Virus record (IMG/VR): IMGVR_UViG_3300005529_000006 | Coordinates: 1-64,000 of that record | Direction: 5' to 3' (one strand) | Length of the DNA stretch: 64,000 bases | Source of the DNA: a virus | Shown: one piece after another, positions 1 to 64,000 of the stretch | Layout of the letters: the number at the start of each line of letters is the position of its first letter | Position numbering within the stretch: the stretch's first letter is position 1 | Notes under the pieces: model-generated | The model's input: the letters and a program-made list of their open reading frames with translations, nothing else | Told to the model about the DNA's origin: nothing | Databases searched by the model: none | Made by a program: the position numbers and the translations under genes

Positions 1-120
1 GACTGAGTATTCAACCTCTACCAGATTATAGGCAAGAGAACTATTGTTCTTGGCAATCCGCGTAATAGTCCCTTGCTTCTGTGGCTTCCACACGTCACAA
101 GTATCGACCAGCACCCTCAT
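1..120 (-). CDS. hypothetical protein, N-terminal 40 aa only (gene runs leftward out of the window)
   Basis: ATG at 118-120 on minus strand overlaps the TGA stop of the upstream micro-ORF (ATGA). The open frame MRVLVDTCDVWKPQKQGTITRIAKNNSSLAYNLVEVEYSV continues to position 1. Confidence 0.3.
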   Translation of the reverse strand, partial: MRVLVDTCDVWKPQKQGTITRIAKNNSSLAYNLVEVEYSV

Positions 121-230
121 TCCGACACTAAATTGCATACTTGCCCCCTGATTGGCTGCACATCGCCACACATCACACAGAAGTATGCGCGTATGGTGTG
201 CTGATAAACGTAGCAATGTTTACAGTTCAT
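117..230 (-). CDS. 37-aa Cys4 zinc-ribbon micro-protein (MNCKHCYVYQHTIRAYFCVMCGDVQPIRGQVCNLVSE)
   Basis: Hand translation; below the 60-aa cutoff of the ORF track. Its ATG overlaps the stop of the 227..538 gene as ATGA, and it has two CxxC pairs. Confidence 0.35.
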   Translation of the reverse strand: MNCKHCYVYQHTIRAYFCVMCGDVQPIRGQVCNLVSE

Positions 231-538
231 TTGTTTTCTCCACAACTACACAGTCCAGTTTCAACGATCTTGCAACCGGGCTTATGTAAGCCCCTACGGA
301 CATCAATCACCCCGAGCAAATACCACATGTCCTTGTCCCGCTCGTCCCACTCCCCGTTGGCATAGCGTTCATCAAGAGCCTTGCGGATTTCTTCTATGCG
401 GGGGGACAGGAGGGGATCGGTGTACATGTTTTGCGCGAGTGTCGCCACCAACGGACCTGAGTTGTAGTACGAGATAGACATGGCAGGCGAGGCGGTAAGC
501 ATACCCCCGAAAGTCTCGAACAGATTATTTATAGCCAT
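227..538 (-). CDS. hypothetical protein (103 aa)
   Basis: ORF packed in the minus-strand operon; 14-nt overlap with the upstream Sak4-like gene. Confidence 0.45.
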   Translation of the reverse strand: MAINNLFETFGGMLTASPAMSISYYNSGPLVATLAQNMYTDPLLSPRIEEIRKALDERYANGEWDERDKDMWYLLGVIDVRRGLHKPGCKIVETGLCSCGENK

Positions 539-1346
539 CTAAAATCTTCTCCAACATGTACTTAAACCCCCCTTTGCTGCGCGAGATGTCCTTCTCGTCC
601 AGCTCGAAGATCTCCTCCCTATCGAGTAGCGCCTTGCCTCTGCCGTTGTTTGCCCGGCACTTGGCGATCACCCCCGGCTCCCGATCGGTCAAAAAATATC
701 TTTGGTTGTACCGACTTTTCGGGTCGGACGGGTTCCTTAAAACGGGTCGAGTCCGCATCCTTAATACAAAATCAAAAAGGGCGGGCGCTTCGGTGAACAT
801 TTGACCCGCCAAATTCGGGCCAAAAAGACTCTCCGTCCCCGGAGGATCATTCTCATTCGGACGATCCCACTTCTCCGTCGCGGTGACGATGATGTGAGAC
901 TCCGGATGAGACACCAGAAGTTTGTTCAGCAAGGTAGCTGTAAGGCTCCCGATTACCCCGAAGTCATCCAACTCCGGGACACCCATCTTCCGCTTGGGAC
1001 TCTCCCCTTTGGTGCGGGGAATAGAGAGGGCAGCATCCTTAATAAAGGTCTTGGCCATGGCAGACAAGCTGTCGATGACCAGGATCTTCTTGTCCTTGAA
1101 AATTTTGCCTTCGCAGAACTCCGACAGGTCACTCAAAGAGGAAGGAACAATGTGGTCGTATCCCAAGTGGGCAATAGTCAAAAGGCCATTGCCCACTCCC
1201 GTTTCGCAAGCAGCAATCCCAGTCTCTTCGACTGGACATGTTCCCACGAACTGCGTCTTGCCTGTGCCCGGCAGCCCATAGAGCAGCATCACCAGGCGGA
1301 ATTTATTAGGATCGAGATATTGCTTTGTGTTTAGTACTTTTACCAA
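525..1346 (-). CDS. Sak4-like RecA-fold recombination ATPase (AAA_24 family)
   Basis: N-terminal Walker A LLYGLPGTGKTQF and Walker B-like KILVIDSL, about 270 aa; typical phage ssDNA-annealing/RecA-like ATPase architecture. Confidence 0.6.
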   Translation of the reverse strand: MVKVLNTKQYLDPNKFRLVMLLYGLPGTGKTQFVGTCPVEETGIAACETGVGNGLLTIAHLGYDHIVPSSLSDLSEFCEGKIFKDKKILVIDSLSAMAKTFIKDAALSIPRTKGESPKRKMGVPELDDFGVIGSLTATLLNKLLVSHPESHIIVTATEKWDRPNENDPPGTESLFGPNLAGQMFTEAPALFDFVLRMRTRPVLRNPSDPKSRYNQRYFLTDREPGVIAKCRANNGRGKALLDREEIFELDEKDISRSKGGFKYMLEKILDGYK

Positions 1347-1536
1347 CTGGACTCCATGTCAAAATGCTCTTGTCGGGAAACGCAAACTCCCCCGACACCT
1401 TGTAACTATGAAACGAATACAGCGTTGCACATGCCTTGCACTTCTTACGGGGAATTCCCTTACCCGTGTAGTGCGTGTGTTTGTGACACTTAAACCGTGC
1501 TTCCAACAGCATTTGTGTCCTCCAAGGGATAAGCAT
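1306..1536 (-). CDS. hypothetical small Cys/His-rich protein (start uncertain, possibly M9)
   Basis: ORF fills the gap between the Sak4-like gene and 1490..1687; CHKHTHYTGKGIPRKKCKAC. Confidence 0.25.
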   Translation of the reverse strand: MLIPWRTQMLLEARFKCHKHTHYTGKGIPRKKCKACATLYSFHSYKVSGEFAFPDKSILTWSPVGKSTKHKAISRS

Positions 1537-1687
1537 CCCATACTTCTATTTCACTACTGCTAACAACTCCCCGGTCGCCTTCCTCCAACATCTGTTCGGC
1601 GACCGTAATTGCCTCCTCCGAAGTGCGAGCATCAATCTGATACTCATGCATGGTGGAGACGCCGAGCGAAACCACGAACGTTGCCAT
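1490..1687 (-). CDS. hypothetical acidic protein (65 aa)
   Basis: ORF; stop abuts the start of the downstream nuclease gene. Confidence 0.4.
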   Translation of the reverse strand: MATFVVSLGVSTMHEYQIDARTSEEAITVAEQMLEEGDRGVVSSSEIEVWDAYPLEDTNAVGSTV

Positions 1688-1693
1688 CTGCGC

Positions 1694-2806
1694 TTATTTT
1701 CCTTTAATATAATTAGCGGCTCTGAGTAAGGCCGTTTGATTGTCTTTGAAGAAACCGAGCCCGCGATTGCAATAGTGACACAATAAACCTCTTACCCTCC
1801 CTGTTCCATGATCGTGATCTACAACCAGAGGTTTGCTTTCGAGACAAAGGGCGCATTTTCCCTCTTGCAAAGCCACAAGACTTTCATAATCAGAAAGGGA
1901 GATACCGTATTTTGTCTGGTAATCCCAATCGCGCTTTTTATCTTTGTTCTCTGCGTACCAAAGCTTGGTGCGAATGTTGCAACAGGTTTTACATTGACTG
2001 CCGGTGAACGAAGTTGTGGGTTGCCACATTCCACAACCGTTGCAAATGCGTCCTCCGCTCTCAAGCTCTTTAACTCTTTTGTGTAAAGCTAAAGCGCCCA
2101 AGAACGCTGCACGATCTTCGATATAATCTGTGCGCGTTCGCTCCAACACTTCAAACGCGCCATCTAGTTTGCCTAAGCGTATGATGTAACGACGTTGGAT
2201 TCTATCGTTTGTCTCTTCTTCATACGCATACTGATACGCCGCTGTTTGAAGGACGTACTCAGGGTGAAAGTTCTTTGAACTCTTCCAGTCAATGATGGCA
2301 GAGTAACCGTTAACGAGGGCACGTCCGTCCAATCTCCCGGCAAATCTGTGCCTTCGTGAATAAACAAGTCTTTCGTGCTCAACAAATGAGACTCCGTTCG
2401 CATTGACCCACTTGAGAGCAGAATCGAAACAGTTCCTAACTGGAGTACCTTCGGCGGGAAGAACAGGGTTCTCCCCCTTGAAGTAGGCTTCGATGAGCCT
2501 GTGTGCTTCTGTTCCAACATCGGCTGCCTCCTTTTTGATTTCCCGATGTGCACGCTTCGCGTGTTGATACACTTCCTCCAGATATACACTTGGGTAAGCT
2601 GTATCTGGCTGAATAGCCCCCTTCAAAATCTCCACGGTTTCCTTAACCGCCCATGGAATAAGTGCAGGCTTATTAAGGATTCCAAGTACACTTGTGACAG
2701 AGGGAATCTTGACACGATTCTCGTTGACGACAAGCGAATAACGGTGACGATCTGGGTCAAACTCCAGATGAACGTCACCGTTATAGAGTAGGAAGGATTC
2801 GATCAA
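1694..2806 (-). CDS. PD-(D/E)XK-type nuclease fused to a C-terminal endonuclease VII / HNH domain
   Basis: C-terminus CALCLESKPLVVDHDHGTGRVRGLLCHYCNRGLG matches the EndoVII HNH signature. The upstream part has the D...IDWK pattern and a Cys4 cluster like Cas4/RecB-type nucleases. It sits next to the Sak4-like gene. Confidence 0.6.
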   Translation of the reverse strand: MIESFLLYNGDVHLEFDPDRHRYSLVVNENRVKIPSVTSVLGILNKPALIPWAVKETVEILKGAIQPDTAYPSVYLEEVYQHAKRAHREIKKEAADVGTEAHRLIEAYFKGENPVLPAEGTPVRNCFDSALKWVNANGVSFVEHERLVYSRRHRFAGRLDGRALVNGYSAIIDWKSSKNFHPEYVLQTAAYQYAYEEETNDRIQRRYIIRLGKLDGAFEVLERTRTDYIEDRAAFLGALALHKRVKELESGGRICNGCGMWQPTTSFTGSQCKTCCNIRTKLWYAENKDKKRDWDYQTKYGISLSDYESLVALQEGKCALCLESKPLVVDHDHGTGRVRGLLCHYCNRGLGFFKDNQTALLRAANYIKGK

Positions 2807-2874
2807 ATATACGGTGCCCCCGTATTGAGCATAGCCGTGGACTGCACGCGATCCACCCGGCTTACTATGGGGGC

Positions 2875-3177
2875 CTAACTTTTATGCGGGACTTCTTCTT
2901 TTGACATATTCAACACGATCTCCGCCCTCTCATTTAGCAAATATGGCAGGTTAATCATGATGATCCCCAAAGAAGCAGCGATCATTTGTGCACGGGTCAG
3001 ACCCTGTTCCTGCATGAACTTCTCTGCTGCCTGTCCCTCTTTTGAAATGTCGAACGATGTGAACTCATCTTTCGCCAAGAGATGCAACGTCTCCTTAACA
3101 TCTTCGAGCGTAAAGCCTTGTACCTTATCGAGAATATCCCTAGCTATATCCCTATGCGACTTCATGTTTGGCTCCAA
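2875..3177 (-). CDS. hypothetical protein, paralog A of a tandem pair
   Basis: About 100 aa; shares the pattern ...IL.K..G..L.D......L....F.SFDIS... with the 3152..3457 product. Confidence 0.5.
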   Translation of the reverse strand: MEPNMKSHRDIARDILDKVQGFTLEDVKETLHLLAKDEFTSFDISKEGQAAEKFMQEQGLTRAQMIAASLGIIMINLPYLLNERAEIVLNMSKEEVPHKS

Positions 3178-3457
3178 TCATTGCTTGCACGATCTCCTTA
3201 TTGTCGATGACCGCAGTAGGCACGGTAGTGAAAGTCAAAGCCATAGCGATCATGGCAATTTGTGCAGATGTCAGCTTCTTATCGACCATCAGGTTGTGTA
3301 GCTCCTCTGCGATACCTGAAATATCAAAGGACAGCACGTCATCGCCCAAGATTTTCAACAAAATATCCCGGACGTTTTTAAGTTTTAATTCCGCCAAGAG
3401 ATCAAAGGTCTTGAAAACATCCCTGGTCTCCCTGTTTTCTATTCCACTCCAATCCAT
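3152..3457 (-). CDS. hypothetical protein, paralog B of a tandem pair
   Basis: About 100 aa, similar to the 2875..3177 product (LSFDISGIAEELHNLM vs TSFDISKEGQAAEKFM); GGAGGG RBS upstream. Confidence 0.5.
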   Translation of the reverse strand: MDWSGIENRETRDVFKTFDLLAELKLKNVRDILLKILGDDVLSFDISGIAEELHNLMVDKKLTSAQIAMIAMALTFTTVPTAVIDNKEIVQAMIGAKHEVA

Positions 3458-3469
3458 CTTTCCCTCCGT

Positions 3470-3488
3470 GAACCCCTTTTTAGGTAGG
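3470..3488 (+). repeat. 19-bp motif copy A (GAACCCCTTTTTAGGTAGG)
   Basis: Exact copy. On the minus strand it reads CCTACC-TAA-AAAGGGGTTC, with the TAA being the stop of 3480..3785; 13 nt upstream of the 3457 start. Confidence 0.8.
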
Positions 3489-3785
3489 ACACAGGCTTCG
3501 TCTTTGCTGCCACAAAGCGGCAGCAGAATAGAAGTGATAATCCTGCAATAAGGGGCCTATTCGCTTTCTCGGTTTTGAGCGACATCTACCTCTCTGATAC
3601 TCCCGTTTCATGTGACATGAGCGACAGACTGGCTCAACATCCAAGGGGTAGTCGTAACCAAGGTAGTGGTCGTAATCTCGCGCTCGACCGCCGCAGTCGG
3701 TGCAAGATAGCGATTTAGCTGGAGGGATCTTCCCTCGCTTTACGTAGTTCTTAATGCGCTCTCGCGCACGTAATTCCTTGGTCAT
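3480..3785 (-). CDS. zinc-finger protein (CTDCGG...CRSCH)
   Basis: ORF with Cys4 motif; ends ...CPT* inside the 19-bp motif. Confidence 0.45.
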   Translation of the reverse strand: MTKELRARERIKNYVKRGKIPPAKSLSCTDCGGRARDYDHYLGYDYPLDVEPVCRSCHMKREYQRGRCRSKPRKRIGPLLQDYHFYSAAALWQQRRSLCPT

Positions 3786-3947
3786 TCGACCTTTTCTGAA
3801 ACAGAGCGTAAGGGTATGGGGCTTGTTGGGATACGCCTACCACCGAGTCGTCAGGGGTCACGGACGTTGCTCGGATTTTCTATTCATCTCCCTCATCCTT
3901 GAATTGCGAACCCTTACACTCCATTTCAGAAAGGGCCGAAAGCCCTT

Positions 3948-4106
3948 TCACTTCTGTAACTCCCGAACGTTCTCACAGTATCCTTCATACATCAGGATGC
4001 TTTCTTCCTCTGCGAGCCGTCCGACATGAATCCCCCCACAATTTTCACATTCATACATTGTGAAGGGAGCTTTACTTAGTTTGTTGAGCTTATTCGCCAG
4101 GTTCAT
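3948..4106 (-). CDS. small zinc-ribbon protein (start taken at internal Met)
   Basis: C-terminal YECENCGGIHVGRLAEEESILMYEGYCEN; trimmed to avoid the overlap with 4130..4456. Confidence 0.3.
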   Translation of the reverse strand: MNLANKLNKLSKAPFTMYECENCGGIHVGRLAEEESILMYEGYCENVRELQK

Positions 4107-4129
4107 AGCGAACCACCAATCAGGAAGGT

Positions 4130-4456
4130 CTAACTTCTTCCTGCACTGGTTTCGCCTGAAGTCGTACTCTCTTTGCCTGAGGAGTTTGCTTCTCTGTCCC
4201 ATTGCTTTCCGATTTCTTGAATCTCTGCAATCGCGCCCCAAGGGATGGTAATGTCATCAATGGACGCACGGGAGTGCCCAATGGAAGTGGTGAGCACAAT
4301 GCCTTCTTTATTGGTCTGCACCACGTAACCGATGGACTGGATTTTCGCACAACCCCTCTGGAGCGTATCGTCGTATGTCCATCCAAACATGCTCTTGGAG
4401 TCATACCACCTGACTTGTACTGCCTTCCCAAAGGGATACTTTCTTGCCTTCGTCAT
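4130..4456 (-). CDS. hypothetical protein (108 aa)
   Basis: ORF preceded by AAGGAG-like RBS, a hairpin and a motif copy. Confidence 0.45.
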   Translation of the reverse strand: MTKARKYPFGKAVQVRWYDSKSMFGWTYDDTLQRGCAKIQSIGYVVQTNKEGIVLTTSIGHSRASIDDITIPWGAIAEIQEIGKQWDREANSSGKESTTSGETSAGRS

Positions 4457-4479
4457 CCGTCTCCTTATTAGATGAAACA

Positions 4480-4503
4480 GGGGGAGGTTTTATTTCCTCC
4501 CCC
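4480..4503 (-). terminator. GC-rich hairpin (GGGGGAGG-N8-CCTCCCCC) between two minus-strand genes
   Basis: Perfect 8-bp stem read directly; a weak U-tract follows on the minus strand. Possible attenuator or terminator. Confidence 0.35.
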
Positions 4504-4521
4504 AAATATGAATTCTGCGCA

Positions 4522-4540
4522 CCTACCTAAAAAGGGGTTC
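4522..4540 (-). repeat. 19-bp motif copy B (reads CCTACCTAAAAAGGGGTTC on plus)
   Basis: Exact copy; overlaps the TGA stop of 4539..4862. Confidence 0.8.
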
Positions 4541-4862
4541 AGAAGCTATATTGTTCTTCGTACTTCACCTTGAACATGAACTCGAAAGGTTTAACGGGTT
4601 GTTTTTCGTCAAACTTGACGATGAAGTCATCTGCCTTCTTCGGGGCGGAGAGAAAATATGTAACTCCGTCTAAAGTAATGGAGTAGTACCCGCCTCCAGA
4701 TATGTCCACGTTTATTTGTTCGGACGGCTTCAAATTGAGGATTCGTCCACACGCCCGAGCAATAGGACAATAAGAGCCATTGCCAACTTTTCCCTTGTCA
4801 ATATCCTCTTGCGTCACAACCACCTTGAACTTCTTTGGTACCGTTCGTTTGATTTTTGCCAT
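4539..4862 (-). CDS. hypothetical protein (107 aa)
   Basis: ORF; first gene after the 450-bp non-coding gap. Confidence 0.5.
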   Translation of the reverse strand: MAKIKRTVPKKFKVVVTQEDIDKGKVGNGSYCPIARACGRILNLKPSEQINVDISGGGYYSITLDGVTYFLSAPKKADDFIVKFDEKQPVKPFEFMFKVKYEEQYSF

Positions 4863-4976
4863 ATTTTCATCCTTTCACCAGTTCTACTGCCTTTTTGTGT
4901 CCCTCTTCCGCTTCTGTTTCTGGCGGCATCCAAGATGTAATTCATGTTGCGTTTCCCTTTATTCAAAAATTGGTGG

Positions 4977-5082
4977 GGCAGGAGTGGCTCACTCGCAGAC
5001 TGAGTACAACTAGAGTATCCGGGCTTATGGCCATGCCGGACTCGCCCTCATTCGTCCCTATGAGCTAAACCCCACTCCTGCA
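4977..5082. other. non-coding element closed by a 10-bp inverted repeat (GCAGGAGTGG ... CCACTCCTGC); contains the palindrome ATGGCCAT
   Basis: Read directly from the sequence; lies in the 4863-5318 gap with no ORF. Possible structured RNA or ori element. Confidence 0.35.
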
Positions 5083-5094
5083 CCGGGAGCGACC

Positions 5095-5350
5095 CGGCGA
5101 CCCATGTGTGGGCACAACATCACCCAAGTGGTCGATTCTGTCTCTCTCACTACCCCCCTGAACACCTAATTCCAACTTCGAGTGGGCACATCTTTACCCA
5201 GGTGGTAGAATCTGTCACTCTCTCTTTCCCCCTTAACCCCTTTAGAATCCTATAAATAAATAAACACCCAAAAAGAGAGAGACATATCTAACCACTTGGG
5301 CGTAGTTGTGCCTAAATTTCAGGACTTACCACTTGGGCAACTTGTGCCCG
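5095..5350. repeat. repeat cluster: two ~60-bp direct repeats starting GTGGGCACA(A), then two inverted partial copies (ACCACTTGGGC..TTGTGCC)
   Basis: Repeats at about 5108-5165, 5182-5240, 5291-5312 and 5328-5350. The same GGGCACAA core recurs at 56759-56950. Confidence 0.6.
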
Positions 5351-5561
5351 AATCTTGGTAATACTGACAATGATTGTTCCCTTCCGCGTCCAGTCCACCT
5401 CTTTCATTGAACCCGAAGTGTTCACATTCCTCCGGGATGAACTGTTCTCCAGTAGCTTGCAACCACACTTCGTTCATGACCACACCTAGGTGATGCTCCG
5501 TCCAAGAGTGGCCGCAAACACATATGCCCGAACATTCCGGCCCACTGTATCTAGGATTCAC
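5319..5561 (-). CDS. Cys/His-rich small protein, candidate anti-sigma or zinc-binding partner of the sigma factor
   Basis: Its start overlaps the sigma gene end by 11 nt; motif CSGICVCGHSWTEHH. Confidence 0.45.
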   Translation of the reverse strand: MNPRYSGPECSGICVCGHSWTEHHLGVVMNEVWLQATGEQFIPEECEHFGFNERGGLDAEGNNHCQYYQDSGTSCPSGKS

Positions 5562-6078
5562 GTCCCCTCCTCATCTTTTCCGCAATATCAAACCACTTCT
5601 TACACGCCCCACCCACAGTGATCCCCAACCTCTCTCCGATCTCCTCATGCGTGAGCCCTTCCAATCTCATCCTCACCACCAACTTCTCCTCATCATCCAA
5701 GACCTCCATTGCCTGCTCCAACTCCGCCTTTGCAAGCATGGCTCGGCCTTGTCTTTCCTCATCTCCTAATGTCTCCTCCAACGTGTCCACGGATATCTCA
5801 GGGTGCGTGATCTTCTCCCTCAAAGAGAGATTGCACATTTGCGTCACAATCGCCTGGAACCACGTACTAAACAGGCTCTCTCCCCTGAACGTATGGGCCT
5901 TATCAATTGCCTTCCACACGGCATCGGCCACAATATCCGGCCTATACTCCCCCAACTTCAACCAACAAACCGCGAACGCATGTCTGCGGAGGAGAGGAAT
6001 CAGCAAGTCCAACGCCGCTCGTTTCTCCTCCTCAGTCTGCGCACTCTGCCATAACGCGAACGCCTCATTCTCCTTCAT
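5551..6078 (-). CDS. ECF-type sigma-70 family RNA polymerase sigma factor
   Basis: Region 2 (DAVWKAIDKAHTFRGESLFSTWFQAIVTQMCNLSLRE) and region 4 HTH (LEGLTHEEIGERLGITVGGACKKWFDIAEKMR); 175 aa. Confidence 0.75.
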   Translation of the reverse strand: MKENEAFALWQSAQTEEEKRAALDLLIPLLRRHAFAVCWLKLGEYRPDIVADAVWKAIDKAHTFRGESLFSTWFQAIVTQMCNLSLREKITHPEISVDTLEETLGDEERQGRAMLAKAELEQAMEVLDDEEKLVVRMRLEGLTHEEIGERLGITVGGACKKWFDIAEKMRRGRES

Positions 6079-6415
6079 CTAACGGACTGTTCCTGTCCTC
6101 TTTCGGCTCCGTAATCACGATCTCCGTCTGTTTGACTTCGACCTCTGGAGCGAATCCAGCAGGTTTCCCCACCTTCTTTGTACGGATGATCCAAGCAATA
6201 TCCTCCATTTCATATAGACCCGGAGTCCGTTTGTCATCGTAGCTAGTACACTGACTCACCGGCCATTCAACGAAGTAAGGTTGCCACTCAGAGAGCTGAC
6301 CACACCTCACCAACTCTTGACTTGGAGTGACCCCCTTAACAATCGTCGCTTTCCTGCAAGTCCGGCACAGGCTTTCTCCGTCTGGTGCCGTCCCTCCAAC
6401 TACTTTTATGCGCAA
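6065..6415 (-). CDS. hypothetical protein (116 aa)
   Basis: ORF overlapping the sigma gene start by 14 nt. Confidence 0.45.
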   Translation of the reverse strand: MRIKVVGGTAPDGESLCRTCRKATIVKGVTPSQELVRCGQLSEWQPYFVEWPVSQCTSYDDKRTPGLYEMEDIAWIIRTKKVGKPAGFAPEVEVKQTEIVITEPKEDRNSPLDEGE

Positions 6416-6424
6416 AGTTCCCTC

Positions 6425-6658
6425 CTATGCGACTCCTACCCCTTGATAGGCCATGCTCCCCACTGCCACCTGTACCACCTCCTGCCCACAAGTCATACAC
6501 CTGACTGTAAGCACTCCAGTAGAGCTATACGCGACATCCAGCCCCGTACCGGGATGACACTTACTCGTAAGCAGCATCTCTTCATGCTTTCCACCACAGT
6601 GCGTACAGCCTTTGTCCAGCGACCCGTCCAAATCTTCACGAAACTTTATTTTTGCCAT
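6425..6658 (-). CDS. zinc-ribbon protein (CTHCGG...CMTCGQ)
   Basis: ORF with two CxxC pairs. Confidence 0.45.
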   Translation of the reverse strand: MAKIKFREDLDGSLDKGCTHCGGKHEEMLLTSKCHPGTGLDVAYSSTGVLTVRCMTCGQEVVQVAVGSMAYQGVGVA

Positions 6659-6721
6659 GTCTTATCCTTTCCCTGAGGAATCCAATCAAAATTGCTAGGC
6701 CCAAAATAATGAGCCCAATCT

Positions 6722-8149
6722 TCAAAGCACTCCTATGCCAAGCTTGGCGCACAACATATCAAGATCATGGCAATGTATGAACTGCTTGTTCTTCAGTGCT
6801 CCCTTGAAGAGTTCATCCGTCGCCTTCCGGAAAGAGTCATCTCCTGTCCATCCAGTATCCGTTACAAAGTACCTGGGGGCAGGCTGTTTCAATAACCACT
6901 GAAGCGCAGGGAAATCAATATAGTTCTCCCCATACCTGAAGGGTAGTTTTCCTCCGCCTTGATGCTTATAACGTCTGCCTTTCTCGGAGTAGATAGCCAA
7001 GGTGCCGTTGTACTGGATACAAGGGTCCCCCTTGCTATCCTTAACAGCCTTCCCATTCTGCCCCGAGTAATACGCCACCGTACCCAAGGGGATCTTCTCC
7101 GCCACAGCCTGGAGCTGTCCATCAGGAATACTCATACTCCCCGACGCATCAATCAAAACCGTCCCGCCATTCAGATGTTTCGCTCTTCGCAAAAACATCC
7201 TTGGCGGAGCAGGACTAATCGCAAGCGCCAACTTCTTCGCCCGAATCTTCATGCCTGCCATGACCAGCTTCTCGCTTGGCCCCTTGAAGGTGGCTTCACT
7301 GGTGGCCTTCTGCGCCATGTGCTCGATCTTCATGCGCGGGTAACCATCGGGCTTGGACATGATGTCTTTAATCGAACCGCCCGACAGATAGTCCGTGGCG
7401 TCCCCCAGAGAAAGGAAGTTGCTTTTCTCCTCTTCCCTTTTCTTGCCCCCTCCACGTCCCCATCCCCGCGTGGTCATCTTCATCAGCTCTCTGGGGCTTT
7501 GCATCTTGGCCCCAGTGAAGAACTTCTCGATGATTCTCCGAGCCGCCGCCTTGTTGTCTTTCTTCAGGTAGTCCAAAGCAGAATCAATTGCATCCCGCGC
7601 CAATTGCCCGTTCCCAAATAGCGGCATATCTGGGTCATAGAAGTGCCCTAAATCTGTACACTTCTGAAACAACTTATCCGCCAATTCTGGATGAGGAACA
7701 TCCCCTCCCTGCATCATGGCCCTGGCTCTCAAGGCCACAAGAAATGCAGCATCCTTCATGCCCAAAGGCATATACCTGATCGACCGCAAATCCAAGTAAG
7801 CCATGGTCAGCTCGTCCCGCCTGACCGAGCCCCTGGTCTGTGCGCACTTCACATGCAAATACGCATCTTCCACAGCCTGACTCAGGAAACTCTGATCGAC
7901 AGAAGCCTCCCCTGAATAAAGCGCATGAAGAGATTCATGAAGTCGAATTGTTCTGCCCACTGCATCTTCAAAGGTGGGGAGGATGGCCTCTTTCTTTTCC
8001 GGACTATATCCCCCCATAACATTGTTCAGCGGGTCGGCCTGTTTGACCTTGACCTTCGCCCCATCCTCCTTAAGCCTGTCCTTGAAGAGTTCCAACACCT
8101 CATCGACGTTGGACTTCAGGTACTCCGCACCGAAAACCTCTTCACTCAT
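6722..8149 (-). CDS. VWA-domain protein (CobT-like partner of the MoxR ATPase)
   Basis: MIDAS motif VLIDASGSMS in the C-terminal half; 475 aa; coupled by an ATGA overlap to the upstream Cys-rich ORF. Confidence 0.65.
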   Translation of the reverse strand: MSEEVFGAEYLKSNVDEVLELFKDRLKEDGAKVKVKQADPLNNVMGGYSPEKKEAILPTFEDAVGRTIRLHESLHALYSGEASVDQSFLSQAVEDAYLHVKCAQTRGSVRRDELTMAYLDLRSIRYMPLGMKDAAFLVALRARAMMQGGDVPHPELADKLFQKCTDLGHFYDPDMPLFGNGQLARDAIDSALDYLKKDNKAAARRIIEKFFTGAKMQSPRELMKMTTRGWGRGGGKKREEEKSNFLSLGDATDYLSGGSIKDIMSKPDGYPRMKIEHMAQKATSEATFKGPSEKLVMAGMKIRAKKLALAISPAPPRMFLRRAKHLNGGTVLIDASGSMSIPDGQLQAVAEKIPLGTVAYYSGQNGKAVKDSKGDPCIQYNGTLAIYSEKGRRYKHQGGGKLPFRYGENYIDFPALQWLLKQPAPRYFVTDTGWTGDDSFRKATDELFKGALKNKQFIHCHDLDMLCAKLGIGVL

Positions 8150-8727
8150 GACTTCCTCCGTTTGCAGTTGCCATCTTCGTCGAAATGATCTGTTAGATCG
8201 GCGTTAAGCCACCGGTCGCCTTTGCGCCAAAAGGCTCCGGAGCAGTAGCCGCAGTTAGTAGGCCAATAGCCCTTCTTCACCAGCGCCCCCGCAGGAATAT
8301 AACAATCGGGTTCGCCTTCGCTTGGTGCCCAATTATGGTGTTCCCCCCAAGACTTCCCGCAGTTCGCACAAGGCTCCTTCGAGTTCCTGTCATCAAACGT
8401 TGCCCCACAGACCATACATCCCATCCCATCACATACACATGGTTTGTAAATGACTATGGGCTCGAAAGAACAGCCGACCCCTCCTTTTGTTGTATGCCTA
8501 CCTGCATGTTTCCCACACTTCTTACAACGCGCACTGTATGGATAACCGTAGCTGCCAACAGTGAGAGGATCGCCGGAGGGATACTCTTTCCTGTATCCCT
8601 CCGTATCCAGCACAACCACTTCCCCCTCACTTGTTGTCCAGGTCTCAGCTACGTCCCCTAAAAACCGGGGTGAGTCAAATACCCCTTGCCTCCAGGACAC
8701 TTCATGGCCTCTGAACTCCCCGCCCAA
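8146..8727 (-). CDS. Cys-rich protein with repeated CxxCG..W.EHH zinc-binding units
   Basis: CKKCGKHAGRH, CANCGKSWGEHHNW, CGYCSGAFWRKG; sits between the AAA and VWA genes. Confidence 0.45.
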   Translation of the reverse strand: MGGEFRGHEVSWRQGVFDSPRFLGDVAETWTTSEGEVVVLDTEGYRKEYPSGDPLTVGSYGYPYSARCKKCGKHAGRHTTKGGVGCSFEPIVIYKPCVCDGMGCMVCGATFDDRNSKEPCANCGKSWGEHHNWAPSEGEPDCYIPAGALVKKGYWPTNCGYCSGAFWRKGDRWLNADLTDHFDEDGNCKRRKS

Positions 8728-9707
8728 CTATGGTCGTTGGCAGTGAGGCCACAGTTTCTACATTTCACACTTGAGTAATCATTGGGCAGATACCCTTGCT
8801 TCGAGCCCCCATCCTTTCCATGTGGCCCATTCCTATGCGGACAAGTCTGCCCAGGGCCAAACTCCGGATGAGCAAGGTGCGCTCCCTGTTGTTCCCCACA
8901 GTAATAACAGGGGCTGCTCGTATCAGGAATCTTTCCCTTATATCTCGCAGCCGTGGTCAGTACCGACAGAATCTCTTTCCCCGTCGTTCCAAACACACTC
9001 TCCGCGATCTGTGTCTCGCACAGAATCTCCGCCTGCTTGATCTTGGCGAAAGCCCGCATCCGGCGCAGCGTGGGTTTAGTAGAAAACTGCCACGGAGCAG
9101 GAGCCACGTTCTTGAAATGGTTCTTAACCGCCGCAGCTTGCGCCTCATCCAACCCGGTCAGCGCATCGGGATGAGGGTCTTTGGCAATCAAAACCGCCTC
9201 AAACCGATCAATGATGGCTTCCGGCAGACTGGCCAAGTTCGCATTAGTAGTGGCAATCACCACATACCCCTGCTTCGCCTTGACCATCTCTCCGGTGGGG
9301 AGCATAATCTGCGGAGCGTCATCCAGGAACGCATACATCAAAGACGCGATCTCACTTGGATGGTGGTCGATCTCGTCAATGAGCAGAGCCTTCCCTTCCC
9401 GGAGGGCTCTCGTTCCTGGGCCATCAACCCAAACGGTTTCCCCTTCCCGGAGCTGATACATCCCCACAATGTCCTCCACTCCCGTGCCTTCCGTCATGGT
9501 CAGACGGTAATCACTGCGAGTGACCTCTACTGCGGTGCGGCTTTTGCCCGTTCCCGGAGGGCCACAAAGCAAAATCCGGTTGCTCCCGCTATCCACCAGT
9601 GCGGGAAGGGCCTGGTACCATGCCACACTACGTGCAAACTTCGTCGCTTCGCTCATCTTCAGTAGCTCCTTCGATCTCTTCTTTTTCGTTCTCAATGACG
9701 TAGCCAT
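8658..9707 (-). CDS. MoxR/CobS-like AAA+ ATPase (AAA_5) with a Cys/His-rich C-terminal tail
   Basis: Walker A LLCGPPGTGKSRTA, Walker B LLIDEIDH, sensor ATTN, IDRF; C-terminal CYYCGEQQGAHLAH...CRNCGLTANDHSW. Confidence 0.7.
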   Translation of the reverse strand: MATSLRTKKKRSKELLKMSEATKFARSVAWYQALPALVDSGSNRILLCGPPGTGKSRTAVEVTRSDYRLTMTEGTGVEDIVGMYQLREGETVWVDGPGTRALREGKALLIDEIDHHPSEIASLMYAFLDDAPQIMLPTGEMVKAKQGYVVIATTNANLASLPEAIIDRFEAVLIAKDPHPDALTGLDEAQAAAVKNHFKNVAPAPWQFSTKPTLRRMRAFAKIKQAEILCETQIAESVFGTTGKEILSVLTTAARYKGKIPDTSSPCYYCGEQQGAHLAHPEFGPGQTCPHRNGPHGKDGGSKQGYLPNDYSSVKCRNCGLTANDHSWAGSSEAMKCPGGKGYLTHPGF

Positions 9708-9767
9708 GTTGCTCCTGATGTTTCTTACTCAGCCGCCTGAACACTTCCAGCATGTCTGCTGACTGCA

Positions 9768-10052
9768 TCAGTTGGCCTTTTCCTTGCGGAACTTCTCGTC
9801 CAGCTCCTTGAACTTAGCCGGATCACCTATGTAGCTCTGATCGACTTGTTGTAGAGTCTGTTTGGATTCCCCTGCAAAATGGGTTTCCTGACAAACCCCT
9901 CCAACCTCTTTTGTCCATTCCCGGAGGGTGTGTTCCAGTCTCTCGACCAGATTTTTCGCTATTCCTTTGGGAATCTGTGCTCCAGTCACGCTAACCGAAA
10001 AGGTGTCCGGCCCATCTGGTTCCCACCCCACTGCCAATACACTCCTGCGCAT
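9768..10052 (-). CDS. hypothetical protein (94 aa)
   Basis: ORF. Confidence 0.4.
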   Translation of the reverse strand: MRRSVLAVGWEPDGPDTFSVSVTGAQIPKGIAKNLVERLEHTLREWTKEVGGVCQETHFAGESKQTLQQVDQSYIGDPAKFKELDEKFRKEKAN

Positions 10053-10061
10053 AAGAACCCC

Positions 10062-10373
10062 CTAGTTGCTATCTTTTTTCATTGCTTCCATGATTTCCTG
10101 ATTCCCAAAAGTGGTGGACTTGATCTTCTGGAGGTTCTCCAGATTCTCTCCCCCATACACTTCTTCGGTACCAGTCGCGCCACAAATCTCACACCACTGG
10201 TTAAGGGCTGCATTGAATAACGCACTGAGAAGTGCAGCTTTCTTAACTCCAGGGATGTTGAGGGCTTTCACGTTCACGTTAAACAAGTCTCCCCCGTCGC
10301 CAACTGGAGTCTGTGTGATCTCCAGTTTGATTCCGGGATGGACATTGAACTTCTCGACCTCTTCACGTTTCAT
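10062..10373 (-). CDS. hypothetical protein (103 aa)
   Basis: ORF directly downstream of an intrinsic terminator. Confidence 0.4.
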   Translation of the reverse strand: MKREEVEKFNVHPGIKLEITQTPVGDGGDLFNVNVKALNIPGVKKAALLSALFNAALNQWCEICGATGTEEVYGGENLENLQKIKSTTFGNQEIMEAMKKDSN

Positions 10374-10404
10374 GCTTCCTTCGTTTACTTCTACCCAATA
10401 AAAA

Positions 10405-10436
10405 AGCCCACCCTTTCGGGTGGGCCTTGTCTGCCT
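10405..10436 (-). terminator. rho-independent terminator (minus orientation)
   Basis: Stem GCCCACCC/GGGTGGGC with loop, followed by UUUUUUAUU on the minus-strand transcript; about 38 nt after the SPFH gene stop. Confidence 0.55.
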
Positions 10437-10473
10437 GTATTTGAGCGAAACCGGAGAGCTTCGGGACTCCCCT

Positions 10474-11352
10474 TTATTGTTTTGAATTTACAGGCAAATT
10501 GAATAACAATCCGCCACCGGCACCTGTCATCACACTTGGCACATCTCCATGCCAGCGATCAACAGCTTTGTCCTGGATAGCGAGTCGCCGCCACTCTAAC
10601 AACTGAGGTGTAAGGCTCTCAGTCAGCTTTTTGTTGGCTTGCGCTTCACCATCAGCTTGAGCGATATGCGCTTTGGCCTCACCTTCAGCCTGCGCCACTC
10701 GCTTCTGCGCTTCCGCTTGAGCAGTCAGCACTTCATTCTGAACTTTCAGTGCAATTTGCTGCGCTTGCATCTTCGCATTGATAGCTTCAATGATCTGCTG
10801 CGGTGGACGAGGAGAACCGATCAAACCAAAACTCTGAATCTGCACTCCCAAATCCTTCGTGCCATCTTGCACACAACCCCGCACATCATCCAACAGCGGC
10901 TGCACATTGCTCATCAACTGATCCACAGTGTATTTCCCACCGTGGCTGGTGAAGCAATCCCGCGTGACATTGTGCAGATACCCAAAGGTAAACTGCGTAA
11001 TATCGTCGGTGCGGAACTTCACATAAAACGCTGGCACCTTGGTGGAATCGAGCTGATACGAAAGGTTCACGTCAACATTCACCGTCATGCCCCCGTTCGT
11101 ATTGAACGTGAAGGACTCATCGCCCTCCGAGTTCTTCGCCGTCCACACGTACGTTTGCACATACGTGGGATATTCCATGATGCTCGTTGTGAACGGGTTG
11201 TAGAACACCCAACCCGTCGTGGTGGTGTAATCCTGTACCCCACGATGCGTTCCGGCCATGTCTACCACAATTCCCACATGGCTCGGGTTAATCCGCGTGC
11301 ACCCCACTCCTGCCATTAACAGGAGCACTACCCCCAACAGACTCTTTCTCAT
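10474..11352 (-). CDS. SPFH/band-7 (stomatin/HflC-like) lipoprotein
   Basis: Signal peptide MRKSLLGVVLLLMAGVGC (lipobox-like); band-7 core; C-terminal coiled coil AQAEAQKRVAQAEGEAKAHIAQADGEAQA. Confidence 0.65.
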   Translation of the reverse strand: MRKSLLGVVLLLMAGVGCTRINPSHVGIVVDMAGTHRGVQDYTTTTGWVFYNPFTTSIMEYPTYVQTYVWTAKNSEGDESFTFNTNGGMTVNVDVNLSYQLDSTKVPAFYVKFRTDDITQFTFGYLHNVTRDCFTSHGGKYTVDQLMSNVQPLLDDVRGCVQDGTKDLGVQIQSFGLIGSPRPPQQIIEAINAKMQAQQIALKVQNEVLTAQAEAQKRVAQAEGEAKAHIAQADGEAQANKKLTESLTPQLLEWRRLAIQDKAVDRWHGDVPSVMTGAGGGLLFNLPVNSKQ

Positions 11353-11536
11353 GCTTCTTCTCCTTTTTCCAGACCCGACGCAAGATAGTGGGGACAACAA
11401 TACCCCACGAAACTAAAAACAACCCCGCTCCCAAGAACAACTGAGTGTCACTGGGAGCGTCCATCATAGAGAGAGCGATGGTTGTCACTCTCATCATGAG
11501 CAAGAACAACAAAGCCGTAAGTATCGCTTTCTTCAT
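11288..11536 (-). CDS. small membrane protein (NfeD-like partner candidate)
   Basis: Two TM helices; immediately upstream of the SPFH gene, with overlap. Confidence 0.4.
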   Translation of the reverse strand: MKKAILTALLFLLMMRVTTIALSMMDAPSDTQLFLGAGLFLVSWGIVVPTILRRVWKKEKKHEKESVGGSAPVNGRSGVHAD

Positions 11537-11920
11537 TCAGTTAGTCCATTTCCCCATAGGGACGGTTTCGACCTTAGGCTCTCCTACCTCTACCAACGCC
11601 CCATGAATGTGGAAATTGCAAGCCTGGGCTACCGCTGCCTTGAAAGAGCACGCTGCCCCATAGGGCAACATCCCGGAATCCACCAACATGGCAAACGCAT
11701 CTTCCATGGCATCACCCGCAGCAATTCGGTCATCGTTCAAGATGCCATCCCGCTTTAGTGATTGCACATGTTTCAGAGCTTCCTTGTCGTTCATCCGGCG
11801 CTCTTGCCAAGCCCGCAGAGTTGCTCCTTTAGGCTTCGGTGTCTTTTCCGAGCGTTTTCCAAACCGCCCGAGTAGTGTCGTCCACTTTCCCATATCTGTG
11901 CTCCTGTATGCACTCGCCAA
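11537..11920 (-). CDS. hypothetical protein (127 aa)
   Basis: ORF contiguous with the next gene. Confidence 0.4.
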   Translation of the reverse strand: MASAYRSTDMGKWTTLLGRFGKRSEKTPKPKGATLRAWQERRMNDKEALKHVQSLKRDGILNDDRIAAGDAMEDAFAMLVDSGMLPYGAACSFKAAVAQACNFHIHGALVEVGEPKVETVPMGKWTN

Positions 11921-12086
11921 GAGTGCGGGTGATTTCCATGGCTACCATCCCCGGCAGAGCCTCTGCCTTGACCAGCTTTGCCATGGCTTTTGAAAACAAA
12001 ATCAGCCCCTCAAATTGATCGGGAGTCAAAATCCCCAACCCTATGAGTTTGGCCTTGTGCTTCTCGATCTCAACCATCAAGTCCAT
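11829..12086 (-). CDS. hypothetical protein (85 aa)
   Basis: ORF; 92-nt overlap with the downstream gene, so the start is uncertain. Confidence 0.35.
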   Translation of the reverse strand: MDLMVEIEKHKAKLIGLGILTPDQFEGLILFSKAMAKLVKAEALPGMVAMEITRTLGECIQEHRYGKVDDTTRAVWKTLGKDTEA

Positions 12087-12124
12087 CAGTCCTCCAACAC
12101 GTTGCTAGTAAATGAATACATGGC

Positions 12125-12643
12125 TTACTCCGGTTTGCGCTCTAGTTCAGCTAAACGAGCCTCAGCAGCCCAGGCTTTGTCGCGCCAGAGATTGAATAAC
12201 TTCATTAAATCGTCCCGTTCGGCTTTCAGGCGCTCTACTTTGTCAGCCAAAGTCATCTCATGACCGCCTAGAGCTTCTGGATAATGCAAATCGGGCAGCA
12301 CCTTTTCGGCCTCGTCGTATTCGAGGACTTTCCCAATATTCTCGCGCTTCCATAATTCGAGGCGCTCTACTTGCTCGCGGAGAGAAGTGACTTCATCACA
12401 TCGGCACGTTCCCTCAATGCAATGCCGCACATCGCCTGTAGTTATATGGCCGGGGCGGGCATCTTGTGGGGCGGGCTGCTCGGGTTGTTTCTGGCAATCG
12501 TGGGTTTCCCCGAAATTCCCGTTATCGCAGCATGTGGAGGGTTGCTCTAGCGGAACAGTCGCCGACAAATCCTGTCTAGAAGCGGCGGGAGTCCTATCAA
12601 CACTCCGAACACTATCAGTGGCAATATCCAATGATCGAACCAT
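12125..12643 (-). CDS. hypothetical coiled-coil protein
   Basis: C-terminal heptad-like ERLELWKRE...LKAERDDLMKLF. Confidence 0.4.
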   Translation of the reverse strand: MVRSLDIATDSVRSVDRTPAASRQDLSATVPLEQPSTCCDNGNFGETHDCQKQPEQPAPQDARPGHITTGDVRHCIEGTCRCDEVTSLREQVERLELWKRENIGKVLEYDEAEKVLPDLHYPEALGGHEMTLADKVERLKAERDDLMKLFNLWRDKAWAAEARLAELERKPE

Positions 12644-12786
12644 GTCATGTGGTTTCTCCTTGACGGGTTGTTCTAGCGTGCGGGCATCTTGTGGGGCGTT
12701 GAATCATGCATCGTCCACATGCTCGCATCTTGACGCAGTTGGCATCGACATACGGATTGTTGTCAGTTGCTCCGCAGCTTGGGCAT

Positions 12787-13119
12787 TTACTCATGGCTCA
12801 CCTCCACCAGCACGCGCCCAACCTCATCGGGTAATCTGATTGCCGATTGAGGCATCCAGTGTGTCACCGTGCGGATTCCGTAAAGATGATGTTCATCGTC
12901 GTAGCCGTAAGTCGCCTCGGACTCAAAGATTTCTTCAGCGGCCCTATACGTGCCACATTCCCAATACTTCCATTCGGGCGACCAATAAATAACCAACTCG
13001 CCCTCAGTGGGCAGTTTGTCATCGACCGAAATCCACTTCGGCAGGGCTTCTACCAGTCTCCGTTTGTCCTCCGCTAGATCACCGTCAGCCATTTTGCTCT
13101 CCCCCTTGGGCACGTCCAC
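12787..13119 (-). CDS. DUF551-like phage protein
   Basis: KWISVDDKLPTEGELVIYW pattern typical of DUF551. Confidence 0.5.
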   Translation of the reverse strand: MDVPKGESKMADGDLAEDKRRLVEALPKWISVDDKLPTEGELVIYWSPEWKYWECGTYRAAEEIFESEATYGYDDEHHLYGIRTVTHWMPQSAIRLPDEVGRVLVEVSHE

Positions 13120-13348
13120 GAATAGCGGAGGCCACGCTTGCTACTAAGTCTCGGCGGTCATCACAATCGGGGCAGCCGCATCCGAGCTCAGGGAACCACT
13201 TGTCGCATACTTGGGCGCAAGCCTCTCGTTCAGCGGAGCGGCCTAGCTCGTAAGCCTCACGGAAATACTTGACGCACCACTCTTGGTCAGTACCCGATAC
13301 GTCACGCAACATTCTGACCGCGATCTCTCTCAGCTTCTCGTCACTCAT
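13085..13348 (-). CDS. hypothetical protein (87 aa)
   Basis: ORF. Confidence 0.4.
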   Translation of the reverse strand: MSDEKLREIAVRMLRDVSGTDQEWCVKYFREAYELGRSAEREACAQVCDKWFPELGCGCPDCDDRRDLVASVASAIRGRAQGGEQNG

Positions 13349-13475
13349 CTAGGCTCCTCTTTCTTCTTCTCCTCCATCTTGCAATAGCAGGTTCCCTTGA
13401 TGGCATTGCACCGTTTGCACAGCAGCCCCTTAGCAGCTAACTGACTGCCAATCGAATAAGCCCCCTTGGGCAGTT

Positions 13476-13850
13476 TCATAAGATCCCCCATATCCACCTC
13501 ATCAGTGCCAGTCCCAAACCAGCAAAGATGAAGAAATCTCCAATGCTGAATCCCGCGAACCGATCACACAGGAACAAAAATCTATGCGTGCTATCCGCTG
13601 GAACCCAAACACTCAACGGGTTTCCGAGCTTGCTCAGCACAGGCATATAGCCCTTGTTAGCAATCGTCACAATCGCGTTCATAAGGGCACCCAACGCACT
13701 GACTAGCACCGTCCAGTCATGCGTTCGACCGTAGCTGTAATTCATCGACCAGAACACCACCACCCAAAACAGCGAGCAGGTGAACATTCCCGGCCACATC
13801 TGCCAAATAATCCGAAATCCCAGGCTAATCAATGGGCAGTCCTCCAACAA
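13476..13850 (-). CDS. integral membrane protein (about 4 TM)
   Basis: Hydrophobic segments FWVVVFWSM, LVSALGALMNAIVTIA, FAGFSIGDFFIFAGLGLAL. Confidence 0.45.
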   Translation of the reverse strand: MLEDCPLISLGFRIIWQMWPGMFTCSLFWVVVFWSMNYSYGRTHDWTVLVSALGALMNAIVTIANKGYMPVLSKLGNPLSVWVPADSTHRFLFLCDRFAGFSIGDFFIFAGLGLALMRWIWGIL

Positions 13851-13902
13851 AAGCCCCCGAAGGGGGCTTTTGCAAGAGCACTTACTCAGGCCAGAGCGTG
13901 CT

Positions 13903-14148
13903 CTACAGGTTGAATGGAATCAGTCCTTCAACCGCAGGCGTGGGAGGTTGTGTCATCTCGGTGTACTCTGCCACGATCACAAAGTACGGCAGCTTATAGA
14001 CCTTCTCGGCCCACGTCTTGGCCTCCAGTGCTGCCTTGACTGCCTCTTCTTTGTTCTCCCTCATGTGAAACTGATAGGCCACCAACGCCTCTCCATTGAC
14101 ATCGTTCGTGTCCTTCTTTCTCACAACCGTTGCCACATACATCTTCAT
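13903..14148 (-). CDS. hypothetical protein (81 aa)
   Basis: ORF; ATGA overlap with the upstream gene. Confidence 0.45.
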   Translation of the reverse strand: MKMYVATVVRKKDTNDVNGEALVAYQFHMRENKEEAVKAALEAKTWAEKVYKLPYFVIVAEYTEMTQPPTPAVEGLIPFNL

Positions 14149-14504
14149 CGCATGGCCTCCGCTATCAGTTCAATCGCAGAAATCGCGTCGTTGTCCTTGA
14201 TCCACTGATTGGCAACTTTCCGCACACGATTGGGGAGATCTGGCATCTCTGCAATCATGCGCACCACATTGGCCTTGAAGGGAGCACGCACACTGGCGAT
14301 TGCCTTGCCCTCTAATAGCCTGCCCTTGGCGAGCTGCCTGCCCAAAGCCTTGTTGTACTTATCCACGGGATTGTGGATGCTCATGGCGAACTCCACCACA
14401 TCCCCCTTCACTTTCCTGCTGGCTATGCAAGCCACAGGAAACCTGTCTCTGTTGCGTAGATAGAACACCCTCATACAGCCTTCACCTTTCCACAGACCGT
14501 GCAA
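14145..14504 (-). CDS. hypothetical protein (119 aa)
   Basis: ORF. Confidence 0.45.
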   Translation of the reverse strand: MHGLWKGEGCMRVFYLRNRDRFPVACIASRKVKGDVVEFAMSIHNPVDKYNKALGRQLAKGRLLEGKAIASVRAPFKANVVRMIAEMPDLPNRVRKVANQWIKDNDAISAIELIAEAMR

Positions 14505-14707
14505 GTGGCTACTTTCTTCCCACTTGGTTTGTCCGTAACCGTATGGAGCCGCATCCCTTTGCCATAAGTGGCATCCTGATATTTGGCTCCATTCTCTTTG
14601 GTGTTAAAGGGCACCTGCACCATGGGACGTGCGGTTCGCAAGCCAGAGCCTGCCTGAATCACATGAACCACCGTGCAATCACATGTCAGCACTCTTGTCT
14701 CCGCCAT
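14471..14707 (-). CDS. small zinc-finger protein (CDC...CTVC)
   Basis: ORF with Cys pairs. Confidence 0.4.
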   Translation of the reverse strand: MAETRVLTCDCTVVHVIQAGSGLRTARPMVQVPFNTKENGAKYQDATYGKGMRLHTVTDKPSGKKVATCTVCGKVKAV

Positions 14708-14896
14708 GTAGCTCCTCTCATCAACTTCCTATACTTAGCCCTGCACCTCTCGCAATAAACATGGCCAGGACTGTCTTCCTTGCATCTCACACACAGCCCC
14801 TTCTCCTTGAGCAATTCATACCTGCTTTTAAGGTCTGCGGCTGATGTCATAGCTCCTCCACACCCTCCACATCCCCATATGGAAGGTGCGCAACAG

Positions 14897-15331
14897 CTAA
14901 TCGACCGTTACCGTACTGCCCATCTTCACTACGTAATGCCAGCCCAACGTCGCCCCACAACCTCTACCCGAACAGGTCTTGACGTAGTAGGCATAGACAA
15001 CGAAGTTCCCGTTCACCAGTCCGGCATCTGACGCATATGTAGCCACTCCATAAAACGGGTCAGTTCCAGATGATGGTTGCGGGAAGCTGTATCCTCCGTG
15101 ATACCAAGTGGTGCTGCCGCCACTCGGAGTGATTCCCAAGTACCCTTGTCGATACGGCAGTCTGTTGTCTATTGTGATCTGCACAACATTGCCGTTCTGA
15201 TCGACCGCATTGAGCCAGCACAACATGCTGGTCTTACCTCCACACGAATCTTGTGTGGTGGTATAGGTGGTTTGTCCGAACGACGCCAAAGACATCAGCA
15301 GGAACAACAAGGTGGTTGTTATTGTGCGCAT
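14897..15331 (-). CDS. secreted protein (signal peptide MRTITTTLLFLLMSLASFG|Q)
   Basis: Classic signal peptide followed by Gln; Thr/Gly-rich mature part. Confidence 0.5.
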   Translation of the reverse strand: MRTITTTLLFLLMSLASFGQTTYTTTQDSCGGKTSMLCWLNAVDQNGNVVQITIDNRLPYRQGYLGITPSGGSTTWYHGGYSFPQPSSGTDPFYGVATYASDAGLVNGNFVVYAYYVKTCSGRGCGATLGWHYVVKMGSTVTVD

Positions 15332-15492
15332 ACTCCCTTTCCTGGATAGAGTTTTGTGGTGATGTCATCGCCCTCAGTTACAGCAGCCATGAACACCGCT
15401 CCACACGAACAAACAAACCTCCATGTCCTCTCGTCATCAGTCTTGGTTTCCGTCCACTTATGACCAGTAGGCATGGAAATCAACTTGACCAT

Positions 15493-15786
15493 TTACGCCT
15501 CCTCAACACGCTTGAATATGTGCTTTGCTCCTTCATAGTGGTGCACATGATTGCTGCACGGATGAGCGAGATTGTCGGGATACAACAAATCTTGAAAAAC
15601 CCTTCCAGCAAACTCAGTGTGCTGAGTTGTCCCATCCTTGCCCACTAACATACAAATACAAAAGCCCGCTTTAGCGCGGGCCAGGGCGGGACGTGCAACT
15701 TCCCGGTCGAATTCGGCTGGATTATCTTTCGCTTGCTGTAATACCCGAGCAACAGTCTTTACGTCTTGCTCGGTTTTAACGGCCAC
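15493..15786 (-). CDS. hypothetical protein (97 aa)
   Basis: ORF. Confidence 0.4.
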   Translation of the reverse strand: MAVKTEQDVKTVARVLQQAKDNPAEFDREVARPALARAKAGFCICMLVGKDGTTQHTEFAGRVFQDLLYPDNLAHPCSNHVHHYEGAKHIFKRVEEA

Positions 15787-15864
15787 GTCAGAATCTTCTC
15801 CTTTCCCCGAACGTTGTGTCCGTTAAGGCACTTGATCGTGCCATAACTGTGCTTGCCGTCGGTC

Positions 15865-16173
15865 CTAACAAGCCTCCACATACTTAAACAATGCACTACC
15901 TTCCTCACTTGATTGGTTGGCCTTGCTACGATTTTGTGGCAGGGATGAACTGCGCTTCTTAGCTCCAACTTTGCTCTCATCGCCTCTCCTCTCGCATCGA
16001 ATAGAACAGAAACTTTGCTCGTCATTAGCAGTGCTGAGTGTGAATAATCCTCCACACCCATAGCACAGCCTTGCTGAATGCCTACAGGCCGCACACTCTT
16101 TGTGGCTCCTGCGCGTCCACACCTTGGGTTCCCCAGGCTCTCCCTCACCAAACCAGTTAGGATGAATTTTCAT
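15865..16173 (-). CDS. zinc-finger protein (CAACRHSARLCYGCGG...CSIRC)
   Basis: ATGA overlap with 16170..16652. Confidence 0.4.
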   Translation of the reverse strand: MKIHPNWFGEGEPGEPKVWTRRSHKECAACRHSARLCYGCGGLFTLSTANDEQSFCSIRCERRGDESKVGAKKRSSSLPQNRSKANQSSEEGSALFKYVEAC

Positions 16174-16652
16174 GCCCTTGCCCCACCTTCACTAAGATCA
16201 AACGCAAATCTTCCTGCACCCTCAGAACTCCAAACGAAGTCCTTAAAAACCCTCTCACCCTTGTCATCCCTGGAGTATTTCCACACACAGAGCGATGGCT
16301 TCATGCCTTGTGCACTGACCGAAGCGATAAACGCCTCAGTTCTGTCTGGATGCTTGCTTGGAGGAATCGCCATATCTGCATCCGTCAGCTCTCGATCTAC
16401 CGTCCAGGCATCACAGAGCAGGATCATGGCGGGATACTCATTTAACATCTCCCTCAACCAATCAGCCAGTTGATCCTTGAGTTCCACATTCTCCATGCCC
16501 TGAGACACATCCACGCCCTTGGCAATCTTCCCTTCCTTGTTGAGAAAGAGCACACAGGCAGGCAGATTGGTGGAGGCAGGATATTGTTTGGCCGCTGTCC
16601 TCATGGCCTCTTCAACAAATAGCTTGAGATCTTTCATGCCGCTCCTCCACAT
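16170..16652 (-). CDS. hypothetical protein (160 aa)
   Basis: ORF. Confidence 0.45.
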   Translation of the reverse strand: MWRSGMKDLKLFVEEAMRTAAKQYPASTNLPACVLFLNKEGKIAKGVDVSQGMENVELKDQLADWLREMLNEYPAMILLCDAWTVDRELTDADMAIPPSKHPDRTEAFIASVSAQGMKPSLCVWKYSRDDKGERVFKDFVWSSEGAGRFAFDLSEGGARA

Positions 16653-16879
16653 CTCCGGCTTGCTCCCACCGTCCTGTTTGGAATAAGAAAGTGGCCTATG
16701 AACTCCTGATAGCTCAGGAGTTCCACAGGCTCAGTAACTATCCCTTTTGCTGCCGCTCTCTCAGCCTTGAGTCTCGCTAACCTGCGAACCTCAAATGCCT
16801 GGTTAGAGCAGCGTTTGGTGCAGAACTTCTGTTTGTTGTGGTGCGGACTAAACTCCTGCTGACATTGCGGACAACGCAT
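16634..16879 (-). CDS. zinc-ribbon protein (CPQCQ...CTKRC)
   Basis: ORF. Confidence 0.4.
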   Translation of the reverse strand: MRCPQCQQEFSPHHNKQKFCTKRCSNQAFEVRRLARLKAERAAAKGIVTEPVELLSYQEFIGHFLIPNRTVGASRRCGGAA

Positions 16880-17054
16880 CCGGCACCTCCATTCCCCGAG
16901 TTTCTATTTCCCCTCTAAGCTCCTTGAGGGAATACTTAAAACACTTGGGATGTGCACTCGCTGCTTCCCAAGCTTGCTTTAGCTCCGCATCACTGAGATA
17001 GGGGAGCTTTACGCCCTCTGAGAAATCCCACACTAGCGACATGACATCCCCCAA
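16848..17054 (-). CDS. hypothetical protein (68 aa)
   Basis: ORF. Confidence 0.35.
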   Translation of the reverse strand: MGDVMSLVWDFSEGVKLPYLSDAELKQAWEAASAHPKCFKYSLKELRGEIETRGMEVPDALSAMSAGV

Positions 17055-17169
17055 ATAATTAAAGCGTCCATTAGCAGGACGCCCACATAGGTCACGATAA
17101 AGCGCCAGTTAAGTTTACCGACCAGCGCATGAGCCAACACCATGGCCCAGAACACCAGCACACCAGTGG

Positions 17170-17472
17170 TTATGAAGCTCTCCACGGCTCGAACCCCCTG
17201 CCAATCCGAATTGCATTGGCCTTGTCCAACAAGGCTTGCGCCCTGCGGACCATCTCGTTGAGGGTGTTCACATCAGCGATGTGGATAACCTTCTCTACCA
17301 GAGTTGGGGTAAGCTCGGGACTCTCATGCTCACCCAGAAACAACACCGCAGCTTGCTCCGCCGTCCTGCACGTACAGCCAATCGTGGCTGGTGCAGTCAT
17401 CGGCACACCATACAGGCTGTGCAGATATGCCGGACATTGTTTGTCATGCTGCATATTGCTCTCCTGAGGCAA
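17170..17472 (-). CDS. hypothetical protein (100 aa)
   Basis: ORF. Confidence 0.4.
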   Translation of the reverse strand: MPQESNMQHDKQCPAYLHSLYGVPMTAPATIGCTCRTAEQAAVLFLGEHESPELTPTLVEKVIHIADVNTLNEMVRRAQALLDKANAIRIGRGFEPWRAS

Positions 17473-17677
17473 AAAGCCTCACAGAGCAGTAAGTCCAGTG
17501 TTTTTGCCGTAGCTCACACTGGCAGTCATACTGCTCTGCGCGGCTCTTATAGATCAGCCACTCCACTCTCCAGCCATCTCTCCAGCCATGGCCATATCTC
17601 AAATATCGGAATCCCAATTGCCACCAATGGCTTGCCCTGCCACATCAAAATCCACGCAAATGGTTGGTAGGTGATGG

Positions 17678-17923
17678 TCATAGCAGCATCCCTTTCACAA
17701 TCTCCTGTAACTTAGGCCCACGGTCATAACCACAGCGACTATCGAAGCTACGAACCAAAGTGAACTTCCGGCCATTGAACAGAACCAACTCATGCCGATA
17801 GTGCTGAAACGCAATCTCCTTGCGTACTTCTTGCACATACGGTCTGTCCTTGGGCTCGCTGCCCCTGATCTGCAACTCACCGCTGCGAAGTTTTACCCAA
17901 TAGATCACTTGAGCACCTCCCAC
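17678..17923 (-). CDS. hypothetical protein (81 aa)
   Basis: ORF. Confidence 0.35.
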   Translation of the reverse strand: MGGAQVIYWVKLRSGELQIRGSEPKDRPYVQEVRKEIAFQHYRHELVLFNGRKFTLVRSFDSRCGYDRGPKLQEIVKGMLL

Positions 17924-18312
17924 TTTCTCCGTTTCCCATCACCCACTGGACTAACCACAGCCCGCATATAGTCTCGACTGTTAATGTCCTGTGCCAATGG
18001 GCCTTTCTGATATGCTCTCGCTTCCTTGGCAGTGCAGGCGTGCCAAGTGGGAGCATCAGCACATTGGGGCATGACCTCTACCCATTTCTTCTTGGGGATG
18101 AACTTCTCAGTGTTGTCTTCGTGGTTGTATAGCTTCCTGACTTGCCTCTCCAGGCTGTCTAACTCATCCATCTGCCGCTTGAACTCAAGTCCATCAATAC
18201 GTCTACAGATGCCAGCCTTCTCAGCCTTGGCAGAGATGACAAATAACTTACGCAGAGAGCTACGCTCACTCTCAATTGTCTCCAGCATCGACTTGAATTC
18301 TTTGTAGGTCAT
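17905..18312 (-). CDS. hypothetical protein (135 aa)
   Basis: ORF. Confidence 0.45.
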   Translation of the reverse strand: MTYKEFKSMLETIESERSSLRKLFVISAKAEKAGICRRIDGLEFKRQMDELDSLERQVRKLYNHEDNTEKFIPKKKWVEVMPQCADAPTWHACTAKEARAYQKGPLAQDINSRDYMRAVVSPVGDGKRRKWEVLK

Positions 18313-18515
18313 TACTCACCCCCTACCTGAGATACCCACAGCATCCAGTTAGCCCCGATAACCTGCCGAGCAAGCCAACGCATTGCCCAATAGAACCCAT
18401 GTGACCTGTTGGCATCGAACACATTGCGCGAATCAAATGCGTTCCCGGTCAAACTCAGGAACACATGCAAGCAATTGCGATTTGTCCGAATTGTCAGCAT
18501 TGGTTTCTCCTTCAC
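18312..18515 (-). CDS. hypothetical protein (67 aa)
   Basis: ORF. Confidence 0.3.
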   Translation of the reverse strand: MKEKPMLTIRTNRNCLHVFLSLTGNAFDSRNVFDANRSHGFYWAMRWLARQVIGANWMLWVSQVGGE

Positions 18516-18561
18516 TCGATGCCCACTCAGTAGGCATCCAGCGAAGAAGCCCCATAAGGGG

Positions 18562-18966
18562 CTACTTCTTGGACATCTTGGCCTTGAACGTGTTGACCTT
18601 GGCCTGCTCCTGAGGGGTCAGGTCAGTGCGCTTCGCCAGAACTTCATACTCCGCGAAGGTCAGCTCGCTGTTGTCGATGGGATTGCCCTTGGTCGCCAGC
18701 TTGTCCTGATTGGCAGCGATGAACTTGCTCACCTCAGGGGCAAACTCGATCAGCCGTTTCCACTGCTCCCCATACAGGGTCACGGGCATACGCTGTAGGC
18801 CATAAATGCTCACAGCGCCCTTCTCGCTGACCTTGCAGACCAACTTGCCCGAAGTACGGGCTGCTAACTGCGATTCCAGTTCAGCGATTCTCGCTTTCAT
18901 CTGCTCAAGTGTTTGTGACATGTTGTTTCTCCTTTCGGCCTGTCGCCGTTTGTTCGAACGGGCCAA
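18562..18966 (-). CDS. hypothetical protein, first gene of the leftward operon
   Basis: ORF abutting the control region; basic N-terminus with a coiled coil. Confidence 0.45.
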   Translation of the reverse strand: MARSNKRRQAERRNNMSQTLEQMKARIAELESQLAARTSGKLVCKVSEKGAVSIYGLQRMPVTLYGEQWKRLIEFAPEVSKFIAANQDKLATKGNPIDNSELTFAEYEVLAKRTDLTPQEQAKVNTFKAKMSKK

Positions 18967-18993
18967 ATACCCAACTTTCGATTCCGCGGCAAG

Positions 18994-19053
18994 TTGAAGA
19001 AAACAAAGGACTTAGAAAAAACCGCTCTAACTTGTTGAAAACAAAGGACTTAG
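18994..19053 (+). repeat. two direct copies of TTGnnGAAAACAAAGGACTTAG, 39 bp apart
   Basis: aagTTGaaGAAAACAAAGGACTTAG and aacTTGttGAAAACAAAGGACTTAG, read directly. Confidence 0.7.
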
Positions 19054-19476
19054 CGGCCTTGCTATTCCCCCTCAATCTCCCTGATAACGCTCATGTCAGC
19101 ATGATTTAGATAATCAGCGCACAATAAGGGGCGATGTGCTATGTCATTGGCAGGTAATGAGTTGGCATAGGTTTAAGCTGATCGCCAGGGGGGTGGCAGT
19201 TTTTAATTGGGTGGGCCCCAACGCTCCTCAAAAATATAAAAATATGCTATTAAATTGTTGATTCTGAAGGGGGGTGGGCTGTTTTCTTATGGGGTCCCCA
19301 AATATGTATTGGACTGCCTGGCCAAAAGGAGGTAAGTTGCTGGAATGCACCTCTACCGGTTCATCCAGTTTTTGCCTTATACCAGGCGGCAATATCCGGA
19401 TCTGACCTTGTGGCAGCAGGTAATCCTGACCTGGCGAGATGTTCGAAGGTTCTTATGAGGGTGTATACAGTTCTAT

Positions 19477-19495
19477 GAACCCCTTTTTGGGTAGG
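19477..19495 (+). repeat. 19-bp motif copy C (GAACCCCTTTTTgGGTAGG, 1 mismatch)
   Basis: In the control region, followed by AGGTATG. Confidence 0.65.
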
Positions 19496-19584
19496 AGGTA
19501 TGACATGTGTTTTCAATGAGATACAAGAATTTTCCTTGTAAGTCGTTGATTCTAAAGCGCAATGTCCAAATGACACTTTTCTGA

Positions 19585-19604
19585 TAAGTCCTTTGTTTTC
19601 AAGG
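19585..19604 (-). repeat. inverted third copy of the GAAAACAAAGGACTTA element
   Basis: Plus strand reads TAAGTCCTTTGTTTTCAAGG, which is the reverse complement of the 18994 and 19033 copies. Confidence 0.65.
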
Positions 19605-19724
19605 GTCCTCATGTTTCTCACTACCCCGCCGATCACCAGCCCCAGGACCCAAAATCCTTTAGAATATTCACCCCTTTAGTGAGAAACATTTACTATATTG
19701 ATAAATAAGGGTTTATGCATTTTG

Positions 19725-19748
19725 AGTGTCACGACGTTTTTCGTGACA
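19725..19748. promoter_or_regulatory. perfect palindrome GTGTCACG-N8-CGTGACAC (operator-like)
   Basis: Read directly; 8-bp arms. Confidence 0.4.
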
Positions 19749-19836
19749 CTTCCTGCAAGTGGCGTGTTTTCAGCTATTTACCCCTATCTATAACGTACAC
19801 CTGGAGTTGCGCTGATACACAATTTGGACACATCCT

Positions 19837-19855
19837 CCTACCTAAAAAGGGGTTT
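19837..19855 (-). repeat. 19-bp motif copy D (CCTACCTAAAAAGGGGTTt, near-exact)
   Basis: About 72 nt upstream of the first rightward gene. Confidence 0.65.
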
Positions 19856-19927
19856 CGAAGCACCTGTATAAAATATTTTTATGTTGTTGGAAATAAAAAT
19901 ACTTCCGGGGGGATCTAATTCAATGAA

Positions 19928-20401
19928 GTGCCGAGATCTAAGTTCTCTGAGAACATAACTCCTGATTGGTTTCGGGAAGCGGCCCGGTTGATGGCCAGGA
20001 ATGACATCAGCCTCAAGCAAGCCGTGGTCGAACTCCAGCGTGAGTTAGCCCCTGAAGAATGCGAGCGCCTGGCTCGCCGGGATGACTTCAAGCAGATTCT
20101 CCAGCAGGAGAAGAATCGCTACCGCTCTGAAGTCGCCAACAGTCCCGACCGCACCAAAGCCACCAAGATCGGCATTCTCCAACTGGCAGTTGAAAAACTT
20201 CTGGCCGAAGGCGAGTGGGAAAAAGCTGCCAAAATCACCATGGAACAAGCGAAGCTCGAAGGGGAGCTGAACGCTGACTCCAATATCAACATCTTCGCTG
20301 GCCTGACCGCCAAAGATATCGCCTCCGAACGCGAAAAAGTCCTCAAACAGATTGAAGCTGACCGATCCGACCGAGATACTCCAGAAATTCTCCCCAACTG
20401 A
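19928..20401 (+). CDS. putative terminase small subunit
   Basis: First gene of the late operon, immediately upstream of and overlapping the TerL gene; 157 aa, helical and charged. GTG start is uncertain. Confidence 0.4.
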   Translation: MPRSKFSENITPDWFREAARLMARNDISLKQAVVELQRELAPEECERLARRDDFKQILQQEKNRYRSEVANSPDRTKATKIGILQLAVEKLLAEGEWEKAAKITMEQAKLEGELNADSNINIFAGLTAKDIASEREKVLKQIEADRSDRDTPEILPN

Positions 20402-21863
20402 GCGTCTCGCCATCATCAATGCGCTCGAAAAGAAGCGCAAAGATGAACAATTCGCCAAATACTGGACTCCTCAGCCTCAACAAGAGCCGCATTTCGCCCA
20501 GTTCACCTCCAAAACCAAGATTTTCGGCATTCTCGGAGGCAATCGCTCAGGTAAGACAGAAGAAGGGGCTTTTATAAGTGTAGCTTGGGCTCTAGGTAAG
20601 GACTATTTCATAGGAGAACCTGCCTATGAGTGGGTCAAGGACCTTCCTATTCCCGAGCCTCCCAATAACATCTGGGTCGTGGGGCTCGACTTCCCCACAC
20701 TCAGAGATGTTATCTGGCGAGAGAAACTAAGGTTTGGCAGACAGCATCCCCCGATCCTCCCCAAAGATCCCTCGGTCGTCACCAAAGTATCCGATGGTGA
20801 CTACCAGATCTTCTTCGCCAACGGCTCCATTATCACAGGCAAATCGGCTGATTCGGGCCGTGAGAAGTTTCAGGGCGCTTCAGTTGACCTGGTGTGGATC
20901 GACGAGGAGCCTGAGGTTTCAATTTTTGATGAAGCGTATCAGCGAACCGCTGACTGCGCAGGAAAGATCCTACTTACACTCACTCCTCTTACGGACATTT
21001 CCTCGGGCGTTAGGACTCCCTGGGTCTTCGATCTCTACGAAGAGATGAAACAAGGGCGAGACGACATCAAGTTCGTCTCCCTGAATGTTCTAGAGAATCC
21101 CTACGTTCCCGATGACGAGAAAGATAAGCTCGTTAAAAAGTGGACGGGACACTTTGAAGAGAGAGCCAGGTTGTATGGCGAATTCATCCAGCGATCCGGA
21201 CTTGTTTATAACCTCTGGAAACCCTCTGTCCACCTTATCCCACCCCGAAAGATCCCACGCGAATGGCGAAGGATTGTCAGTATTGATCCTGCCGCTACTG
21301 GCACTACTGCTGCTATTGGGGCCGCCATCGAGCCAGGCACGAATAACCTCTACCTCTACCAGGAATATTACGACCGAAACAAGGTTGTCAGTGACCACGC
21401 TCGAAATATTCTTGTGCGTTTCTCGGGAGAACCCGTCGATATTTGGCTCATTGATCCTAAATGGGGAACCCAACGTAATGGCGAGACCCACAAAACTGGG
21501 ATGCAATTGTATCGAGAGAATGGAATTCCAGTCCGACTTGCCGAGGTCGATGAAGATTATGGTCTTAACGCCTCCCGAGAGTATATTGCCGCCACGCTTG
21601 ATCCAAATTCCCGCCACCCCAAAGTCTTCGTTTTCAATTCCCTCAAGAACTTTCGATTCGAGATAGAACATTACGTTTGGGACTTCTTCCAAAAGGGAGA
21701 ACAAAAGGGCCTCTCAAAGGACAAACCTCTCAAGCGTAACGATCACTTGATGAATGCCTTCCAATATCTTTGCGCTTTACGGCCACGCGGACGGAGATCC
21801 TCCGGACTTCCTCTCAACGAAGAGGACAAAAAGATCTACTCCAACCTCAACAGTTACACATAA
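20352..21863 (+). CDS. terL: terminase large subunit
   Basis: ATPase motifs FGILGGNRSGKTEEGAF (Walker A) and VDLVWIDEEPE (Walker B); C-terminal RNase H-like nuclease region (VSIDPAATG); 503 aa. Confidence 0.85.
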   Translation: MKLTDPTEILQKFSPTERLAIINALEKKRKDEQFAKYWTPQPQQEPHFAQFTSKTKIFGILGGNRSGKTEEGAFISVAWALGKDYFIGEPAYEWVKDLPIPEPPNNIWVVGLDFPTLRDVIWREKLRFGRQHPPILPKDPSVVTKVSDGDYQIFFANGSIITGKSADSGREKFQGASVDLVWIDEEPEVSIFDEAYQRTADCAGKILLTLTPLTDISSGVRTPWVFDLYEEMKQGRDDIKFVSLNVLENPYVPDDEKDKLVKKWTGHFEERARLYGEFIQRSGLVYNLWKPSVHLIPPRKIPREWRRIVSIDPAATGTTAAIGAAIEPGTNNLYLYQEYYDRNKVVSDHARNILVRFSGEPVDIWLIDPKWGTQRNGETHKTGMQLYRENGIPVRLAEVDEDYGLNASREYIAATLDPNSRHPKVFVFNSLKNFRFEIEHYVWDFFQKGEQKGLSKDKPLKRNDHLMNAFQYLCALRPRGRRSSGLPLNEEDKKIYSNLNSYT

Positions 21864-21867
21864 ATCT

Positions 21868-22044
21868 ATGTTGAAGAAATTTCTCGCTCTTGTGAAACTC
21901 AATAACTTCCTGAAGTTCCTCGGAATCGCAGGCTTAGTTGCTGTGCTTCTACTGTTCTGCTCGTTAAAAGCCCGAATCTTGGGATTTGTAAGTCTCGGGG
22001 TACTTGGTGCAGGGGCAGCTTACGAAAAACTCTACAAGGAATAA
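21868..22044 (+). CDS. small membrane protein (58 aa, 2 TM), trimmed from ORF 21754..22044
   Basis: ATG 5 nt after the terL stop; LGIAGLVAVLLLFCSL / ILGFVSLGVLGAGAA. Confidence 0.35.
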   Translation: MLKKFLALVKLNNFLKFLGIAGLVAVLLLFCSLKARILGFVSLGVLGAGAAYEKLYKE

Positions 22045-22233
22045 ATGAAAACAATCGCTACTATCTTGGTTTTGTGCTCTATGTCGTTCGCTTCGGCGCA
22101 CGTCGTAAGTCACGCAGCTAAGGAAGCCGTATCTATGTCTCCGGCTCACGCCGCTAAGCGTGTTGTTCAGGGAGCTAAATTGGCCTCCTTTCCCGTTCGT
22201 CATCCTAAGAAATCTGCCAAAGCGGTTTTCTAA
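22045..22233 (+). CDS. small secreted protein with an internal repeat (HAAKEAVS / AHAAKRVV)
   Basis: Signal peptide MKTIATILVLCSMSFASA. Confidence 0.35.
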   Translation: MKTIATILVLCSMSFASAHVVSHAAKEAVSMSPAHAAKRVVQGAKLASFPVRHPKKSAKAVF

Positions 22234-22235
22234 AT

Positions 22236-22418
22236 ATGGATGTCCACAAGGACTTCCTCCCGAAAGTCCAGCGTATTCCCTCTAAAGACGAGACCTTCTC
22301 GTACTCGGGAACTAAAGACTTCGAGAAACCAGAAGAAGGAGACGTACGAACGTTAGATCGCAAGATCTCCGTTCCTCGCTCCCGGACTCGAAACTCTCTC
22401 AACAATAGCTACACATAA
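22236..22418 (+). CDS. hypothetical protein (60 aa)
   Basis: ORF. Confidence 0.3.
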   Translation: MDVHKDFLPKVQRIPSKDETFSYSGTKDFEKPEEGDVRTLDRKISVPRSRTRNSLNNSYT

Positions 22419-22430
22419 AGGAAAAACAAT

Positions 22431-22781
22431 ATGGCAATCACTGGCTCAATCACATACTCCGGACAAGCGCCCGTGGCTGGCGGAAGCCCTACACTGGCTT
22501 TCGGCGGCACCTCGATGCTTGAGGTCTCGTATGTTGGCACGGTCACGCTGACTCTCGACGGCGCGGCTACCACCTTCACCTTCAACTACGTTGACGGCAC
22601 CACGGCCCTCCCGTTTACCCCGAAGGGAATTCTGTATTCCCTGAACGGTGGGAACGAAGGCACCGCAGTAATCAAGAAGTGGGTAGATGCAGCCGATGGT
22701 GGAAAGACCTCCACTATCACGCTGAGCGCGGCTGGTACCAACACCAACACGCTGATCTACAGCTTCATGATCTTGAAGTAA
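22431..22781 (+). CDS. Thr/Gly/Ala-rich beta-type putative virion protein
   Basis: Composition; position between terL and portal. Confidence 0.45.
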   Translation: MAITGSITYSGQAPVAGGSPTLAFGGTSMLEVSYVGTVTLTLDGAATTFTFNYVDGTTALPFTPKGILYSLNGGNEGTAVIKKWVDAADGGKTSTITLSAAGTNTNTLIYSFMILK

Positions 22782-22799
22782 CTCCTTGAGGAGGGGCAA

Positions 22800-22985
22800 A
22801 TGCAAAATACTCACTGTAATGGGGGTCATGAGATCTACGTAGCTGAAGTCGTCGCGGTGGAAGCAGAAGGCAAAATCGTAGTTATAACGGTTTGCCGGCT
22901 GTGTGATCGCGTCAGCTTTACTGAAAAGCAGATCTGTGGCTCTCACTCCCCCATTGCTTTCTTAAAAGAAAAACAAAAGGAATAA
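22800..22985 (+). CDS. small zinc-ribbon protein
   Basis: CNGGHEIY...CRLCDR...CGSH. Confidence 0.3.
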   Translation: MQNTHCNGGHEIYVAEVVAVEAEGKIVVITVCRLCDRVSFTEKQICGSHSPIAFLKEKQKE

Positions 22986-22986
22986 A

Positions 22987-23490
22987 ATGGGCTACAATTT
23001 TCGTGATGATAACCCGGTCCTGGGCCCTAATACCCAGATCGAAATCCCCAACGGCGCATCTGCACCTACATTGGTCAAGATGCAGGTCATCGAGTGCGTC
23101 AGCGTATTTCTCCCCGCTGCCGCCAACGCGGTGAACCAGCCGATCTTTATCAACCCGCCTGCGGCTTCCGTGGCATCTGGTACTTTCCCCATGGGACAGT
23201 ATTCCCTGGTGGGATGTTCGGTGCGTTTCGGCACCGCAAGTACCTCGGGAACCCTCCAGATTGAACGGACACCTTCCGCCACGGCGGTGGGCTCGGGTAC
23301 CAACCTTCTCTCCGGTACCGTGTCGCTGGCTGGCACAGCCAACACAGTGGTGAATGGAGTTCCCTCCACGTCATTGTCAGCGGCTAACCAGGTCCTGGCT
23401 CCAGGAGATTCATTGAGTTTGATCTTCGCTGGCACCCTGACCAACTTGGCGAATTGCGCCATCACGGTATTTCTCTCAAGGACTGTCTAA
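22987..23490 (+). CDS. Thr/Ser/Gly-rich putative virion protein (167 aa)
   Basis: Composition; TAATG junction to the next gene. Confidence 0.45.
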   Translation: MGYNFRDDNPVLGPNTQIEIPNGASAPTLVKMQVIECVSVFLPAAANAVNQPIFINPPAASVASGTFPMGQYSLVGCSVRFGTASTSGTLQIERTPSATAVGSGTNLLSGTVSLAGTANTVVNGVPSTSLSAANQVLAPGDSLSLIFAGTLTNLANCAITVFLSRTV

Positions 23491-23849
23491 TGGCTAGACC
23501 TCTACAAACGGGCGATCAAGCTCCTGACTTTTCGCGCACCGATAGTTCCACGTCAGCGGATCGTCGTCAGCAAAGGGAAGAAGGCGTCACTCCGGAGTTC
23601 GGCCGCAACCGCGCTCCGCAGCACGACGCTCCTATAGGCATGAGCTGGAGAGCGGGTCAACTGCCTCCCAACTCCTTCCTGAGCGCACCTTTTGCTCCCG
23701 TAAACAGCGATGATCCCAATGAGATCGAAGTACGTGAGCTTGACATCGCCTCCTATGGCGATTGTTACGACACTACCTCTCCCATGCGCGTTCGGGACGT
23801 GAGCCGCGAGTGGGACGTTGACACTGACCACGACGGTCGCAAGAACTAA
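23490..23849 (+). CDS. hypothetical protein (start at internal Met of ORF 23454..23849)
   Basis: TAATG coupling to the upstream gene. Confidence 0.4.
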   Translation: MARPLQTGDQAPDFSRTDSSTSADRRQQREEGVTPEFGRNRAPQHDAPIGMSWRAGQLPPNSFLSAPFAPVNSDDPNEIEVRELDIASYGDCYDTTSPMRVRDVSREWDVDTDHDGRKN

Positions 23850-23864
23850 TATGAAAGGGTTCCG

Positions 23865-24188
23865 ATGCCCTTCTTGTTGGGTTGTGTCGCCCTTATCGTC
23901 CTCGACCTCTACCTGTCCGCAGTGCGGCTGCGCACTTACGGACCCAGAGTGGAACTCAATCCCGTTGCCCGACAGCTCGCAAGTGACTTCGGACCAACAG
24001 TTGGAATTGTTTTCCTTGGAATCTTTAATGCAGGACTTCTCGGACTTGTAGCGCACTCTCCGACCCTCCTGCATGTTTTCTTCGGCCTCAAGCTCGGCCT
24101 GGCTTTAATGCAGCTTAAATCTCTCCAGCTCGAAACTTACATCGAAAGAATCTTAAGAAATGTCAAAGCGAAACATATTCCCCGCTAA
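23865..24188 (+). CDS. membrane protein (3 TM)
   Basis: Hydrophobic helices FLLGCVALIVLDLYL, VGIVFLGIFNAGLLGLVA, FFGLKLGLALM. Confidence 0.45.
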   Translation: MPFLLGCVALIVLDLYLSAVRLRTYGPRVELNPVARQLASDFGPTVGIVFLGIFNAGLLGLVAHSPTLLHVFFGLKLGLALMQLKSLQLETYIERILRNVKAKHIPR

Positions 24189-24378
24189 CGTCACGCCCAG
24201 TTCGAACAACGCTAACGTCTCCACAGGCGCAAGCACACTCAAGGGCATGAAGGACAAATCGGTAATTGTTAAATCGAACAGCCATCCAGTTCAGGTGGAT
24301 GCCGATGGTGCATGTTGGGACACGACCAGCAATGCGTTTGTGAAACCCGAAGACACCAATCTGCACGATCCTGCATAA
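24160..24378 (+). CDS. hypothetical protein (72 aa; start uncertain)
   Basis: ORF. Confidence 0.3.
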   Translation: MSKRNIFPANVTPSSNNANVSTGASTLKGMKDKSVIVKSNSHPVQVDADGACWDTTSNAFVKPEDTNLHDPA

Positions 24379-24478
24379 GCTGGAGCCGGGGGGATGCGCG
24401 TCCTGCCCCTCTCCGCGCCAGAGGTTCCGCCCTACACTCCTAGCGTTGAGCCCTAACCCCCGGCCCCGCCAAACCTAA

Positions 24479-24559
24479 ATGGAAATCATTCCAATTCTCT
24501 TCATGCTCTCGGGAACGATCTTCTTCGTTACCGCCACCGTACACCTGCTCAAGAAATAA
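24479..24559 (+). CDS. 26-aa single-TM micro-protein (MEIIPILFMLSGTIFFVTATVHLLKK)
   Basis: Hand translation; its TAA is followed immediately by the ATG of 24560. Confidence 0.3.
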   Translation: MEIIPILFMLSGTIFFVTATVHLLKK

Positions 24560-24841
24560 ATGGAACTTATCGGAATCACTCGGGACGGCGAAGATCAGTT
24601 CGTAGTCAAGTGCGAGATTCATGATTGGTACTTCGCAGGTCATCCACCTCTTACAACTGGTTGCAGGGAATGTTGGAATGCCTATTACTTTGCCCAAATA
24701 GCTCTGGCAACCGGAGATAAATACACCCTCGTTCAGCAACTAGAGAGTGCCATCCGGCACACGGCGGAATTAGTCGATAAAGGTGCTTGGGACTTCGTTC
24801 CCAACATGCAGATCGAGAGCATTGAAAAAGAACCTGATTGA
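24560..24841 (+). CDS. hypothetical protein (93 aa)
   Basis: ORF. Confidence 0.45.
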   Translation: MELIGITRDGEDQFVVKCEIHDWYFAGHPPLTTGCRECWNAYYFAQIALATGDKYTLVQQLESAIRHTAELVDKGAWDFVPNMQIESIEKEPD

Positions 24842-25551
24842 ACCTAACCTTAGCCAAACAGACAGGTAGTACCACAGACGGAAGCAGCTTCGCAACCACT
24901 GCCTTCACTCCAACTGCTGGTGATCTGTTAGTGGTTATTGTGGCCAGCTCCGGTACCACCGATCCAAGCTCGGTCAGTGATACAGGCCAAGGTTTCACTT
25001 GGACAAAGGTTACATCCTGCGTCAAGAACACCAGCGCAGACACGATGTACATGTTTGTCCCAAGTGGGTTGGCTGCGGCGGTTTCAACCACGATCACCTG
25101 GTCTTGCGGGGCGACAACGGCCACAGGTGCGTTTATCACCGTCATTGCGATTACCGGCATGGCCGCTACAGGGCTTTCGGCAGTTAGACAGTCCGCGGTT
25201 CAGAACAATGCAACCGCAGCTTCTACCCCCACTGTGACGCTCGGACAATCTATCAACAGCGCGAATCCGCTTATCGGAGCGGTGTTCAACGCCAGTTCTC
25301 CAGCCACCATGACGCCACCTACAGGCTGGACGGAATTCAACGATGCAGGCTACACCACTCCGACTACTGGCATGGAAACGGTGGGACTAGTTAGCGGTGG
25401 AAGTGGAACCACGGTCACCTGGGGAAATACCTCTACTGCCTCCGGTGCAATTGTGGCGGAGTTTGCTGCTCCGGTAGTGGCTACTTCAACTTCCTCTCCT
25501 GGCGGCCTAGCCCTCGTTCAGCGTCCGCTCAATCATTTAATACAACTATAA
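24838..25551 (+). CDS. Thr/Ser/Ala-rich putative virion structural protein (237 aa)
   Basis: Composition; ATGA coupling. Confidence 0.5.
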   Translation: MNLTLAKQTGSTTDGSSFATTAFTPTAGDLLVVIVASSGTTDPSSVSDTGQGFTWTKVTSCVKNTSADTMYMFVPSGLAAAVSTTITWSCGATTATGAFITVIAITGMAATGLSAVRQSAVQNNATAASTPTVTLGQSINSANPLIGAVFNASSPATMTPPTGWTEFNDAGYTTPTTGMETVGLVSGGSGTTVTWGNTSTASGAIVAEFAAPVVATSTSSPGGLALVQRPLNHLIQL

Positions 25552-25560
25552 GGCAATTAA

Positions 25561-25875
25561 ATGGCAATCTTTAGTGCGATTTTAACCCCCTCGGACACAA
25601 CCGCTATCAAAGTAGCGGCTCTTGCAACCACCACTAGCTCCTCGGAACAAGCTCTGGGGACGAATGTGGTCTTCGCAATTAACGCCGATCAGGACATCAC
25701 AATTAAGTTTGGAATCGCTGGAATGGCAGCGGCTGCGACCACCGACTTCCGCATCCCCCAGAACCAGACCTTCACCTTCTTCACCGGAAGAAATTTCGAC
25801 CGTATCCGCGTCTTCAACCAGAGCGGCTCCACTGCGGCCAACGTTTACATTCAACCTCTCACTGTCCTTAGGTAA
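25561..25875 (+). CDS. putative virion protein (104 aa)
   Basis: ORF ending at the portal start. Confidence 0.45.
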   Translation: MAIFSAILTPSDTTAIKVAALATTTSSSEQALGTNVVFAINADQDITIKFGIAGMAAAATTDFRIPQNQTFTFFTGRNFDRIRVFNQSGSTAANVYIQPLTVLR

Positions 25876-27986
25876 TGGCGGAATATACAACCCCATCTGT
25901 AGCTCCCATGGTGAGCGTGTCGGACGATCCTAACGCCGACATCACCAATAAGGTCATCGAACATCTGCGCCGGATGAGGTATTTCCGCAAGCAGTATGAC
26001 CAGCGGAGAGCTTATTTCTATCGCCAATACTTGGGCCAGAGGGACCAGCGTTTTTATCCCGACAACATCACCCCCAGGGCAAACACCTTTGTCCCCTATC
26101 CGCTTAGCAACGTAGAGACCATTGTTTCTCGCGTTCTAGACGCTTTCTTCTCTTACGAAGACTGGTTCGAGGCAAAAGGCCGCTCTGCGCAAGACGAACC
26201 ATCTGCGGAGAAGATGCAGGTGGTTTTGTTGTATCTGCTCAAGAAAGGCAAGTTTATTCCTGCCTTCGAGAGCCTGGTCAGAAACATCTGTATCTACGGC
26301 CACGCAGCCATCAAGGTTGATTGGGACTGGGATTACGATTGGGTCACCTATTCCCAACCCATCCCCGCACTCGACGAGAACGGGATGCCGATTATCCAGC
26401 CCGTTCCCGACATGAACACAGGCCAGATCACGATGCAACCTGTGATCCAGGGCTACCAACCTGCCCGCAAACCTGTCCCTCGCGCCTGCCCCAGATTCAT
26501 CCCCATTGATGTTTATGATCTCCTCCTCGATCCGGATGGCGGAATCGTTGCGCATTTAACCGAACGCACCCTGGGCCAGATGCTCCGCGAGCAACAGATG
26601 AGCGTCGAGGCGGCCATGGAAGATCCTTCCAAGAAGCCCCTCTACATGCCCGCAGCGCTTAATCTCCTGGTCCATCGGGTAAGCGAGAACGTCAAGAGTC
26701 CAGATAATCCCCTGGACACGGTTATCCGATTAGCAGAGGTTTGGAATGAATACGATCAGACTCAGACCATTATCACTTACGGAGAGGATGCAGAGGCAAT
26801 CTCTTGGAAAGACCTCCGTGCGTCATATCGAGCTGCGGGTTACTCACCCTATAAGCGAAAAGTTTATGCAGGACAACCCCTCCTTCTCTACCACGGGGAA
26901 ATTCCTTTTATGCATAAACGTGCCCCCATCCTCGCCACTTCGTTCATAAAGATTCCTAACGAAGCTTTTGGCCTGGGGGCCATTGAGATCATCTCCGACC
27001 TAACCGAGTCCATGAACAAGTTCGTAAACATGATTACGGACAACTGGAACCTCGGCATCAATCGCCGCTTTGCCTTCGACGTGAACGCCGATATCGACCA
27101 CGAAGCACTCAACAGTTTCAACGTTCCCGGAGGCAAGGTAGCAGTCAACGGAGATCCCTCGAAGGTGATTCTCCCTCTGCCCTTCTTTACTCCCCAAGCA
27201 GGGGACTACCAAATCCTTGAACTCTTCAAGGGAATGGTCGAACAAACTTCAGGTGTCTCGGACTTCTATAACAAAGCCGTGGGATCGCCCACCGGCAATC
27301 GTACAGCGACTGGCATCAACTCAGTAATGCAGGAGAGCAACTTCCGCTTCAAGATGTTCATCCGGAACCTCGAAGTGGATGTCCTCCAACCCCTCCTCAA
27401 CATGTGCGCCTCGATGGTGCAGCAGTATGTGAAAGATCCCATCGAAGTGCAAATAACCGGGGAGATGCCTCAAATTAAAAAGTGGGTCGCACTTATGCCG
27501 GAGGAGCTTGTAGGCTCCATGGACTTCGACATGGTGGCTGCGAACTACGCCACCAACCGCATGATTAAACAGCGCAATATCATGGCCCTGTTTAACCTGG
27601 CCGCCGCGAGTCCGATCTTCGCGCCCTTCGTCAACCCCTACGAAACTCTCAAAGAGGTCTACAAGGCTTTCGAAATCCGCAATATCAACAAGCTTCTCTT
27701 CACCCCGCCCCAGGTGCAGATGATGCAGCTTGCACAACAGAAGCAACAGATCAACATGATGCTCCTGGAAAACATGATGAACGTCGAGGGCAAAGCACGT
27801 TTACAGCAATCGAAGCCGCAACCTGGCGGCAAGGGTCCTGATGGCCGTCCCCGACGACCGATGCAGCCCGAGGGCAAGATGCCAGGTGCTGGCCTCATGA
27901 GTCCAATCCTGGACCTCGCTCAATCCATGGGCGCTAACGGGCTCGGCCTGGAAGGTATGGGTCAAGTTCCTGGAGCTGAAGGATGA
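25875..27986 (+). CDS. putative portal protein
   Basis: 703 aa; first large gene after terminase in the morphogenesis block; Gln/Met/Pro-rich C-terminal tail. No motif-level confirmation. Confidence 0.55.
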   Translation: MAEYTTPSVAPMVSVSDDPNADITNKVIEHLRRMRYFRKQYDQRRAYFYRQYLGQRDQRFYPDNITPRANTFVPYPLSNVETIVSRVLDAFFSYEDWFEAKGRSAQDEPSAEKMQVVLLYLLKKGKFIPAFESLVRNICIYGHAAIKVDWDWDYDWVTYSQPIPALDENGMPIIQPVPDMNTGQITMQPVIQGYQPARKPVPRACPRFIPIDVYDLLLDPDGGIVAHLTERTLGQMLREQQMSVEAAMEDPSKKPLYMPAALNLLVHRVSENVKSPDNPLDTVIRLAEVWNEYDQTQTIITYGEDAEAISWKDLRASYRAAGYSPYKRKVYAGQPLLLYHGEIPFMHKRAPILATSFIKIPNEAFGLGAIEIISDLTESMNKFVNMITDNWNLGINRRFAFDVNADIDHEALNSFNVPGGKVAVNGDPSKVILPLPFFTPQAGDYQILELFKGMVEQTSGVSDFYNKAVGSPTGNRTATGINSVMQESNFRFKMFIRNLEVDVLQPLLNMCASMVQQYVKDPIEVQITGEMPQIKKWVALMPEELVGSMDFDMVAANYATNRMIKQRNIMALFNLAAASPIFAPFVNPYETLKEVYKAFEIRNINKLLFTPPQVQMMQLAQQKQQINMMLLENMMNVEGKARLQQSKPQPGGKGPDGRPRRPMQPEGKMPGAGLMSPILDLAQSMGANGLGLEGMGQVPGAEG

Positions 27987-28186
27987 TCGAGTGGTTAGCT
28001 CGCTATGCCCGATGGGACACAATCGCCTGGTTGGTGTTAATTGCTATTGGCGGAGTTCTAGAGGGCCTCGGTGTGGCAGACAGACATCTCGCCACATTCA
28101 CTTCTTTCGTGCGTAGTACTGTTCCGGTATGGGCCCGCGCTGCACTTTGGGGCTGGCTCGGATACCACTTCCTGATGCAAAAATGA
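27983..28186 (+). CDS. small membrane protein
   Basis: ATGA overlap with portal; WLVLIAIGGVLEGLGV. Confidence 0.4.
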   Translation: MIEWLARYARWDTIAWLVLIAIGGVLEGLGVADRHLATFTSFVRSTVPVWARAALWGWLGYHFLMQK

Positions 28187-28812
28187 CCTTTGACATGCTT
28201 AGTTGGATGATGATGGACCCGGCGCTGGCCAGCAAATATCATCTGTCGGGAAATGCAAACCCCCTCTACACATTCAACGACCCCGCCAACAACCGCTTCT
28301 TCTGGACCAAAGGCTCCACAGGACTTCCGTGGGATGTCCAACTGTATGACAACAACTATATCTACCAATCCGTTACGGAAGTTTCTTGGACAGATCCGAC
28401 GAACTACAAGATCTTCAATAGCCCGGTTTATGGATTATTTGGCCAGCCCATGTGCCCGCGCATTGCAGAACCTGGGCGGCTCATTCTCAACAATCCCGAT
28501 TCCAGTTACGAACTGCATACCAGTTGTTCGGCGTTCACGGTCAAGACCGTAGGCACCACAAAATTCACTTTATCCGGGCCGACGCCAATGGATATGGGGT
28601 TCGGTTCCCTGCCGACACTCACCCTGTCGTACTTTTGGGGAGGGGACCCCACGTTCACTACCTTCGGCCACCGCGAGGACTACTTCCTCCAGCAGCCCTT
28701 TGGGTTGGTTAAATGGCAGCACACCACTCTGCCTGGAACCACGCCTGACAACGTGAGCAACTTCAACAAGCTCACCTTGGGCACTGTTACTCCTGTGCAC
28801 CCTTGCTTCTAA
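28183..28812 (+). CDS. virion protein sharing a ~170-aa module with the 1334-aa tail protein
   Basis: ATGA coupling at 28183. FFWTKG..GLPWDVQLYDNNYIYQSVTEV and GQPMCPRIAEPGRLIL align with WWIKG..GWPWDINLYDSNFIYLSVTEL and GLPFCKRFSTPGDFVL in 43278..47282. Confidence 0.5.
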   Translation: MTFDMLSWMMMDPALASKYHLSGNANPLYTFNDPANNRFFWTKGSTGLPWDVQLYDNNYIYQSVTEVSWTDPTNYKIFNSPVYGLFGQPMCPRIAEPGRLILNNPDSSYELHTSCSAFTVKTVGTTKFTLSGPTPMDMGFGSLPTLTLSYFWGGDPTFTTFGHREDYFLQQPFGLVKWQHTTLPGTTPDNVSNFNKLTLGTVTPVHPCF

Positions 28813-29049
28813 ATGAAACCTGATTGTTATTACAGCGAATCCACAGGCAAGTACTACTGGCCCAACGGAACTCCGTTTACTTTTCAAAAACGGGACATCG
28901 AATACCTGGATATAAAAAAAGCGGCTGCACGATTGGCTGCGAACATCATCTTCGATCATCCGGAACTCCTTTTGTCCGAATTAGACAATCCTCTTAATGA
29001 TCCGGACATGCTTCCTCCGCCTCCGGAAATTTACAATCCTTGCTTCTAA
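28813..29049 (+). CDS. hypothetical protein (78 aa) ending ...NPCF
   Basis: ORF. Confidence 0.4.
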   Translation: MKPDCYYSESTGKYYWPNGTPFTFQKRDIEYLDIKKAAARLAANIIFDHPELLLSELDNPLNDPDMLPPPPEIYNPCF

Positions 29050-29378
29050 TCCTGGCATTCATCTTCCTCGCCTGCGCAGGTCTCGATTGCGCGTACAGCG
29101 AACGGGGCTTCGCACACGGATACGTAGAAAGCAACGAGGTCGCAGCCCGCTTACTCGGCGAACAGCCCTCGTTCTTCTGGCTGTTTCTCTTTGATGGAGT
29201 GCAAGGACTTCTGTTCTGCCTGCCAGAACTCTTCTTCCACGGATGGGCCTACGGAGTACTCCCCGCACTCGCCTTGAAGCACCTCCTGTCCGTCCGCAAG
29301 TGGAGAAAGGCATTCGCCACAAACGGTGCATCTCTCCGCGAGCCACGCAATGTCTTGCAGAAATTCCTGGGACTCTAA
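29040..29378 (+). CDS. hypothetical hydrophobic protein (TTG start)
   Basis: ORF. Confidence 0.35.
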   Translation: MLLILAFIFLACAGLDCAYSERGFAHGYVESNEVAARLLGEQPSFFWLFLFDGVQGLLFCLPELFFHGWAYGVLPALALKHLLSVRKWRKAFATNGASLREPRNVLQKFLGL

Positions 29379-29572
29379 TGGCCGGTAGAATCTCCATCTC
29401 CTCCCCTGACGGGAAGGACTTCTTCAACGTCCTCACCGTCCAAGGCGTTGTCTTGTTAGTGTGGAACGACGCCCTCTTCTACATGTCCATGGAAGAAGCA
29501 GGCAGACTCCTCAATATGCTTTCCCAGGCAGTAACAGGAGCAGCCCCCCAAATAACTATCCCCCCTACCTAA
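29378..29572 (+). CDS. hypothetical protein (65 aa; trimmed from ORF 29243..29572)
   Basis: TAATG junction; the N-terminal part of the longer ORF looks like out-of-frame Arg/Pro-rich translation. Confidence 0.3.
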   Translation: MAGRISISSPDGKDFFNVLTVQGVVLLVWNDALFYMSMEEAGRLLNMLSQAVTGAAPQITIPPT

Positions 29573-29582
29573 AAAGGGGTTC
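29564..29582 (-). repeat. 19-bp motif copy E (CCTACC-TAA-AAAGGGGTTC, followed directly by ATG)
   Basis: Exact; the TAA is the stop of 29378..29572; ATG of a 38-aa ORF at 29583. Confidence 0.8.
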
Positions 29583-29691
29583 ATGACCATCACGATCAAA
29601 CTTCTCTTTGAGAAGAATCCTTATGGATGGCGATGGGTAGCTGTAATAACCGACGGCTCTACCCAGTGGACAGAAACCTACACAGTTAAAT

Positions 29692-30042
29692 ATGTTTAAT
29701 AGGAAACCTCAATACCTCGTTATTGAGATTGAGAAGGGCAGCAAATTACCAGAATTGACCGGGGACCTCAAAGAGGCCATTAAGGTTCTTCCCCAAATCC
29801 CGGCTTTTAACTACCTCCTTCAGCGTCTCAAGCACCAGCGTGCTGCTCTACAAGCGCATCTCGCAAATGGTCTCAACCTCTCGGAGGTCCAGCTTCGATA
29901 CATTCAAGCTGGCTTGTATTGGCTCAATCACCTAGACCGTGAGATCAAACTTCTAACTCAATCGAAGTCTGCTCCCACCGAAGCAACTCCCGACGTAACT
30001 GAGGAGTTCGAGAAGATTCGCCAATCCATAGAGCTTATTTAA
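29692..30042 (+). CDS. hypothetical helical protein (116 aa)
   Basis: ORF. Confidence 0.45.
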   Translation: MFNRKPQYLVIEIEKGSKLPELTGDLKEAIKVLPQIPAFNYLLQRLKHQRAALQAHLANGLNLSEVQLRYIQAGLYWLNHLDREIKLLTQSKSAPTEATPDVTEEFEKIRQSIELI

Positions 30043-30086
30043 TCTCCACGCCACAAGCGTGAAATCCCATACCCACAAGGTAGCCA

Positions 30087-31013
30087 ATGCCCAATCCAAT
30101 CAATGTCCCTAGCTTCGACCGAGGGTTCGTCCCGATGGACGATGCTCCAGGGGCAGACAGTTCCTTCGATGAATTGTTTCCGCCCGAAGGAAGTGAATCA
30201 GCAGCTCCGCCACAAGCGCAGCCCCAGGAAACAACCCCTCCGGAACCGCCACAAGCTAACACCCCCTTCCTGCAAGCAGGCAAGAGTGTGTATCTCACTC
30301 CAGAGGATGCGGCCAAAGGAGTCGCCCATAAAGACGAACTCATTGACCGCTACCGGACCTTCCTCGCTGAGCAAGGTTTTGACCCTAATACGTTCCAGCC
30401 AAAAGCGTCTGCACAGCCACAAGCCCCACCCAAAGTGGAGCAGTCGCCATACACCTACTTCGGCAACGGCCAGAAACTCTATGACGATCTCGCCCAAGCC
30501 GTAGCTAGCAAAGACCCGGTTCGTTACGAACGAGTCATGCAGCAATACCAGACGGAATCTTTCAACGCACATCTGGCTCCCGTCGCTCCCCTTATCTCTG
30601 AGGTTGCCCGCAATCGCGCAATCCGCGAGGTATCACATGAGCTACCCGAGTTTGCCAAGTTCGCTGATAGTCAAGATTTCTACTCCACCGTGGACAAGCT
30701 CCCTGTACTAAAAACCGGGATTGCCGCATGTGAGCAGAACATCACCGTCCCTGGTGCGGCGGAACAACTTCGTGAGCTATACAAACTAGCTTACTTAGTC
30801 AATCAAGGTCTACGAGGGTCCGTACCCGTGCAAACACCCCCTGCACCAATTCCCCCCGCACGACCCACTACTCTTCCATCCACTATGACTCCTCCCGCAC
30901 CCGGAGTCCCCACACAAAACTGGGCTACTAACCGCGAAGCGCGTAAGCAGCTCATCAAGGACGCCGAAGCCCGAGGGCTTGGTGTAGTGGACTGGTCCAG
31001 TCTTGGGAAGTAG
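30087..31013 (+). CDS. putative scaffolding protein
   Basis: Acidic Pro/Ala/Gln-rich N-terminus, helical remainder, directly upstream of the capsid gene. Confidence 0.4.
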   Translation: MPNPINVPSFDRGFVPMDDAPGADSSFDELFPPEGSESAAPPQAQPQETTPPEPPQANTPFLQAGKSVYLTPEDAAKGVAHKDELIDRYRTFLAEQGFDPNTFQPKASAQPQAPPKVEQSPYTYFGNGQKLYDDLAQAVASKDPVRYERVMQQYQTESFNAHLAPVAPLISEVARNRAIREVSHELPEFAKFADSQDFYSTVDKLPVLKTGIAACEQNITVPGAAEQLRELYKLAYLVNQGLRGSVPVQTPPAPIPPARPTTLPSTMTPPAPGVPTQNWATNREARKQLIKDAEARGLGVVDWSSLGK

Positions 31014-31027
31014 CTCCCTAAGGACCA

Positions 31028-32050
31028 ATGTTTAAGAAATTCCTGTCAGTTATCACTGACCTGTTCCTCTTCGTCCTGGGTTTTGGGGCTGATGTCGTCA
31101 CCGTAACTGCGGGGTCGGCAGGTAATGCAGGTAGCACAGCCGCCGAGCTGATTACCTACATGTCTGCCCGTCTCCTAGAAGTGGCCGAGTTCAATACGAT
31201 TCTCGACCAGTTTGGAGACAAGCATCCACTTCCTAGCAACTCCTCGAAGACGATTCGTTTCGTCCGTGAAGAGAAGCTGAGTGTAGCTTCGACCCCAACC
31301 CAGTTGTCGGAAGGCATTCCGCCCGATGCCGTTGGCATCACCCTCAACCAAATTGAAGCAACGATTGAGCAATATGGCTCCGTAGTTCGTCTGTCGGACC
31401 TGGCTGAGATCACCGCCCGCCACAACGTGGTAGAGCGCACGATCTACATCCTGGGCCTCCAGGCGGCTGAAACCTATGACCAGTTGATCTTCAACGTGCT
31501 CGACGCCGCGACCAATAACTATCGCCCCAACAACCGTGCGGGTGATACCTCGTTGGCTGGCTCTGACCTGGTTAGCTATAACGACCTGGTTGAACTGGAT
31601 GCTCTGCTCCAGGACCAAGGCGCTCGCCCCTTTGAAGGTGGAGAATACGTTTTCGTATGTCCCCCGCAGGTCTACTCCGGCCTGCTCCGTGATCCGGACT
31701 TCAAGGCGTCTAACCAGCTTCGCGCTCCGGAGAAAATCTGGCGTGGCGAAGTCGCCTCGCTTGGTGGGTTCCGAGTTATTCGCTCGAACTCCCCCTCGTT
31801 CGCTGCCACCTCTCAGGCTGGTGCCGGACAAGCCAGCAAGGTGTTCAGCTCGTTCGGCATTGCGCGGTTCGCATATCAGATTACTGATTTGCAGAACCTG
31901 CGTGTCTATGTGGTTGCCCCTGGCGGCCAGATCGACCCCCTCCAGCAATCCCGCAAGATCGGTTGGAAGTTCGCTTTCAAATCGGTCATCACGAACCAGA
32001 ACTGGATTCGTCGAGTGCGATCTGCTGGTGCGAACAGCGTCACTAACTAA
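31028..32050 (+). CDS. major capsid protein (lambda gpE / HK97-fold type)
   Basis: 340 aa, after the scaffold gene, with a strong stem-loop just downstream. Pattern DLVELDALLQDQGARPFEGGEYVFVCPPQVYSGLL resembles gpE-like capsid proteins (recollection). Confidence 0.6.
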   Translation: MFKKFLSVITDLFLFVLGFGADVVTVTAGSAGNAGSTAAELITYMSARLLEVAEFNTILDQFGDKHPLPSNSSKTIRFVREEKLSVASTPTQLSEGIPPDAVGITLNQIEATIEQYGSVVRLSDLAEITARHNVVERTIYILGLQAAETYDQLIFNVLDAATNNYRPNNRAGDTSLAGSDLVSYNDLVELDALLQDQGARPFEGGEYVFVCPPQVYSGLLRDPDFKASNQLRAPEKIWRGEVASLGGFRVIRSNSPSFAATSQAGAGQASKVFSSFGIARFAYQITDLQNLRVYVVAPGGQIDPLQQSRKIGWKFAFKSVITNQNWIRRVRSAGANSVTN

Positions 32051-32059
32051 TTAACCCTT

Positions 32060-32079
32060 GGGGAGGGTTCGCCCTCCCC
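32060..32079 (+). terminator. stem-loop GGGGAGGG-UUCG-CCCUCCCC, 10 nt after the capsid stop
   Basis: Perfect 8-bp GC stem with UUCG tetraloop; no U-tract, so likely a partial terminator or stabiliser. Confidence 0.45.
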
Positions 32080-32093
32080 ATAAAAGGAAAACT

Positions 32094-32306
32094 ATGGGAC
32101 ACAACTTCGAAAGTTCCCGTCCGGAACACATGATTATGCACAAGCGCATCCCATCGAGCCATGCTCATCAAGATCAGAAGCTCGACAAAATGGGACGCTC
32201 GCCCATGATCGGCCAGCTTCCAAGTGACGCCCACTTGGAATCTCCGGAACTCGAACCTATGGTCGATGGCTCAGGCCACGGCGATAGCGAGTACGGAGGC
32301 ATGTAA
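32094..32306 (+). CDS. hypothetical protein (70 aa; start moved past the hairpin)
   Basis: ORF 32058..32306 trimmed to Met-13. Confidence 0.4.
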   Translation: MGHNFESSRPEHMIMHKRIPSSHAHQDQKLDKMGRSPMIGQLPSDAHLESPELEPMVDGSGHGDSEYGGM

Positions 32307-32621
32307 ATGGCCAACAAAACAATGGCGGATCTCTATAAGACCGACAAGGCGACTTGGGAATATATCTCTGTTCCTGAAGAGAACGTCCTTGGTGAGGTGC
32401 ACGCTGATATCGTCATCAACACCGAACGTTTTCGTGCAGGACAGACCTACCTGGTTCCCAAGCTAGTAGCGGAAACCGTCCGTGAACGCCTGAAGACCTA
32501 TCAGAGATCGTGTATGCGCATCATGTCCCCTAAGAAGGACACAGCCGCAGAACAGGCAGTCGCAGTTGGCAGTGCCAACGCAACTGTCCCGGTTGTAGCA
32601 GATGCCAGCTTGATCCAATGA
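32307..32621 (+). CDS. hypothetical protein (104 aa)
   Basis: ORF. Confidence 0.45.
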   Translation: MANKTMADLYKTDKATWEYISVPEENVLGEVHADIVINTERFRAGQTYLVPKLVAETVRERLKTYQRSCMRIMSPKKDTAAEQAVAVGSANATVPVVADASLIQ

Positions 32622-32995
32622 CTTGGGACAACTGGAAAGATGCTCTCCTAGCCCTAACCCTCTGGCGAGAAGCCAGAGGGGAAGGCAGGCGAGGTATGGA
32701 AGCCGTAGCGTGCGTTATTCGTAACCGCGCTGTTGGTTTGGACCAGATTGCTGCGATCTCTAAGAAGTGGCAGTTCTCCAGCCTCACGGCTCCCGGAGAT
32801 GCCATGCTCGTCAAATGGCCCCTCCCAGGCGACGTGGCTTTTGAAACAGCCATGGACATTGTATCGAACCTGGCGCTCCTTCCAGATATCACCAACGGTG
32901 CGACTCACTACTTTAATCCCAATGTTGTCCGTCCACCTTGGGCGGCAAGCATGACCAAAGTAGCCTCCATCGGTCGTCACGATTTCTATAAATGA
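32618..32995 (+). CDS. SleB-like cell-wall hydrolase (Hydrolase_2), putative endolysin
   Basis: LTLWREARGEGRRGMEAVACVIRNRA ... QFS ... ATHYFNP signature. Confidence 0.7.
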   Translation: MTWDNWKDALLALTLWREARGEGRRGMEAVACVIRNRAVGLDQIAAISKKWQFSSLTAPGDAMLVKWPLPGDVAFETAMDIVSNLALLPDITNGATHYFNPNVVRPPWAASMTKVASIGRHDFYK

Positions 32996-33597
32996 CCCCC
33001 CAGATTTTTCTGGTTCGCCACGCCAAAACCCTTCTCAACAACGCATCGTCCGAGGCTATTCGTGGACACTCGGATATTCCCATTTCTGGTGAAGGCGAAG
33101 AGGCACTTAAGCAAACCGCTGAATTCCTCAAAGGTCATTCCATTAAACGCATCTTGGCCAGCCCCTTGCAACGCGCCATGATGACCGCCTTATTTATTGC
33201 GGACAAAATAGGGGCAAAGGTAACTCCCAACTCCGGTCTCACTCCTTGGGATCTCGGCAACCTAACAGGCAAACGCATAGAAGAAGTTGCCCCCAAGATG
33301 AACTATTACCAGGACTACCCCGACATAAAAGTTCCTGACGGCGAAAGCTATAGAGACTTTTATGATCGCTGGTCGCAAGCCCTGGACCGGATGTTGGCCT
33401 ATGCAGAGAAGCACCCCGACGAAATTCTCACGGGCGTAGTGCACTCGCGCAATCTTCTTTCTCTTCCTTCCATCATTGGCAAGCGACCTATGGGCGAAGT
33501 CCCAGTCAAAGGCGGTCCTCCTCCCGAGAGCGTAACTCGCGTCTACCTCGATGATGACACCTGGAAATACGAAACCATTTTTGAATTAAAGCAATGA
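32992..33597 (+). CDS. histidine phosphatase (phosphoglycerate-mutase-like) family protein
   Basis: IFLVRHAKT...RGHSDIPISGEGE...ASPLQRAMMTA; ATGA overlaps on both sides. Confidence 0.65.
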   Translation: MTPQIFLVRHAKTLLNNASSEAIRGHSDIPISGEGEEALKQTAEFLKGHSIKRILASPLQRAMMTALFIADKIGAKVTPNSGLTPWDLGNLTGKRIEEVAPKMNYYQDYPDIKVPDGESYRDFYDRWSQALDRMLAYAEKHPDEILTGVVHSRNLLSLPSIIGKRPMGEVPVKGGPPPESVTRVYLDDDTWKYETIFELKQ

Positions 33598-34109
33598 ACT
33601 TCCTAAAAAAGATTCTCCCCTGGATTGGAGCAGCTGCTACGGGCAACGTCCCGGCGCTTGTGTCCATGGCCGCGAACGCGGTTAGCGGAGCCCTCGGTAA
33701 CAAGGTTGACTCCAGCGTCGATTCCATTGTCTCCGCAGTGCAAGGCGCAACACCCGAACAGCTCGTAGCCTTAAAGCAAGCAGAGTTGGATTTTCAAGCC
33801 AAGATGCAAGCTATGGGCTTCTCTCACGAAGAGGAGCTTGCTCAGATTGAGGTCGCAGATCGCGACTCGGCTCGGGCCCGTGAAATCAGCGTTCGTGACT
33901 TCATGCCCAAGGTTCTCGGTGGGGGAGTGGTCGCGGGTTTCATTGTCGCTACGTTCCTCATCCTCACAGGTCACGGCAAAGCCGATAGCGTGATGGCCGG
34001 AACCCTTATTGGTTATCTCTCCGCAAAGGCAGAGCTTGTCCTCGCCTACTACTTCGGTAGCTCCGCTGGATCTGACCGCAAGACAGAACTCCTCGCCCAA
34101 GGTAAGTAA
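33594..34109 (+). CDS. holin-like membrane protein (resembles 3-TM GTA-type holins)
   Basis: Gly-rich N-terminal helix, ADRDSARARE motif, C-terminal TM segments; position after the lysin. Assignment from recollection. Confidence 0.4.
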   Translation: MNFLKKILPWIGAAATGNVPALVSMAANAVSGALGNKVDSSVDSIVSAVQGATPEQLVALKQAELDFQAKMQAMGFSHEEELAQIEVADRDSARAREISVRDFMPKVLGGGVVAGFIVATFLILTGHGKADSVMAGTLIGYLSAKAELVLAYYFGSSAGSDRKTELLAQGK

Positions 34110-37100
34110 TGAAGAAATACATTCTCCTGTTATTTTTGCTTGTCCCACTATTTGCTTGGGGACAAGCCAGTCGTGTGGATGGTCAGGTACTGGGGCCGAA
34201 CGGTCAGCCCGTTCATTTCCCCCTGGTCCGCGTTTGTACGGATACTTCTAACCTTGGTTCTGGGACGGTCTATTGCGGAACCACAAGCGGGGGACTAAAA
34301 ACCCTATTCACCGACATAACTGCTCAGGTGCAGTGTACCGGGTCCAACGGTTGTGCCAATCCGATCACTGGCGACTATAACGGCAACTACCATTTTTATT
34401 CCGCCCCTGGTAAAGCCATCGTTGAAGTTATTGTCAACGGTGTAGTTCAGGGGGATACCCCTGACACCATCATCCCCTGTGATCCCGATTTCAATTGCGG
34501 AACAGGCACTGGAGGTTCGTCCAGTATTCCCTTGGGTTCGCAAGGGCAATTCATTCAGTACACCGGAGTCGGAGATCTCACTAATCAAATCGGTCCCTCC
34601 AACATGCGGGATCTCACCGGCACTCTCACAATCCCAGATGTCTCGAATGTGGACTTTGGGGGACCGGGGGTAGGCAGTGCGCAGTTTAGTATGCGCGGGC
34701 TTAACTCTGGATTGGTTGTGGTTCGCGTGCAGGACGCGGCAGGTAATTACACCCTAACTTTACCAAACGGTCCTGGGCTAGCTAACCAAGTCCTAGCCAC
34801 AGATGGTGCAGGCAATCTCTCCTTTGTGACCCCTGCCGCAAGCGCTGTAGGTGCAGGCGCAGCCGGACAGGTAAGCGTCTACAACGGTCCTAATAGCGTA
34901 GGTGGTGACGCTCTCTTTACAGACTCAGGCAACACCCTCGCCTATACAGGCACCACCTTCACCCTCGGTAATGCTACCGCTGGAGTATTTAATACCTTTG
35001 ATGGTTTTAGTATAAGCACTGGGACAGGCATTAAGGATACAATCTCCAGCGGCACTAGCACCTCCGCTGGCCTTACATCCGGCAGGCACCTTATCATTCA
35101 AGCCCACGCCGGAACATCCACAGGCTTTGGAGGAGACCTATATCTCCAAGCTGTAGGTTCTACTTTCTCTGGGAACCAATCCTTCTCTCCGGGATGGGTC
35201 TATGTTCTGGGTGGAGTAAATACTGGCTCTAGCGGTGGCGGCATCGCCTTAATCCCCGGTGTGGGGAACACCACTCCTGCTTACGTCACAATAGGTTGTA
35301 ACGCCTCCAACGGCAGCCCTTGCGGCTCTCCGGGCAATCCTTCCAACCCCACAATCACTGGCAAGGTGGCGTTCGTAGGCAAGAATGGCGGCTCGGTCTT
35401 CTTGACCGTGCCGGACAACGTGGGTGGAGCTGTTACCTTAACGCTCCCTACCTCCACGGGTACGAATGGCCAAGTGATCTGCACGGACGGCACGGGAGTG
35501 CTGAGTTTCTGTAACCAAACTGGCGGAGGCGGGAGCGTATCTGGAAGCGGTACTACCAACACTCTTCCTAAGTTTACCGCTGCTACGGTCCTCGGAAACT
35601 CCGGCATCACGGATAACGGAACAACCGTCAACACAGCGGAGAACCTCTCGGTTGCATCCTCGACCGCTGCTACAGGTATTTCAAACGTCAACTCTCCGTT
35701 CTTTCAGGTCGCAGGCAACTCTTGGAACGGCGCGTCTGTCGCAGATGTCTGGAGCTTCCAGAACGTCGCTGGCGCAGGCACAAACCCCACCCAAACGCTG
35801 ACGATTACTCATAGCGGCTCAAGTGGTGCAGCCTCGATCTCGGCTGCCTTCCCCTTCACTATTGCGGGCTTAACCAGCACAGGCAACGTCAACTTAGGTG
35901 GAGCCTCTTCGGTAATCAACTCTACGCTCGGGAACGGCGCTCCCAACAACGCAACTTGCATTTCCACTGGACAGGAATACTTCCAGTTGGACGGGACCGC
36001 AGGGCAAGAGAAGTGGTATTGCAAGGGCAACGTCTGGACTCAGCAACTCAACTCAGGTGCGGCTGGAGCTAACGTCCAGTTAAGCAACCTCTCGGGTACG
36101 ACCGCGATTCCAGTCGCCCTTTTGCCAAACGCGGCTGGCACCTTGGCCTTCGGTAGCAACGCGCTCCCTTGGACCAGCGTGTTCATCGGTGGTGCAGCCA
36201 CAAACAACATCCAGCTTACGGGCACCGCAACGAGTGCTAAGGTAGCCACTCTCCCAGACAACACAGGCACGATTGCCGAATTGAATCTGGCGCAGACGTG
36301 GACTGCCAATCAAACATTTCCGGTTGTAATCTCTTCAGCCGCCAATCCAGCCAATGCCGGGTTTCTCCGCTTCTCGTCTGGAGATGCCCTCAGCTTCCGC
36401 AACAATGCGAACTCTGCCAATGTCAACGGCCTGAGCAAAGATACCTCGGATATTGTCCAAGTAGGCGATACGGCGGGTATCAAGCTAGCGGGTCCCCTCT
36501 CTAGCGTGGGCGCTGGCTCCGCACTGACGATTCGACCCACTCTGCAAACTGTCAATGGCACGGGTGGGGATTTGACTGTCGCCGCAGGTAATACCTCCGG
36601 CACAGGGGCCAACGGCAACCTTCACCTTTTGGCGGGCTCCGGCGGTTCTGGTACTCCCGGCGCAATTGACATCGGAACTTCCCCGTTCGCTGTCACTCTT
36701 CCAAACGACACTAGCAACGGAACTCTGCAATTCAATCTTGTCAGTGTTACCTCCACTGGCAACGCGATTCAAACCCCTGCTGGCTCCAATGCAGGCGTAG
36801 TTGGTATTGCGATCAGCGGCGCAGGCACTTCCGGTAGCGCAACCGTTGTCCAGCTCGGCCAGGTCAATTGCGTATTCGATCAGGCTGCCACACCTGGAAA
36901 CTATGTTGGCATCTCCGTTAGCAATAATGGGCAGTGCCATGATATCGGTGCAGTTCCAACTATCAACACTCAAGCCGTTGGAACAGTCTTGAGTTTGGTA
37001 TCGGGCACGACCTACAAGGTCCTCGTTGATCTCGGCTCGGCTCCTGGGGCGAACAGCAACAATACTGTCATCACTAACCCCGGCAGTACACAGCAAATCC

Positions 37101-39094
37101 AAGCTACCGCGCCTACCGCTGTTTCTCTTGTTGTAAAGCAACCTACCAGCGGGTCGGTTGATATTTTCCAAGTCCTGCTAGCCAACGGCACCAAAGCTTT
37201 CTACGTAGACAGCACGGGTGTTGTTCACTTCGGAACCGGGACTTCTTCGGTCACGTCTTCGGCGTTCATTAGTTCCGCTGCTAACCCTGCGGCTACGGGA
37301 GTTTTCCGTGCGGCATCTTCGGACGTTGGATTGGCTTTCCGCAACAACGCAAACACTGGCGATGTCACGATTGCCAAGAACAACTCCGATGTGTTGACCT
37401 TCAATGGCACTCCCGGCTTCGCGGTTACACAAGCCGGAGCAAGTTTCGGAGACACTGTATCCTTCACAACCCCCGCAGCAAACCGAACTATCACCTTTGC
37501 TGACCCCGGTGGGAATGACAGCGTGGCTTATCTCGCTGCGACCCAGACCTTCACGGGTAAAACTATTGGCACGGGTGGCTTGCTATTCGCTACCCAAACC
37601 GCTCCCGGCAACCCCGCTGGCGGCAACATCCTCCTGTATGCAGATAGCGGCACTGGCAACCTCGCTTGCTTAACCTCTGCTGGCGCAAACTGCTTGCCCT
37701 CTGCTGGAGGCGGCGGCACCGTAGCACTTAGCGCGATCACGGCTGCTACCAGTACACCCGCTGCTATTAACAACGCTAACTTCCCTCAGAAATGGAACTG
37801 GCAGCTTACGACCAACGGCACCAGTGGATTCACCTTTGGCGAGTTCGCAGCATCGACTGCCACTAGTTCTAACCTAGTAAACATCAAGACTCTCGCCTCT
37901 TCCACGTTAAACCCGTTGACCATTACTGCACTGGGCAACGTAAACGGACTTCAAGTAAACAACATCGGTGATCTTACCTTCTTGGGTACGGGCATGTTGG
38001 ATACTGGAACATCCTCCCAGACAGGTAGTGAGTGTGCCAATGAAGGTGTTACAGGTACAACCAACGGCCTCGTCGCCAAACTTAACACTTCCAACCAATG
38101 CATCAAGGCCACTACGTCTGATGTAGCTGGCGTGGAAGGTATCGTCGTCAAGGGCGGCGGCACAAGTGGTAACGCTGTCATCGCTACCTCCGGCGTGGTC
38201 AGTTGCACGTTTTCCAATACCGCAGTGGTAGGAGATTACGTTGGTGTCTCGACTACTACGGGTGGTGACTGCTTAGACTTAGGCTCTCAGCCTACCGCAG
38301 GCACACAGGTCTTAGGACGGGCGTTGACTGCTGGTGCAGGTAGCCAATCTGTCCTCGTCTACGGGCGCGGGATGCTTGCAATCACAGGCGTACCCAACCG
38401 CGTCACTACAGCCTTCGCTGGTGGTGTTCTTACTCTGTCTCTCCCTCAGGATATCGCCACCACATCAATCGTCCAGTTCGGCGGAGTTAAGAGCGGCACT
38501 TCTGGTATTTCCGGCTCCAGCGGCACCAACTCTTACGATGTCCGTTGCGGCATTGATGGCACTGCTTCTCAGGTCTGTGTGCTCACGGTTCGTGGCGCAG
38601 ACTTCTCCGGCACTGGCAACAACAACGGCGGTGCCTTCGTAGCGAGAGGCGGAAACACTGGCTCCAACGGTTCAGGTGTTGCCGGGAACGCTGACTTCCA
38701 AGCTGGACAAGACACAGGAAGCGGCGGAAACAACGGTCACATTCAGATCGACGGCGCTTATGTCAAAGGCGCTACCTACACTACTGGAAACACTCAATGC
38801 TTCACTGCTGACAATACCGTTCAGGATTGCGGCACTAGCGCGGTGAACTTCGTAGGTGTGGCTGTAAGCTCCAACGGCAGCTCCGCCATAGTCGCTCTCT
38901 CCGGCACTCAAGTCCTCGTCAACTATGACGCAACCGTTAGCCCCTCAGCGGGATGGTTCGCGTGCTCAAGCGCCAGCGTAGCTGGCAAAGCCACTGCCCA
39001 ATCAGGAGCTTGCTCCGCAGGCAGAACCATTGGAGTCATCGAAAAAGGTGGAACGAATGTTACGAGCGGTAACGTTACTCTGGCTCATTTCTAA
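34109..39094 (+). CDS. giant fiber-like protein (1661 aa) with N-terminal signal peptide
   Basis: MKKYILLLFLLVPLFAWG|Q; Gly/Thr/Ser/Ala-rich with internal ~300-aa repeats (SSAANPANAGFLRFSSGDALSFRNNANSANV / SSAANPAATGVFRAASSDVGLAFRNNANTGDV). Confidence 0.6.
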   Translation: MKKYILLLFLLVPLFAWGQASRVDGQVLGPNGQPVHFPLVRVCTDTSNLGSGTVYCGTTSGGLKTLFTDITAQVQCTGSNGCANPITGDYNGNYHFYSAPGKAIVEVIVNGVVQGDTPDTIIPCDPDFNCGTGTGGSSSIPLGSQGQFIQYTGVGDLTNQIGPSNMRDLTGTLTIPDVSNVDFGGPGVGSAQFSMRGLNSGLVVVRVQDAAGNYTLTLPNGPGLANQVLATDGAGNLSFVTPAASAVGAGAAGQVSVYNGPNSVGGDALFTDSGNTLAYTGTTFTLGNATAGVFNTFDGFSISTGTGIKDTISSGTSTSAGLTSGRHLIIQAHAGTSTGFGGDLYLQAVGSTFSGNQSFSPGWVYVLGGVNTGSSGGGIALIPGVGNTTPAYVTIGCNASNGSPCGSPGNPSNPTITGKVAFVGKNGGSVFLTVPDNVGGAVTLTLPTSTGTNGQVICTDGTGVLSFCNQTGGGGSVSGSGTTNTLPKFTAATVLGNSGITDNGTTVNTAENLSVASSTAATGISNVNSPFFQVAGNSWNGASVADVWSFQNVAGAGTNPTQTLTITHSGSSGAASISAAFPFTIAGLTSTGNVNLGGASSVINSTLGNGAPNNATCISTGQEYFQLDGTAGQEKWYCKGNVWTQQLNSGAAGANVQLSNLSGTTAIPVALLPNAAGTLAFGSNALPWTSVFIGGAATNNIQLTGTATSAKVATLPDNTGTIAELNLAQTWTANQTFPVVISSAANPANAGFLRFSSGDALSFRNNANSANVNGLSKDTSDIVQVGDTAGIKLAGPLSSVGAGSALTIRPTLQTVNGTGGDLTVAAGNTSGTGANGNLHLLAGSGGSGTPGAIDIGTSPFAVTLPNDTSNGTLQFNLVSVTSTGNAIQTPAGSNAGVVGIAISGAGTSGSATVVQLGQVNCVFDQAATPGNYVGISVSNNGQCHDIGAVPTINTQAVGTVLSLVSGTTYKVLVDLGSAPGANSNNTVITNPGSTQQIQATAPTAVSLVVKQPTSGSVDIFQVLLANGTKAFYVDSTGVVHFGTGTSSVTSSAFISSAANPAATGVFRAASSDVGLAFRNNANTGDVTIAKNNSDVLTFNGTPGFAVTQAGASFGDTVSFTTPAANRTITFADPGGNDSVAYLAATQTFTGKTIGTGGLLFATQTAPGNPAGGNILLYADSGTGNLACLTSAGANCLPSAGGGGTVALSAITAATSTPAAINNANFPQKWNWQLTTNGTSGFTFGEFAASTATSSNLVNIKTLASSTLNPLTITALGNVNGLQVNNIGDLTFLGTGMLDTGTSSQTGSECANEGVTGTTNGLVAKLNTSNQCIKATTSDVAGVEGIVVKGGGTSGNAVIATSGVVSCTFSNTAVVGDYVGVSTTTGGDCLDLGSQPTAGTQVLGRALTAGAGSQSVLVYGRGMLAITGVPNRVTTAFAGGVLTLSLPQDIATTSIVQFGGVKSGTSGISGSSGTNSYDVRCGIDGTASQVCVLTVRGADFSGTGNNNGGAFVARGGNTGSNGSGVAGNADFQAGQDTGSGGNNGHIQIDGAYVKGATYTTGNTQCFTADNTVQDCGTSAVNFVGVAVSSNGSSAIVALSGTQVLVNYDATVSPSAGWFACSSASVAGKATAQSGACSAGRTIGVIEKGGTNVTSGNVTLAHF

Positions 39095-42062
39095 TGCCCT
39101 AGCGTTTGGACAGGGCATTACAGCCACTGGCAACGCCACTGCATCAGGCACACAGACAGTCTTTCAAACACAGGTAGCTTCTGCACCGCCTCCTCTGGCG
39201 TTTACGACTGTCTGCCCGTTACCTACTGCCAACCAGAATCAGACCTATGCGACCAACCTGAACGCTACGGGGGGCCTTGCCCCCTATGCATTTAGCATAG
39301 CGTCAGGAACACTCCCAACAGGTTTGAGCTTGGCTGCAAGCGGAGCTATCAGCGGTACGCCTAGCGGGACGGGGACATCGGTGGTGAACTATCTCGTCAC
39401 TGATTCCAGCACTCCAGTTCCCCAAACGGCGCAACTTAATAGCTGCTCGATCACTGTCAGCCCTGCTCCTCCCCCTCCCCTTAGTGTCAATACCTCCCCT
39501 CCTCCCCCTGCGGGTTTTACAGGGGTAGCGTATAGCTACACCTTCAGCGCGACAGGTGGAACTCCGCCCTATACCAACTGGGCCATTATCAGCGGCAATC
39601 TGCCGAATGGTCTTAGCCTGAATCCAAGTACCGGAGCTGTATCCGGTACGCCAACTACCGCCCAGACTTCCTCGTTCACTGCACAAGTGATGGATTCAAT
39701 TGGAGCCACGGCCAATGCTCCCTTCAGCATCACCATCAACCAAGTGACTCCATCTGGAGGGACAGCCGACGAGCCACACCTTTGGGCCGACCCTCATGAA
39801 GTGGATTCGTCTATCGCAAGCCCCGCTGTCACGCGCTATTGGGGTGCTACTTCCACTGGCTGCCCAACCAACACAGGCAGTGTATGTAACTACGTTGGTG
39901 GCAACTTCACTACGTGGCAGAACATAGAAAATGATTATTGCGCAGACCTAGACAGGGACTGGAAGGTTGTAGTTACCCACCAGCTTCTAGTCTCAGGTCA
40001 TGGCCCTGTTAATCTATGTGCCAAGACAGGAGCCACGCACTTCATCTCCTACATCTCGGATAGCCCCAACCCCTCCAAGGTAACCGTTTGCTCGGGAGGG
40101 ATTAACGACTCTAACCAAGTTGGTCTAGACCCCGGCTCGCGTAACTACCAATGCGCCAACGGCACATGGCTCTCCCATATGTGGACTGCTGAATGCACAG
40201 GCTACTCTGGCAGCAAAGGTTGTGTCATCAGCGCCAATGCAGTAGACGGCAACGGCAAAGGCCCACATCATCATGCGTTCTTTGATGCGGAAATCCGGCC
40301 TAACACATCCATCGGCACGGCAATCCAAGTCTTCATGATCGACCAAGGGGCGGCCTTAAACTCTGCTGCCTCAAATGGCGAAGCCGAGCATATGTGGTAT
40401 TTCCGTAACTACTGGCACGGCACCATTCCCGACAATCCTGTATTTCCAAATCCCGGAACCTACATCAACATCTCAAACTTCATTCGTATGGAATGTAAGT
40501 TCTGCGGAATCATGGATAGTTACATGGACCAAATAGGGTGCTCTCAAGGCTGTGAGAGCCACATCATACTATCCGTAAGCGCCCACGGACCCGAGCGCAT
40601 CGAGCACAACTGGGTCGAAGGTTCCAGTGTCCCTCTCTTCCAAGGAGGCGGGTTGCCCGCCATCGCGGGGACGGTAACCAGTGACGTTGAAATTCGACGT
40701 AACAGATTCACGCGCTCCACTACGTGGATTTCAGCCACGCCTTGTTCTACTGGAAACTTCTTGGACGTAAAAGGAATCGTGGAGCTTAAAGAAGGGCAGC
40801 GAATCCTTCTTGATGGCAACATCTTCGAGAACAACTGCGGTGGTGGTCAGGAAGGTCAGACCATGACCCTCACGCCGCGTGTCGGTTCTGGTCCGTCAAA
40901 CTTCGATGGCTACACTGAGCGGCTGGACGACATTCTTGTAAGCAACAGCATCATGCGCCACTCGGCGACATTCGTTCAGACGGATTCTACATCTGGCGGA
41001 GTTGGAAATGGCAACGGCGTCGGTAACCCTGGTCGTAGGTGGACGTTCATTGACATCCTAGGCTATGACTTGGGAACGGTTTATGGAACGACCACAGCTT
41101 ACTTCTTCAAGAACGTCCAGAGCCGCCACAGTTGGACGGGCTGCATAGCTACCCGTAACGCGGCTGGCACGTCGTCAACCATAGACTGCACAGCCAGTCC
41201 CAGTACTGCCACGGGGCAACTTCAAACTGACATCCTTCCGGGTGATGCGGTATGGGTCAATACTTGCGCTAGCGGCGGGCCAAATCCAGACCCAAGCCCT
41301 ACCAGCTTTCAGGTAGGCAATGGTTCTTTGGGTCCGGCCGCAACCAGCGTCACCAACTTAACTGTGACCTATCCCAACCCCGGAGCCGCGAGCAAGACGG
41401 CTTCGTGTACCTTGGTGGACCCGCAAGGATTCGTGGATGGTCTTAGCGCACGCCACATCACACTCGTCGCTGTCCCCCAGTCCATTAAAGGCGCAGGAAA
41501 CTGGACAGCGCCAAGCTACGCGTCGACGGGCAACATATCCTTCAACAAAAACACCACATACCAAGACGACATCTTCGCCGTCAATGGCAGCTACGGTGGA
41601 TGGGGAGATAGTCTCTCAGCTCCTGGACATGAAGGCACAATCACCGAGAACTACCAAGACACTGCCACTTTAGTTGGCAATCACTTGCTGTTCTCCATGT
41701 CTCGCCCGCTGAGTCAGTACACAGAGTACGGCGGTCCCAACTCTGGGGCAAAGCCTCCTGTAACTATCTGGTCCCCTGCTAACATTAGCTGCGCAGGTGC
41801 CTCGGCTGACTCCACCTGCTTCGGCTTCACCAACATGCGGAGCGGGGCAGCCTTCAACGTGGCGGACTCCGACTACCACGGGTACGCCCTCCACAGCTCC
41901 AGCCTATATAAAGCTGGCGGTTCTCGCCAGGCTTCTGACGGCACTGACATGGGCGCTCGCATTCCTAACATCGACAACGCCCTGACTCGTCCCCAATACG
42001 TCTGTACCAACTCCTCGAAATGCACCCAGAACGGTACAGTCCATGGACCTTACGTTTACTAA
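39030..42062 (+). CDS. tailspike-like protein: Ig-like (He_PIG-type) repeats plus a predicted beta-helix
   Basis: LPTGLSLAASGAISGTPSG and LPNGLSLNPSTGAVSGTPTT repeats. The N-terminus (MLRAVTLLWLISNALAFG|QG) is encoded in the frame overlapping the end of the previous gene, so the start is uncertain. Confidence 0.5.
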   Translation: MESSKKVERMLRAVTLLWLISNALAFGQGITATGNATASGTQTVFQTQVASAPPPLAFTTVCPLPTANQNQTYATNLNATGGLAPYAFSIASGTLPTGLSLAASGAISGTPSGTGTSVVNYLVTDSSTPVPQTAQLNSCSITVSPAPPPPLSVNTSPPPPAGFTGVAYSYTFSATGGTPPYTNWAIISGNLPNGLSLNPSTGAVSGTPTTAQTSSFTAQVMDSIGATANAPFSITINQVTPSGGTADEPHLWADPHEVDSSIASPAVTRYWGATSTGCPTNTGSVCNYVGGNFTTWQNIENDYCADLDRDWKVVVTHQLLVSGHGPVNLCAKTGATHFISYISDSPNPSKVTVCSGGINDSNQVGLDPGSRNYQCANGTWLSHMWTAECTGYSGSKGCVISANAVDGNGKGPHHHAFFDAEIRPNTSIGTAIQVFMIDQGAALNSAASNGEAEHMWYFRNYWHGTIPDNPVFPNPGTYINISNFIRMECKFCGIMDSYMDQIGCSQGCESHIILSVSAHGPERIEHNWVEGSSVPLFQGGGLPAIAGTVTSDVEIRRNRFTRSTTWISATPCSTGNFLDVKGIVELKEGQRILLDGNIFENNCGGGQEGQTMTLTPRVGSGPSNFDGYTERLDDILVSNSIMRHSATFVQTDSTSGGVGNGNGVGNPGRRWTFIDILGYDLGTVYGTTTAYFFKNVQSRHSWTGCIATRNAAGTSSTIDCTASPSTATGQLQTDILPGDAVWVNTCASGGPNPDPSPTSFQVGNGSLGPAATSVTNLTVTYPNPGAASKTASCTLVDPQGFVDGLSARHITLVAVPQSIKGAGNWTAPSYASTGNISFNKNTTYQDDIFAVNGSYGGWGDSLSAPGHEGTITENYQDTATLVGNHLLFSMSRPLSQYTEYGGPNSGAKPPVTIWSPANISCAGASADSTCFGFTNMRSGAAFNVADSDYHGYALHSSSLYKAGGSRQASDGTDMGARIPNIDNALTRPQYVCTNSSKCTQNGTVHGPYVY

Positions 42063-43259
42063 ATGCCTGTAATTCAAGGAAACAGCAGTCCTCTCTATAC
42101 CACGTCCACGACTGTTCAGAACATTCTGGACGCGGTGTCGCAAGACATTCGTTCGCAGTTGTCCTCGCAGGTTAATACCGGTGGGCAGCCGATTCTGCTT
42201 GACTATCTGAATCGTACCCAACTGGAGATGCTGCGGGCGAGCAGGTGGCAGTTCTTGCTCTCTGCTCCACAACGTTTCATTACACAATTGGGAGTAACCG
42301 ATTATTGGCTTGGTACTCCTGGGCAAGCTCCCCCTGGAGCCTATGACACTCTCCTTAACCTGGCGGATCTTCGTACCATAAAGCCCGGAACGGTTTACGA
42401 CCGAACGAACAATGTGCCTCTGGGCCGAGTCGATGAGGCTCCCCTAGTAGCAAAGCTGGAGTATCCCGATGCCAGCTTTCGGATGTTCCGCCCTTCCGAT
42501 TGGCGACAGAGCCCTACAAGTCCACAGGTCCTGAACATCTACCCGGCCCCGGATAACCAGGCAATCTATAAGCCCCAACCCATGCCTGCAATCTGTGGAA
42601 CCATGGCAGGAGGCGCACTAGGCTCCAGGATCTACTACGTCACTCTGACCTACGTGGACTCGTTAAACAACGAATCTAGCTCTCCACAAGTGAGCAAGAT
42701 CTTTGTCCCTGCGGGCAGCGTATTGGTGGTCAATCCTCCAAATCCCCCGATTATTCAGGGCACCACTGGAATCCGCTACGACCGTTACAACGTGTACGTA
42801 AGCACCAACAACACTCAGTTCCAGCAGCACAAGCAGAACAACTCTCCGATCTCATACCTCCAGGCGTGGGTTGAACCCACCAGTGGTATCACCACGAACG
42901 GAGCACTGGTTCCTTCGACCAACAATGTCGAGCCCATTGACGGGTACATCATCGAGTTTCGCTACTTCAAGCAACGCGTTCAACTCAACAGTAATACTGA
43001 TCCCTCTACCGTCATCCAGATTCCGGATGACTACAAAGATGTGGTGGTATCTGGAGTCAACGCCAGGGCCTATCAGTACCTTCGTCAAGGACAAGAAGCC
43101 ATGCGCGAGTTCCAACTTTTTCGAGATGGCCTAACCCAAATGGTCCGAGACATGAACCTGCACCCGCGTGGACAGGAATACCTTAAGCCCGACGGGTCCT
43201 CGATTGGTGGCACTCTCCCCGCAGTCGAAACTATCGACCTCTCTGTACTGAGTAACTAA
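42063..43259 (+). CDS. putative tail/adaptor protein (398 aa)
   Basis: ORF in the tail block. Confidence 0.5.
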   Translation: MPVIQGNSSPLYTTSTTVQNILDAVSQDIRSQLSSQVNTGGQPILLDYLNRTQLEMLRASRWQFLLSAPQRFITQLGVTDYWLGTPGQAPPGAYDTLLNLADLRTIKPGTVYDRTNNVPLGRVDEAPLVAKLEYPDASFRMFRPSDWRQSPTSPQVLNIYPAPDNQAIYKPQPMPAICGTMAGGALGSRIYYVTLTYVDSLNNESSSPQVSKIFVPAGSVLVVNPPNPPIIQGTTGIRYDRYNVYVSTNNTQFQQHKQNNSPISYLQAWVEPTSGITTNGALVPSTNNVEPIDGYIIEFRYFKQRVQLNSNTDPSTVIQIPDDYKDVVVSGVNARAYQYLRQGQEAMREFQLFRDGLTQMVRDMNLHPRGQEYLKPDGSSIGGTLPAVETIDLSVLSN

Positions 43260-43277
43260 ACCCCTTTTTAGGTAGGA
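43259..43277 (+). repeat. 19-bp motif copy F (aAACCCCTTTTTAGGTAGG; ATG 1 nt after)
   Basis: Fills the whole intergenic spacer between 43259 and 43278. Confidence 0.75.
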
Positions 43278-46200
43278 ATGTCGATCTACAAGTCCCCCCT
43301 TCGCCCCTTTGATCCCATCATTGTGGACGATCAGCCTGTCCCGATAAGTCGTTACTTCCGTGATGACTTCGCCGGGTCGGGACAGGACAGTTTTACCGAT
43401 CCCCCTGCTCAAGATCAGAGCATGTGGCAGAAGCTTGTCAACATCATGCCGATTGCGTCTGGGACCATTAAACGACGCTTTGGGTACGCGAGCCTCAGCA
43501 ATTTTACGTTCGCCTCCGGGGTGGTTCCCCAACATCTCTACACCTACCAGAGAGACATAGACGGCCTGCGGAAGATCCTGGTCTCCACCACACAGCCCGT
43601 CCCTGGGAGCCAGTCAGCGCTAGTCGCTCCTTACGACATGCTCTCGTTCATGGTCCTCGATCCCACGCTTCGAGGCAGCTTCCACTACACAGGTGTGAAG
43701 CCGCTCAAGACCATGAACATCACGAACGTTCAGGTCCAGAACAACGTCGTGACATTGACGGGAAACAACACTGTAGCTGTAGGCGACTTCCTGTCTGTCT
43801 CTGGACTATCGGTGGCGACGTTCCTCAATAGTGCCACAGGTTTGCAGGTTGCCAGTCGAACTCCGACCCAGATCACCTTTAACTTCAATCACGCCAATCT
43901 TGCATCAACGCCTGACACTGGCACCGCAATAACCAAGAGCGATCACACCTACTTCCAAATCGACGCCAGTAGATTCTGGTGGATCAAGGGAGATGGCAAC
44001 AATCCTCCCGGCACGGGAGGCTGGCCCTGGGACATCAACCTGTATGACAGCAACTTCATCTACCTCTCGGTTACAGAGCTTAATTTCTCTAGCCCGAACG
44101 ATTGCAAGCGCCAAGAGTCGCTCAATCCGTCAATCGGTCTTAAGGGCTTGCCGTTCTGCAAACGATTCTCCACACCTGGAGACTTCGTACTTTCCCCGGA
44201 ATCGGTTCGAGTTGTCCCTTACAGCAACGGAGTTGCACAGCCTGCTTTCATTCTTGGACACACTCGATGCGAACTGCACGGGCCGTTCCTAAATCAGAAC
44301 TTCAACTCTCCCGGTAATGGGAATCTTCCTCCCAACCTCACTACTCTCGAAGTTCACTATCGTTGGGGTGGAACCGATCCTTCGCCCGTCTACAACACCC
44401 GCGAGATCTATACCTTCGCCTGGGACCCGACCACAAACATTCGATACGGTCTGATTCAATGGCAGACTGCCAATTGGAACGCCACCACTCAACAGTACGA
44501 TCCTCCGAACGACTGGTCTCTTCACAATAATCTTGTCGCGGGAGTTACGGGCCTGCCTGCCTTCGATCCCCAGGGATTCGGTGGCGGTCCTGTCAGTGGC
44601 AATCCTCCTGCCTTCGTTGACACTACTTCCGGGGGCAGCAACATCATTGCCCTCAATGAGGACGGTTCGATCTATGCCAGTGGCGTTTCTTCCGCTACCG
44701 TCCCGCTACCTTCGGACTCTCCCCGTGTAGTTGTCTCCCGGAACTCCGCCTACATCTACGGCACCCAAGGTAGCAACACCAAATGGGACGGGAACGTTGA
44801 TCCCAACGGAAACGCTACCGACGTTACCAAATGGGGCATAGACGTAAACAACGTCGGCAATAGCAGCTTCGGACCTAATCTCCCCACCACCTTCCACGAC
44901 TTCGGGGACAAGGGAATCCCCTGGAGCAATCCCAACAACATCCTCCTAGACGATGGACAGGTTGCTACTGTCACCCAGATTGCACCCGGCGTAGCAAACG
45001 CTCTAGGCGCTGGCACGTTCAACATGAACGCCGCTGGCAACATCCTCGGTCTCAAGGTGGACGTTAAAGCCGCCATCAGCTTCAATAGCTCAGGCATTAC
45101 TTTCGTCCGACCTACAGCTTTCGTAGGCACCAGCAACCAGAACGTTTCTCCTTTCGCCAACCCGCAGAACGCAATTGATGGCCTGGCCAGCACCAGCTCT
45201 ACAGGTTCCGGACACTACATCAAGGTCCCCGATCCCGGCACCCATCAACTTACAGTAGAAGAAGTTCTTGCAGTAGAGACTTGGAAAAGCTTCCCCGCTT
45301 ACACCGGGCCCGCTGCATCTGCAATCAACCTGAAGATAACCTGGTCTTCGAACTTCACCACTGGTGGCAACACACAATTACGCTTGAGTGTAGATGGCGT
45401 GAACTTCACCACTATCGCCAGTTCTAGCTCTAGTGCCCCCCAAGGGCTGACTACTCTAGTCTTCCCCCTGGCCGTCAATCAAGACCTGACTAAGCTTCAG
45501 ATCATAGGGCAGGCTGCTGTAGACGGTACAAGCAGCACAGGCTTGGCTTCGTTGACGATTGTGGATATCTGGGTGGAAGTCACTGGCCCGCAGACCAACG
45601 TTCCACCTAACACCAACCTGGTCATTACCCTGCTCAAGGGCGGTCAGATCTACGGACAAGCCAAGTCACTGGCCCTCACCAGCGGCACACTCTCCACCTT
45701 AACTTATGGTGGAACCACCGATCTTTGGGGCGGGGTGTGGAGTGCAGCGGACATTAACGATCCCAACTTCGGAGTCCTGATTACCGATCAGAACAACGCA
45801 GTCGGGGTGACCACCATCTCGATTGATTCTGTAAAGGTCACGGCCTATACCTCGGGCGCAGGAGTAACCCTCTCCAACTTGAGCAACGCAGGAAACGTGG
45901 TGCTCACGGTAGGCAGGGTCTACTATGTGGCGTTCAAGAACAGTTTGACCGGGCACATCAGCGATCTCTCTTTCCCGAGTGCCTCCACTGGTCCCTTAAC
46001 CAATAAGGCAATCACTCTGGGGCTCCCCGTTAATCTTGATCCTCAAGTCACCTCCAAGGTGATCCTTGCCACCGCAGACGGTGGAGATCCTTCGGTCTTG
46101 TTCCTAGTGGCAGAGGTTCCCAACTCCACTACCTCTTTCGTGGATAACACTGTGGAGACTTCGCTGGTCGTTAACCAGCAATATCTCTTCACCGATGAGT

Positions 46201-47282
46201 TCGGAAACGAATTCGGGATCTCGCAAAACGATCCTCCTCCCCAGGGCACTCTGGCCATCAAGCACAAGGGCCGCATCTGGATGGCAGTTGGACAAAACTT
46301 ATTCTTCTCCAAGAGTATCACCGAGCTGACGCTTCCCAATGGCTTCATCGCCGGGAAATATGAGGAGTCCTGGCCCCAGGATAATTACTTCGATATCTCA
46401 GCGGGCGCTGAAACCATTCGCGGCTTGCTCTCTGATGGTTCCCAATTGTATATCGGCACCGAGCGTCACATCCGTATTCTCTTCGGAGACAATCCGGACA
46501 ACTTCCAAGAACCCGAAGTGGTACATCAAGAAGTCGGAATCCTCAATCAAGATGTATGGCAAACCGTCTTCATTGAAGGCGCACCTGCGGGTGCTATGTG
46601 GATCACTCCTGACTTCCGAGTAGTGGGTAGCGACTTCAACCAGTATCAAGACGTGGGCCACCCCATTCAGGACATCCTGAACTCCATCAACCCCGCAGCC
46701 GCTCAGACCGCGCACGCGATGTTTGTATCGGATGGCGAGTTCGATCTCTATATCTTGGCCGTCCCCACTGGCACGAATACCTATTGCGACACCCATCTGA
46801 TCTATGACATGCGTTCGCGCAAGTGGTTCCCCTGGTACCCGAGTACCCAGAGCACTTCCATGCTCTACAACGTCTCGGCTTCAGGCCAGCCTATGTGGTT
46901 GTTCACTGACCTTCAACATTTGCTGGAGTACAGCAGGGATTCCGTAGACGACAGCGGTACAGTCTTCCCCGCATCTGCGCAGACTTCTTGGCTCCACATG
47001 AGCAGTCCCACGCAGCGGAAGATCCTCAATGAACTTGATATCATCGGCGACCCGGCCCTGACGGTTACAGTCGAGGGTGCTTCTACTCAGGCGGAGTTCC
47101 GCGTTCCCAAACTGTGTGCCCTGCAAGAGTCCCTTATTGTGGATGCTCTGGGACACTACAAACTTCTCCTGGCTGCGGCCAACACCAACTCCCGCTACTA
47201 TCGCTTTACCTTTATCTCGGGTGGGCAACAGAACATCCTCGATAGCTACAGTGTACTCAACATCTCAGTCCATAGCTTGTAA
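43278..47282 (+). CDS. giant tail protein (1334 aa) containing the module shared with 28183..28812
   Basis: See the module alignment under 28183..28812; Asn/Thr/Ser-rich. Confidence 0.55.
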   Translation: MSIYKSPLRPFDPIIVDDQPVPISRYFRDDFAGSGQDSFTDPPAQDQSMWQKLVNIMPIASGTIKRRFGYASLSNFTFASGVVPQHLYTYQRDIDGLRKILVSTTQPVPGSQSALVAPYDMLSFMVLDPTLRGSFHYTGVKPLKTMNITNVQVQNNVVTLTGNNTVAVGDFLSVSGLSVATFLNSATGLQVASRTPTQITFNFNHANLASTPDTGTAITKSDHTYFQIDASRFWWIKGDGNNPPGTGGWPWDINLYDSNFIYLSVTELNFSSPNDCKRQESLNPSIGLKGLPFCKRFSTPGDFVLSPESVRVVPYSNGVAQPAFILGHTRCELHGPFLNQNFNSPGNGNLPPNLTTLEVHYRWGGTDPSPVYNTREIYTFAWDPTTNIRYGLIQWQTANWNATTQQYDPPNDWSLHNNLVAGVTGLPAFDPQGFGGGPVSGNPPAFVDTTSGGSNIIALNEDGSIYASGVSSATVPLPSDSPRVVVSRNSAYIYGTQGSNTKWDGNVDPNGNATDVTKWGIDVNNVGNSSFGPNLPTTFHDFGDKGIPWSNPNNILLDDGQVATVTQIAPGVANALGAGTFNMNAAGNILGLKVDVKAAISFNSSGITFVRPTAFVGTSNQNVSPFANPQNAIDGLASTSSTGSGHYIKVPDPGTHQLTVEEVLAVETWKSFPAYTGPAASAINLKITWSSNFTTGGNTQLRLSVDGVNFTTIASSSSSAPQGLTTLVFPLAVNQDLTKLQIIGQAAVDGTSSTGLASLTIVDIWVEVTGPQTNVPPNTNLVITLLKGGQIYGQAKSLALTSGTLSTLTYGGTTDLWGGVWSAADINDPNFGVLITDQNNAVGVTTISIDSVKVTAYTSGAGVTLSNLSNAGNVVLTVGRVYYVAFKNSLTGHISDLSFPSASTGPLTNKAITLGLPVNLDPQVTSKVILATADGGDPSVLFLVAEVPNSTTSFVDNTVETSLVVNQQYLFTDEFGNEFGISQNDPPPQGTLAIKHKGRIWMAVGQNLFFSKSITELTLPNGFIAGKYEESWPQDNYFDISAGAETIRGLLSDGSQLYIGTERHIRILFGDNPDNFQEPEVVHQEVGILNQDVWQTVFIEGAPAGAMWITPDFRVVGSDFNQYQDVGHPIQDILNSINPAAAQTAHAMFVSDGEFDLYILAVPTGTNTYCDTHLIYDMRSRKWFPWYPSTQSTSMLYNVSASGQPMWLFTDLQHLLEYSRDSVDDSGTVFPASAQTSWLHMSSPTQRKILNELDIIGDPALTVTVEGASTQAEFRVPKLCALQESLIVDALGHYKLLLAAANTNSRYYRFTFISGGQQNILDSYSVLNISVHSL

Positions 47283-47800
47283 TGCGCGTCACTGATCCAA
47301 AAGACCCCACCATACTCAATAAAGAACTGGGCAACAAGGTGGATGCCCTTCGCAAAGAGTTCAACTCCTTGCGGGACATTGTTCATCAAGTGCGGCATCA
47401 GGTGGTGCTCAGCAACTTAGATAAGGCCAAGACTCTGGCCACCAACAACTGTGTCTTCACCTGGACGGGCGCAAGTAACCATCTCTCTTGGAACAACTCG
47501 GCAGTCGTGGACGTGGTGAACACCACCTACCCCATCTACGCAGGCACGCTGACCTTGAGCCCTAGCACCTTCTACTGGATGGTCTGGAACAAAGAGCACA
47601 AGGTCATGACCGCTCTAGCAGACATCCGAACACTGTTCTCTGGGAACTCGGGACAGGCCCTCTCTGGTTCCCACGCAAGCGACAACAACATAATCATCTG
47701 TCAGATCTTCACTGGCACCGGAGGACAAACCGGGATTGCTGGTGGAGGTGGCAGTACAGGTGGAAGTGATCTCATCGGAGCGAGGTATAAAAATTTCTAA
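47282..47800 (+). CDS. putative fiber tip/assembly protein (172 aa, Gly-rich C-terminus)
   Basis: TAATG coupling. Confidence 0.45.
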   Translation: MRVTDPKDPTILNKELGNKVDALRKEFNSLRDIVHQVRHQVVLSNLDKAKTLATNNCVFTWTGASNHLSWNNSAVVDVVNTTYPIYAGTLTLSPSTFYWMVWNKEHKVMTALADIRTLFSGNSGQALSGSHASDNNIIICQIFTGTGGQTGIAGGGGSTGGSDLIGARYKNF

Positions 47801-48091
47801 ATGCTCCACGTCTCTATCAATTGGCAAGTCTTCTACTACTTCCTGGGCGCATTGTCGCTCATGGTAGCGGGAGCCTATGCCGGAATCAAACTCGGAGTCC
47901 ACGTTGTTTCCTTCTTCGTGAGGATGGATACGAAGCTTGATGCTGTCGATGTGAAGGTTGACACCATCATGACCAACCACCTTCCGCACATTTATGAGCG
48001 TTTAGGAGAGAGGTTTGAAGTTACCAAAGATTCGATTAGCTACTCCCGAGGAAATCGTCTCGATAGAAAAGACGAGCGATCTGACCCCTAG
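47801..48091 (+). CDS. small membrane protein
   Basis: TM FYYFLGALSLMVAGAYAGIKLGVHVV. Confidence 0.35.
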   Translation: MLHVSINWQVFYYFLGALSLMVAGAYAGIKLGVHVVSFFVRMDTKLDAVDVKVDTIMTNHLPHIYERLGERFEVTKDSISYSRGNRLDRKDERSDP

Positions 48092-48353
48092 AAGTCAGGT
48101 ATGGGAGTGTGGGGGCATCCTGGGAGTCACCCGGCTGGCAGCCGAGATTGATCCGGTTTACTACGGGGCAGCAACGGACACTCGCAAATACTTCTTCATC
48201 TGGGGCCTGGAAAACATCCTTCGGGGGAATGGCCTCACTGAGTACTACTTCAATGTCCCCGTCTCGGACAAGAAATATCTAGAGATCGTGGAGCACTTCG
48301 GCGCGGTAAAGACCTCCCGCGAACCGGAATTCCGCTTCAAGAAACAACTGTAA
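48015..48353 (+). CDS. hypothetical protein (112 aa)
   Basis: ORF. Confidence 0.4.
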   Translation: MKLPKIRLATPEEIVSIEKTSDLTPRSQVWECGGILGVTRLAAEIDPVYYGAATDTRKYFFIWGLENILRGNGLTEYYFNVPVSDKKYLEIVEHFGAVKTSREPEFRFKKQL

Positions 48354-49051
48354 TGTCAACCAAGACTACTACCACTTCACAGAACCAGAGCAATCTTCAG
48401 TACGACCCGAAGTCCCTGGGGACTTACCAGAACCTTACGGGCTCTGCGGGCAAGGTCCTGTCGGGTTACATGAACAACCCGTTCGGGAATCCGTTCTTCA
48501 ACCTGGGAGCGCAGTTCGCCCAGAAGGGCGCGTCTCAACAGGGGCAGAACAACATCAATGCCATGACCCAGAACATGCTGACCAGTGGCTTGGGTGGGCA
48601 AGCAGGCGCGGGCTTCAAGATGGCGCAGCTCGGCAAGATTGGGAGATCGAATGCTTCCATGATGAGCCAGGCCAACCTGGGCAACGTGATGCAGGCTCTG
48701 CAACGTCAACTTGGAGCAGCGGGCACGGGTCTGGCGTTCCAACCATTGATGACCGGAACCAGCAGCACGGGACAGGAAACTCAAACTAAGAGCGGCTTGG
48801 GGACCTGGTTACCACAGCTCCTGAGCACCGGCATCGGCGCGGCCATGGCTCCCTTCACAGGTGGCGCAAGTATGCTTGGCCCCACGATGGGTGGCAGCAT
48901 GGGCGGTGGAATGGCAAGTGCTATGGCACAAGGCGCACCTTCCCCCTTCAATCTCCCCGGCAACTCTTTCTCGATGCCTAATATCTGGGCGGGCAGTTCG
49001 CCTTCCATCCCGAGCTTCAACCCGTTCACGTTTAGCGGAATCGGATCATAA
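48353..49051 (+). CDS. Gly/Met/Gln-rich low-complexity virion protein
   Basis: ATGA coupling; composition. Confidence 0.45.
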   Translation: MSTKTTTTSQNQSNLQYDPKSLGTYQNLTGSAGKVLSGYMNNPFGNPFFNLGAQFAQKGASQQGQNNINAMTQNMLTSGLGGQAGAGFKMAQLGKIGRSNASMMSQANLGNVMQALQRQLGAAGTGLAFQPLMTGTSSTGQETQTKSGLGTWLPQLLSTGIGAAMAPFTGGASMLGPTMGGSMGGGMASAMAQGAPSPFNLPGNSFSMPNIWAGSSPSIPSFNPFTFSGIGS

Positions 49052-50292
49052 TGGGTATCTACGATTCACTACTGGGTAGTTCCTTTTTAATGGGACCCAA
49101 CCAAGCGATGAGCATGAGTCGCCAACTTGGTGGACTGCGTGCTATGCAGATGATGCAGAGAGAGTCGCGCTATGCCGATCCTCGCCCCATGAGAAGCATG
49201 GGCGGGAGAACGCAAGCGTTCAATCCCTTTGGTGCGGTGGCTCCCGACCAGCCTGACTATTCTCAGTTCACCTTTAACCAGGACGCCCACAACATGGCGG
49301 GCAAGATGCTGGAGCCTTATGGCCTGCATCCCCTAGAGCCAAGCCAGGTAAATCCTTTTGCCCTCTTCCCTAATCGTGGGTTCTTCGGACGCCACCCAGG
49401 GATTACCAACGCTCTAGAAGGCGGGATCTTCGGTGCAGCCTCTGCACAAGGCGCAGACACCTGGGGAGAAGGCATCTCCAATATCGCTCGATCTATGATC
49501 GAAGGCCCGCAGATGCGGCACCAGATGCTGGAGCGCCAGTTTGCTCAACCCTTCGAGGCTGCCGCTGCCATGGAGAAACTCCACGGCCTGGGCCTGGAGA
49601 ACCAACTCCACGAAGCTCAGATCCAAGAGGCTCGGGCGCGGGCGGAGAAACTCGGACAAGATCCCTGGCCGAAGTATGGAGAGCGTTTCAACACGGACGA
49701 TGGCTCGGTGTATGTGGTAGATCAGAACACAGGTATGCCTAAGCAGGTAATGCCTCCGGGTTCCGTCTCTAAGCCTGACAAGGCTCCCACCGGAGTCCTG
49801 GGGATGTACGAGCCCTTCAAAGCGGATTATCTGAGGCGCAATCCCAAAGCCAACGAGGAGCAAATTCAAACCGCTTTCGCCAAGAGTCGCAGAGCCGGGA
49901 GTGCCGGACGCGCAGGCAAGAGTGTGATGGCAGTAGTTAATGGGAAGCTCCAGGAAATTAAACCTGGCGACCCCTGGCCTTCAGGCGCAACCTCCCCAAG
50001 CGTAGCCGAAGGCACCAAGGCAACTTACACCCAATCTCAATGGGACAAAGCCCACCGAGATGTCTTCATGGGCGCGGGAACCAAAGCCCGCTTCTGGCTG
50101 GACAAGAAACTCAAGAGCGGAGAATCTGTTGACTTCTCGAACGAGAAGCAGAAGCAGCAGTGGTTCCAAGAGAACTACGGCGACCGCCCACAGCCATTTC
50201 CTAATCTGCCGCAACCTTTTGGTGGCGTGCAGGTGCTGCCCTCTAGCGTGGTCAACACGCCCAACGACATCCCCGATAATCCTTACGAATAG
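49051..50292 (+). CDS. putative internal virion protein (413 aa)
   Basis: ORF in the internal-protein block. Confidence 0.5.
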   Translation: MGIYDSLLGSSFLMGPNQAMSMSRQLGGLRAMQMMQRESRYADPRPMRSMGGRTQAFNPFGAVAPDQPDYSQFTFNQDAHNMAGKMLEPYGLHPLEPSQVNPFALFPNRGFFGRHPGITNALEGGIFGAASAQGADTWGEGISNIARSMIEGPQMRHQMLERQFAQPFEAAAAMEKLHGLGLENQLHEAQIQEARARAEKLGQDPWPKYGERFNTDDGSVYVVDQNTGMPKQVMPPGSVSKPDKAPTGVLGMYEPFKADYLRRNPKANEEQIQTAFAKSRRAGSAGRAGKSVMAVVNGKLQEIKPGDPWPSGATSPSVAEGTKATYTQSQWDKAHRDVFMGAGTKARFWLDKKLKSGESVDFSNEKQKQQWFQENYGDRPQPFPNLPQPFGGVQVLPSSVVNTPNDIPDNPYE

Positions 50293-53200
50293 TGCCACAG
50301 AATCCTGACATCAGATCGGTCCTCGATCCTCTTCAGGTGGATAAGAGTCTCAAGAAAACCGCTTGGGACTCCTACTACGGAGCGAACAGCCCCGATGAAT
50401 TCCGCCAGAAGTTCGACTCCCTCGCTATCCCAAAGGAAGCTAAAAAGCAACTTTGGGATATGAAGTTTGGAGGGAAACCGAAAGTAAACTTCCCGATCCC
50501 ACAGCCCTTTGAAACTGGGCCACAGCTTCCGGAGAAACCGGAGCAGCCTGGAATTGTCTCCCAGGTCCTAAGTGCGGCCTCGAATATCCCCTTGCTGTCT
50601 GACTTGGGGATACCTTCGAGTCGTGGACCGATGCCTGTCAAGGGTGCAGGTGTAGCCGATGTGACTGGAGCCCGAGGTTATCCCGAGATGTATCAGGGAG
50701 CCAAGGAGTTCTATAACGCGGACCAATACGCAGATAAACGTCGCGCACAATACCAGGGAGCAGCTCGTACCATTGGTGGCGCGATGGAAGCGGCCAAGCC
50801 ACTGATGTATCTCTCCGCAGCGGAAGCCCCCATCGACTTCGCCGCAGGTCTTGCATTGAGTCAAGCAGGAAGTTATGGGGCAGAACATATCTCCCGAAAC
50901 TACTTCAAGGCTTCCCCTGAAGCGCAGCAGCTCTGGGGACAGCTAGGCGGATTCCTGCCCATGGCAGGAGGCATGGCACGGGGATCTATCCGTGGCTACA
51001 AAGAGCTTCGTTCCAATTTGGTTTCGAAACTAGCCGATGACATGTTGAAGCAAGGAGCTACGCCAGAGATGGCACAGCAAGCTGCTGAACATGCGGTGCA
51101 GATGTATGAAGCCACCGGGGACGCGCAACGCATTGGGGCGGAGAACGCTGAACCTCCGAGTGCTACAAAGGTTGCCAAGATCCAAGGAAGGAAGATCGCA
51201 GGTGGAGTGGTTGGAGCCGCACAGCACGCAGCTCCCCTGCCTGAAGAACAAAAGGCAACTCCTATTCCGGAGTTCCAGCAAGCCCCGGTCCCGACGGACA
51301 AGATCGCAACTCCCACGGAGACGTTCGCCCAACCGGAGACACCTAAGACAACTCCCGCCCGTGAGATACTGTCGAGTAGTCCATCTTCTGAGTCTGCCTT
51401 TATGGAGCCTCCGAAAGTGGAGGCTGCTCAGCCGACCGACGTGCGATCTGAGACTCGCCATAACATAACTACCGACGCTGTAACTGGAGAGCAGAAGGTT
51501 GCCCGCAAGGAACTTCCTCCTGCCCAGGAGCGGGCGCAGCAGTACGTCAACGACTATCAGAACTTCGACAAGGAGCAGCAACAGTTAGAGCGCTCCCTCA
51601 AGAACGGCAGACTAAAGAATGCCGACGCCACGCGCCAGCGAGTCGAACTCCTCAAGCAACTCAAGGACAAAGCCTGGAGGAACTATGTCCAGTACGCAGA
51701 CAGGGGAGATGTAGTAGATACCCTGAAGGGCCTGGCCCCTCAGCTCAAGTCTCTTGCCGATCAAAGCTCTCTCCTCCAGAGCATCGGCAAGCATCTCGCC
51801 GACGGCAGCTACACCCTCTACAAAGCAACTGCGGACAAGTCCAACAAGACTTATGTTCCGGATGACCTGATTCAGTCTGCCCTGGGCACAGGCCGCACGA
51901 ACGTAGTGCCTCCCGTCCCTAAGGACTTCGTTGACTCCTTACCCGAAGGCTCCTACAAAGAACAGCTCAAAGCTCTCAATCCTCGCAGCCAGGAAATCCG
52001 TCAAGCCTGGGTATCGAAGTATCTTCTCCAGACCTCCGGAGAAGTCCGCAACCAATACGAGGCGCTTAATGACCGCTTCAACGTCGCACTCAAAGTAAAA
52101 GGCGTGCGACCGGAGGAGTGGCTGCCCCTCACTGCCGAGAGCAAACCCGAACCCAAAGGCCTCCCCGCTTATCGCCCGGAGACTCCTGCCCCCGCTGTCA
52201 ACAAGCCTTCTGCCTCGGCTACCGAGCGCAACTCGATCATCGAGTACTACCAGAAGCAACTGGCTGCCGCTAAGACCGACAAGGATCGGCAGATGTGGCA
52301 GAAGTCAATCGAGAAAGAGCAGAAGAAACTCGGGAAAGTCCCTCCCACAGAGGTCCCCAAGACCGAACCTCCCCTACCTAAAAAGGGGTTCAGCGAACAG
52401 GAGTTGCCTGATGAGATGCGCTCCTTCCTCTCTGCCAATGCCACCATGGGCATGAGAGCGGACGGAGACATAGGCGCACTCCGTCAACTTGCACAGTTCG
52501 GCGACCCCAAAGTTTCTAAACGCGCCCGCCTCTATCTCAAGGCCCTAGGTCATGAAGTCCCCAAAGTTTCCAAAGCCAGCAAAGTGGAAAGTGCCCCATC
52601 AACCTCCGAGGGCACCCCTGCTGAAAAGTCTCTCGAAGCCGCCCAGAGCGCCCAGGCCGCAGGAAAACCCCTTTCGCCTCTCTCGCGGAAAGAAGTTCTA
52701 GATGTAGTTGACAAAGAAATAGCTAAAGCAGGTTTCGACAAAGCCATCGTCAAAGACATTCGCAAGCTGGTGCTCGACACCTACGCCCGTGAAGTGGCGG
52801 CAGGTAACGAGAACGCCCTTGAAGATGTCAAGGGGGTGATCCAATCTTTTGCGAACCAGAAGGGGGTATTCTCCTTCCGTCGCATACCGGGTACGCCGCA
52901 AGGCCCGTCCGTTTTCAGCAGACTCGCTGACACTCTAGACCGAACTCTCAACAAATCTGAACAACGCCAGCTCGCAGAGAACGTTCTCCGTGAAGGCACA
53001 GGCTCGCTCGCCAGGGACAGAGAAAAGGTTTTCCATCGCCTGGAGGATCACCTTGACCGCCACGACGGGGACAATGTAATGGAGTTCCGCGAGTTCATGG
53101 ACGCCGGTGAAGGCAAGCCAGGGGCACGCTTCCTCAATCCCCAAGACCAAGCCATCGCCAACGACCTGCACCAGATGTTCCAAGAACGTTGGGCAAAGCT

Positions 53201-55310
53201 CCAGCAGATGGGCATTGTTGATCCCACCAACGCGGGAATCCAAAACTATCTCAAGCACCTTTGGGAGCGCCCCAACCGCGCCATCGACAGGAACCTCCTG
53301 TTCGGTAAGCGCCCGATTGCAGGCCCAGGAACCTTTCTCAAAGAACGCTTCTACGACTACATGTCAGACGGTCTCGACGCAGGACTAAAGCCTGTCACCT
53401 ACAACCCCATCAAGATGCAGCTCATGGGGATGTTCGAGATCGACCGCTTCATCCGTGCACATGAGATGAAGGACGACCTTATGGCCTCCCGCACCTCGAC
53501 AGGTGCCAGGTTGATGAAGTGGTATAAGCTCGGGGAGTCAAAGCCTCCGGGCTGGCAGAAGATTGATGACCGCCTATTTCAACCGAAGTTCATGACCAAG
53601 AGCGGCCTCACCGAGGCTGGAGCATACTGGGCGCATCCTGACGTAGCCAAGGTCTTCAATAACTACCTCTCCACCGGATTGCAAAACGAAGCCTGGTATC
53701 GAGGGGCCCGACACTTTGGCAACTTCCTCAACCGGATGCAGCTCTCGACTTCTGCCTTCCACGCCACCTTCGAAGTCCTGAACTCAACGATCTCTGAAGT
53801 GGCTCTGGGTTTCCAGAAAGCATTTAACAACCGCGACTTCGGTGCCGCAGCCAAACATATCTTCCGTTCTCCTGTGGCTGCCGCTCATTACTGGAAGCTC
53901 GGCAAGATGATCGAAGCTGAATACCTGACACCTTCGAACAATCTCCAATTGGCTTCTCTCGCTAAGTCCCTGGAGATCGCAGGCGGCAGGATTGGCCTCG
54001 ACCCGCTCTACACTAACAACGCAGTCGAAGCTTTCCATCGTGCAGTGACCGACCGTTCTCTAAAAGCCCTGCCCCGTGCAGTAGATGCATTGGTGGAGAA
54101 ATCTTCTAACTGGCTCATGAAGAACATGGTCCCCCGAATCAAGATTGGGATGTTTGCGGAGATGGCCGACCATCGCCTCAACGAACTCATGAACGCCGGA
54201 GCCTCCCGCGAAACCATCTCGACTGAACTTGGAAAGCTCTGGGACTCTGTGGACAACCGCGCCGGACAGCTTGTCTATGACAACCTCTTCTGGAGCAAAA
54301 CGCGCAAAGACCTGGGCTTCTTAGTTATGCGTTCTCAAGGTTGGAACCTTGGTACGTTACGAGAACTCGGGGGAGGAATGGTCGATCTCGGCAAGATGTT
54401 CGGAGGGAACACCCGCTTGACCGAACGCACAGCCTACATCATGGCGATGACTGCAACCATGGGATCTCTGGGTGCGATCTACCACTACATGGAAACAGGT
54501 CAAGCACCCCGGAAGCCCGCAGACTATTTCTTCCCTGGCAAAGAGGGCCAGAAGAAATCCTTCCCCTCTTATATCCGTGACGTAGGTGCGCTGCTGCACG
54601 CCTTGAGTAGCCCCAACAAGCTTCAGGGTGTAGGCACGATTGCTGCCCACAAACTCAACCCAGAGTGGCAGCTCCTCTACGACCTCTACACTAACCACGA
54701 CTTCTACGACACACAGATCTATGACCCCGGAGATCCGGCTACCCGTCAAGTCTGGGATGTCGCAAAGTACATCGGGAAGCAGGCAACTCCTATCTCTATC
54801 CAATCTGCCATGGAACGGCACCGTACAGGTGAATCGTGGGGTAGCTCGGTGGGTGGCTCCCTCATGGGTATCACTCCCGCGCCCAAGTACATCGGTCAAT
54901 CCCCTGCGGAAGAGATGGCCTTCGAACTTGCCAAGCGCAAGATGGAATCCGGCCCACACTCCAAAGACGAGTTCGCCCGTGAGCAGGCTTTCCAGGAAGT
55001 ACGCCGCACTCTCGCACAGCACGGCAAGCTCGACTTCAACCGTGTTCGCCAGCTTGTAGCCGATGGCAAGGTCACCGCAGAACAGGTAGACCGTATCTAC
55101 GATGAGCAAGGCATGGGTGCCTTGGAGCGCCACGTCGCCAGATTAGACAACCTCAAAGACATGTTCACTATCTGGGATCTGGCCGACCCCAACGAAAAAG
55201 TCCAACTCCGCTCTCGTATTCTGGATGTTTACGATAACGATATCGGTCGCCTGTCTCAGGACCAGCGTGAGTACTACACTCGCAGAATTCGCAGTGAAGT
55301 GCTACACTAG
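50292..55310 (+). CDS. giant internal virion / ejection-type protein (1672 aa)
   Basis: Last and largest structural gene, Ala/Gln/Lys-rich; carries an in-frame motif copy (PLPKKGF). Confidence 0.6.
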   Translation: MPQNPDIRSVLDPLQVDKSLKKTAWDSYYGANSPDEFRQKFDSLAIPKEAKKQLWDMKFGGKPKVNFPIPQPFETGPQLPEKPEQPGIVSQVLSAASNIPLLSDLGIPSSRGPMPVKGAGVADVTGARGYPEMYQGAKEFYNADQYADKRRAQYQGAARTIGGAMEAAKPLMYLSAAEAPIDFAAGLALSQAGSYGAEHISRNYFKASPEAQQLWGQLGGFLPMAGGMARGSIRGYKELRSNLVSKLADDMLKQGATPEMAQQAAEHAVQMYEATGDAQRIGAENAEPPSATKVAKIQGRKIAGGVVGAAQHAAPLPEEQKATPIPEFQQAPVPTDKIATPTETFAQPETPKTTPAREILSSSPSSESAFMEPPKVEAAQPTDVRSETRHNITTDAVTGEQKVARKELPPAQERAQQYVNDYQNFDKEQQQLERSLKNGRLKNADATRQRVELLKQLKDKAWRNYVQYADRGDVVDTLKGLAPQLKSLADQSSLLQSIGKHLADGSYTLYKATADKSNKTYVPDDLIQSALGTGRTNVVPPVPKDFVDSLPEGSYKEQLKALNPRSQEIRQAWVSKYLLQTSGEVRNQYEALNDRFNVALKVKGVRPEEWLPLTAESKPEPKGLPAYRPETPAPAVNKPSASATERNSIIEYYQKQLAAAKTDKDRQMWQKSIEKEQKKLGKVPPTEVPKTEPPLPKKGFSEQELPDEMRSFLSANATMGMRADGDIGALRQLAQFGDPKVSKRARLYLKALGHEVPKVSKASKVESAPSTSEGTPAEKSLEAAQSAQAAGKPLSPLSRKEVLDVVDKEIAKAGFDKAIVKDIRKLVLDTYAREVAAGNENALEDVKGVIQSFANQKGVFSFRRIPGTPQGPSVFSRLADTLDRTLNKSEQRQLAENVLREGTGSLARDREKVFHRLEDHLDRHDGDNVMEFREFMDAGEGKPGARFLNPQDQAIANDLHQMFQERWAKLQQMGIVDPTNAGIQNYLKHLWERPNRAIDRNLLFGKRPIAGPGTFLKERFYDYMSDGLDAGLKPVTYNPIKMQLMGMFEIDRFIRAHEMKDDLMASRTSTGARLMKWYKLGESKPPGWQKIDDRLFQPKFMTKSGLTEAGAYWAHPDVAKVFNNYLSTGLQNEAWYRGARHFGNFLNRMQLSTSAFHATFEVLNSTISEVALGFQKAFNNRDFGAAAKHIFRSPVAAAHYWKLGKMIEAEYLTPSNNLQLASLAKSLEIAGGRIGLDPLYTNNAVEAFHRAVTDRSLKALPRAVDALVEKSSNWLMKNMVPRIKIGMFAEMADHRLNELMNAGASRETISTELGKLWDSVDNRAGQLVYDNLFWSKTRKDLGFLVMRSQGWNLGTLRELGGGMVDLGKMFGGNTRLTERTAYIMAMTATMGSLGAIYHYMETGQAPRKPADYFFPGKEGQKKSFPSYIRDVGALLHALSSPNKLQGVGTIAAHKLNPEWQLLYDLYTNHDFYDTQIYDPGDPATRQVWDVAKYIGKQATPISIQSAMERHRTGESWGSSVGGSLMGITPAPKYIGQSPAEEMAFELAKRKMESGPHSKDEFAREQAFQEVRRTLAQHGKLDFNRVRQLVADGKVTAEQVDRIYDEQGMGALERHVARLDNLKDMFTIWDLADPNEKVQLRSRILDVYDNDIGRLSQDQREYYTRRIRSEVLH
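52373..52391 (-). repeat. 19-bp motif copy G inside the 1672-aa gene (CCTACCTAAAAAGGGGTTC, in frame as PLPKKGF)
   Basis: Exact copy. Confidence 0.8.
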
Positions 55311-55358
55311 AAATAAGATCTGGTGTTTTCAGATCTAATAAGACGAATAACGCAAAGA

Positions 55359-55381
55359 GGGGTTCTCCGGAACCCCTTTTT
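55359..55381 (+). terminator. rho-independent terminator (GGGGTTC-tccg-GAACCCC + TTTTT)
   Basis: Its downstream arm and T-tract are the first 12 nt of motif copy H. Confidence 0.65.
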
Positions 55382-55388
55382 AGGTAGG
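55370..55388 (+). repeat. 19-bp motif copy H (GAACCCCTTTTTAGGTAGG; ATG of integrase 1 nt after)
   Basis: Exact copy. Confidence 0.8.
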
Positions 55389-55389
55389 T

Positions 55390-56259
55390 ATGAATCTTCG
55401 ATTTTGGGCAGGCAAATATGAAGCCTCCCTCGCCACGACAGTACGCAGAGACACCCGCGAACGCTACGGCATAGCCCTCAACCACATCCTGGAATACCTT
55501 GGCCCCCTCCATCCCAAGGATGTCTTCAAGATCGACGCCAAGAACTACATGGCCCACCGGCTCTCTAAGGGCCTAGCTCCCAACACGGTTCGCCAGGAGA
55601 TCTTGGTAGGCTGTGCTTTCTACAACTGGCTCATCGAAAACGAAGTCGTAGAGTACGGCCACAATCCGTTCTCCCGTGTCAAGAAGCCTCGCGCCCCTGA
55701 ACCACTACGTCGGGCACTCTCTAAAGACACTCTCGCCAAACTGTGGGCTGCTGCGGAGAAGAAAAGTGATCTGGTGATGTTGTCTGTGGCATTGCTTACT
55801 CCCCTTAACGCCAAGACAATTGCCATGCTGCAAAAGAGCAACTTCGATTTCGAGCGCAAGCAACTGGTGTGCGAGAGGAGCAAGACAGGTGTGGCCCTGA
55901 TTCTTCCTGTGGCCGATGAACTCCTGGAGCTGGTAGCTTCTCTCCCCGAGGGTCCCCTCTTCCCCAAGGTAATCCTTGACCGCAGGCCCGGCTCTGTGCT
56001 CTCCCGCCGCTTTGCGGTCCTAGCAAAAAAAGCCCTGGGGTTTAACCCAGGGCTACATGCGCTGCGCCATACCTTTGCAACCGACGCACTTCAAAGCGGA
56101 GTTGACATCCGGACCGTTCAAGCACTACTCGGCCATAAGTCAATAATGACGACCGCTCGTTATCTTGCGCCAGCGGACACTGAATCGGTCAGAGGGTTCT
56201 TGGAGACTAGGTTGCTGAAGCTTCAATCACCTTTGTCTCCGCCTCCTGAATCCCCGTAG
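55390..56259 (+). CDS. tyrosine recombinase, Xer-like (289 aa)
   Basis: C-terminal catalytic HALRHTFATDAL...LLGHKSIMTTARYLA (R-H-R-Y). Confidence 0.75.
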   Translation: MNLRFWAGKYEASLATTVRRDTRERYGIALNHILEYLGPLHPKDVFKIDAKNYMAHRLSKGLAPNTVRQEILVGCAFYNWLIENEVVEYGHNPFSRVKKPRAPEPLRRALSKDTLAKLWAAAEKKSDLVMLSVALLTPLNAKTIAMLQKSNFDFERKQLVCERSKTGVALILPVADELLELVASLPEGPLFPKVILDRRPGSVLSRRFAVLAKKALGFNPGLHALRHTFATDALQSGVDIRTVQALLGHKSIMTTARYLAPADTESVRGFLETRLLKLQSPLSPPPESP

Positions 56260-56339
56260 CTTCTTCGATCTGTTCTGCACAAAACCTTAACGACTGTATT
56301 TGTGCAACCAGTTCCATTCGCTTCAGGGGATCTTGTTCT

Positions 56340-56618
56340 CTAGCCAATACCGCATCCAGCTCGTTCGCCCGACGACGCCAATCGTTCCGTAGTCTTAGAG
56401 CGTCGAAAAAGCTTAGAGTCATACGTACTGATAGTAGCACGCTTAGGAGGCCCTAACCAAGCGCCATAATATGCCAACAGATCAAGGGCACCTGATAGGG
56501 TCGCACAGCCAGCACCGAAGCGTAACCATCCCCTAGACGCTACGGTGAATATCGCTGCTCCTAGAGTGAACAGCACACACGACAACAGGGAACATAGGAG
56601 AAGCTCTCTTCCCCTCAT
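56340..56618 (-). CDS. small membrane protein (start at internal Met)
   Basis: LLLCSLLSCVLFTLGAAIFTVA; lies between the two recombinase genes. Confidence 0.35.
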   Translation of the reverse strand: MRGRELLLCSLLSCVLFTLGAAIFTVASRGWLRFGAGCATLSGALDLLAYYGAWLGPPKRATISTYDSKLFRRSKTTERLASSGERAGCGIG

Positions 56619-56734
56619 TTCGGTCCTTTTGTTACCTTTGTTTTGTTTAAGCAGTCCGGGAGGGACTGTACAGTAGATACTGTACTTATTGCGCAGAAGC
56701 AAGTAAAATTATTGTACGTTACGAATTCAGAACA

Positions 56735-56755
56735 AGCCCCGAAAGGGGCTTTTTA
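56735..56755 (+). terminator. rho-independent terminator (AGCCCC-gaaa-GGGGCT + TTTTT)
   Basis: Read directly. Confidence 0.6.
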
Positions 56756-56758
56756 TTT

Positions 56759-56798
56759 GGGCACAACTGGGCACAAAACCTGGACTATTTTGTGCCCT
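56759..56798. promoter_or_regulatory. operator-like site: GGGCACAA direct pair, then a 10-10-10 palindrome GGGCACAAAA-N10-TTTTGTGCCC
   Basis: Read directly; same core as the 5095-5350 cluster. Confidence 0.55.
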
Positions 56799-56889
56799 TT
56801 TTCTTTGTGGCAGAACGCTAACCCACATGGAATCAACAGGGCTTATGTTATATATTTGGGTACCGCGCCCTGCCACAGGGACATTCAAA

Positions 56890-58086
56890 CTATACACCTG
56901 CAACAACTTCTGCCTCAACCGTGGGCACAAGTGGGCACAAAATCGTGCCCATCTGATCCGCTACTTCCCGGTCTTTCTCCCGAATAGCGTGCGCATAAAC
57001 CCGAAGCGTGAGGCTTGGATCGGCGTGGCCGAGCCTGGTTGCCGCCGTTCGGATATCGACTCCTCGGGAAACAAGGAGAGTTGCGTTGGCGTGCCGGAAG
57101 GCATGAAGGCCCCCTGGCTCAATCCCGAGTCGTTCGAGGAGGGGTTGGAGCTTTTGGAATACGATGTCATGGCCATCAAGAGGGGTGCCGTTGCGGGTGC
57201 TAAACACGAATCGCAAAGGGTCTCCCCCTCCAGCACAATGACGTTCAAGGGCATCAGCCAGAGCTTTGGATACCGCGAGCGTTCGTAGTGCGCTCGTCGA
57301 TTTCGGGGTCTGTACTCGACCCTTCCATACACTCTGCCGCACTTGCACTGTATGGTGTCGGGTGTCAACATCACACACCCTGAGTCCAGTGATTTCACCT
57401 GCACGTAGTCCTGTTTCAGCAGCCAGCCAATAGATAGTCCTATATGGTTCTTCGGCTGCGGCGATTATTCTTTGGATCTCCTCCAGGGAGAAGCACCGTC
57501 TCTTGGGTGGCTTCTTCCTTGGGAGCACAATGCCATCACAGGCGTTGTGAGTTACAGTTCCCCAAGATTTGGCGGTCTTCCATATGAGTCTGAAGGTGCC
57601 GATGATATTCCTGACGGTCTTGGGATTTAAGGTGAGGCCCGCGATGAATCTTTGAAGATGCACGGGTGCAATATCCCCCATGTCCATCTCCCCAAAATAC
57701 GGAATAAGATACCTGTTTATGTGGTTCTTCTCCATGCTCTGAGTGGACAACTTGTGGGAGGGCATCACGGTGTCTCGCCAGTTGGTGGCAAATTCCCCAA
57801 AAGACACCTTGACCCTCGGACGATAATCCAGGGCATTTACTTCACCCAGGAGTCGGTCGAGGGCCCGTTGAGCTAAACGTTTAGTAGGGAGTTCCTGTAG
57901 AGTCCCCAATACCTTCGACTTGTGAACTCTCACAATCGCAGAAGTTGAGGCGCTTGCCACAGCTCCAGCAGAAGTCGTAGGTTCCCCATACGAAGGCTTG
58001 ACATCCTCCCTCCACCTGGCGACCCACACCTTCTTCTTGTTTCCCCTGAGAAACAACCTTCCTTTCTGATACCTTCTCCGAGCCAT
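56890..58086 (-). CDS. int: tyrosine integrase (phage type, about 398 aa from the MARRRYQKG start)
   Basis: N-terminal arm/SAM-like region, catalytic C-terminus ...LHAFRHANATLL...GHADPSLTLRVYAH. ORF as listed begins at 58143. Confidence 0.75.
   Translation of the reverse strand: MARRRYQKGRLFLRGNKKKVWVARWREDVKPSYGEPTTSAGAVASASTSAIVRVHKSKVLGTLQELPTKRLAQRALDRLLGEVNALDYRPRVKVSFGEFATNWRDTVMPSHKLSTQSMEKNHINRYLIPYFGEMDMGDIAPVHLQRFIAGLTLNPKTVRNIIGTFRLIWKTAKSWGTVTHNACDGIVLPRKKPPKRRCFSLEEIQRIIAAAEEPYRTIYWLAAETGLRAGEITGLRVCDVDTRHHTVQVRQSVWKGRVQTPKSTSALRTLAVSKALADALERHCAGGGDPLRFVFSTRNGTPLDGHDIVFQKLQPLLERLGIEPGGLHAFRHANATLLVSRGVDIRTAATRLGHADPSLTLRVYAHAIREKDREVADQMGTILCPLVPTVEAEVVAGV
56921..56950. repeat. 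GTGGGCACAA x2 plus an inverted GTGCCC half-site, overlapping the last codons of the integrase
   Basis: Read directly; candidate arm-type/attP-associated sites. Confidence 0.5.
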
Positions 58087-58468
58087 TTTCTCCTGGCCCG
58101 TTGATTCCGGTACCATCATACAAGACACCTGTTGCTCTGTCATCTAGCTCCGGATGTGATACGCTATACTCCAATAGACTAAGGAGGCCCCAACACGCAT
58201 GAGAAAGATGTGGCAATCCAGACTCTTCATCCAGTTCTTCTCCGGACCACCACTTCCAGAGGTGCCGCATGACTGCCGCGAATATGCGACTCCATTTCAA
58301 ACCCTTGCGCCAGTTATTGTCCTCATACTTCCCTGCGCCGAACGTGTACACTCGGCCTAGTTCCCACAACGGATAGGCTGGTATGAGGTCCAGCCTATTC
58401 TTCCCTCCATCGTCCTTCGCGCCTTCCTTAAGCTTACTTGTTTGCTGCAATTTCTCTTGCGAACTCAT
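57881..58468 (-). CDS. dATP/dGTP diphosphohydrolase-domain protein
   Basis: DDGGKNRLDLIP...FGAGKYEDNNWRKGLKWSRIFAAVMRHLWKWWSGEELDEESGLPHLSHA, the hallmark of the phage dGTP-diphosphohydrolase N-domain (recollection). Start trimmed to Met-42; about 200 nt overlap with the integrase start is unresolved. Confidence 0.6.
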   Translation of the reverse strand: MSSQEKLQQTSKLKEGAKDDGGKNRLDLIPAYPLWELGRVYTFGAGKYEDNNWRKGLKWSRIFAAVMRHLWKWWSGEELDEESGLPHLSHACWGLLSLLEYSVSHPELDDRATGVLYDGTGINGPGENGSEKVSERKVVSQGKQEEGVGRQVEGGCQAFVWGTYDFCWSCGKRLNFCDCESSQVEGIGDSTGTPY

Positions 58469-59021
58469 CAAAACTCTTAACCCTTTTAATGTCCTTGTGG
58501 GTGTAGCCCTGATTGTGTGAATGATTCCGAAGAAAGACTCGGCAAGCAGGGTTGTATCTCTTGACTGCCTCGCAATTGTGGGGACGGTCATCGAGAAAGT
58601 AATCCAGTTCCAACGCCAAACCTAAAGGCCCCTTGTTGGGCGTGACCAAGACAGTCGGATTAGGAAGCCCGAACTTTTCCTGTAACCACTTGAAGGTTTG
58701 CAGCTCTACAGGTTCCCCTTTGGTGGGGAACCGGGATGTAATGAAGTAGGTTCGATTGAGCTGAATGAACCACTTGTCCAGCAGAGTCACACCACCCTCT
58801 TTGTTGAGGGTCGTGTGGAAGTTATTGATATTCCGGATGCGCCTCCAGACAGCAGCGATCTCTGCCTCGCTGAGTCCGTAGTTGCTCCAGTTCCAATCGA
58901 CAGGCATGGTGCCTTCGACCGGGAGGCCAAAGAGATCCCGCGCCTCTCTGGTAAATGTGGAGATGAAATCTGCTAGGACATCATCCACATCCACCCCGAC
59001 GCGGGGGCGAGTGTCAGTCAT
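58434..59021 (-). CDS. 5'(3')-deoxyribonucleotidase (NT5C, HAD superfamily)
   Basis: N-terminal VGVDVDDVLADF HAD motif I; 195 aa. Confidence 0.7.
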   Translation of the reverse strand: MTDTRPRVGVDVDDVLADFISTFTREARDLFGLPVEGTMPVDWNWSNYGLSEAEIAAVWRRIRNINNFHTTLNKEGGVTLLDKWFIQLNRTYFITSRFPTKGEPVELQTFKWLQEKFGLPNPTVLVTPNKGPLGLALELDYFLDDRPHNCEAVKRYNPACRVFLRNHSHNQGYTHKDIKRVKSFDEFAREIAANK

Positions 59022-59211
59022 ATATTCCTAGTCGGAATAGACAGTAATCCACCACTGCCCAGTACACAAAAGAAGGAACAACCCCTCCTTCGGATACTGC
59101 AATGACCCAATAGATTGCCGCTACTACACCTATGAGTACATAGACGATTTTTTCAAGTAAATTCATGGGGCGGCTTTCGTTTCCCTTCCCCACTTCCCAC
59201 AATCCAGACAA
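59014..59211 (-). CDS. small membrane protein
   Basis: IVYVLIGVVAAIYWVIAV. Confidence 0.4.
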   Translation of the reverse strand: MSGLWEVGKGNESRPMNLLEKIVYVLIGVVAAIYWVIAVSEGGVVPSFVYWAVVDYCLFRLGIYD

Positions 59212-59873
59212 TGGAACCTGCGGTAGCGGTTATGCAACGTCACCACATGCCCTCGATACTCCACTCCCCCTCCACAAGTGGAGCACTTGGCCCGGTCTTT
59301 AACTACCCTGGGATGAGCTGTGTCATAAGGCTGGAGCCTCAGATAAACTTGCTCCAACGTCTGCACGTCTTGGGCACAATACTTCGCCATGTCATGAATG
59401 GCTTCCTTGTCTCCCGCCAGAGCCCTCAGCCACCAGCCCGGCCACTCACTGGGACAATCCTTGTGGTACTTCTTTTCATGGCACCCGAGAATGTCCGCAA
59501 GATGAACCAACCTGTTGCTGGAGAACTTGAAGGTCTTGTAGGCGATATACCAGGTATCGCGCTGCTTGGCTGGCGGAGGAGGCGTCAGTCCGTTGATAAG
59601 GCAACGACCAGCCAGGAATGGCTTGTCAAATCTGTCGCCATAATGCGCAACCAGAACGTCTGCCTCCTCCATAATTTGGAGGGCTGCTTCAAGCAGCCCT
59701 TTGTCACTAATCCCTTTCTTGGGATTGAACCAATCGGGAAATTCATCCACTGTGAGGACGTGGGCTTTCTTTTCCCCGAGCCACTTGTAACCGAAGCACA
59801 CAATAGTGCTCAGGTCTGCATTGAGAGAATTGACACCTGCGGTTTCCAGGTCCCAAATGAGTATTTTCTGCAT
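59163..59873 (-). CDS. stand-alone DEDDy 3'-5' exonuclease (PolB-exo/RNase H-like) with C-terminal zinc finger
   Basis: Exo I ILIWDLETAG, Exo II HYGDRFDKPFL, Exo III YCAQDVQTLEQVY; CSTCGG...CLDCG. Confidence 0.65.
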   Translation of the reverse strand: MQKILIWDLETAGVNSLNADLSTIVCFGYKWLGEKKAHVLTVDEFPDWFNPKKGISDKGLLEAALQIMEEADVLVAHYGDRFDKPFLAGRCLINGLTPPPPAKQRDTWYIAYKTFKFSSNRLVHLADILGCHEKKYHKDCPSEWPGWWLRALAGDKEAIHDMAKYCAQDVQTLEQVYLRLQPYDTAHPRVVKDRAKCSTCGGGVEYRGHVVTLHNRYRRFHCLDCGKWGRETKAAP

Positions 59874-59961
59874 TAACGAGGTCTAAAGTGGACAATCAAA
59901 TACAGCCCAAGGAGCTGTATGCACACCGATACCACTGCACAGATTGTCCGGATTCTTTCCA

Positions 59962-60219
59962 CTACTGAGTCAGTTCCACTTTTCCCGAGAACATGGTGTT
60001 CATTGCCTCCTCTGCCATTTGAAAGAGCAGGTGAACCGTGTCGGGTGCGTCGAAGGGGCCTGAGGCTAAGACGCTGGCTTGATAGGCTTTGTTGTCACCT
60101 TTGAGGGTGACGGTATAGGTAATCTCGTATGACCCGCCCTTGCCAGACTTCACATCCACAATCAGGCGGTCAGCATCGAACGCGGTGACACTACTTGCTT
60201 GTACGTTTGTATTTTCCAT
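59962..60219 (-). CDS. hypothetical protein (85 aa)
   Basis: ORF. Confidence 0.4.
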   Translation of the reverse strand: MENTNVQASSVTAFDADRLIVDVKSGKGGSYEITYTVTLKGDNKAYQASVLASGPFDAPDTVHLLFQMAEEAMNTMFSGKVELTQ

Positions 60220-61405
60220 CTATAACTGCTACGTCCTTTGACTGCAATAAACTGAACAACAACTTGTCCGTATCTTGACTGGAGCAGTAGTTCCTCATCG
60301 CCCGCTTGATTGCGGTATCTGAGAGCATGTCGTCCCCAATCACTTCCAACACCTTGGCTAACATCTTCCCCTGTGGGCTCATCGGCACCACAACCTCCCC
60401 GAGTTTCTTTTGAGAGTACTCATAGAGCGCGATTGCGTTCTTCACATCCTCAGCCGTGATGTGATAACGATTACAGGAGAGGGCGAGCAGGAGCGACAGA
60501 CGGAGGACATGTGCCCCCGCTCGCGCAGCGAAGGGAGATAGCACCCCCAGATCGGGCATGAACATCTGATACCAAAGCCCGTAGGTGTCACTCGCTTCGT
60601 AGTCTAGGAAGTCCACTCTCCCTGCCGAAACATCGGTCAGGCCCTTAAAGGCGTCCATCAAGTCCGCTCGCTCCCGGAGGAGTTGCGCCCTCTGGGTCTT
60701 ACTCATCACCCTGGAGGGGTCAGGAACTCTTTGGCGCTTGTGATCTTCCTTCACAATAAAGAATCGTGGCAGGAATCCGCCTGCGGCAGCGGTGGACGGC
60801 AACTGATCTTGGAGCCACTCTTTGGTACTGCCGCCTATGATGGTCACGGAAGGTTCTTCTACAGTCTGGATACTTCCGGCCTTGGTGCGGATACTGGTAG
60901 GAGCGTAATCAAGAAGGTCAGTAATATAAGGGATCATCCCTTCCTGATAACGCTCCTTGGAGAAGAAGTTGGCCAACTCAGAAGCCACCACAATGGCATG
61001 TCCCCCACATGCAATCAGATCTTCGTGGAGCTTCTCTTTGGTTGCCTTCCCTGAAATAACTTCGGGCTTGCGGTGGGAGGGAAGTTCACCGATAAGCTGC
61101 AACCCAATGTCCCGGATTGCGGTGGACTTCCCAATCCCACTAGGCCCAATCAGCAGCAAGTTCATCATCGGAAATACACGATGCACGTCCTGGTCGAAGT
61201 AGCACTTCCTGCCAATGGCTGCTCCGAACATGGACATTGCGCTGAATAGCAAGTAGCTGGTGGGGGGTTCCGCCAGGGGATAGCAAGCTAGATACTTTCT
61301 AAACCAGCTATCTTTTGGCAGATTTTTTAGCACTGAGTCTTTGCTGTTGGGCTCGACATACCTCATCGAGCCACTTGCCCCACCCGATTTCTCTGATACG
61401 ATCAC
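60191..61405 (-). CDS. P-loop NTPase, putative SF3/D5-like replicative helicase
   Basis: Walker A LLLIGPSGIGKST and Walker B-like HAIVVASE; in the replication module. Family assignment is tentative. Confidence 0.45.
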   Translation of the reverse strand: MIVSEKSGGASGSMRYVEPNSKDSVLKNLPKDSWFRKYLACYPLAEPPTSYLLFSAMSMFGAAIGRKCYFDQDVHRVFPMMNLLLIGPSGIGKSTAIRDIGLQLIGELPSHRKPEVISGKATKEKLHEDLIACGGHAIVVASELANFFSKERYQEGMIPYITDLLDYAPTSIRTKAGSIQTVEEPSVTIIGGSTKEWLQDQLPSTAAAGGFLPRFFIVKEDHKRQRVPDPSRVMSKTQRAQLLRERADLMDAFKGLTDVSAGRVDFLDYEASDTYGLWYQMFMPDLGVLSPFAARAGAHVLRLSLLLALSCNRYHITAEDVKNAIALYEYSQKKLGEVVVPMSPQGKMLAKVLEVIGDDMLSDTAIKRAMRNYCSSQDTDKLLFSLLQSKDVAVIDGKYKRTSK

Positions 61406-61413
61406 GGTCAGAC

Positions 61414-61674
61414 TTATTCAATCCCAGGAGTTGCAGCTCGTCTGGATACTTTGTCAAGCAGGTCCTCCGCCTCTTTGAAGTTCCGGAGCCTTTTGGCTTC
61501 CGGCGTTTCGAGTTCTTCGACATAAAAATCATCCAGTACATGCTGGATTCCACTCTTGCCCATGACCGGACGACGCACACGGGCCATCAGCCGGGTGTCA
61601 ACGTTCATAATCTCCAAGATGAACACGGGTTCATCGGTGGTCTTAACATGTGCGACTTCGTTCACTTTAATCAT
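61414..61674 (-). CDS. hypothetical protein (86 aa; start at internal Met of ORF 61414..61896)
   Basis: Preceded by motif copy I and a 7-codon mini-ORF. Confidence 0.4.
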   Translation of the reverse strand: MIKVNEVAHVKTTDEPVFILEIMNVDTRLMARVRRPVMGKSGIQHVLDDFYVEELETPEAKRLRNFKEAEDLLDKVSRRAATPGIE

Positions 61675-61714
61675 CGAGATATTAGATGGATCACGCTGCG
61701 ACTTTATTTCCCAT

Positions 61715-61733
61715 GAACCCCTTTTTAGGTAGG
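61715..61733 (+). repeat. 19-bp motif copy I (GAACCCCTTTTTAGGTAGG; on the gene strand CCTACCTAAAAAGGGGTTC-ATG)
   Basis: Exact copy; sits 2 nt after the stop of 61736..62137. Confidence 0.8.
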
Positions 61734-61735
61734 CT

Positions 61736-62137
61736 TTAGAAGATCGCCATGGCCGGATGGAACAATTCCCTCCGTAGCGATAAAATCTTGCTTTCAAACC
61801 TTTCTCCATGCTTAAGCCCTGGATAGACGACATGCACCATTTCGTGCAGAAACTCTCGCACAGTAAATTTGAAGGAAGTATTGCACTCAGAATCAAACCT
61901 CATATGAGTCCGACGCTCCCCGTGCTTGATATACACGCACACATCTGCAATTGCGCCAAGATTATCTTTGTATTCAAACCGCACCTTTGCCGGGATCTCC
62001 GGATGCAATTCTTTTAACAAACGATAGTATTTATGCAGCTTTCTGTACGCTTCCCTTTTCGCCATGTAGCGCGGCCACTTCTCGTCTAGCTTTATTCGTC
62101 TTTTCATAGTCCTCACATTCCCCCCAGGAGTCCCCAA
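61736..62137 (-). CDS. SprT-like zinc metalloprotease domain protein
   Basis: HEMVHVVYPGLKHGERF (HExxH...HG..F). Start uncertain; overlaps the polymerase 3' end. Confidence 0.5.
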   Translation of the reverse strand: MGTPGGNVRTMKRRIKLDEKWPRYMAKREAYRKLHKYYRLLKELHPEIPAKVRFEYKDNLGAIADVCVYIKHGERRTHMRFDSECNTSFKFTVREFLHEMVHVVYPGLKHGERFESKILSLRRELFHPAMAIF

Positions 62138-64000
62138 CTTTCACACCAATCGGAATACTCATCCCCTTCAATTCTGGCCAAGGCTGACACATCACCTTGG
62201 TCACCGCATCCACCAGGTCATCCACCAGTTCCTCCGGGCACTCAAACACCAGCGAATCATGCACCTGAATCAACAACCTCGCAGGCTTGGGCAGGGCGAT
62301 GCAGATGGGAGTGACCCGTTGAGCTTGCTCCCGAGTCATCCCAATCCGCTCGTACATCAACCCGATCATGGCCCGGAAGATCACGTCTGCTGCCGTGCTC
62401 TGCGGGATGAAGCTCAGGGCTTCTGTGTAGTAGCTCTGGGTGTAGAACCAGCGTTTACGTCCAAACGGGGTAGTTAAATACCCCCTTCTCTTTGCCTCCT
62501 CCCCTATCCGGGTCTGCCATTGAATGGTGGGCCAGATAGCCTTCTTCCAGGTGTCCTGGAGGGCCTTGGTATCCTTCAACTCCATGTCATAGAGGTTGGA
62601 GATTTTCTTGTAGCCCATCCCATAGTTGGTGCCATGAACGATTCGTTTTGCTTTTCCATATGGAGCATCCTTATCGTTGTCTTTCTCCACGTCCTCGTAT
62701 GCAATTCCCAAAAATAAAGAGGCGGCGTAGCGATGCTCAGAGAACTTAGGATCGACCGCAAATCTTCGCAGTCTTTCCGCATCGCCTGCAAAGAAAGCTG
62801 TAAGGCGGTTTTCGATCTGTGAATAGTCAACATCAACAATCTTCCACCCTGCATGGGATGGTACGTAGATAAAACGAGCTGACTCGGGGATATTTTGTAA
62901 GTTCGGATCAGAACTTGACAGTCTCCCGCTTGCAGTTCCATGCACGTTGAAGTGAGGGAACACTCGGTCAACCTTGACCATATCCGCTTTAGCGAAGGTG
63001 GAAAGAACTTCATCAAGCTGGTTTAGCCTTTTGAGCGCCTTGAGCGAGAGGTTCTTGCTTTTCGCGTAGAGCTTGTCGAGAGCGAGTTTTCCGGTTGTAA
63101 CATTCCCTGACTTGGGGTCGAGGATCGGGTCAAAACCAAGGCAACCTTCTCCGTTAGAGTAAAGATATTGTCTTTTAACTTCCGTACTTCGCCAGGGAAC
63201 AACTTGCTCACTTGCGGGCTCAAAGACATATTTAACAGGCTTGCCAGACTTGCCGAGCGTGCCAGGAGGAGCTGGTACTCGTTTCCTAGTTGCTTCCTGT
63301 CGAGTTCGAAGCCATTCGGGAATAAGCTTTTCTTGTTCATTTCTCTCCGTTAAAAGTTTCTCTCTAACAAACTGAATCCTATTGGGATCTACTTTGAAAC
63401 CTGTTTCGTGCATCAGGCGACAAATCTTCGCCAGCGGCACCTGCACATTGAGATAGAGCTTGTCCAGCCCGTTCTTCTTGGTGAGGGGCCACAGGTCTTG
63501 CCACACCTGAAACGTCACATCCGTATCACGGCAGCAGTAGACTTCCAGGGAGGCTTTGTCATGCTTCCAGGCGGGTTTGCTTACGAACTGGCTTCCGACA
63601 AATTCAAGGTCATGAGGAAAGTCCGGGAAACACAGGTGCTGGAGGAGCATCGTATCGTAAAGAACGGCGCTCGGCCCTGGTGCAACACCGGAGTCCCGCA
63701 GTATGGGCAAATCAAACTGCAAACTATTGTGGCCGACCACTTCTTTTGCATTGGCAAAAATGCGTCGGAGTTCCGGGATGTAGGCTCCCCGGAAGGGGAC
63801 ACAAATGGCGTGTCCGACTCTATCGGAGAGTCCGACACAAACGATTTCTTTGGTGAAGCCTCTGGTTTCAATGTCAAAGGCAAACCTGTCAGACTTGAAA
63901 TTTTGTACATCATCTAAACTTGGGTATGGGTTGTAGTGCTCCTCCGGGATCTCCAGAGGCTTCAGTAGGTCATTGACCGCTACTGGAATATAAACTTGGT
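62031..64000 (-). CDS. polA: family A DNA polymerase (PolA-like), N-terminally truncated by the window edge
   Basis: Pol domain in ORF 62031..63740. Hand translation of the same frame upstream of 63740 stays open to position 64000 and contains Exo I FAFDIETRGF. Exo II GHNSLQFDLPIL and Exo III YCCRDTD follow. Confidence 0.85.
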   Translation of the reverse strand, partial: QVYIPVAVNDLLKPLEIPEEHYNPYPSLDDVQNFKSDRFAFDIETRGFTKEIVCVGLSDRVGHAICVPFRGAYIPELRRIFANAKEVVGHNSLQFDLPILRDSGVAPGPSAVLYDTMLLQHLCFPDFPHDLEFVGSQFVSKPAWKHDKASLEVYCCRDTDVTFQVWQDLWPLTKKNGLDKLYLNVQVPLAKICRLMHETGFKVDPNRIQFVREKLLTERNEQEKLIPEWLRTRQEATRKRVPAPPGTLGKSGKPVKYVFEPASEQVVPWRSTEVKRQYLYSNGEGCLGFDPILDPKSGNVTTGKLALDKLYAKSKNLSLKALKRLNQLDEVLSTFAKADMVKVDRVFPHFNVHGTASGRLSSSDPNLQNIPESARFIYVPSHAGWKIVDVDYSQIENRLTAFFAGDAERLRRFAVDPKFSEHRYAASLFLGIAYEDVEKDNDKDAPYGKAKRIVHGTNYGMGYKKISNLYDMELKDTKALQDTWKKAIWPTIQWQTRIGEEAKRRGYLTTPFGRKRWFYTQSYYTEALSFIPQSTAADVIFRAMIGLMYERIGMTREQAQRVTPICIALPKPARLLIQVHDSLVFECPEELVDDLVDAVTKVMCQPWPELKGMSIPIGVKVGDSWGECEDYEKTNKARREVAALHGEKGSVQKAA

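Follow-up and report, generated by a model that had tools for sequence, protein, structure and literature searches.

The question raised by this locus is what a 19-base motif, GAACCCCTTTTTAGGTAGG, is doing at nine places in the genome of one phage. A sequence-only reading of the window (the whole 64,000-base stretch analyzed here, taken out of a circular phage genome of 67,136 bp) had judged its recurrence to be far from chance, and our searches agree. Allowing ≤3 mismatches, we found nine copies (six exact, three with one transition) against zero expected and nothing beyond these, and 100 dinucleotide shuffles of the window gave no match. In the complete 67,136-bp genome, rebuilt from an identical ENA/Logan contig, the part outside the window held no extra copy, and the next best match had five mismatches, so that there are no intermediates between copies and background. 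All nine coordinates listed earlier were located, one of them with a shift (copy 6 lies at 43258-43276, not at 43259-43277). The copies are split five to four between the strands, and seven of the nine are preceded by a T. As had been described, the motif is asymmetric rather than palindromic, and its orientation is independent of transcription.

The reported location at stop/start junctions was borne out when the copies were inspected individually. Copy 1 (3470-3488, plus strand, exact) has the sequence CCTACCTAAAAAGGGGTTC, here called the RC form, when followed along the minus-strand transcript; gene 3152-3457 has its ATG 12 nt downstream of the copy, and the TAA within the copy is the stop of an HNH-like ORF (3480-3785, minus strand). 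Copy 2 (4522-4540, minus strand, exact) shares bases with the TGA stop of gene 4539-4862; on the minus-strand transcript it has the F form, and a terminator-like hairpin (4480-4503) follows it after 18 nt. Together, copies 1 and 2 form an inverted pair enclosing a 1.03-kb segment with a 108-aa gene, a 52-aa ORF, and the HNH remnant. Copy 3 (19477-19495, plus strand, one mismatch, A13 to G) lies within the ∼1-kb non-coding region separating leftward early from rightward late genes; its inverted partner, copy 4 (19837-19855, minus strand, one mismatch, G1 to A), is 335 nt away, with 21-nt arms that are 95% complementary, and a small-terminase-like gene begins 70 nt downstream of copy 4. Copy 5 (29564-29582, minus strand, exact; RC form along the late transcript) contributes, in its CCTACC-TAA, the stop of ORF 29378-29572 (plus strand), and both this TAA stop and that of copy 1, noted before, were thereby verified. 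A 1.7-kb block of five small genes (27983-29572), absent from relatives, has this copy at its right edge, and the copy stands upstream of a module of 116-aa, scaffold, and capsid genes, a position kept in 11 related genomes.

Copy 6 (plus strand, one mismatch, G1 to A; F form) is a clean 18-nt insertion between the stop of the 398-aa adaptor gene (43257-43259), which overlaps the copy and had been pointed out earlier, and the ATG of a 1334-aa gene; in relatives, this stop and start overlap (TAATG) or directly abut. Copy 7 (52373-52391, minus strand, exact) is intragenic and is indeed read in frame as PLPKKGF (aa 694), within a variable, non-conserved linker of a 1672-aa polyvalent virion protein. 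Copy 8 (55370-55388, plus strand, exact; F form) ends 1 nt ahead of the ATG of a 289-aa Xer-like recombinase gene (55390-56259). A terminator-like hairpin at this site (55359-55381; GGGGTTC-TCCG-GAACCCC followed by TTTTT) has its opposite arm in a partial tenth copy, AAAGAGGGGTTC, inverted at 55354-55365. The earlier suggestion of a terminator holds for this one copy, but not as a general role. Copy 9 (61715-61733, plus strand, exact; RC form along the minus-strand transcript) separates a 109-aa gene downstream of PolA from the 86-aa and primase genes, and relative L133 also has a copy after PolA, at the same place and in the same orientation. An ATG does follow within 0-3 nt at 29583, 43278, 55390, 19499, and 61714 (minus strand), but this association comes largely from tight gene packing, as substantial genes start only at 43278 (1334 aa) and 55390 (289 aa), while the other ATGs open ORFs of 38, ∼12, and 7 codons.

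Absence from close relatives had been proposed as a sign of mere genome-specific oligonucleotide bias. The exact 19-mer was in fact not found in ∼1 Mb of related phages; however, diverged versions stand at the same places, so that this is no such bias. Eleven relatives carry their own variants of the same architecture, namely (i) a CTAACCCC(G)/GAACCCC block, (ii) a 4-6 nt A/T spacer, and (iii) a GCGAGG/AGGTAGG block, and all 41 copies catalogued in 12 related genomes are built as block-spacer-block. The blocks are constant inside one genome and different between genomes, which suggests selection on the blocks, with a reader changing along with them, whereas the spacer varies in sequence and, by ∼1 nt, in length. 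The 19-base motif is one phage's version of a short two-block DNA signal that an uncultured phage group keeps at gene-module junctions, mostly with the copies paired in inverted orientation.

Positions are shared as well. In 11 genomes, the 116-aa gene that precedes scaffold and capsid has an RC-form copy, each time in the same orientation, 11-19 nt upstream, and the giant-virion-gene linker holds copies in three genomes. The adaptor/1334-aa junction has an F copy in the window, an RC copy of its own variant in L189, and none in seven other relatives; copies at this junction were gained independently in opposite orientations, and orientation at a given place appears not to matter. Further, copies in L190, L194, and L195 overwrite coding sequence at both ends of a histidine-phosphatase gene, and one is written into a conserved domain of the L133 giant gene, in each case with no indel, an outcome that fits a site selected at that spot better than it fits insertion. 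Neighboring copies alternate in orientation in 23 of 28 pairs (p=4.6e-4), and in 19 of 24 (p=0.003) when L190 and L195, both with copies syntenic to those of L194, are omitted. The element is real, with a family-wide architecture, a variant for each genome, conserved positions, repeated gain, and alternating orientation.

We tentatively favor, as a possible explanation, a selected cis-element that is read by a co-evolving DNA-binding factor and that functions, as inverted pairs, at the boundaries of modules. The element is clade-wide and ∼20 bp long, with two short G/C-rich blocks arranged in weak dyad symmetry about the 4-6 nt A/T spacer. Its putative reader would be a trans-acting, sequence-specific factor that acts at the DNA level, co-evolves with it, and is most likely phage-encoded. 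It would work regardless of the direction of neighboring genes, mostly as inverted pairs; these may delimit or insulate gene modules through mechanisms such as protein-bridged looping or a block to RNA polymerase, and where its G-rich block is aimed at a start codon, this block may double as the ribosome-binding site of that gene. Alternating orientation and ribosome-binding-site overlap would also fit RNA pairing between copies.

We infer that a protein reads the element, that it acts at the level of DNA and not of RNA, and that it has a boundary or insulating role. A spacer varying by 1-2 nt is poorly tolerated by a rigid double-stranded-DNA-binding protein, and Pfam scans of ∼75 ORFs yielded no helix-turn-helix or similar candidate reader, the exceptions being an ECF-like sigma factor and two tyrosine recombinases. 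The motif is probably not the immunity operator, because an 18-nt repeat with three copies in the divergent region (18999-19015, 19035-19052, and 19585-19602) is a better candidate for the operator of a repressor.

The ECF-like sigma factor (5551-6078), or an unrecognized phage RNA polymerase, could instead use the motif as a phage-specific promoter, with the F form following T7 logic (GAACCCC for binding, TTTTTA for melting, and GG as the start). Promoters for phage polymerases are typically elements of this kind, contiguous, highly conserved, genome-specific, and ∼20 bp long; a phage sigma factor is encoded in the genome, and the location between portal and scaffold/capsid genes corresponds to that of T7 phi9/phi10. 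Moreover, an 18-bp asymmetric intergenic motif of Cluster EC phages may be a promoter (PMC7302621). We nevertheless consider a promoter quite unlikely. Under either choice of sense strand, three to four of the nine copies would fire antisense; in the F reading, the conserved capsid-module copy would fire backwards, and in the RC reading, a G-rich region precedes the presumed start and just 11-19 nt are left before the ATG. There is no conserved element at the ECF -35/-10 spacing, no RNA polymerase gene was detected (the giant proteins gave no PDB or Pfam RNA polymerase match), and some copies are located inside genes. The motif fits neither sigma-70, ECF, nor Bacteroidota promoter models, in line with the sequence-only reading, and sigma-70, ECF, and T7-type promoter identities were rejected.

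Action in RNA, which we think rather improbable, could take two forms. F and RC copies carried by the same polycistronic mRNA could pair over long range into duplexes of 16-25 bp that occlude ribosome-binding sites or direct processing, for which the RNase III processing stalks flanking rRNAs and MS2 long-range coupling are comparators; alternatively, the RC form could be a small, boxB-like hairpin with an A-rich loop, bound by a phage RNA-binding or antitermination protein. The alternating orientation of neighboring copies accords with pairing, as do the GC-rich blocks and free spacer, which suit two helices joined by an internal loop, and predicted F:RC duplexes reach -32 to -49 kcal/mol, compared with -10 to -18 in shuffled controls. 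Where F copies and genes are co-directional, the next gene mostly has its Shine-Dalgarno sequence or start codon within the F copy or immediately beside it. The capsid-module copy conserved in 11 genomes has the RC form in every one of them, and so do six of the nine window copies along the local transcript, if tentatively placed promoters between copies 3 and 4 read both. However, duplex energies show no sense-strand bias from G-U versus A-C asymmetry (four pairs better in sense, six worse), and spacers do not co-vary between partner copies. L234 has the conserved RC copy with no F partner ≤10 kb downstream, the adaptor/1334-aa junction carries opposite orientations in two lineages, and kilobase-range pairing would be disrupted by translation. 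The motif has no Rfam match, and a stable RNA hairpin was rejected, with local stability of copies no higher than that of shuffled sequence (z-scores -0.04 to -1.05).

The cassette-boundary idea of the sequence-only reading was upheld insofar as the motif lies at the edges of variable gene slots. In one alternative explanation, the motif is a copy-and-paste mini-element, either selfish or spread by gene conversion, or else it is a linker for recombination. Like PeSL or REP/REPIN, such an element would spread into permissive junctions and mark or mediate the exchange of accessory genes ("morons"). Copy 6 inserted cleanly where relatives' stop and start overlap, the same junction gained another copy in a separate lineage, copy 5 bounds the 1.7-kb insertion, and at one locus L196 has an extra gene between an F and an RC copy where L193 has a single RC copy. 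In nine pairwise comparisons between clade genomes, the sequences become homologous again just 1-2 nt from the edge of the motif (13-14 nt in one), beside a hypervariable gene slot, and presence is patchy among close relatives, as L122, L125, L126, and L200 lack the motif. Even so, we regard this origin as unlikely. No target-site duplications were seen around the copies, no transposase, HUH, or RAYT-like gene was found, and flank identity was no greater between partner copies than between non-partners (p=0.27). The enclosed "cargo" frequently belongs to the conserved backbone (histidine phosphatase, adaptor, or a portion of the giant gene), and several copies were swapped in for existing sequence with length unchanged. 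Spacers differ among copies of one genome, so that these copies are long-standing and maintained, not recent duplicates. As the variable slot has no more than the portal stop at its left edge, ordinary homologous recombination in flanking genes would suffice for exchange.

The recombinase gene abutting copy 8 suggests a further role, in which the copies are core sites of a small Xer-like tyrosine recombinase, similar to shufflon sfx sites or invertons, with two imperfect arms about a 6-8 bp A/T center and inverted pairs as invertible segments. The element resembles a simple recombinase core site in architecture and size, and inverted pairs enclose discrete segments in 10 cases. We find this very unlikely, since motif and recombinase dissociate in both directions: L133/L189 keeps at least six conserved copies with the recombinase reduced to a 124-aa N-terminal remnant at the usual gene position (∼29.5 kb of the 66-kb genome examined), whereas L272 and L273 have a full-length homolog and no motif in 21 kb, and L132 has the gene without an adjacent copy. 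Recombination among nine dispersed sites, some in essential genes, would be destructive; some inverted pairs have spacers of unequal length, and no inverted state was seen among relatives. Nicking sites, which the sequence-only reading had listed as an option, are the least credible alternative. A phage nickase would recognize the copies and make localized single-strand interruptions in the virion DNA, of the kind known from T5, phiKMV-like phages, and phage tf. The copies are dispersed, genome-specific, two-part sites comparable to the phiKMV consensus CGAC-N5-CCTACTCCGG (PMC3517423), spaced at roughly one per 9-15 kb, with copy 1 containing the end of an HNH-like ORF. Described nick systems, however, have sites on one strand only (PMC3517423), in contrast to the alternating five-to-four distribution here, and the HNH ORF appears degenerate and lacks conservation.

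Returning to the proposed boundary element with a protein reader, we compared it with known repeat systems. Like the stoperators of Cluster A mycobacteriophages (L5 gp71 sites), it is short, asymmetric, genome- or lineage-specific, and dispersed genome-wide, found for the most part in very small intergenic gaps of a temperate phage, where one gene stops and the next starts, with a consensus that shifts between relatives. Stoperators are 13 bp long, number 20-35 per genome, keep one orientation relative to transcription, and share their sequence with the early-promoter operator. The present element, in contrast, has nine copies of ∼20 bp with a variable spacer and alternating orientation, and the likelier operator is the different 18-mer. 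The 19-bp asymmetric inverted repeats of the R64 shufflon (sfx) and other tyrosine-recombinase invertons likewise separate segments, with a recombinase gene beside one repeat, but shufflon segments cluster at the 3′ end of one gene and supply alternative C-termini, whereas the present sites span 58 kb of essential genes and are not tracked by recombinase presence. REP/REPIN sequences with RAYT transposases are similarly extragenic, in both orientations, often in inverted doublets, and of genome-specific classes co-evolving with a reader; REPs, however, form clear palindromic hairpins, number in the hundreds per chromosome, and come with a RAYT gene, while the present element has a weak dyad, three to nine copies per phage (some intragenic), and no RAYT/HUH gene found. 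PeSL (promoter-early stem-loop) cassettes of T4-type phages reportedly flank small accessory ORFs in hyperplastic regions, with modular shuffling suggested by Arbiol, Comeau and Krisch in 2010. The likeness lies in a repeated, short, regulatory-looking sequence flanking small accessory ORFs, but PeSLs are direct repeats with a recognizable early promoter and stem-loop, and the present element has neither, forms inverted pairs, and often encloses conserved genes.

Genome-specific intergenic repeats of similar size have precedents in phages (PMC4351075, PMC7302621), and the distribution of stoperators is mentioned alongside (PMC4351075). These include the 17-bp repeats of Cluster O mycobacteriophages, the asymmetric 18-bp motif of Microbacterium Cluster EC phages, and the 18-bp inverted repeats of Cluster EG; about one-third of the Cluster O sites are intragenic, and positions are conserved among relatives (PMC4351075, PMC7302621). 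All share with the present element the character of short, conserved, genome-wide repeats in small intergenic regions. Clusters O and EG have repeats that are true dyads, whereas ours is asymmetric and two-part; the EC motif keeps a single orientation throughout and lies 21-30 bp ahead of start codons, whereas ours alternates; and sequence turnover between close relatives sets ours apart from all three. By analogy, the element resembles the stoperators and the Cluster O and EC repeats of actinobacteriophages, of which it would be a functional analogue, yet one with new features.

A search of the window with GAACCCCTTTTTAGGTAGG, allowing up to three mismatches, returned exactly nine matches, six of them exact and three carrying one transition, whereas 100 dinucleotide-preserving shuffles yielded none. 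This excludes chance, in line with what the sequence-only reading had claimed, and the copy coordinates given there hold to within 1 nt. The copies, numbered 1 to 9 by position, lie at 3470 (+), 4522 (-), 19477 (+), 19837 (-), 29564 (-), 43258 (+), 52373 (-), 55370 (+), and 61715 (+). The base 5' of the motif is T in seven of the nine, and the flanks are otherwise unrelated among copies, so that the motif boundaries are sharp. The window is 100% identical to a 67,277-bp ENA contig and to two Logan contigs (SRR5581483), the assembly being circular; the complete 67,136-bp genome that we rebuilt from these contigs contains the same nine copies, and its next best match has five mismatches.

Eight of the nine window copies are intergenic, and their placement between stop and start codons is a necessary consequence of the compactness of the genome; the remaining one, at 52373, is in frame within the 1672-aa protein, in a low-complexity, non-conserved linker. 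With GAACCCC...GGTAGG defined as the F form and its reverse complement as the RC form, the copies at 3470, 29564, 52373, and 61715 read as RC along the local transcript and those at 4522, 43258, and 55370 as F, and the pair at 19477 and 19837 faces inward, 335 nt apart, in the ~1-kb non-coding region that divides the early and late gene blocks. The ends of two F copies lie 1 nt 5' of real start codons, one belonging to the 1334-aa gene and the other to the recombinase of 289 aa; for both genes the AGGTAGG block is the sole possible Shine-Dalgarno. The ORF at 3480-3785 (-), uncalled by the gene caller of the public assemblies, encodes an HNH zinc-finger-like core, CxxC...DH...CxxCH (phrog_2340, 6e-7), and an odd C-terminal tail ending in the motif; it is probably a decaying homing-endonuclease gene.

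The window phage is a tailed phage that encodes a large terminase, an SU10/P22-type portal, an N4-gp56-type major capsid protein, an SU10-type adaptor, very large virion proteins (1661, 1001, 1334, and 1672 aa), an ECF-like sigma factor, and a replication module of UDG-PolA, primase/helicase, Sak4, and an exonuclease fused to endonuclease VII; a 370-aa protein (1694-2806, -) joins a PD-(D/E)XK exonuclease and a C-terminal endonuclease VII domain in one chain. Genes run leftward at 1-19300 and 56890-64000 and rightward at 19900-56259. DNA searches found no close GenBank or cultured phage, and the best capsid match is at most 30% identical. A nucleotide-metabolism set at 58087-59021 and 62031-64000, running past the window end, includes a PF18909 domain (related to the dGTP diphosphohydrolase N-terminus; contig gene table), an NT5C 5'-nucleotidase, and the PolA-UDG fusion, and hints at modified or non-canonical DNA bases. 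At aa 890-1540, the 1672-aa virion protein (50292-55310, +) carries a conserved C-terminal domain, which is common to 1900-2600-aa multidomain proteins with RadC or 2',5'-RNA-ligase domains (27-32% identity) and makes this a polyvalent injected protein. Two convergent tyrosine recombinases are present, a 417-aa integrase (56890-58143, -) and a 289-aa Xer-like protein (55390-56259, +) without an arm-binding domain. A strong terminator-like hairpin lies antisense within the recombinase gene (56031-56054, -), and a second one (56734-56751, +) lies in the 630-bp gap separating both recombinase genes, a gap that might be the location of attP.

In related DNA, the element recurs in altered form. The sequence-only reading had made its functional status depend on conservation in relatives; the exact 19-mer is absent from IMG/VR, and what is conserved instead is the element as multi-copy variants, each genome with its own, in a catalogue of 41 copies in 12 genomes. 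In GTDB representative genomes, the exact motif gave just two single chance matches, and in ~0.99 Mb of related phage DNA a search with up to four mismatches found 2 against 2.5 expected, which is chance level. None of at least 115 exact JGI metagenome matches resembles the window, nearly all belonging to an AT-rich repeat family (JAABUH/JAABUI/JAABUP) or to Flavobacteria terminator-like hairpins. The former is an unrelated ~110-nt repeat (...TATAGGTAACCCCTTTTTRGGTAGGTTAGGTCGGGTTTT...; loci L007-L121, scores of contigs) that contains the 18-mer by coincidence, and the hairpin, AACCCCTTTTTAGGTAGGGGAAAAA, also includes it. A literature search for motif sequence strings returned unrelated primers only.

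We took loci of related uncultured phages around PolA and the capsid gene, and many clade members carry variants there: (T)CCTCGC-N4-6-ACGGGGTTAG in L133/L189 (one ~66-kb genome), L190, L192-L196, L198, and L199; CCACTACCC-N6-7-GGGT(T/C) in L132/L234; and CTTGCC-N4-6-GGGGT in L124. In the same notation, the window version reads CCTACC-TAAAAA-GGGGTTC. Comparison of the window with these variants therefore defines an element of two G/C-rich blocks with a weak dyad (CCCCG/CGAGG) on either side of an A/T spacer. The blocks are constant inside each genome and different from genome to genome, and among the copies within a relative's genome the spacers differ in sequence and, by ~1 nt, in length. The close relatives L122, L125, L126, and L200 show none or doubtful traces only. 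Five-mismatch matches in L124 and L125 occur in the number expected by chance and were at first discounted; L124 was later shown to have its own variant in three to four copies, and the L125 match, in coding sequence, is probably due to chance.

Certain positions are occupied repeatedly. In 11 genomes, an RC-form copy (copy 5 in the window) stands 11-19 nt before the ATG of a 116-aa gene, itself located ahead of scaffold and capsid, and the Shine-Dalgarno of the 116-aa gene falls between copy and ATG; no copy is present there in genomes whose portal stop abuts or overlaps the start of this gene. Nine pairwise DNA comparisons, covering five genomes of the clade, show homology that ends past the portal, is missing over a small slot of hypervariable gene content, and starts again within 1-2 nt of the motif 5' edge (13-14 nt in the comparison of L194 with L195); the DNA of the window and its relatives is too diverged for an informative breakpoint analysis. 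In the window, the region between the portal and the 116-aa gene holds a 1.7-kb block (27983-29572) of five small ORFs without a family match, which is absent from L122, L124, and L005; since relatives hold other small genes here, we regard it as a hypervariable accessory-gene slot. Further, PolA is followed by an RC-form copy in L133, matching copy 9, and the giant-gene linker has intragenic copies in the window, L133, and L124. A C-rich 181-nt intergenic region of the window (24379-24559) contains CCCTAACCCCCGG, similar to the left block of the clade-1 variant, and L193 and L196 have true copies at the syntenic position.

Several sites show how copies arise. In relatives, the adaptor and 1334-aa genes meet in TAATG or in codons that abut directly. 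At this junction the window carries an F-form insertion of 18 nt, L189 carries its own variant in RC form, and seven other genomes lack any copy; the two copies were gained independently and face opposite ways. In several cases, coding sequence has been replaced by the element at unchanged length. Thus in L190, L194, and L195 an F copy lies over the start codon of a histidine-phosphatase gene and an RC copy 15 codons ahead of its stop, with no indel in the protein alignment, and the second giant-gene copy of L133 encodes SSLKTGLP where the window has RSLKALP, the domain being conserved. Pair partners show no more flank identity than non-partners and no target-site duplications were seen, so a shared origin of partners was rejected and a simple reading of the copies as transposon ends fails; some of them, at the least, look as if selection had put them there. 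That the motif is a copy-and-paste element or a recombination linker seems doubtful to us.

Neither strand form dominates, ~60% of copies being RC-form along the local transcript. Orientation alternates in 23 of 28 neighboring pairs along genomes (p=4.6e-4), and in 19 of 24 (p=0.003) with L190 and L195 left out, since their copies and those of L194 are syntenic. Ten short segments are bracketed by inverted pairs, and the contents are heterogeneous: (i) an extra paralogous gene in L196 that is absent from L193, (ii) a conserved enzyme gene, (iii) part of the giant gene, or (iv) 110-340 nt of non-coding DNA. The histidine phosphatase, bracketed by pairs in several genomes, was considered as a cognate enzyme and rejected, being an ordinary His_Phos_1 protein. 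Its window gene (32992-33597, +) lies in the structural/lysis block beside a cell-wall hydrolase; the gene is present in eight motif-bearing relatives checked (L124 excepted) and was not found in L122, L124, and L126.

An intrinsic terminator consists of a G+C-rich hairpin with a U-tract immediately after it, and the suggestion that the motif terminates transcription survives for copy 8, which with a partial inverted copy forms a canonical hairpin (55359-55376) followed by T5; it fails for all other copies, which have no partner arm, and for the clade variants, which lack a T-run. Copy 2 has a separate strong hairpin 18 nt downstream. Start-associated sequences of the Cluster K (SAS) and Cluster EF type stand at the ribosome-binding site, in one orientation, directly before starts. 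Such a position is occupied only by copies that are F-form and co-directional (43258 and 55370 in the window, with several more in relatives), the RC-form copies being followed by a separate Shine-Dalgarno or intragenic, and this identity was rejected.

Promoters of the sigma-70, ECF, and Bacteroidota classes require -35/-10 elements spaced 16-18 nt, or TAnnTTTG at -7. All 19 motif positions are contiguous and conserved, no conservation appears 16-17 nt downstream of GAAC, sigma-70 scans placed no promoter on the copies, and TAnnTTTG is absent on both strands; the earlier judgment that the motif misfits these models is thus borne out. A phage-specific promoter of the T7 type, which is contiguous over ~20 bp, always co-directional with the genes it drives, and served by a cognate polymerase gene, would account for the contiguity and genome specificity of the motif, and its anatomy (a binding block, an A/T melting block, and a GG start) is suggestive. 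Against it, at least one third of the copies would fire antisense, the most conserved copy would point in the wrong direction, the spacer length varies in the clade, and no RNA polymerase gene was detected by Pfam, PHROGs, or PDB sequence search; the giant proteins were rejected as a hidden polymerase, giving no sequence match and having a conserved C-terminal domain common to multidomain polyvalent proteins. We judge a phage-specific promoter very unlikely.

Cluster A stoperators keep a single orientation relative to transcription, share their sequence with the early-promoter operator, and have a cognate repressor. The orientation here is mixed and alternating, no cognate repressor was identified, and the regulatory region carries a different triple repeat, so this identity was rejected. 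That repeat, the 18-nt TTGAAAACAAAGGACTTA, occurs in the early/late non-coding region at 18999-19015, 19035-19052 (+), and 19585-19602 (inverted), with one pair of copies 100% complementary, and is a candidate operator or iteron set separate from the 19-bp motif; standing in the divergent region, it is the more likely immunity operator, a role that the motif probably does not have. The same region has a perfect 9-bp inverted repeat, GTGTCACGA-N6-TCGTGACAC (19727-19750), and two copies of a G-rich ~33-nt repeat (GGGGGGTGG...TTTT...GGGG.CCCCAA; ~19188-19221 and ~19269-19301), and may be an origin or packaging region.

The nick motifs described in phages (T5, phiKMV-like, and tf) are confined to one DNA strand (PMC3517423). 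The window copies are split between five on the plus and four on the minus strand, which makes it extremely unlikely that they are sites of a phage nickase. An integron attC site is an imperfect palindrome of 57-141 bp with R''/L''/L'/R' boxes and a GTTRRRY core; GTTAGGC/GCCTAAC does occur in some clade copies, the window has GTTCA, and the element, of merely ~20-24 bp, was rejected as attC.

Sites of tyrosine recombinases (sfx, dif, or invertons) have inverted arms around a 6-8-bp center that is identical in recombining partners. The motif architecture is compatible, and copy 8 adjoins the start of the Xer-like recombinase. The arms CCCCG/CGAGG match at four of five positions around an A/T-rich center of 6-8 nt; center length is equal in eight of ten pairs, but center sequences differ by 1-3 nt. 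The link between motif and enzyme is dissociated in both directions: L133/L189 keeps six or more good copies and, in the ~29.5 kb of it that the analysis covered, has only a 124-aa N-terminal remnant of the recombinase at the syntenic position (5030-5404 of L133), whereas L272 and L273 encode a full-length homolog and have no motif within 21 kb. Moreover, L132 has the recombinase gene and no adjoining copy. We therefore consider it highly improbable that the copies are sites of an Xer-like recombinase. The closest homolog of that enzyme (61% identity; locus L270) resides in a tRNA-linked island of the bacterial genome GCA_037025685.1, beside genes with PEP-CTERM, PEGA, and Ser/Thr-kinase domains, and offers a lead to the host lineage; upstream of it are a terminator and ribosome-binding site only, too generic to count.

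At the RNA level, no Rfam match reached the gathering threshold, ten variants folded no better than shuffled sequence (MFE z-scores of -0.04 to -1.05), and a possible mini-stem differs in register between variants and lacks compensatory changes; a stable or covarying structured RNA (Rfam, boxB-like, or REP-like) was accordingly rejected, and motif RNA may form a weak hairpin of boxB size. Action through long-range duplexes between F and RC copies is energetically possible (-32 to -49 kcal/mol). Such pairing fits poorly with the absence of sense-strand wobble bias and of spacer co-variation, and with a conserved copy in L234 that has no partner nearby, and we think it unlikely that the motif acts as RNA.

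The reading that we favor, tentatively, is a DNA-level protein-binding boundary element. The comparisons show a selected cis-element that turns over in concert in each genome and is kept at particular module junctions; together with gain in either orientation, this points to a co-evolving trans-acting reader and a function independent of gene direction. Alternating orientation suggests action in inverted pairs. No DNA-binding reader was found among ~75 ORFs, and the variable spacer is an awkward fit for a rigid DNA-binding protein. The chief competing readings, equally weighted, are the copy-and-paste element or recombination linker and a role in RNA; the phage-specific promoter, the recombinase sites, and the nick sites come after them in that order. 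A bolder version, to which we give little credence, is that this clade of uncultured podophages partitions its genome by inverted pairs of a fast co-evolving 20-bp element that couple distant sites, with new copies arising by short-patch templated copying. Coupling might then occur through (i) protein-bridged DNA loops that would insulate modules or (ii) kilobase-range mRNA duplexes that would gate ribosome-binding sites or direct RNase III cuts, resembling rRNA processing stalks, here on protein-coding operons. If true, double-stranded DNA phages would have a new way of punctuating their operons. Pairing or insulation, if borne out, would explain how tightly packed phage operons are divided into parts and how they take up accessory genes while adjacent genes stay undisturbed.

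The comparative handles on this element are unusually rich: no fewer than 12 diverged genomes have it, every one in a variant of its own, at anchors fixed despite sequence change. Its reader should in principle be identifiable through co-variation across complete genomes, and a few experiments could decide whether it works by DNA looping or as a roadblock, by RNA pairing, or through mobility. To our knowledge, short genome-specific repeats recur among phages and almost none has an assigned function. The motif is not a new category, genome-specific intergenic phage repeats being already known; what is new is (i) the two-block design with a free spacer, (ii) fast lineage-specific turnover at fixed anchors, (iii) independent gains in two orientations, (iv) in-place overwriting of coding sequence, and (v) significant alternation of orientation. 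In function, we propose a kinship of this putative boundary element with stoperators and with the repeats of Clusters O, EC, and EG (PMC4351075, PMC7302621), to which its action would be akin.

Follow-up and report, generated by a model that had tools for sequence, protein, structure and literature searches.

The stretch of DNA analysed here (the window, 64,000 nucleotides) is nearly the whole of a metagenomic phage contig (ENA ERZ27279688 k141_3087895, 67,277 bp). The phage is a temperate soil phage, probably with a host among the Acidobacteria. Its integrase relatives are annotated in Acidobacteriota MAGs, and contigs related to it come from soil and peat metagenomes. A DNA homology search against deposited phages gave no match to the window. 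Relatives were reached via the sigma factor, the AAA_24 protein and PolA, and all of them carry the 108-aa gene family described below. Two recur throughout, namely R1, which is one phage recovered twice (L017/L029, 100% identical over 7.4 kb) plus L040, and R2 (L031/L037), another ~66-kb relative.

Gene order on the minus strand starts with a control region near 19-20 kb and continues with the early block, at the end of which lies an ECF-like sigma factor gene, while the late genes occupy the plus strand from 19.9 to 56.3 kb (Table 1). The sigma gene is separated from the replication/recombination module by a real gap of 490 bp, hereafter the island. Past the island, the minus strand encodes a 107-aa orphan protein (one 82-aa match, on a 513-bp contig), a 108-aa protein, an HNH-like ORF, an exonuclease/EndoVII fusion and an AAA_24 protein, followed by a UDG-PolA gene that spans the window ends, a DUF3987 primase-helicase, an NT5C-like protein and an RNase-H-fold protein, with the tyrosine integrase gene last in the series. 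The genes flanking the island are all co-directional. Sequence searches of the PDB with the integrase N-domain and with the 108-aa protein found nothing. The preliminary description took the island for the only long gap in the operon, but the assembler's gene calls leave another at 3457-4130, which is probably filled by the uncalled HNH-like ORF (3480-3785).

Table 1 Features of the island, the integrase region and related control sites in the window.
Feature	Position	Strand	Description
Candidate phage-sigma promoter	4467..4496	-	GAAATAAA-N15-CATCTAAT, before the 108-aa gene, nearest to the island
Inverted-repeat-closed element	4975..5084	.	arms 4975-4987 and 5072-5084, weakly supported, no conservation in relatives
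Hairpin CCGGG-AGCGA-CCCGG	5083-5097	.	between the inverted-repeat element and unit A
Unit A	5108..5167	+	box1 GGGCACAA 5110-5117, box2 CCCAAGTGGT 5123-5132, CGATTC, CT arm TGTCTCTCTC 5139-5148, C-rich tail; aligned from 5108: GTGGGCACAA CATCA CCCAAGTGGT CGATTC TGTCTCTCTC ACTACCCCCC
Unit B	5182..5241	+	box1 variant GGGCACAT 5184-5191, box2 CCCAGGTGGT 5197-5206, CT arm TGTCACTCTCTC 5213-5224, C-rich tail; aligned from 5182: GTGGGCACAT CTTTA CCCAGGTGGT AGAATC TGTCACTCTC TCTTTCCCCC
-10-like TAGAAT with TG, unit B	5206-5211	+	
AT-rich centre between facing units	5242..5274	.	GC 0.275 for 5240-5279 vs ~0.50 around
Unit C	5275..5315	-	box1 AGGCACAA 5313-5306, box2 5300-5291, TAGATA, CT arm 5284-5275; aligned from 5315: TTAGGCACAA CTACG CCCAAGTGGT TAGATA TGTCTCTCTC TTTTTGGG
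Unit D	5320..5352	-	box1 5349-5342, 4-nt spacer, box2 5337-5328, no CT arm; aligned from 5352: TCGGGCACAA GTTG CCCAAGTGGT AAGTCC
80-aa Cys/His-rich ORF	5319-5561	-	same side of the gap as the sigma gene
ECF-like sigma factor gene	5551-6078	-	end of early block; Sigma70_r4, r4_2, ECF and r2 profile matches
Degenerate second palindrome copy	19598..19686	.	early/late control region; CAAGGGTCCTCATGTTTCTCACTACCCC ... TAGTGAGAAA
Other candidate phage-sigma promoters	19890-19919, 55310-55339, 61681-61710		motif scan
Intrinsic terminator adjoining box cluster 1	56735-56757	.	canonical
Arm-type box cluster 1	56759..56797	.	GGGCACAA at 56759 and 56769 (+, 10 bp apart) and at 56797-56790 (-)
Tyrosine integrase gene, 417 aa	56890-58143	-	last in the minus-strand series
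Arm-type box cluster 2	56921..56950	.	overlaps the int 3' end; GTGGGCACAA twice (+), TCGTGCCC (-)

All features listed in the preliminary description are present in the sequence, some of them with different limits. The inverted repeat reported as 10 bp long around ~85 nt exists, with arms of 13 nt (12/13 complementary) and 84 nt between them. It encloses the palindrome ATGGCCAT at 5027-5034 as reported, but not the CCGGG hairpin, which lies outside and abuts the right arm. Taken alone, a 13-nt inverted repeat of this kind is mildly unusual, with an equal found in 1.3% of dinucleotide-shuffled sequences and, among 261 window segments of the same size, in 5. The suggestion that this element is a structured RNA or an ori is not supported: it folds no better than shuffles on either strand (z -1.25 and -1.36), yields no tRNA with ARAGORN and no Rfam family match, and is absent from R1. 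In R1 the core palindrome is directly followed by an ECF-type promoter and the 108-aa gene; at that spot the window additionally has the inverted-repeat element together with the 107-aa orphan gene and a single copy of a dispersed 19-nt motif. From this comparison the element and the orphan gene look like a window-specific insertion, in which the element may perhaps be the leader of the gene. Its stem could also form a weak terminator, with AAUUUUUG only 4-5 nt past the 13 bp that close the 84-nt interior.

The rest of the island (5108-5350) contains four copies of a ~40-bp unit with the layout GGGCACAA (box1), N4-5, CCCAAGTGGT (box2), N6, TGTCTCTCTC (CT arm). All three boxes are found in copies A, B and C, whereas copy D, which overlaps the final codons of the 80-aa ORF, is without the CT tract. 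Units A and B are the direct repeats of ~60 bp noted previously (5108-5167 and 5182-5241; 60 nt, 80% identity), although the repeat units extend further than had been described, as a composite of three boxes. The inverted partial copies were likewise recovered, with CCCAAGTGGT on the minus strand at 5291-5300 and 5328-5337 and GGGCACAA/AGGCACAA at 5306-5313 and 5342-5349. Units A and B face C and D, two units each way, with 27.5% GC in the stretch between them. Distances between the island boxes are 37 and 74 bp, and the boxes form inverted pairs that do not have the one-turn spacing seen at att. The boxes are exact across copies while the spacers vary (CATCA, CTTTA, CTACG, GTTG), a combination that points to recognition by a protein rather than to maintenance of base pairs.

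These elements are rare elsewhere in the window. Exact GGGCACAA occurs eight times in 64 kb against ~2 expected (an estimate from length alone), and seven of these eight copies fall into two clusters, at 5110-5349 and 56759-56940. The 10-mer GTGGGCACA(A/T) is restricted to units A and B and to 56921/56931, and the full composite of box2 and CT arm, at up to 2 mismatches, to positions 5123, 5197 and 5300, with the next best sites at 6 mismatches. Across IMG/VR, the exact bipartite box retrieved four matches, all unrelated to the window, and a degenerate unit pattern retrieved chance matches and R1 only. The context of unit C, AAATTTAGGCACAAC, matches the island unit of R1.

Comparison with related phages identified the part of the repeat that is conserved. 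The inverted repeat TGTCTCTCTC...GAGAGAGACA is found upstream of the 108-aa gene in 7 of 10 phages (window, L006, L007, L008, L014, L017, L025), in the form of an AT-rich flank, (T)GTCTCTCTC, 20-50 nt, GAGAGAGAC(A) and another AT-rich flank. It is partial in L022 (a CT arm, then G-runs only) and absent at this position from L013 and L044. This core is kept at the syntenic site in phages whose proteins are only 35-55% identical. The outer arms differ wholly between phages, with CCACACTATAATAATA in L006, AAAATACTTGTA in L007 and the two boxes in the window, and the islands of L006, L007, L008, L014 and L025 lack the boxes and keep only the CT/GA core. The unit in gene direction is the only one retained in L022 and in the R1 island.

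A second copy of the core lies in the early/late control region of R1 (in L040, where this region is colinear with window 19.9-21.5 kb) and of R2, as found by an exact-core scan of IMG/VR, and the palindrome is associated with both ends of the early operon. In the degenerate copy of the window (Table 1), the arm on the plus strand is similar to unit A from box2 to the C-rich tail inclusive, and the box1 position holds a different local repeat, AAGTCCTTTGTTTTC. The early-region arm of R1, ACTCAGCGGTACGATTCTGTCTCTC, is close to unit A of the window, CCCAAGTGGTCGATTCTGTCTCTC, so that box2 and the CT arm form a conserved unit of ~25 bp. Box2 stands on opposite sides of this palindrome in the window and R1, an arrangement easier to reconcile with a binding site than with a fixed promoter element; between R1 and R2 the loop of the early-region palindrome is flipped. 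Two further candidates for the palindrome were tried and rejected. MITE or transposon ends were discarded because the flanks prolong the palindrome, there are no target duplications and the enclosed loops measure only 20-50 nt. The motif TGTCTCT is one that we take to resemble the Tn5 mosaic end. A switch invertible by the second recombinase was discarded because the loops of the relatives are too short and the only flip is the evolutionary one between R1 and R2.

The GGGCACAA box also clusters around the integrase 3' end, as initially reported, in two groups ~125 bp apart (Table 1), the second comprising direct boxes at 56923/56933, 10 bp apart, and an inverted one at 56950(-). In R1, whose integrase is 53-54% identical to that of the window, TTGTGCCTAAG occurs twice, 11 bp apart, beyond the int terminator, and the island carries the variant TTTAGGCACAAG 25 nt upstream of the CT arm. 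R1 thus uses its own variant, TTAGGCACAA, both in the island and past int, and the window uses (T/G)GGGCACAA at both places, so that the box variant covaries between island and att. The idea of a single DNA-binding protein shared by the gap and the int 3' end gains support from this identity of the R1 variant at its two locations. L044 and L046 had no int within reach for such a comparison.

Tandem boxes of this type accompany integrases in other genomes as well. When 185,579 species genomes were scanned for the tandem pair, the total was close to the chance number (estimated at ~280). Among the 120 matches listed, a tyrosine integrase gene ends 0-45 nt before the pair in L190, L186, L174, L151 and L141, and a tRNA or tRNA 3' end adjoins it in L190, L174, L175 and L162. 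These int- or tRNA-linked boxes belong to Acidobacteriota and Actinomycetota genomes, and no primase-helicase homologue was found near them. The arrangement in L190, an Acidobacteria MAG, is int, TTTGTGCCCA twice, ~70 bp, TTTGTGCCCA twice, ~40 bp and tRNA-Glu, and its integrase has the N-terminal motif QKG...W..RWRE in common with the window integrase. An AlphaFold model of the latter has strands 29-33, 39-50 and 71-81 and helix 88-102 in the N-domain (pLDDT ~90), and Foldseek aligned it over ~385-390 columns to full-length lambda Int versus ~295 to lambda Int(75-356). The N-domain is accordingly modelled, in the predicted structure, as a lambda-Int-like arm-binding domain of three strands and a helix.

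Based on the tandem pairs at int and tRNA genes, the covariation of the box variant and the model of the integrase N-domain, the best identification of GGGCACAA is an arm-type site of a lambda-like heterobivalent integrase. Three kinds of binder had been put forward (repressor, integrase and origin-binding protein), and the integrase arm site alone has independent support, from the tandem boxes past int/tRNA and from the integrase fold. A cognate RDF recognising the same box is a possible alternative binder; among the ORFs near int and the island that were compared with Pfam and PHROG, a set that took in part of the small ORFs, none had an Xis, Cox or HTH match. Since the island boxes (5110-5349) lie ~14 kb from int along the circular map, they are arm-type in sequence and yet outside attP, and we know of no documented precedent for arm-type sites ~14 kb from att. 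A tRNA-like attP core between the two att clusters was also considered and rejected, with no tRNA detected and no T-arm visible on reading the sequence.

To place the island among the transcription signals of this phage, promoter motifs were compared across the window and its relatives. A candidate motif for the phage ECF sigma factor, GGAAATAAA-N15/16-(C/G)ATCTAAT, is present in 4 copies (0 expected), each in the sense direction in front of a gene; they precede the 108-aa gene, the late operon, the gene of a second recombinase and one near 61.7 kb. R1 has GACAAGA-N15-GCGTCTAATCTT three times, L007 has two copies of its own version, and a (G)TCTAA(T/A) element stands before the 108-aa gene in every relative. 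The possibility that the island repeats are themselves phage-sigma promoters was rejected because the real candidate motif lies elsewhere, with 0 copies in the island, and a sigma-54 promoter (TGGCAC-N5-TTGC) was rejected by eye for its unfit spacing. Unit B is the only unit that passes a sigma-70 consensus scan (TGGGCA-17-TGgTAGAAT); sigma-70-like matches in the island number 2 vs 1.1 ± 0.9 in shuffles, which is no excess, for a consensus that may not be that of the host. Promoter consensus scans of the early control regions likewise gave matches at chance level. By eye, a -10-like hexamer ends 1-5 nt before GTCTC in nearly every arm of the family. Weighing against a promoter reading, A and B direct away from any gene on their own strand, and the predicted start sites of the promoter-like units are pyrimidines.

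We tentatively favour the reading of cluster 5108-5350 as a promoter-operator module occupied by Int or its RDF, i.e., a protein-bound control region acting at the DNA level, and consider it plausible without regarding it as probable. An AT-rich, -10-like flank followed by TGTCTCTCTC, 20-50 nt and GAGAGAGACA would be the family-wide building block. In the window phage, this element would have been expanded to four units, each having acquired a GGGCACAA box at what would be its -35 position, and the units would work as promoter-like sites that face each other. By occupying the four boxes, Int or the RDF could then gate transcription into the replication genes as well as antisense transcription back into the sigma gene, and this gating would couple the integration/excision decision to expression of the replication module. 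We infer promoter activity, the identity of the binder and the direction of its effect; the proposal builds on the repeats, their conservation, the box common to island and att, and the modelled arm-binding fold of the integrase. A transcription-control module is favoured by the position of the cluster, the presence of the palindrome at two operon boundaries, the retention of the unit in gene direction and the -10-like hexamers. A more far-reaching version, which we consider unlikely, would have Int (or the RDF) recruited as a direct regulator far from att, with four arm-type boxes in a face-to-face promoter- or origin-like module that couples the integrate-or-replicate decision to replication transcription or origin firing. 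In that version, the CT/GA palindrome would be an undescribed control element of Acidobacteriota-type soil phages with a programme that runs from host RNAP to phage ECF sigma factor.

The main rival, and a live one, is a replication origin in which iteron-like units surround an AT-rich unwinding element, perhaps primed by transcription, and the GGGCACAA clusters near int would represent a second cis site, as in P4 ori/crr. We regard this as possible, if rather unlikely. Its positive support is limited to architecture: the element is rare in the genome and directly upstream of the replication/recombination genes, a centre of 27% GC has two units on either side, the arms are AT-rich in the relatives, and G-runs and GA tracts follow the CT arm on the sense strand, with more G than C in the loops of 7 of 8 islands. 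The phage also encodes a PolA-type polymerase and a DUF3987 helicase-primase. However, the relatives keep the CT/GA core and not the iteron-like boxes, the 37/74 bp spacing is irregular, with inverted pairs in place of a direct array, no initiator was recognised, and the box accompanies integrases rather than primase-helicases in other genomes. GC skew, which had been proposed as a check, is negative across the window without a sign change at the island, its magnitude alone shifting near 4-5 kb. In addition, the occurrence of the same palindrome in the early/late control region is more naturally explained by transcription control.

A structured RNA in the sense transcript is, in our judgement, somewhat less likely still. 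The cluster would form one long nested hairpin (D with A', C with B'), for which an RNase III site, a 5'/3' stabiliser, a terminator or insulator, or a nut/put-like antitermination signal at the early-to-middle boundary have been considered as roles. The predicted fold of the sense strand of 5100-5360 indeed has -96.4 kcal/mol (z = -4.9), 20 kcal/mol below that of the antisense strand, and arms that differ between phages are still complementary within each phage; such a high z-score, however, is automatic for any inverted DNA repeat. The sense strand is also the more stable one in 6 of 8 relatives, an advantage attributable to G-runs in the loops, whose sense strand has the higher G content in 7 of 8 islands. 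Two phages, L008 and L022, carry GGGGGAGGGGG runs there, and in both the CU tract pairs with G-runs via G·U. The CT tract followed by TTA may also resemble boxA. Against this, the arm mismatches (9 sense G·U, 11 antisense G·U and 34 transversions or other changes) have no wobble bias, and the boxes are conserved as sequence, with spacers that do not covary. No U-tract follows the stems, and a search for an intrinsic terminator (GC-rich stem and U-tract) in gene direction found none for the cluster, whereas these genomes do have canonical terminators at other places. The cluster matches no Rfam family, and ARAGORN and Rfam (gathering threshold; E<=10 on 4700-5500) returned no tRNA, tmRNA or RNA family. 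The sub-threshold, miRNA-like Rfam matches seen at 4700-5500 are caused by the hairpin. Given the G-rich loops of the sense strand, an RNA or R-loop component may still contribute.

Finally, non-functional or decaying duplications, produced by palindrome expansion through template switching around an octamer that resembles an arm box by chance, are very improbable: the units do differ at ~20% of positions, and the flip of the early-region loop between R1 and R2 indicates that such palindromes do rearrange, but the boxes stay exact between drifting spacers, island and att carry the phage's own box variant in each of two phages, and the core persists at a syntenic site despite the low protein identity noted above.

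The favoured reading of a protein-bound transcription-control module can be set beside several known systems. In lambda nut and HK022 put, antitermination RNAs combine a boxA-like pyrimidine tract with a hairpin. The palindrome is similar in occurring twice per genome, close to where transcription units begin, but differs in its long, variable arms and loops and in the absence of a G·U signature, and we know of no N-like protein for the window phage. The T7 primary origin at phi1.1A/B, just after the RNAP gene, and T4 ori(uvsY) combine a promoter with a following AT-rich element and a purine-rich RNA, and T4 ori(34) is of the same class. Such promoter-unwinding origins parallel the tandem promoter-like units and AT-rich centre of the island, placed after a specificity-factor gene and before replication genes, whereas the candidate phage-sigma promoters of the window have a different motif and lie elsewhere. 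Iteron origins (lambda ori, P4 ori/crr octamers, SaPI ori) place repeated protein-binding units beside an AT-rich stretch. The island likewise has units on both sides of an AT-rich stretch, with an octamer that recurs far away at another locus, but it differs in having no regular direct spacing, no adjacent initiator, boxes that are not conserved and a box that tracks integrases.

Closer to the proposed module are the arm-type sites of lambda-like integrases in the P and P' arms of attP, with which the window shares a short tandem box at a spacing of one helical turn, the vicinity of int or a tRNA gene, and, in the model, an integrase N-domain of three strands and a helix. The island departs from these in its four extra copies ~14 kb from att, within composite repeats spaced 37/74 bp and arranged as two inverted pairs. 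186 Apl and P2 Cox are each a single protein that acts at att and at the promoter region for the developmental choice, the regulated promoters of 186 face each other, and Apl recognises direct repeats with one-turn spacing at each of its two locations (PMC7498355). RdfS has similarly been described as a dual-purpose directionality factor (PMC11963761). The Apl/Cox arrangement is the closest analogy to the proposed module (PMC7498355); the att clusters of the window match its one-turn spacing (10 bp) but the island boxes do not, and the genes flanking the island, in contrast to the facing promoters of 186, all point the same way.

If Int or its RDF does bind the island, this would be a sequence-level case of arm-type boxes reused outside attP for the control of replication genes, and the Apl/Cox idea would extend from directionality factors to an arm-site system. 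Whatever the mechanism, these data map regulatory elements in an uncultured group of soil phages of ~65 kb, namely candidate phage-sigma promoters, a conserved palindrome found at two boundaries between operons and an arm-box consensus common to Acidobacteriota and Actinomycetota integrases.

The phage's ECF-like sigma factor has candidate promoters with the motif GGAAATAAA-N15/16-(C/G)ATCTAAT, of which the window holds four copies against none expected, and all four lie in sense orientation. Relatives carry versions of their own, which in the closest relative phage is GACAAGA-N15-GCGTCTAATCTT (n = 3). One of the four would drive a second tyrosine recombinase gene, Xer-like (289 aa), which comes last on the late strand and is convergent with the integrase gene, an arrangement kept in the closest relative. 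The window also carries nine near-exact copies, in both orientations, of a 19-nt motif, GAACCCCTTTTTAGGTAGG, which was not found in the relatives examined. Several copies adjoin the ECF-type promoters or stop 1–2 nt upstream of a start codon. Four of the nine are antisense to local genes, and one falls within a 1672-aa ORF.

Coordinates of repeats, candidate promoters and genes in the window and in other genomes (CR, closest relative; strand or orientation where given)
Feature	Genome	Position	Strand	Context
Candidate ECF-type promoter	window	4467-4496	-	in front of 108-aa gene
Candidate ECF-type promoter	window	19890-19919	+	in front of late operon
Candidate ECF-type promoter	window	55310-55339	+	in front of Xer-like recombinase gene
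Candidate ECF-type promoter	window	61681-61710	-	in front of gene near 61.7 kb
19-nt motif	window	3470, 4540(-), 19477, 19855(-), 29582(-), 43258, 52391(-), 55370, 61715
Xer-like recombinase gene	window	55390-56259	+
Xer-like recombinase arrangement	L029 (CR)	11740-12606
Operator-like repeat GAAAACAAAGGACTTAG	window	18984-19053, 19578-19600
Operator-like repeats	L040 (CR)	5440-5470, 5741-5760
Paired repeats, AT-rich stretch	window	19140-19330
Paired repeats, AT-rich stretch	L040 (CR)	about 5630-5740
Early-region palindrome loop	L040 (CR)	5811-5866
Early-region palindrome loop	L031 (~66-kb relative)	419-472
Ligase/amidotransferase genes	L006	1-850, 4938-8183, 10788-11606
Ligase/amidotransferase genes	L007	3752-6239, 9041-9844
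Tiny ORFs	L007	10882-11420
Tandem GGGCACAA boxes	L190	5140-5368
Tandem GGGCACAA boxes	L186	6737-6833
Tandem GGGCACAA boxes	L174	6866-7037
Tandem GGGCACAA boxes	L151	2210-2227
Tandem GGGCACAA boxes	L141	5982-5999
Tandem GGGCACAA boxes	L175	160-384

The early/late control region contains a separate operator-like repeat, GAAAACAAAGGACTTAG, present twice in direct and once in inverted orientation, which is probably the operator of the immunity repressor. Its counterpart in the closest relative is AAGTCCTT-N6-AAGGACTT, plus ATAAGTCCTTTATAAT overlapping a perfect -10. An AT-rich stretch (AAAAATATAAAAATATGCTATTAAATTGTTGATTC) in the same region is flanked by two copies of GGGGGGTGG(C/G)...GGGNCCCCAA; this layout recurs in the closest relative, and the segment is a candidate for another origin or regulatory site. 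The CT and GA arms of the early-region palindrome enclose a loop of 30-odd nt whose orientation in the closest relative is opposite to that in the other, ~66-kb relative; the segment was therefore flipped during evolution.

The early block of the related soil phages L006 and L007 encodes several COOH-NH2 ligases and glutamine amidotransferases, a possible sign of DNA base hypermodification; at this position the window instead encodes a MoxR-like AAA_5 ATPase and a Band_7 protein. Between its palindrome and ECF-type promoter, L007 has two to three tiny ORFs (about 45 aa) for hydrophobic peptides, a position occupied in the window by the 107-aa orphan gene. Plus-strand GC skew is negative across the whole window irrespective of gene strand, reaching -0.19 to -0.24 in the early block (about 4–18 kb), double the strength seen in the replication and late blocks, and the step coincides with the repeat island.

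In Acidobacteriota and Actinomycetota genomes, tandem GGGCACAA boxes are located between a tRNA gene and the 3' end of a tyrosine integrase gene. Because the adjoining integrases share only about 25% identity with that of the window, the box seems to be a widely shared arm-site consensus.

Follow-up and report, generated by a model that had tools for sequence, protein, structure and literature searches.

Does a small Cys/His-rich protein, whose gene directly follows and overlaps a phage sigma factor gene, regulate this sigma factor? This question is raised by two neighbouring genes in the window, as we call the whole 64,000-nucleotide stretch of DNA that was analysed. A previous reading from the sequence alone (the sequence-only reading) had recognised the sigma factor and had put forward the neighbour as a candidate anti-sigma or zinc-sensing partner. 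On the basis of the comparisons described below we favour, with moderate confidence, the explanation that the phage encodes an ECF-type sigma factor and, next to it, a zinc protein that is independent of the sigma factor.

The phage and its ECF-type sigma factor

The window represents the genome of a temperate tailed phage and carries genes for terminase, portal protein, integrase and a family A DNA polymerase; it was taken from a contig of 67,277 bp. Its rightward structural arm extends from approximately 19.9 to 56.3 kb and contains the terminase, portal and tail genes. The leftward arm, with the early, replication and recombination genes, runs from approximately 19.6 kb down to position 1 and then from 64 kb down to approximately 56.3 kb. 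It includes the genes for a Sak4-like annealase, an exonuclease/EndoVII fusion, an AAA_5 ATPase, the family A DNA polymerase and the integrase. The genes for the sigma factor and the zinc protein are located within this leftward arm and are therefore both on the minus strand; the strand of the two ORFs had not been given before. A blastn search with the sigma/zinc region against 50,697 deposited phage genomes gave no match, the Rfam scan of the window returned nothing, the tRNA search found no tRNA genes and the GC skew was uninformative. In GTDB, the zinc gene is matched in metagenome-assembled genomes (MAGs) of Ca. Acidoferrum (59% identity), Solibacteraceae, Nanopelagicales and Dormibacteria, and no other window gene is matched on those MAG contigs. 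The host of this uncultured temperate phage is possibly a member of the Acidobacteriota.

The minus-strand ORF at 5551..6078 (175 aa, ATG start) belongs to the ECF-type (group 4) branch of the sigma-70 family, as indicated by NCBIfam, Pfam and PHROG matches and by an alignment to E. coli sigma-E. It scores 61 bits against the sigma70-ECF superfamily model TIGR02937 of NCBIfam (cut-off 42.9, residues 32-169). With an ORF that passes this model and lies in a temperate phage genome, the view of the sequence-only reading that an ECF-type sigma factor is encoded by the phage holds. The PHROG scan gave phrog_1740 ("RNA polymerase sigma factor", E = 1.1e-12) and the further sigma families phrog_351 and phrog_1190. 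Classification by the NCBIfam models succeeded at the level of the superfamily and failed at the level of the subgroup, where no equivalog or subfamily model came near its cut-off (the best, SigM, reached 42 bits against a required 190).

Both region 2 and region 4 had been called clear. For region 4 this is confirmed by the Pfam models Sigma70_r4 (32.1 bits, cut-off 24.1, residues 123-156) and Sigma70_r4_2 (31.9 bits, cut-off 25.7) and by Sigma70_ECF, which spans residues 107-171. Region 2 is backed by the whole-protein models and not by the Pfam domain model alone, as Sigma70_r2 reaches 16.9 bits over residues 27-85 and stays under its cut-off of 24. A phmmer search aligned E. coli sigma-E (PDB 1or7) with residues 39-164, including regions 2.2-2.4; the alignment takes in the FRG(D/E)S.F.TW motif of region 2.3 and the helix-turn-helix of region 4.2. 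The approximate sigma-2 domain (residues ~20-90; 5809..6021, minus strand), which was placed by the Sigma70_r2 match below cut-off, TIGR02937 and the sigma-E alignment, contains DIVADAVWKA and FRGESLFSTWFQAIV. The approximate sigma-4 domain with its helix-turn-helix (residues ~107-171; 5566..5760, minus strand) was placed by Sigma70_r4 and Sigma70_ECF. D48, F64 and W73 in sigma-2 as well as G141, E146, I147 and G152 in sigma-4 are invariant in seven phage homologs. About 20 residues lie between the matched stretches of the two domains, and with 175 aa the protein is a short two-domain sigma factor: Pfam gave no match to Sigma70_r3 or r1, and region 1.1 and the sigma-3 domain are absent.

Only five proteins in a collection of 5.8 billion sequences match the sigma factor at E <= 1e-3, the closest with 44% identity, and the best matches in the 50,697 deposited phage records lie in unannotated faecal contigs and show 28-29% identity. 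Judged from its sequence, the 175-aa ORF encodes a group-4 (ECF-type) phage sigma factor of ordinary structure, although a divergent one. It shares the architecture of sigma-2 and sigma-4 domains with ECF sigma factors such as E. coli sigma-E, and the motifs of regions 2.2-2.4 (DIV..A, F.GES.FSTW) and the helix-turn-helix of region 4.2 are conserved as well. In contrast to those ECF sigma factors, it is encoded by a phage and has no recognisable cognate anti-sigma next to it. Phage-encoded ECF-like sigma factors are a known route to the reprogramming of host RNA polymerase. Like the phage sigma factors phiEco32 gp36, SPO1 gp28 and gp33/34, and T4 gp55, the sigma factor of the window is encoded in an early/middle region by a phage without an RNA polymerase of its own. 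However, its sequence is only distantly similar to theirs, and the phage of the window is temperate and possesses an integrase.

The sigma factor would be produced from the long leftward early/middle operon. Most likely, it would use sigma-2 and sigma-4 to bind the host core RNA polymerase and would redirect this enzyme to a set of phage promoters; the models for such a role are phiEco32 gp36 and the sigma factors of SPO1 and T4, and later phage promoters are the expected targets.

The search for these promoters was centred on two kinds of repeats and a consensus scan. The 19-bp motif CCTACCTAAAAAGGGGTT(C) occurs nine times in the window (0.04 copies expected), and eight of the nine copies are found in short intergenic spacers. 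It is present in both orientations relative to transcription, directly precedes an ATG twice (43278 and 55390) and, at 55359-55381, provides the 3' half of a hairpin (GGGGTTC/GAACCCC) that is followed by TTTTT, as in a terminator. On these three grounds we rejected it as a simple sigma-dependent promoter; the two orientations also bear out the earlier remark that the motif does not look like an ECF promoter. A second repeat belongs to the non-coding gap of 456 nt that directly follows the zinc gene (4863..5318). Here, four copies of the 22-bp element GGCACAA(C/G)-N3-4-CCCA(A/G)GTGGT, two per strand, surround an AT-rich core, and the repeats are confined to 5111-5349. Related boxes, TGGGCACA, are located near the integrase gene. 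One copy among these repeats and boxes matches TGGGCA-17-TAGAAT with an extended -10. From their sequence and arrangement, the 22-bp elements and the related boxes look like operators, iterons or regulated promoters. Neither the 19-bp motif nor the 22-bp repeats were found in the related loci, and the scan for consensus sigma-70 promoters and terminators stayed at chance level. None of the three approaches yielded a promoter motif that is tied to the sigma factor, and its activity and its regulon are therefore predictions.

A family of small acidic proteins with predicted zinc sites

The gene downstream of the sigma factor gene (5319..5561, minus strand, GTG start) encodes an acidic, Cys/His-rich protein of 80 aa from an unannotated phage family. 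The peptide CSGICVCGHSWTEHH, to which the sequence-only reading had drawn attention, is indeed present and corresponds to residues 10-24. There are 33 homologs at E <= 1e-13 with 52-74% identity over the full length and invariant Cys and His columns, and by this measure the ORF is a genuine gene. A filter-free profile search extended the family to 174 clusters at 50% identity, nearly all of them stand-alone proteins of 50-150 aa. Among the long members we found one fusion to a Metallophos domain and one to DUF433 (one of the 174 clusters each); the remaining long members have no Pfam domain, and the cluster names are uninformative. A 193-aa ORF of the window (8146..8727) shares the pattern CG.SW.EHH and was considered as a paralog, but it was rejected because the two align in no more than 9-17 columns, with an hhalign probability of 12.6%.

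In an alignment of 90 family members, C14, C16, H23, C46 and C65 are invariant, and G17, H18, H24, G50, N52, E53, G56 and H64 are conserved in at least 90% of the sequences. The family consensus is CxCGHxxxxHH...C...HC, and the protein of the window carries every conserved column (C14, C16, H18, H23, H24, C46, H64, C65, G50, N52, E53 and G56). The codons of its C14-x-C16-G-H18-x4-H23-H24 knuckle, as defined by the family alignments, are located at 5490..5522 (minus strand). H18 is exchanged for Cys in seven of the 90 sequences, as one would expect for a residue that binds metal. The eight Cys/His ligands suggest two zinc sites, and it is therefore probable that the protein binds two zinc ions, with ligand assignment and fold being predictions. 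The family is acidic, with a median pI of 5.3 and a median net charge of -6. An AF2 model of the 80-aa protein (pLDDT 94.6) consists mostly of strand and loop, with two short strands and one helix of seven residues.

Two negative statements about the protein had been made before and both proved correct. It has no transmembrane segment (the maximal Kyte-Doolittle mean over 19 residues is 0.57, with no hydrophobic segment), and it is not a canonical ZAS protein, as a regular-expression search for HxxxCxxC in the 80 residues found nothing. Scans against Pfam (E <= 0.1), PHROG and NCBIfam gave no match, including none to zf-HC2. The PDB was searched with the sequence profile, which gave two insignificant matches, and with the model, which gave no match by fold; the PDB copies used are assumed, unchecked, to hold AsiA, ASD proteins and probably gp79, none of which was matched. 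A tblastn search of the 50,697 deposited phage genomes also gave no match.

Sigma factor genes and zinc-protein genes in related loci

In the window the two genes are tightly connected. The minus strand at the junction reads ...GAA AAG ATG AGG AGG GGA CGT GAA TCC TAG, and the zinc-protein gene begins within the sigma reading frame, with its GTG at 5559-5561, so that the genes share 11 nt (5551..5561), as had been stated. A perfect Shine-Dalgarno sequence AGGAGG (5566..5571, minus strand) is placed in the last sigma codons, 4 nt upstream of the GTG. Overlap and strong Shine-Dalgarno sequence imply that the genes are co-transcribed and the proteins made together. This is the first argument for considering the zinc protein a dedicated regulator of the sigma factor in the clade of the window phage, either as a soluble, non-canonical anti-sigma that keeps the sigma factor inactive up to the arrival of a signal such as redox state or zinc, or as a co-activator that stabilises it on RNA polymerase in the way of gp79 with gp36 of phiEco32. 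However, neighbouring genes of the window overlap by a short stretch at about one quarter of all junctions (according to a crude longest-ORF call, which overestimates overlaps). Overlap is thus the local norm in tightly packed operons and no sign of a dedicated pair. On the other side of the sigma gene, the stop of a Cys-containing 116-aa ORF (6065..6415, minus strand) overlaps the sigma start by 14 nt; this upstream ORF has no tblastn match in the sigma-bearing loci and is not conserved beside sigma homologs.

We fetched 26 distinct zinc-gene loci; the sources were assemblies from ENA, Logan and JGI, the IMG/VR collection and genomes of GTDB. A sigma gene adjoins the zinc gene in one of the 26, namely in the window. 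The related contigs were covered to ±10 kb or less, and sigma genes farther away or too divergent for the HMM would be missed. In four other loci, a clear sigma homolog is present at a distance of 0.3-5 kb, and the order of the genes varies: it lies 5 kb upstream of the zinc gene in L001, 0.3 kb downstream with two small genes in between in L004/L005, 1.4 kb downstream in L006 and 1.1 kb downstream in L033. L028 has only a weak sigma match (E = 6.6e-5), on the opposite strand and approximately 3.4 kb upstream, and no sigma gene was found in the covered sequence around the zinc gene in L002, L003, L032 and L034. The HMM found no sigma homolog in the ±10 kb around the zinc gene in any of the 19 IMG/VR loci, although it still detects the distant sigma factors of L006 and L033.

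The view from the sigma side is similar. In L007 and L008, whose sigma factors are the closest homologs (44% identity), a stretch of ±8 kb contains no zinc gene. The nearest syntenic relative that we found, L035, has a sigma factor with 37% identity and resembles the window in PolA (69% identity), Sak4 (55%), the exonuclease (49%) and p108 (55%), and it also lacks the zinc gene. The gene 3' of the sigma gene is a different one in every locus and usually overlaps it: an unrelated 366-aa protein in L035 (14-nt overlap), a COOH-NH2 ligase in L001 (17 nt), secreted HExxH proteins of 160 aa in L008 (4 nt) and of 144 aa in L004 (11 nt), and a 67-aa protein in L007.

As the adjacency to the sigma gene is seen in the window phage alone, the zinc protein is probably not the regulator of the sigma factor. 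There is one comparative result on the other side: within the closest clade, whose zinc proteins are 58-74% identical to that of the window, five of approximately ten distinct loci have an ECF-like sigma gene within 5 kb of the zinc gene. A looser functional link between the two proteins inside this clade is therefore conceivable.

The protein itself can also be compared to known regulators. Like the ZAS anti-sigmas RsrA, ChrR and RslA, it is small and Cys/His-rich, and its gene is located directly downstream of an ECF-type sigma gene and co-translated with it; a small, acidic protein with predicted metal binding is also what several anti-sigmas are. In contrast to the ZAS anti-sigmas, it has neither HxxxCxxC nor zf-HC2 and carries eight conserved ligands instead of the ZAS set. 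Its predicted fold, in which strands and loops prevail and a single short helix occurs, differs from the four-helix anti-sigma domain (AF2 model), and its pairing with a sigma factor is not conserved, unlike that of ZAS and class I anti-sigmas. The zinc protein thus fails the tests of motif, fold and conserved pairing for these anti-sigmas.

For a phage sigma factor with a small phage partner there is a precedent in phiEco32, where gp36 transcribes the middle and late genes with the host core enzyme and gp79 is the small partner (PMC12276001). The 80-aa protein matched no PDB chain, by sequence or by fold, and gp79 is expected, unchecked, to be among these chains. All in all, we consider a dedicated regulator very unlikely. 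The candidate partner of the sequence-only reading is not borne out, given the adjacency in one of 26 loci, the three closest sigma homologs without zinc gene and the lack of a ZAS motif, a zf-HC2 match or a helical anti-sigma domain. From the comparison of the sequences and loci, the zinc protein is most probably not a cognate anti-sigma but an incidental neighbour. Its adjacency to the sigma gene would be the trait of one phage, and the overlap would reflect the tight packing of the operon.

Candidate roles of the zinc protein

As an independent gene product, the 80-aa protein would have a compact fold with about eight Cys/His ligands and probably two zinc ions, and its gene neighbourhood offers some indication of its role. 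Among the Pfam matches of 110 ORFs that lie within ±2.6 kb of the zinc gene at 17 loci, families of replication, recombination and repair dominate: PDDEXK_1 (4), PolA (2), Metallophos (2), ResIII (2) and SMC_N (2), and single cases of UvrD, DnaB, SNF2, EndoVII and RNA ligase. No neighbouring family is conserved across the loci. In L006 the zinc gene shares 4 nt with a Metallophos gene, in L034 it shares 14 nt with a DnaB helicase gene, and in L001 it is located just upstream of PolA; together with the single Metallophos fusion, these cases point in the same direction as the census. The family is scattered across the early replication/recombination modules of many uncultured phages, whose habitats are probably soil, peat or freshwater.

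Since the protein is acidic and without a DNA-binding signature, contacts to other proteins are more likely than contacts to DNA. By weak guilt-by-association, our best guess is a zinc-stabilised protein-binding module that might serve replication or recombination or might be directed against a host nuclease or defence system. Judged by gene neighbourhood only, its most likely targets would be components of the replication, recombination or nuclease module or their host counterparts. A different comparison is that with the late-gene activators P2 Ogr and P4 Delta, which are, like the protein of the window, approximately 70-80 aa long zinc-binding proteins (predicted for the latter) of temperate phages. 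However, Ogr-type proteins are basic DNA-binding C4 proteins, whereas the zinc family is acidic, differs in its ligand pattern (CxC-x-H-x4-HH ... C ... HC) and has no match among solved structures.

An anti-defence function in the strict sense, for instance the blocking of a host nuclease or some other defence effector by inhibition or mimicry, would explain the patchy distribution of the zinc gene, which resembles that of an accessory gene. The protein is small and acidic, it is patchy among close relatives (as illustrated by its absence from the syntenic locus L035), and in several loci its gene lies beside recombination nucleases. Phage nuclease inhibitors and other counter-defence genes, like lambda Gam, T7 gp5.9 and Ocr, typically show such traits. 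However, no known anti-defence family or structure appeared among the Pfam, PHROG and PDB matches, and eight strict metal ligands together with several acidic residues suit an enzyme cofactor or an adaptor equally well. We therefore regard an anti-defence protein as unlikely.

It is also possible to picture the zinc protein as a factor of host takeover that binds the host RNA polymerase or the primary sigma factor and shuts down host transcription, in parallel with the phage sigma factor where there is one and with other strategies in phages without it. A small acidic protein without DNA-binding signature from an early/middle operon would fit this role, and its presence in many phages, whether or not they encode a sigma factor, would fit a universal host target; in the window phage it is moreover co-expressed with a replacement sigma factor. 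Against this, its neighbours are mostly genes for replication and recombination and not for transcription, and neither sequence nor fold resembles anything in the PDB, which is assumed to hold AsiA, Gp2, P7, gp39, gp76 and gp79. A role in host takeover hence seems quite unlikely to us.

The most far-reaching proposal would be that, with the two-zinc CxCGH..HH/ECE/HC protein, we see the first member of a novel group of phage transcription modulators, directed at sigma factors or at RNA polymerase. If this was true, the protein would be a soluble, metal- or redox-responsive anti-sigma or a co-factor of the ECF-type sigma factor in the window phage, and in phages without sigma factor the host sigma or RNA polymerase would be the target. 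We consider this highly improbable.

The explanation that we prefer remains that of an ECF-type phage sigma factor and an independent zinc protein in its vicinity. With this sigma factor, a divergent case from a temperate, uncultured phage joins those already known, and no new principle comes with it. The locus further illustrates that, in tightly packed phage operons, adjacency to and overlap with a sigma gene are too little to call a protein an anti-sigma. As a by-product, the analysis brought up a sizeable unannotated family of small, acidic, predicted two-zinc proteins. Since its predicted fold is confident and no solved relative was detected, this family would be worth studying, in structure and in function, among the early proteins of phages.

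Transcription units and Cys-rich proteins of the leftward arm

The leftward arm, which carries the early, replication and recombination genes, is split into several transcription units. Clear terminators, made of a hairpin followed by a T tract (such as GGCCCACCCGAAAGGGTGGGCTTTTTT and AAGCCCCCTTCGGGGGCTTTTG), separate these units and are located at 4480-4503, 10385-10440, 13860-13895 and 18525-18550, all on the minus strand. The unit that contains the sigma/zinc gene pair runs from the terminator near 10.4 kb to the one near 4.5 kb. Over nearly the whole window, in the leftward and rightward arms alike, the plus strand has more C than G (negative GC skew), and therefore strand composition does not track the direction of transcription.

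The operon of the sigma and zinc genes encodes five further small Cys-rich or CxxC proteins on the minus strand, of 101 aa (3480-3785), 97 aa (3948-4241), 107 aa (4539-4862), 116 aa (6065-6415) and 77 aa (6425-6658), most of them without any family assignment. Since several such proteins occur in one leftward operon, a zinc-binding neighbour of any gene is unsurprising here.

A larger Cys-rich ORF of 193 aa (8146-8727, minus strand) contains CANCGKSWGEHH and shares its CxCGxSWxEHH knuckle with the 80-aa product of the zinc gene. Beyond this knuckle the two proteins are unrelated (hhalign probability 12.6%), and the 193-aa ORF was therefore rejected as a paralog of the 80-aa protein. It is flanked on the same strand by an AAA_5 (MoxR/CobS-like) ATPase (8658-9707) and by a 475-aa protein (6722-8149) with a DASGS MIDAS-like motif, and it is possible that these genes form a three-gene ATPase/VWA module.

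Repeated DNA elements

The region 4863-5349, which had no match in Rfam, includes a 456-nt non-coding gap directly downstream of the zinc gene. The element GGCACAA(C/G)-N3-4-CCCA(A/G)GTGGT is present four times in this region, twice per strand (5111-5132 and 5185-5206, plus; 5291-5312 and about 5328-5349, minus), all pointing toward an AT-rich core, ATAAATAAATAAA. After every copy come a -10-like T(A/C)GA(A/T)T and TGTC(T/A)CTCTC. On the plus strand, which is antisense to the operon of the sigma and zinc genes, one of the repeats scores as TGGGCA-17-TAGAAT, including an extended -10. The repeats are candidates for an operator cluster, a face-to-face promoter set or the iterons of an origin.

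Next to the integrase gene we observed tandem TGGGCACA boxes (56758-56803 and 56922-56967), among them the inverted repeat GGGCACAAAA...TTTTGTGCCC. Because these boxes and the 5111-5349 repeats have a GGGCACA core in common, their sequences suggest that one DNA-binding regulator might act on both.

The 18/19-bp motif CCTACCTAAAAAGGGGTT(C) occurs nine times in the window, compared to 0.04 expected copies (minus strand: 3471-3488, 19478-19495, 43259-43276, 55371-55388 and 61716-61733; plus strand: 4522-4539, 19837-19854, 29564-29581 and 52373-52390), and was not found in any of the 35 related loci. Eight of the nine copies lie in short intergenic spacers, where both orientations relative to transcription are seen, and two directly precede start codons (at 43278 and 55390). 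The motif also forms the 3' half of a terminator-like hairpin, GGGGTTC-TCCG-GAACCCC-TTTTT (55359-55381), and upstream of the rightward operon the copy at 19837 occupies approximately the -35 position relative to the -10-like box TGTATAAAAT.

Sigma and zinc-protein homologs in other genomes

In two related phages with a sigma homolog, the 3' end of this gene is overlapped by a gene (L004, 9096-9530; L008, 8552-9034) whose product combines an N-terminal signal or lipoprotein-like peptide with an HExxH metalloprotease-like motif. The arrangement is thus seen in two loci with only distantly related sigmas, and the overlapping gene may be worth a look as a sigma-linked gene. In the nearest syntenic phage (L035), two overlapping LuxR/GerE-type helix-turn-helix ORFs (9261-9880) are located directly upstream of the sigma gene and weakly match the sigma HMM in its sigma-4 part.

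The zinc-protein family is also present on contigs binned into MAGs of Acidobacteriota (Ca. Acidoferrum, L028, a 144-kb contig; Solibacteraceae, L030), Actinomycetota (Nanopelagicales, L029) and Dormibacteria (L031). Zinc gene aside, no gene of the window matched these four contigs. The zinc-protein genes on them probably lie in prophages, and their occurrence in MAGs of these groups hints at hosts from soil, peat or freshwater for the family.
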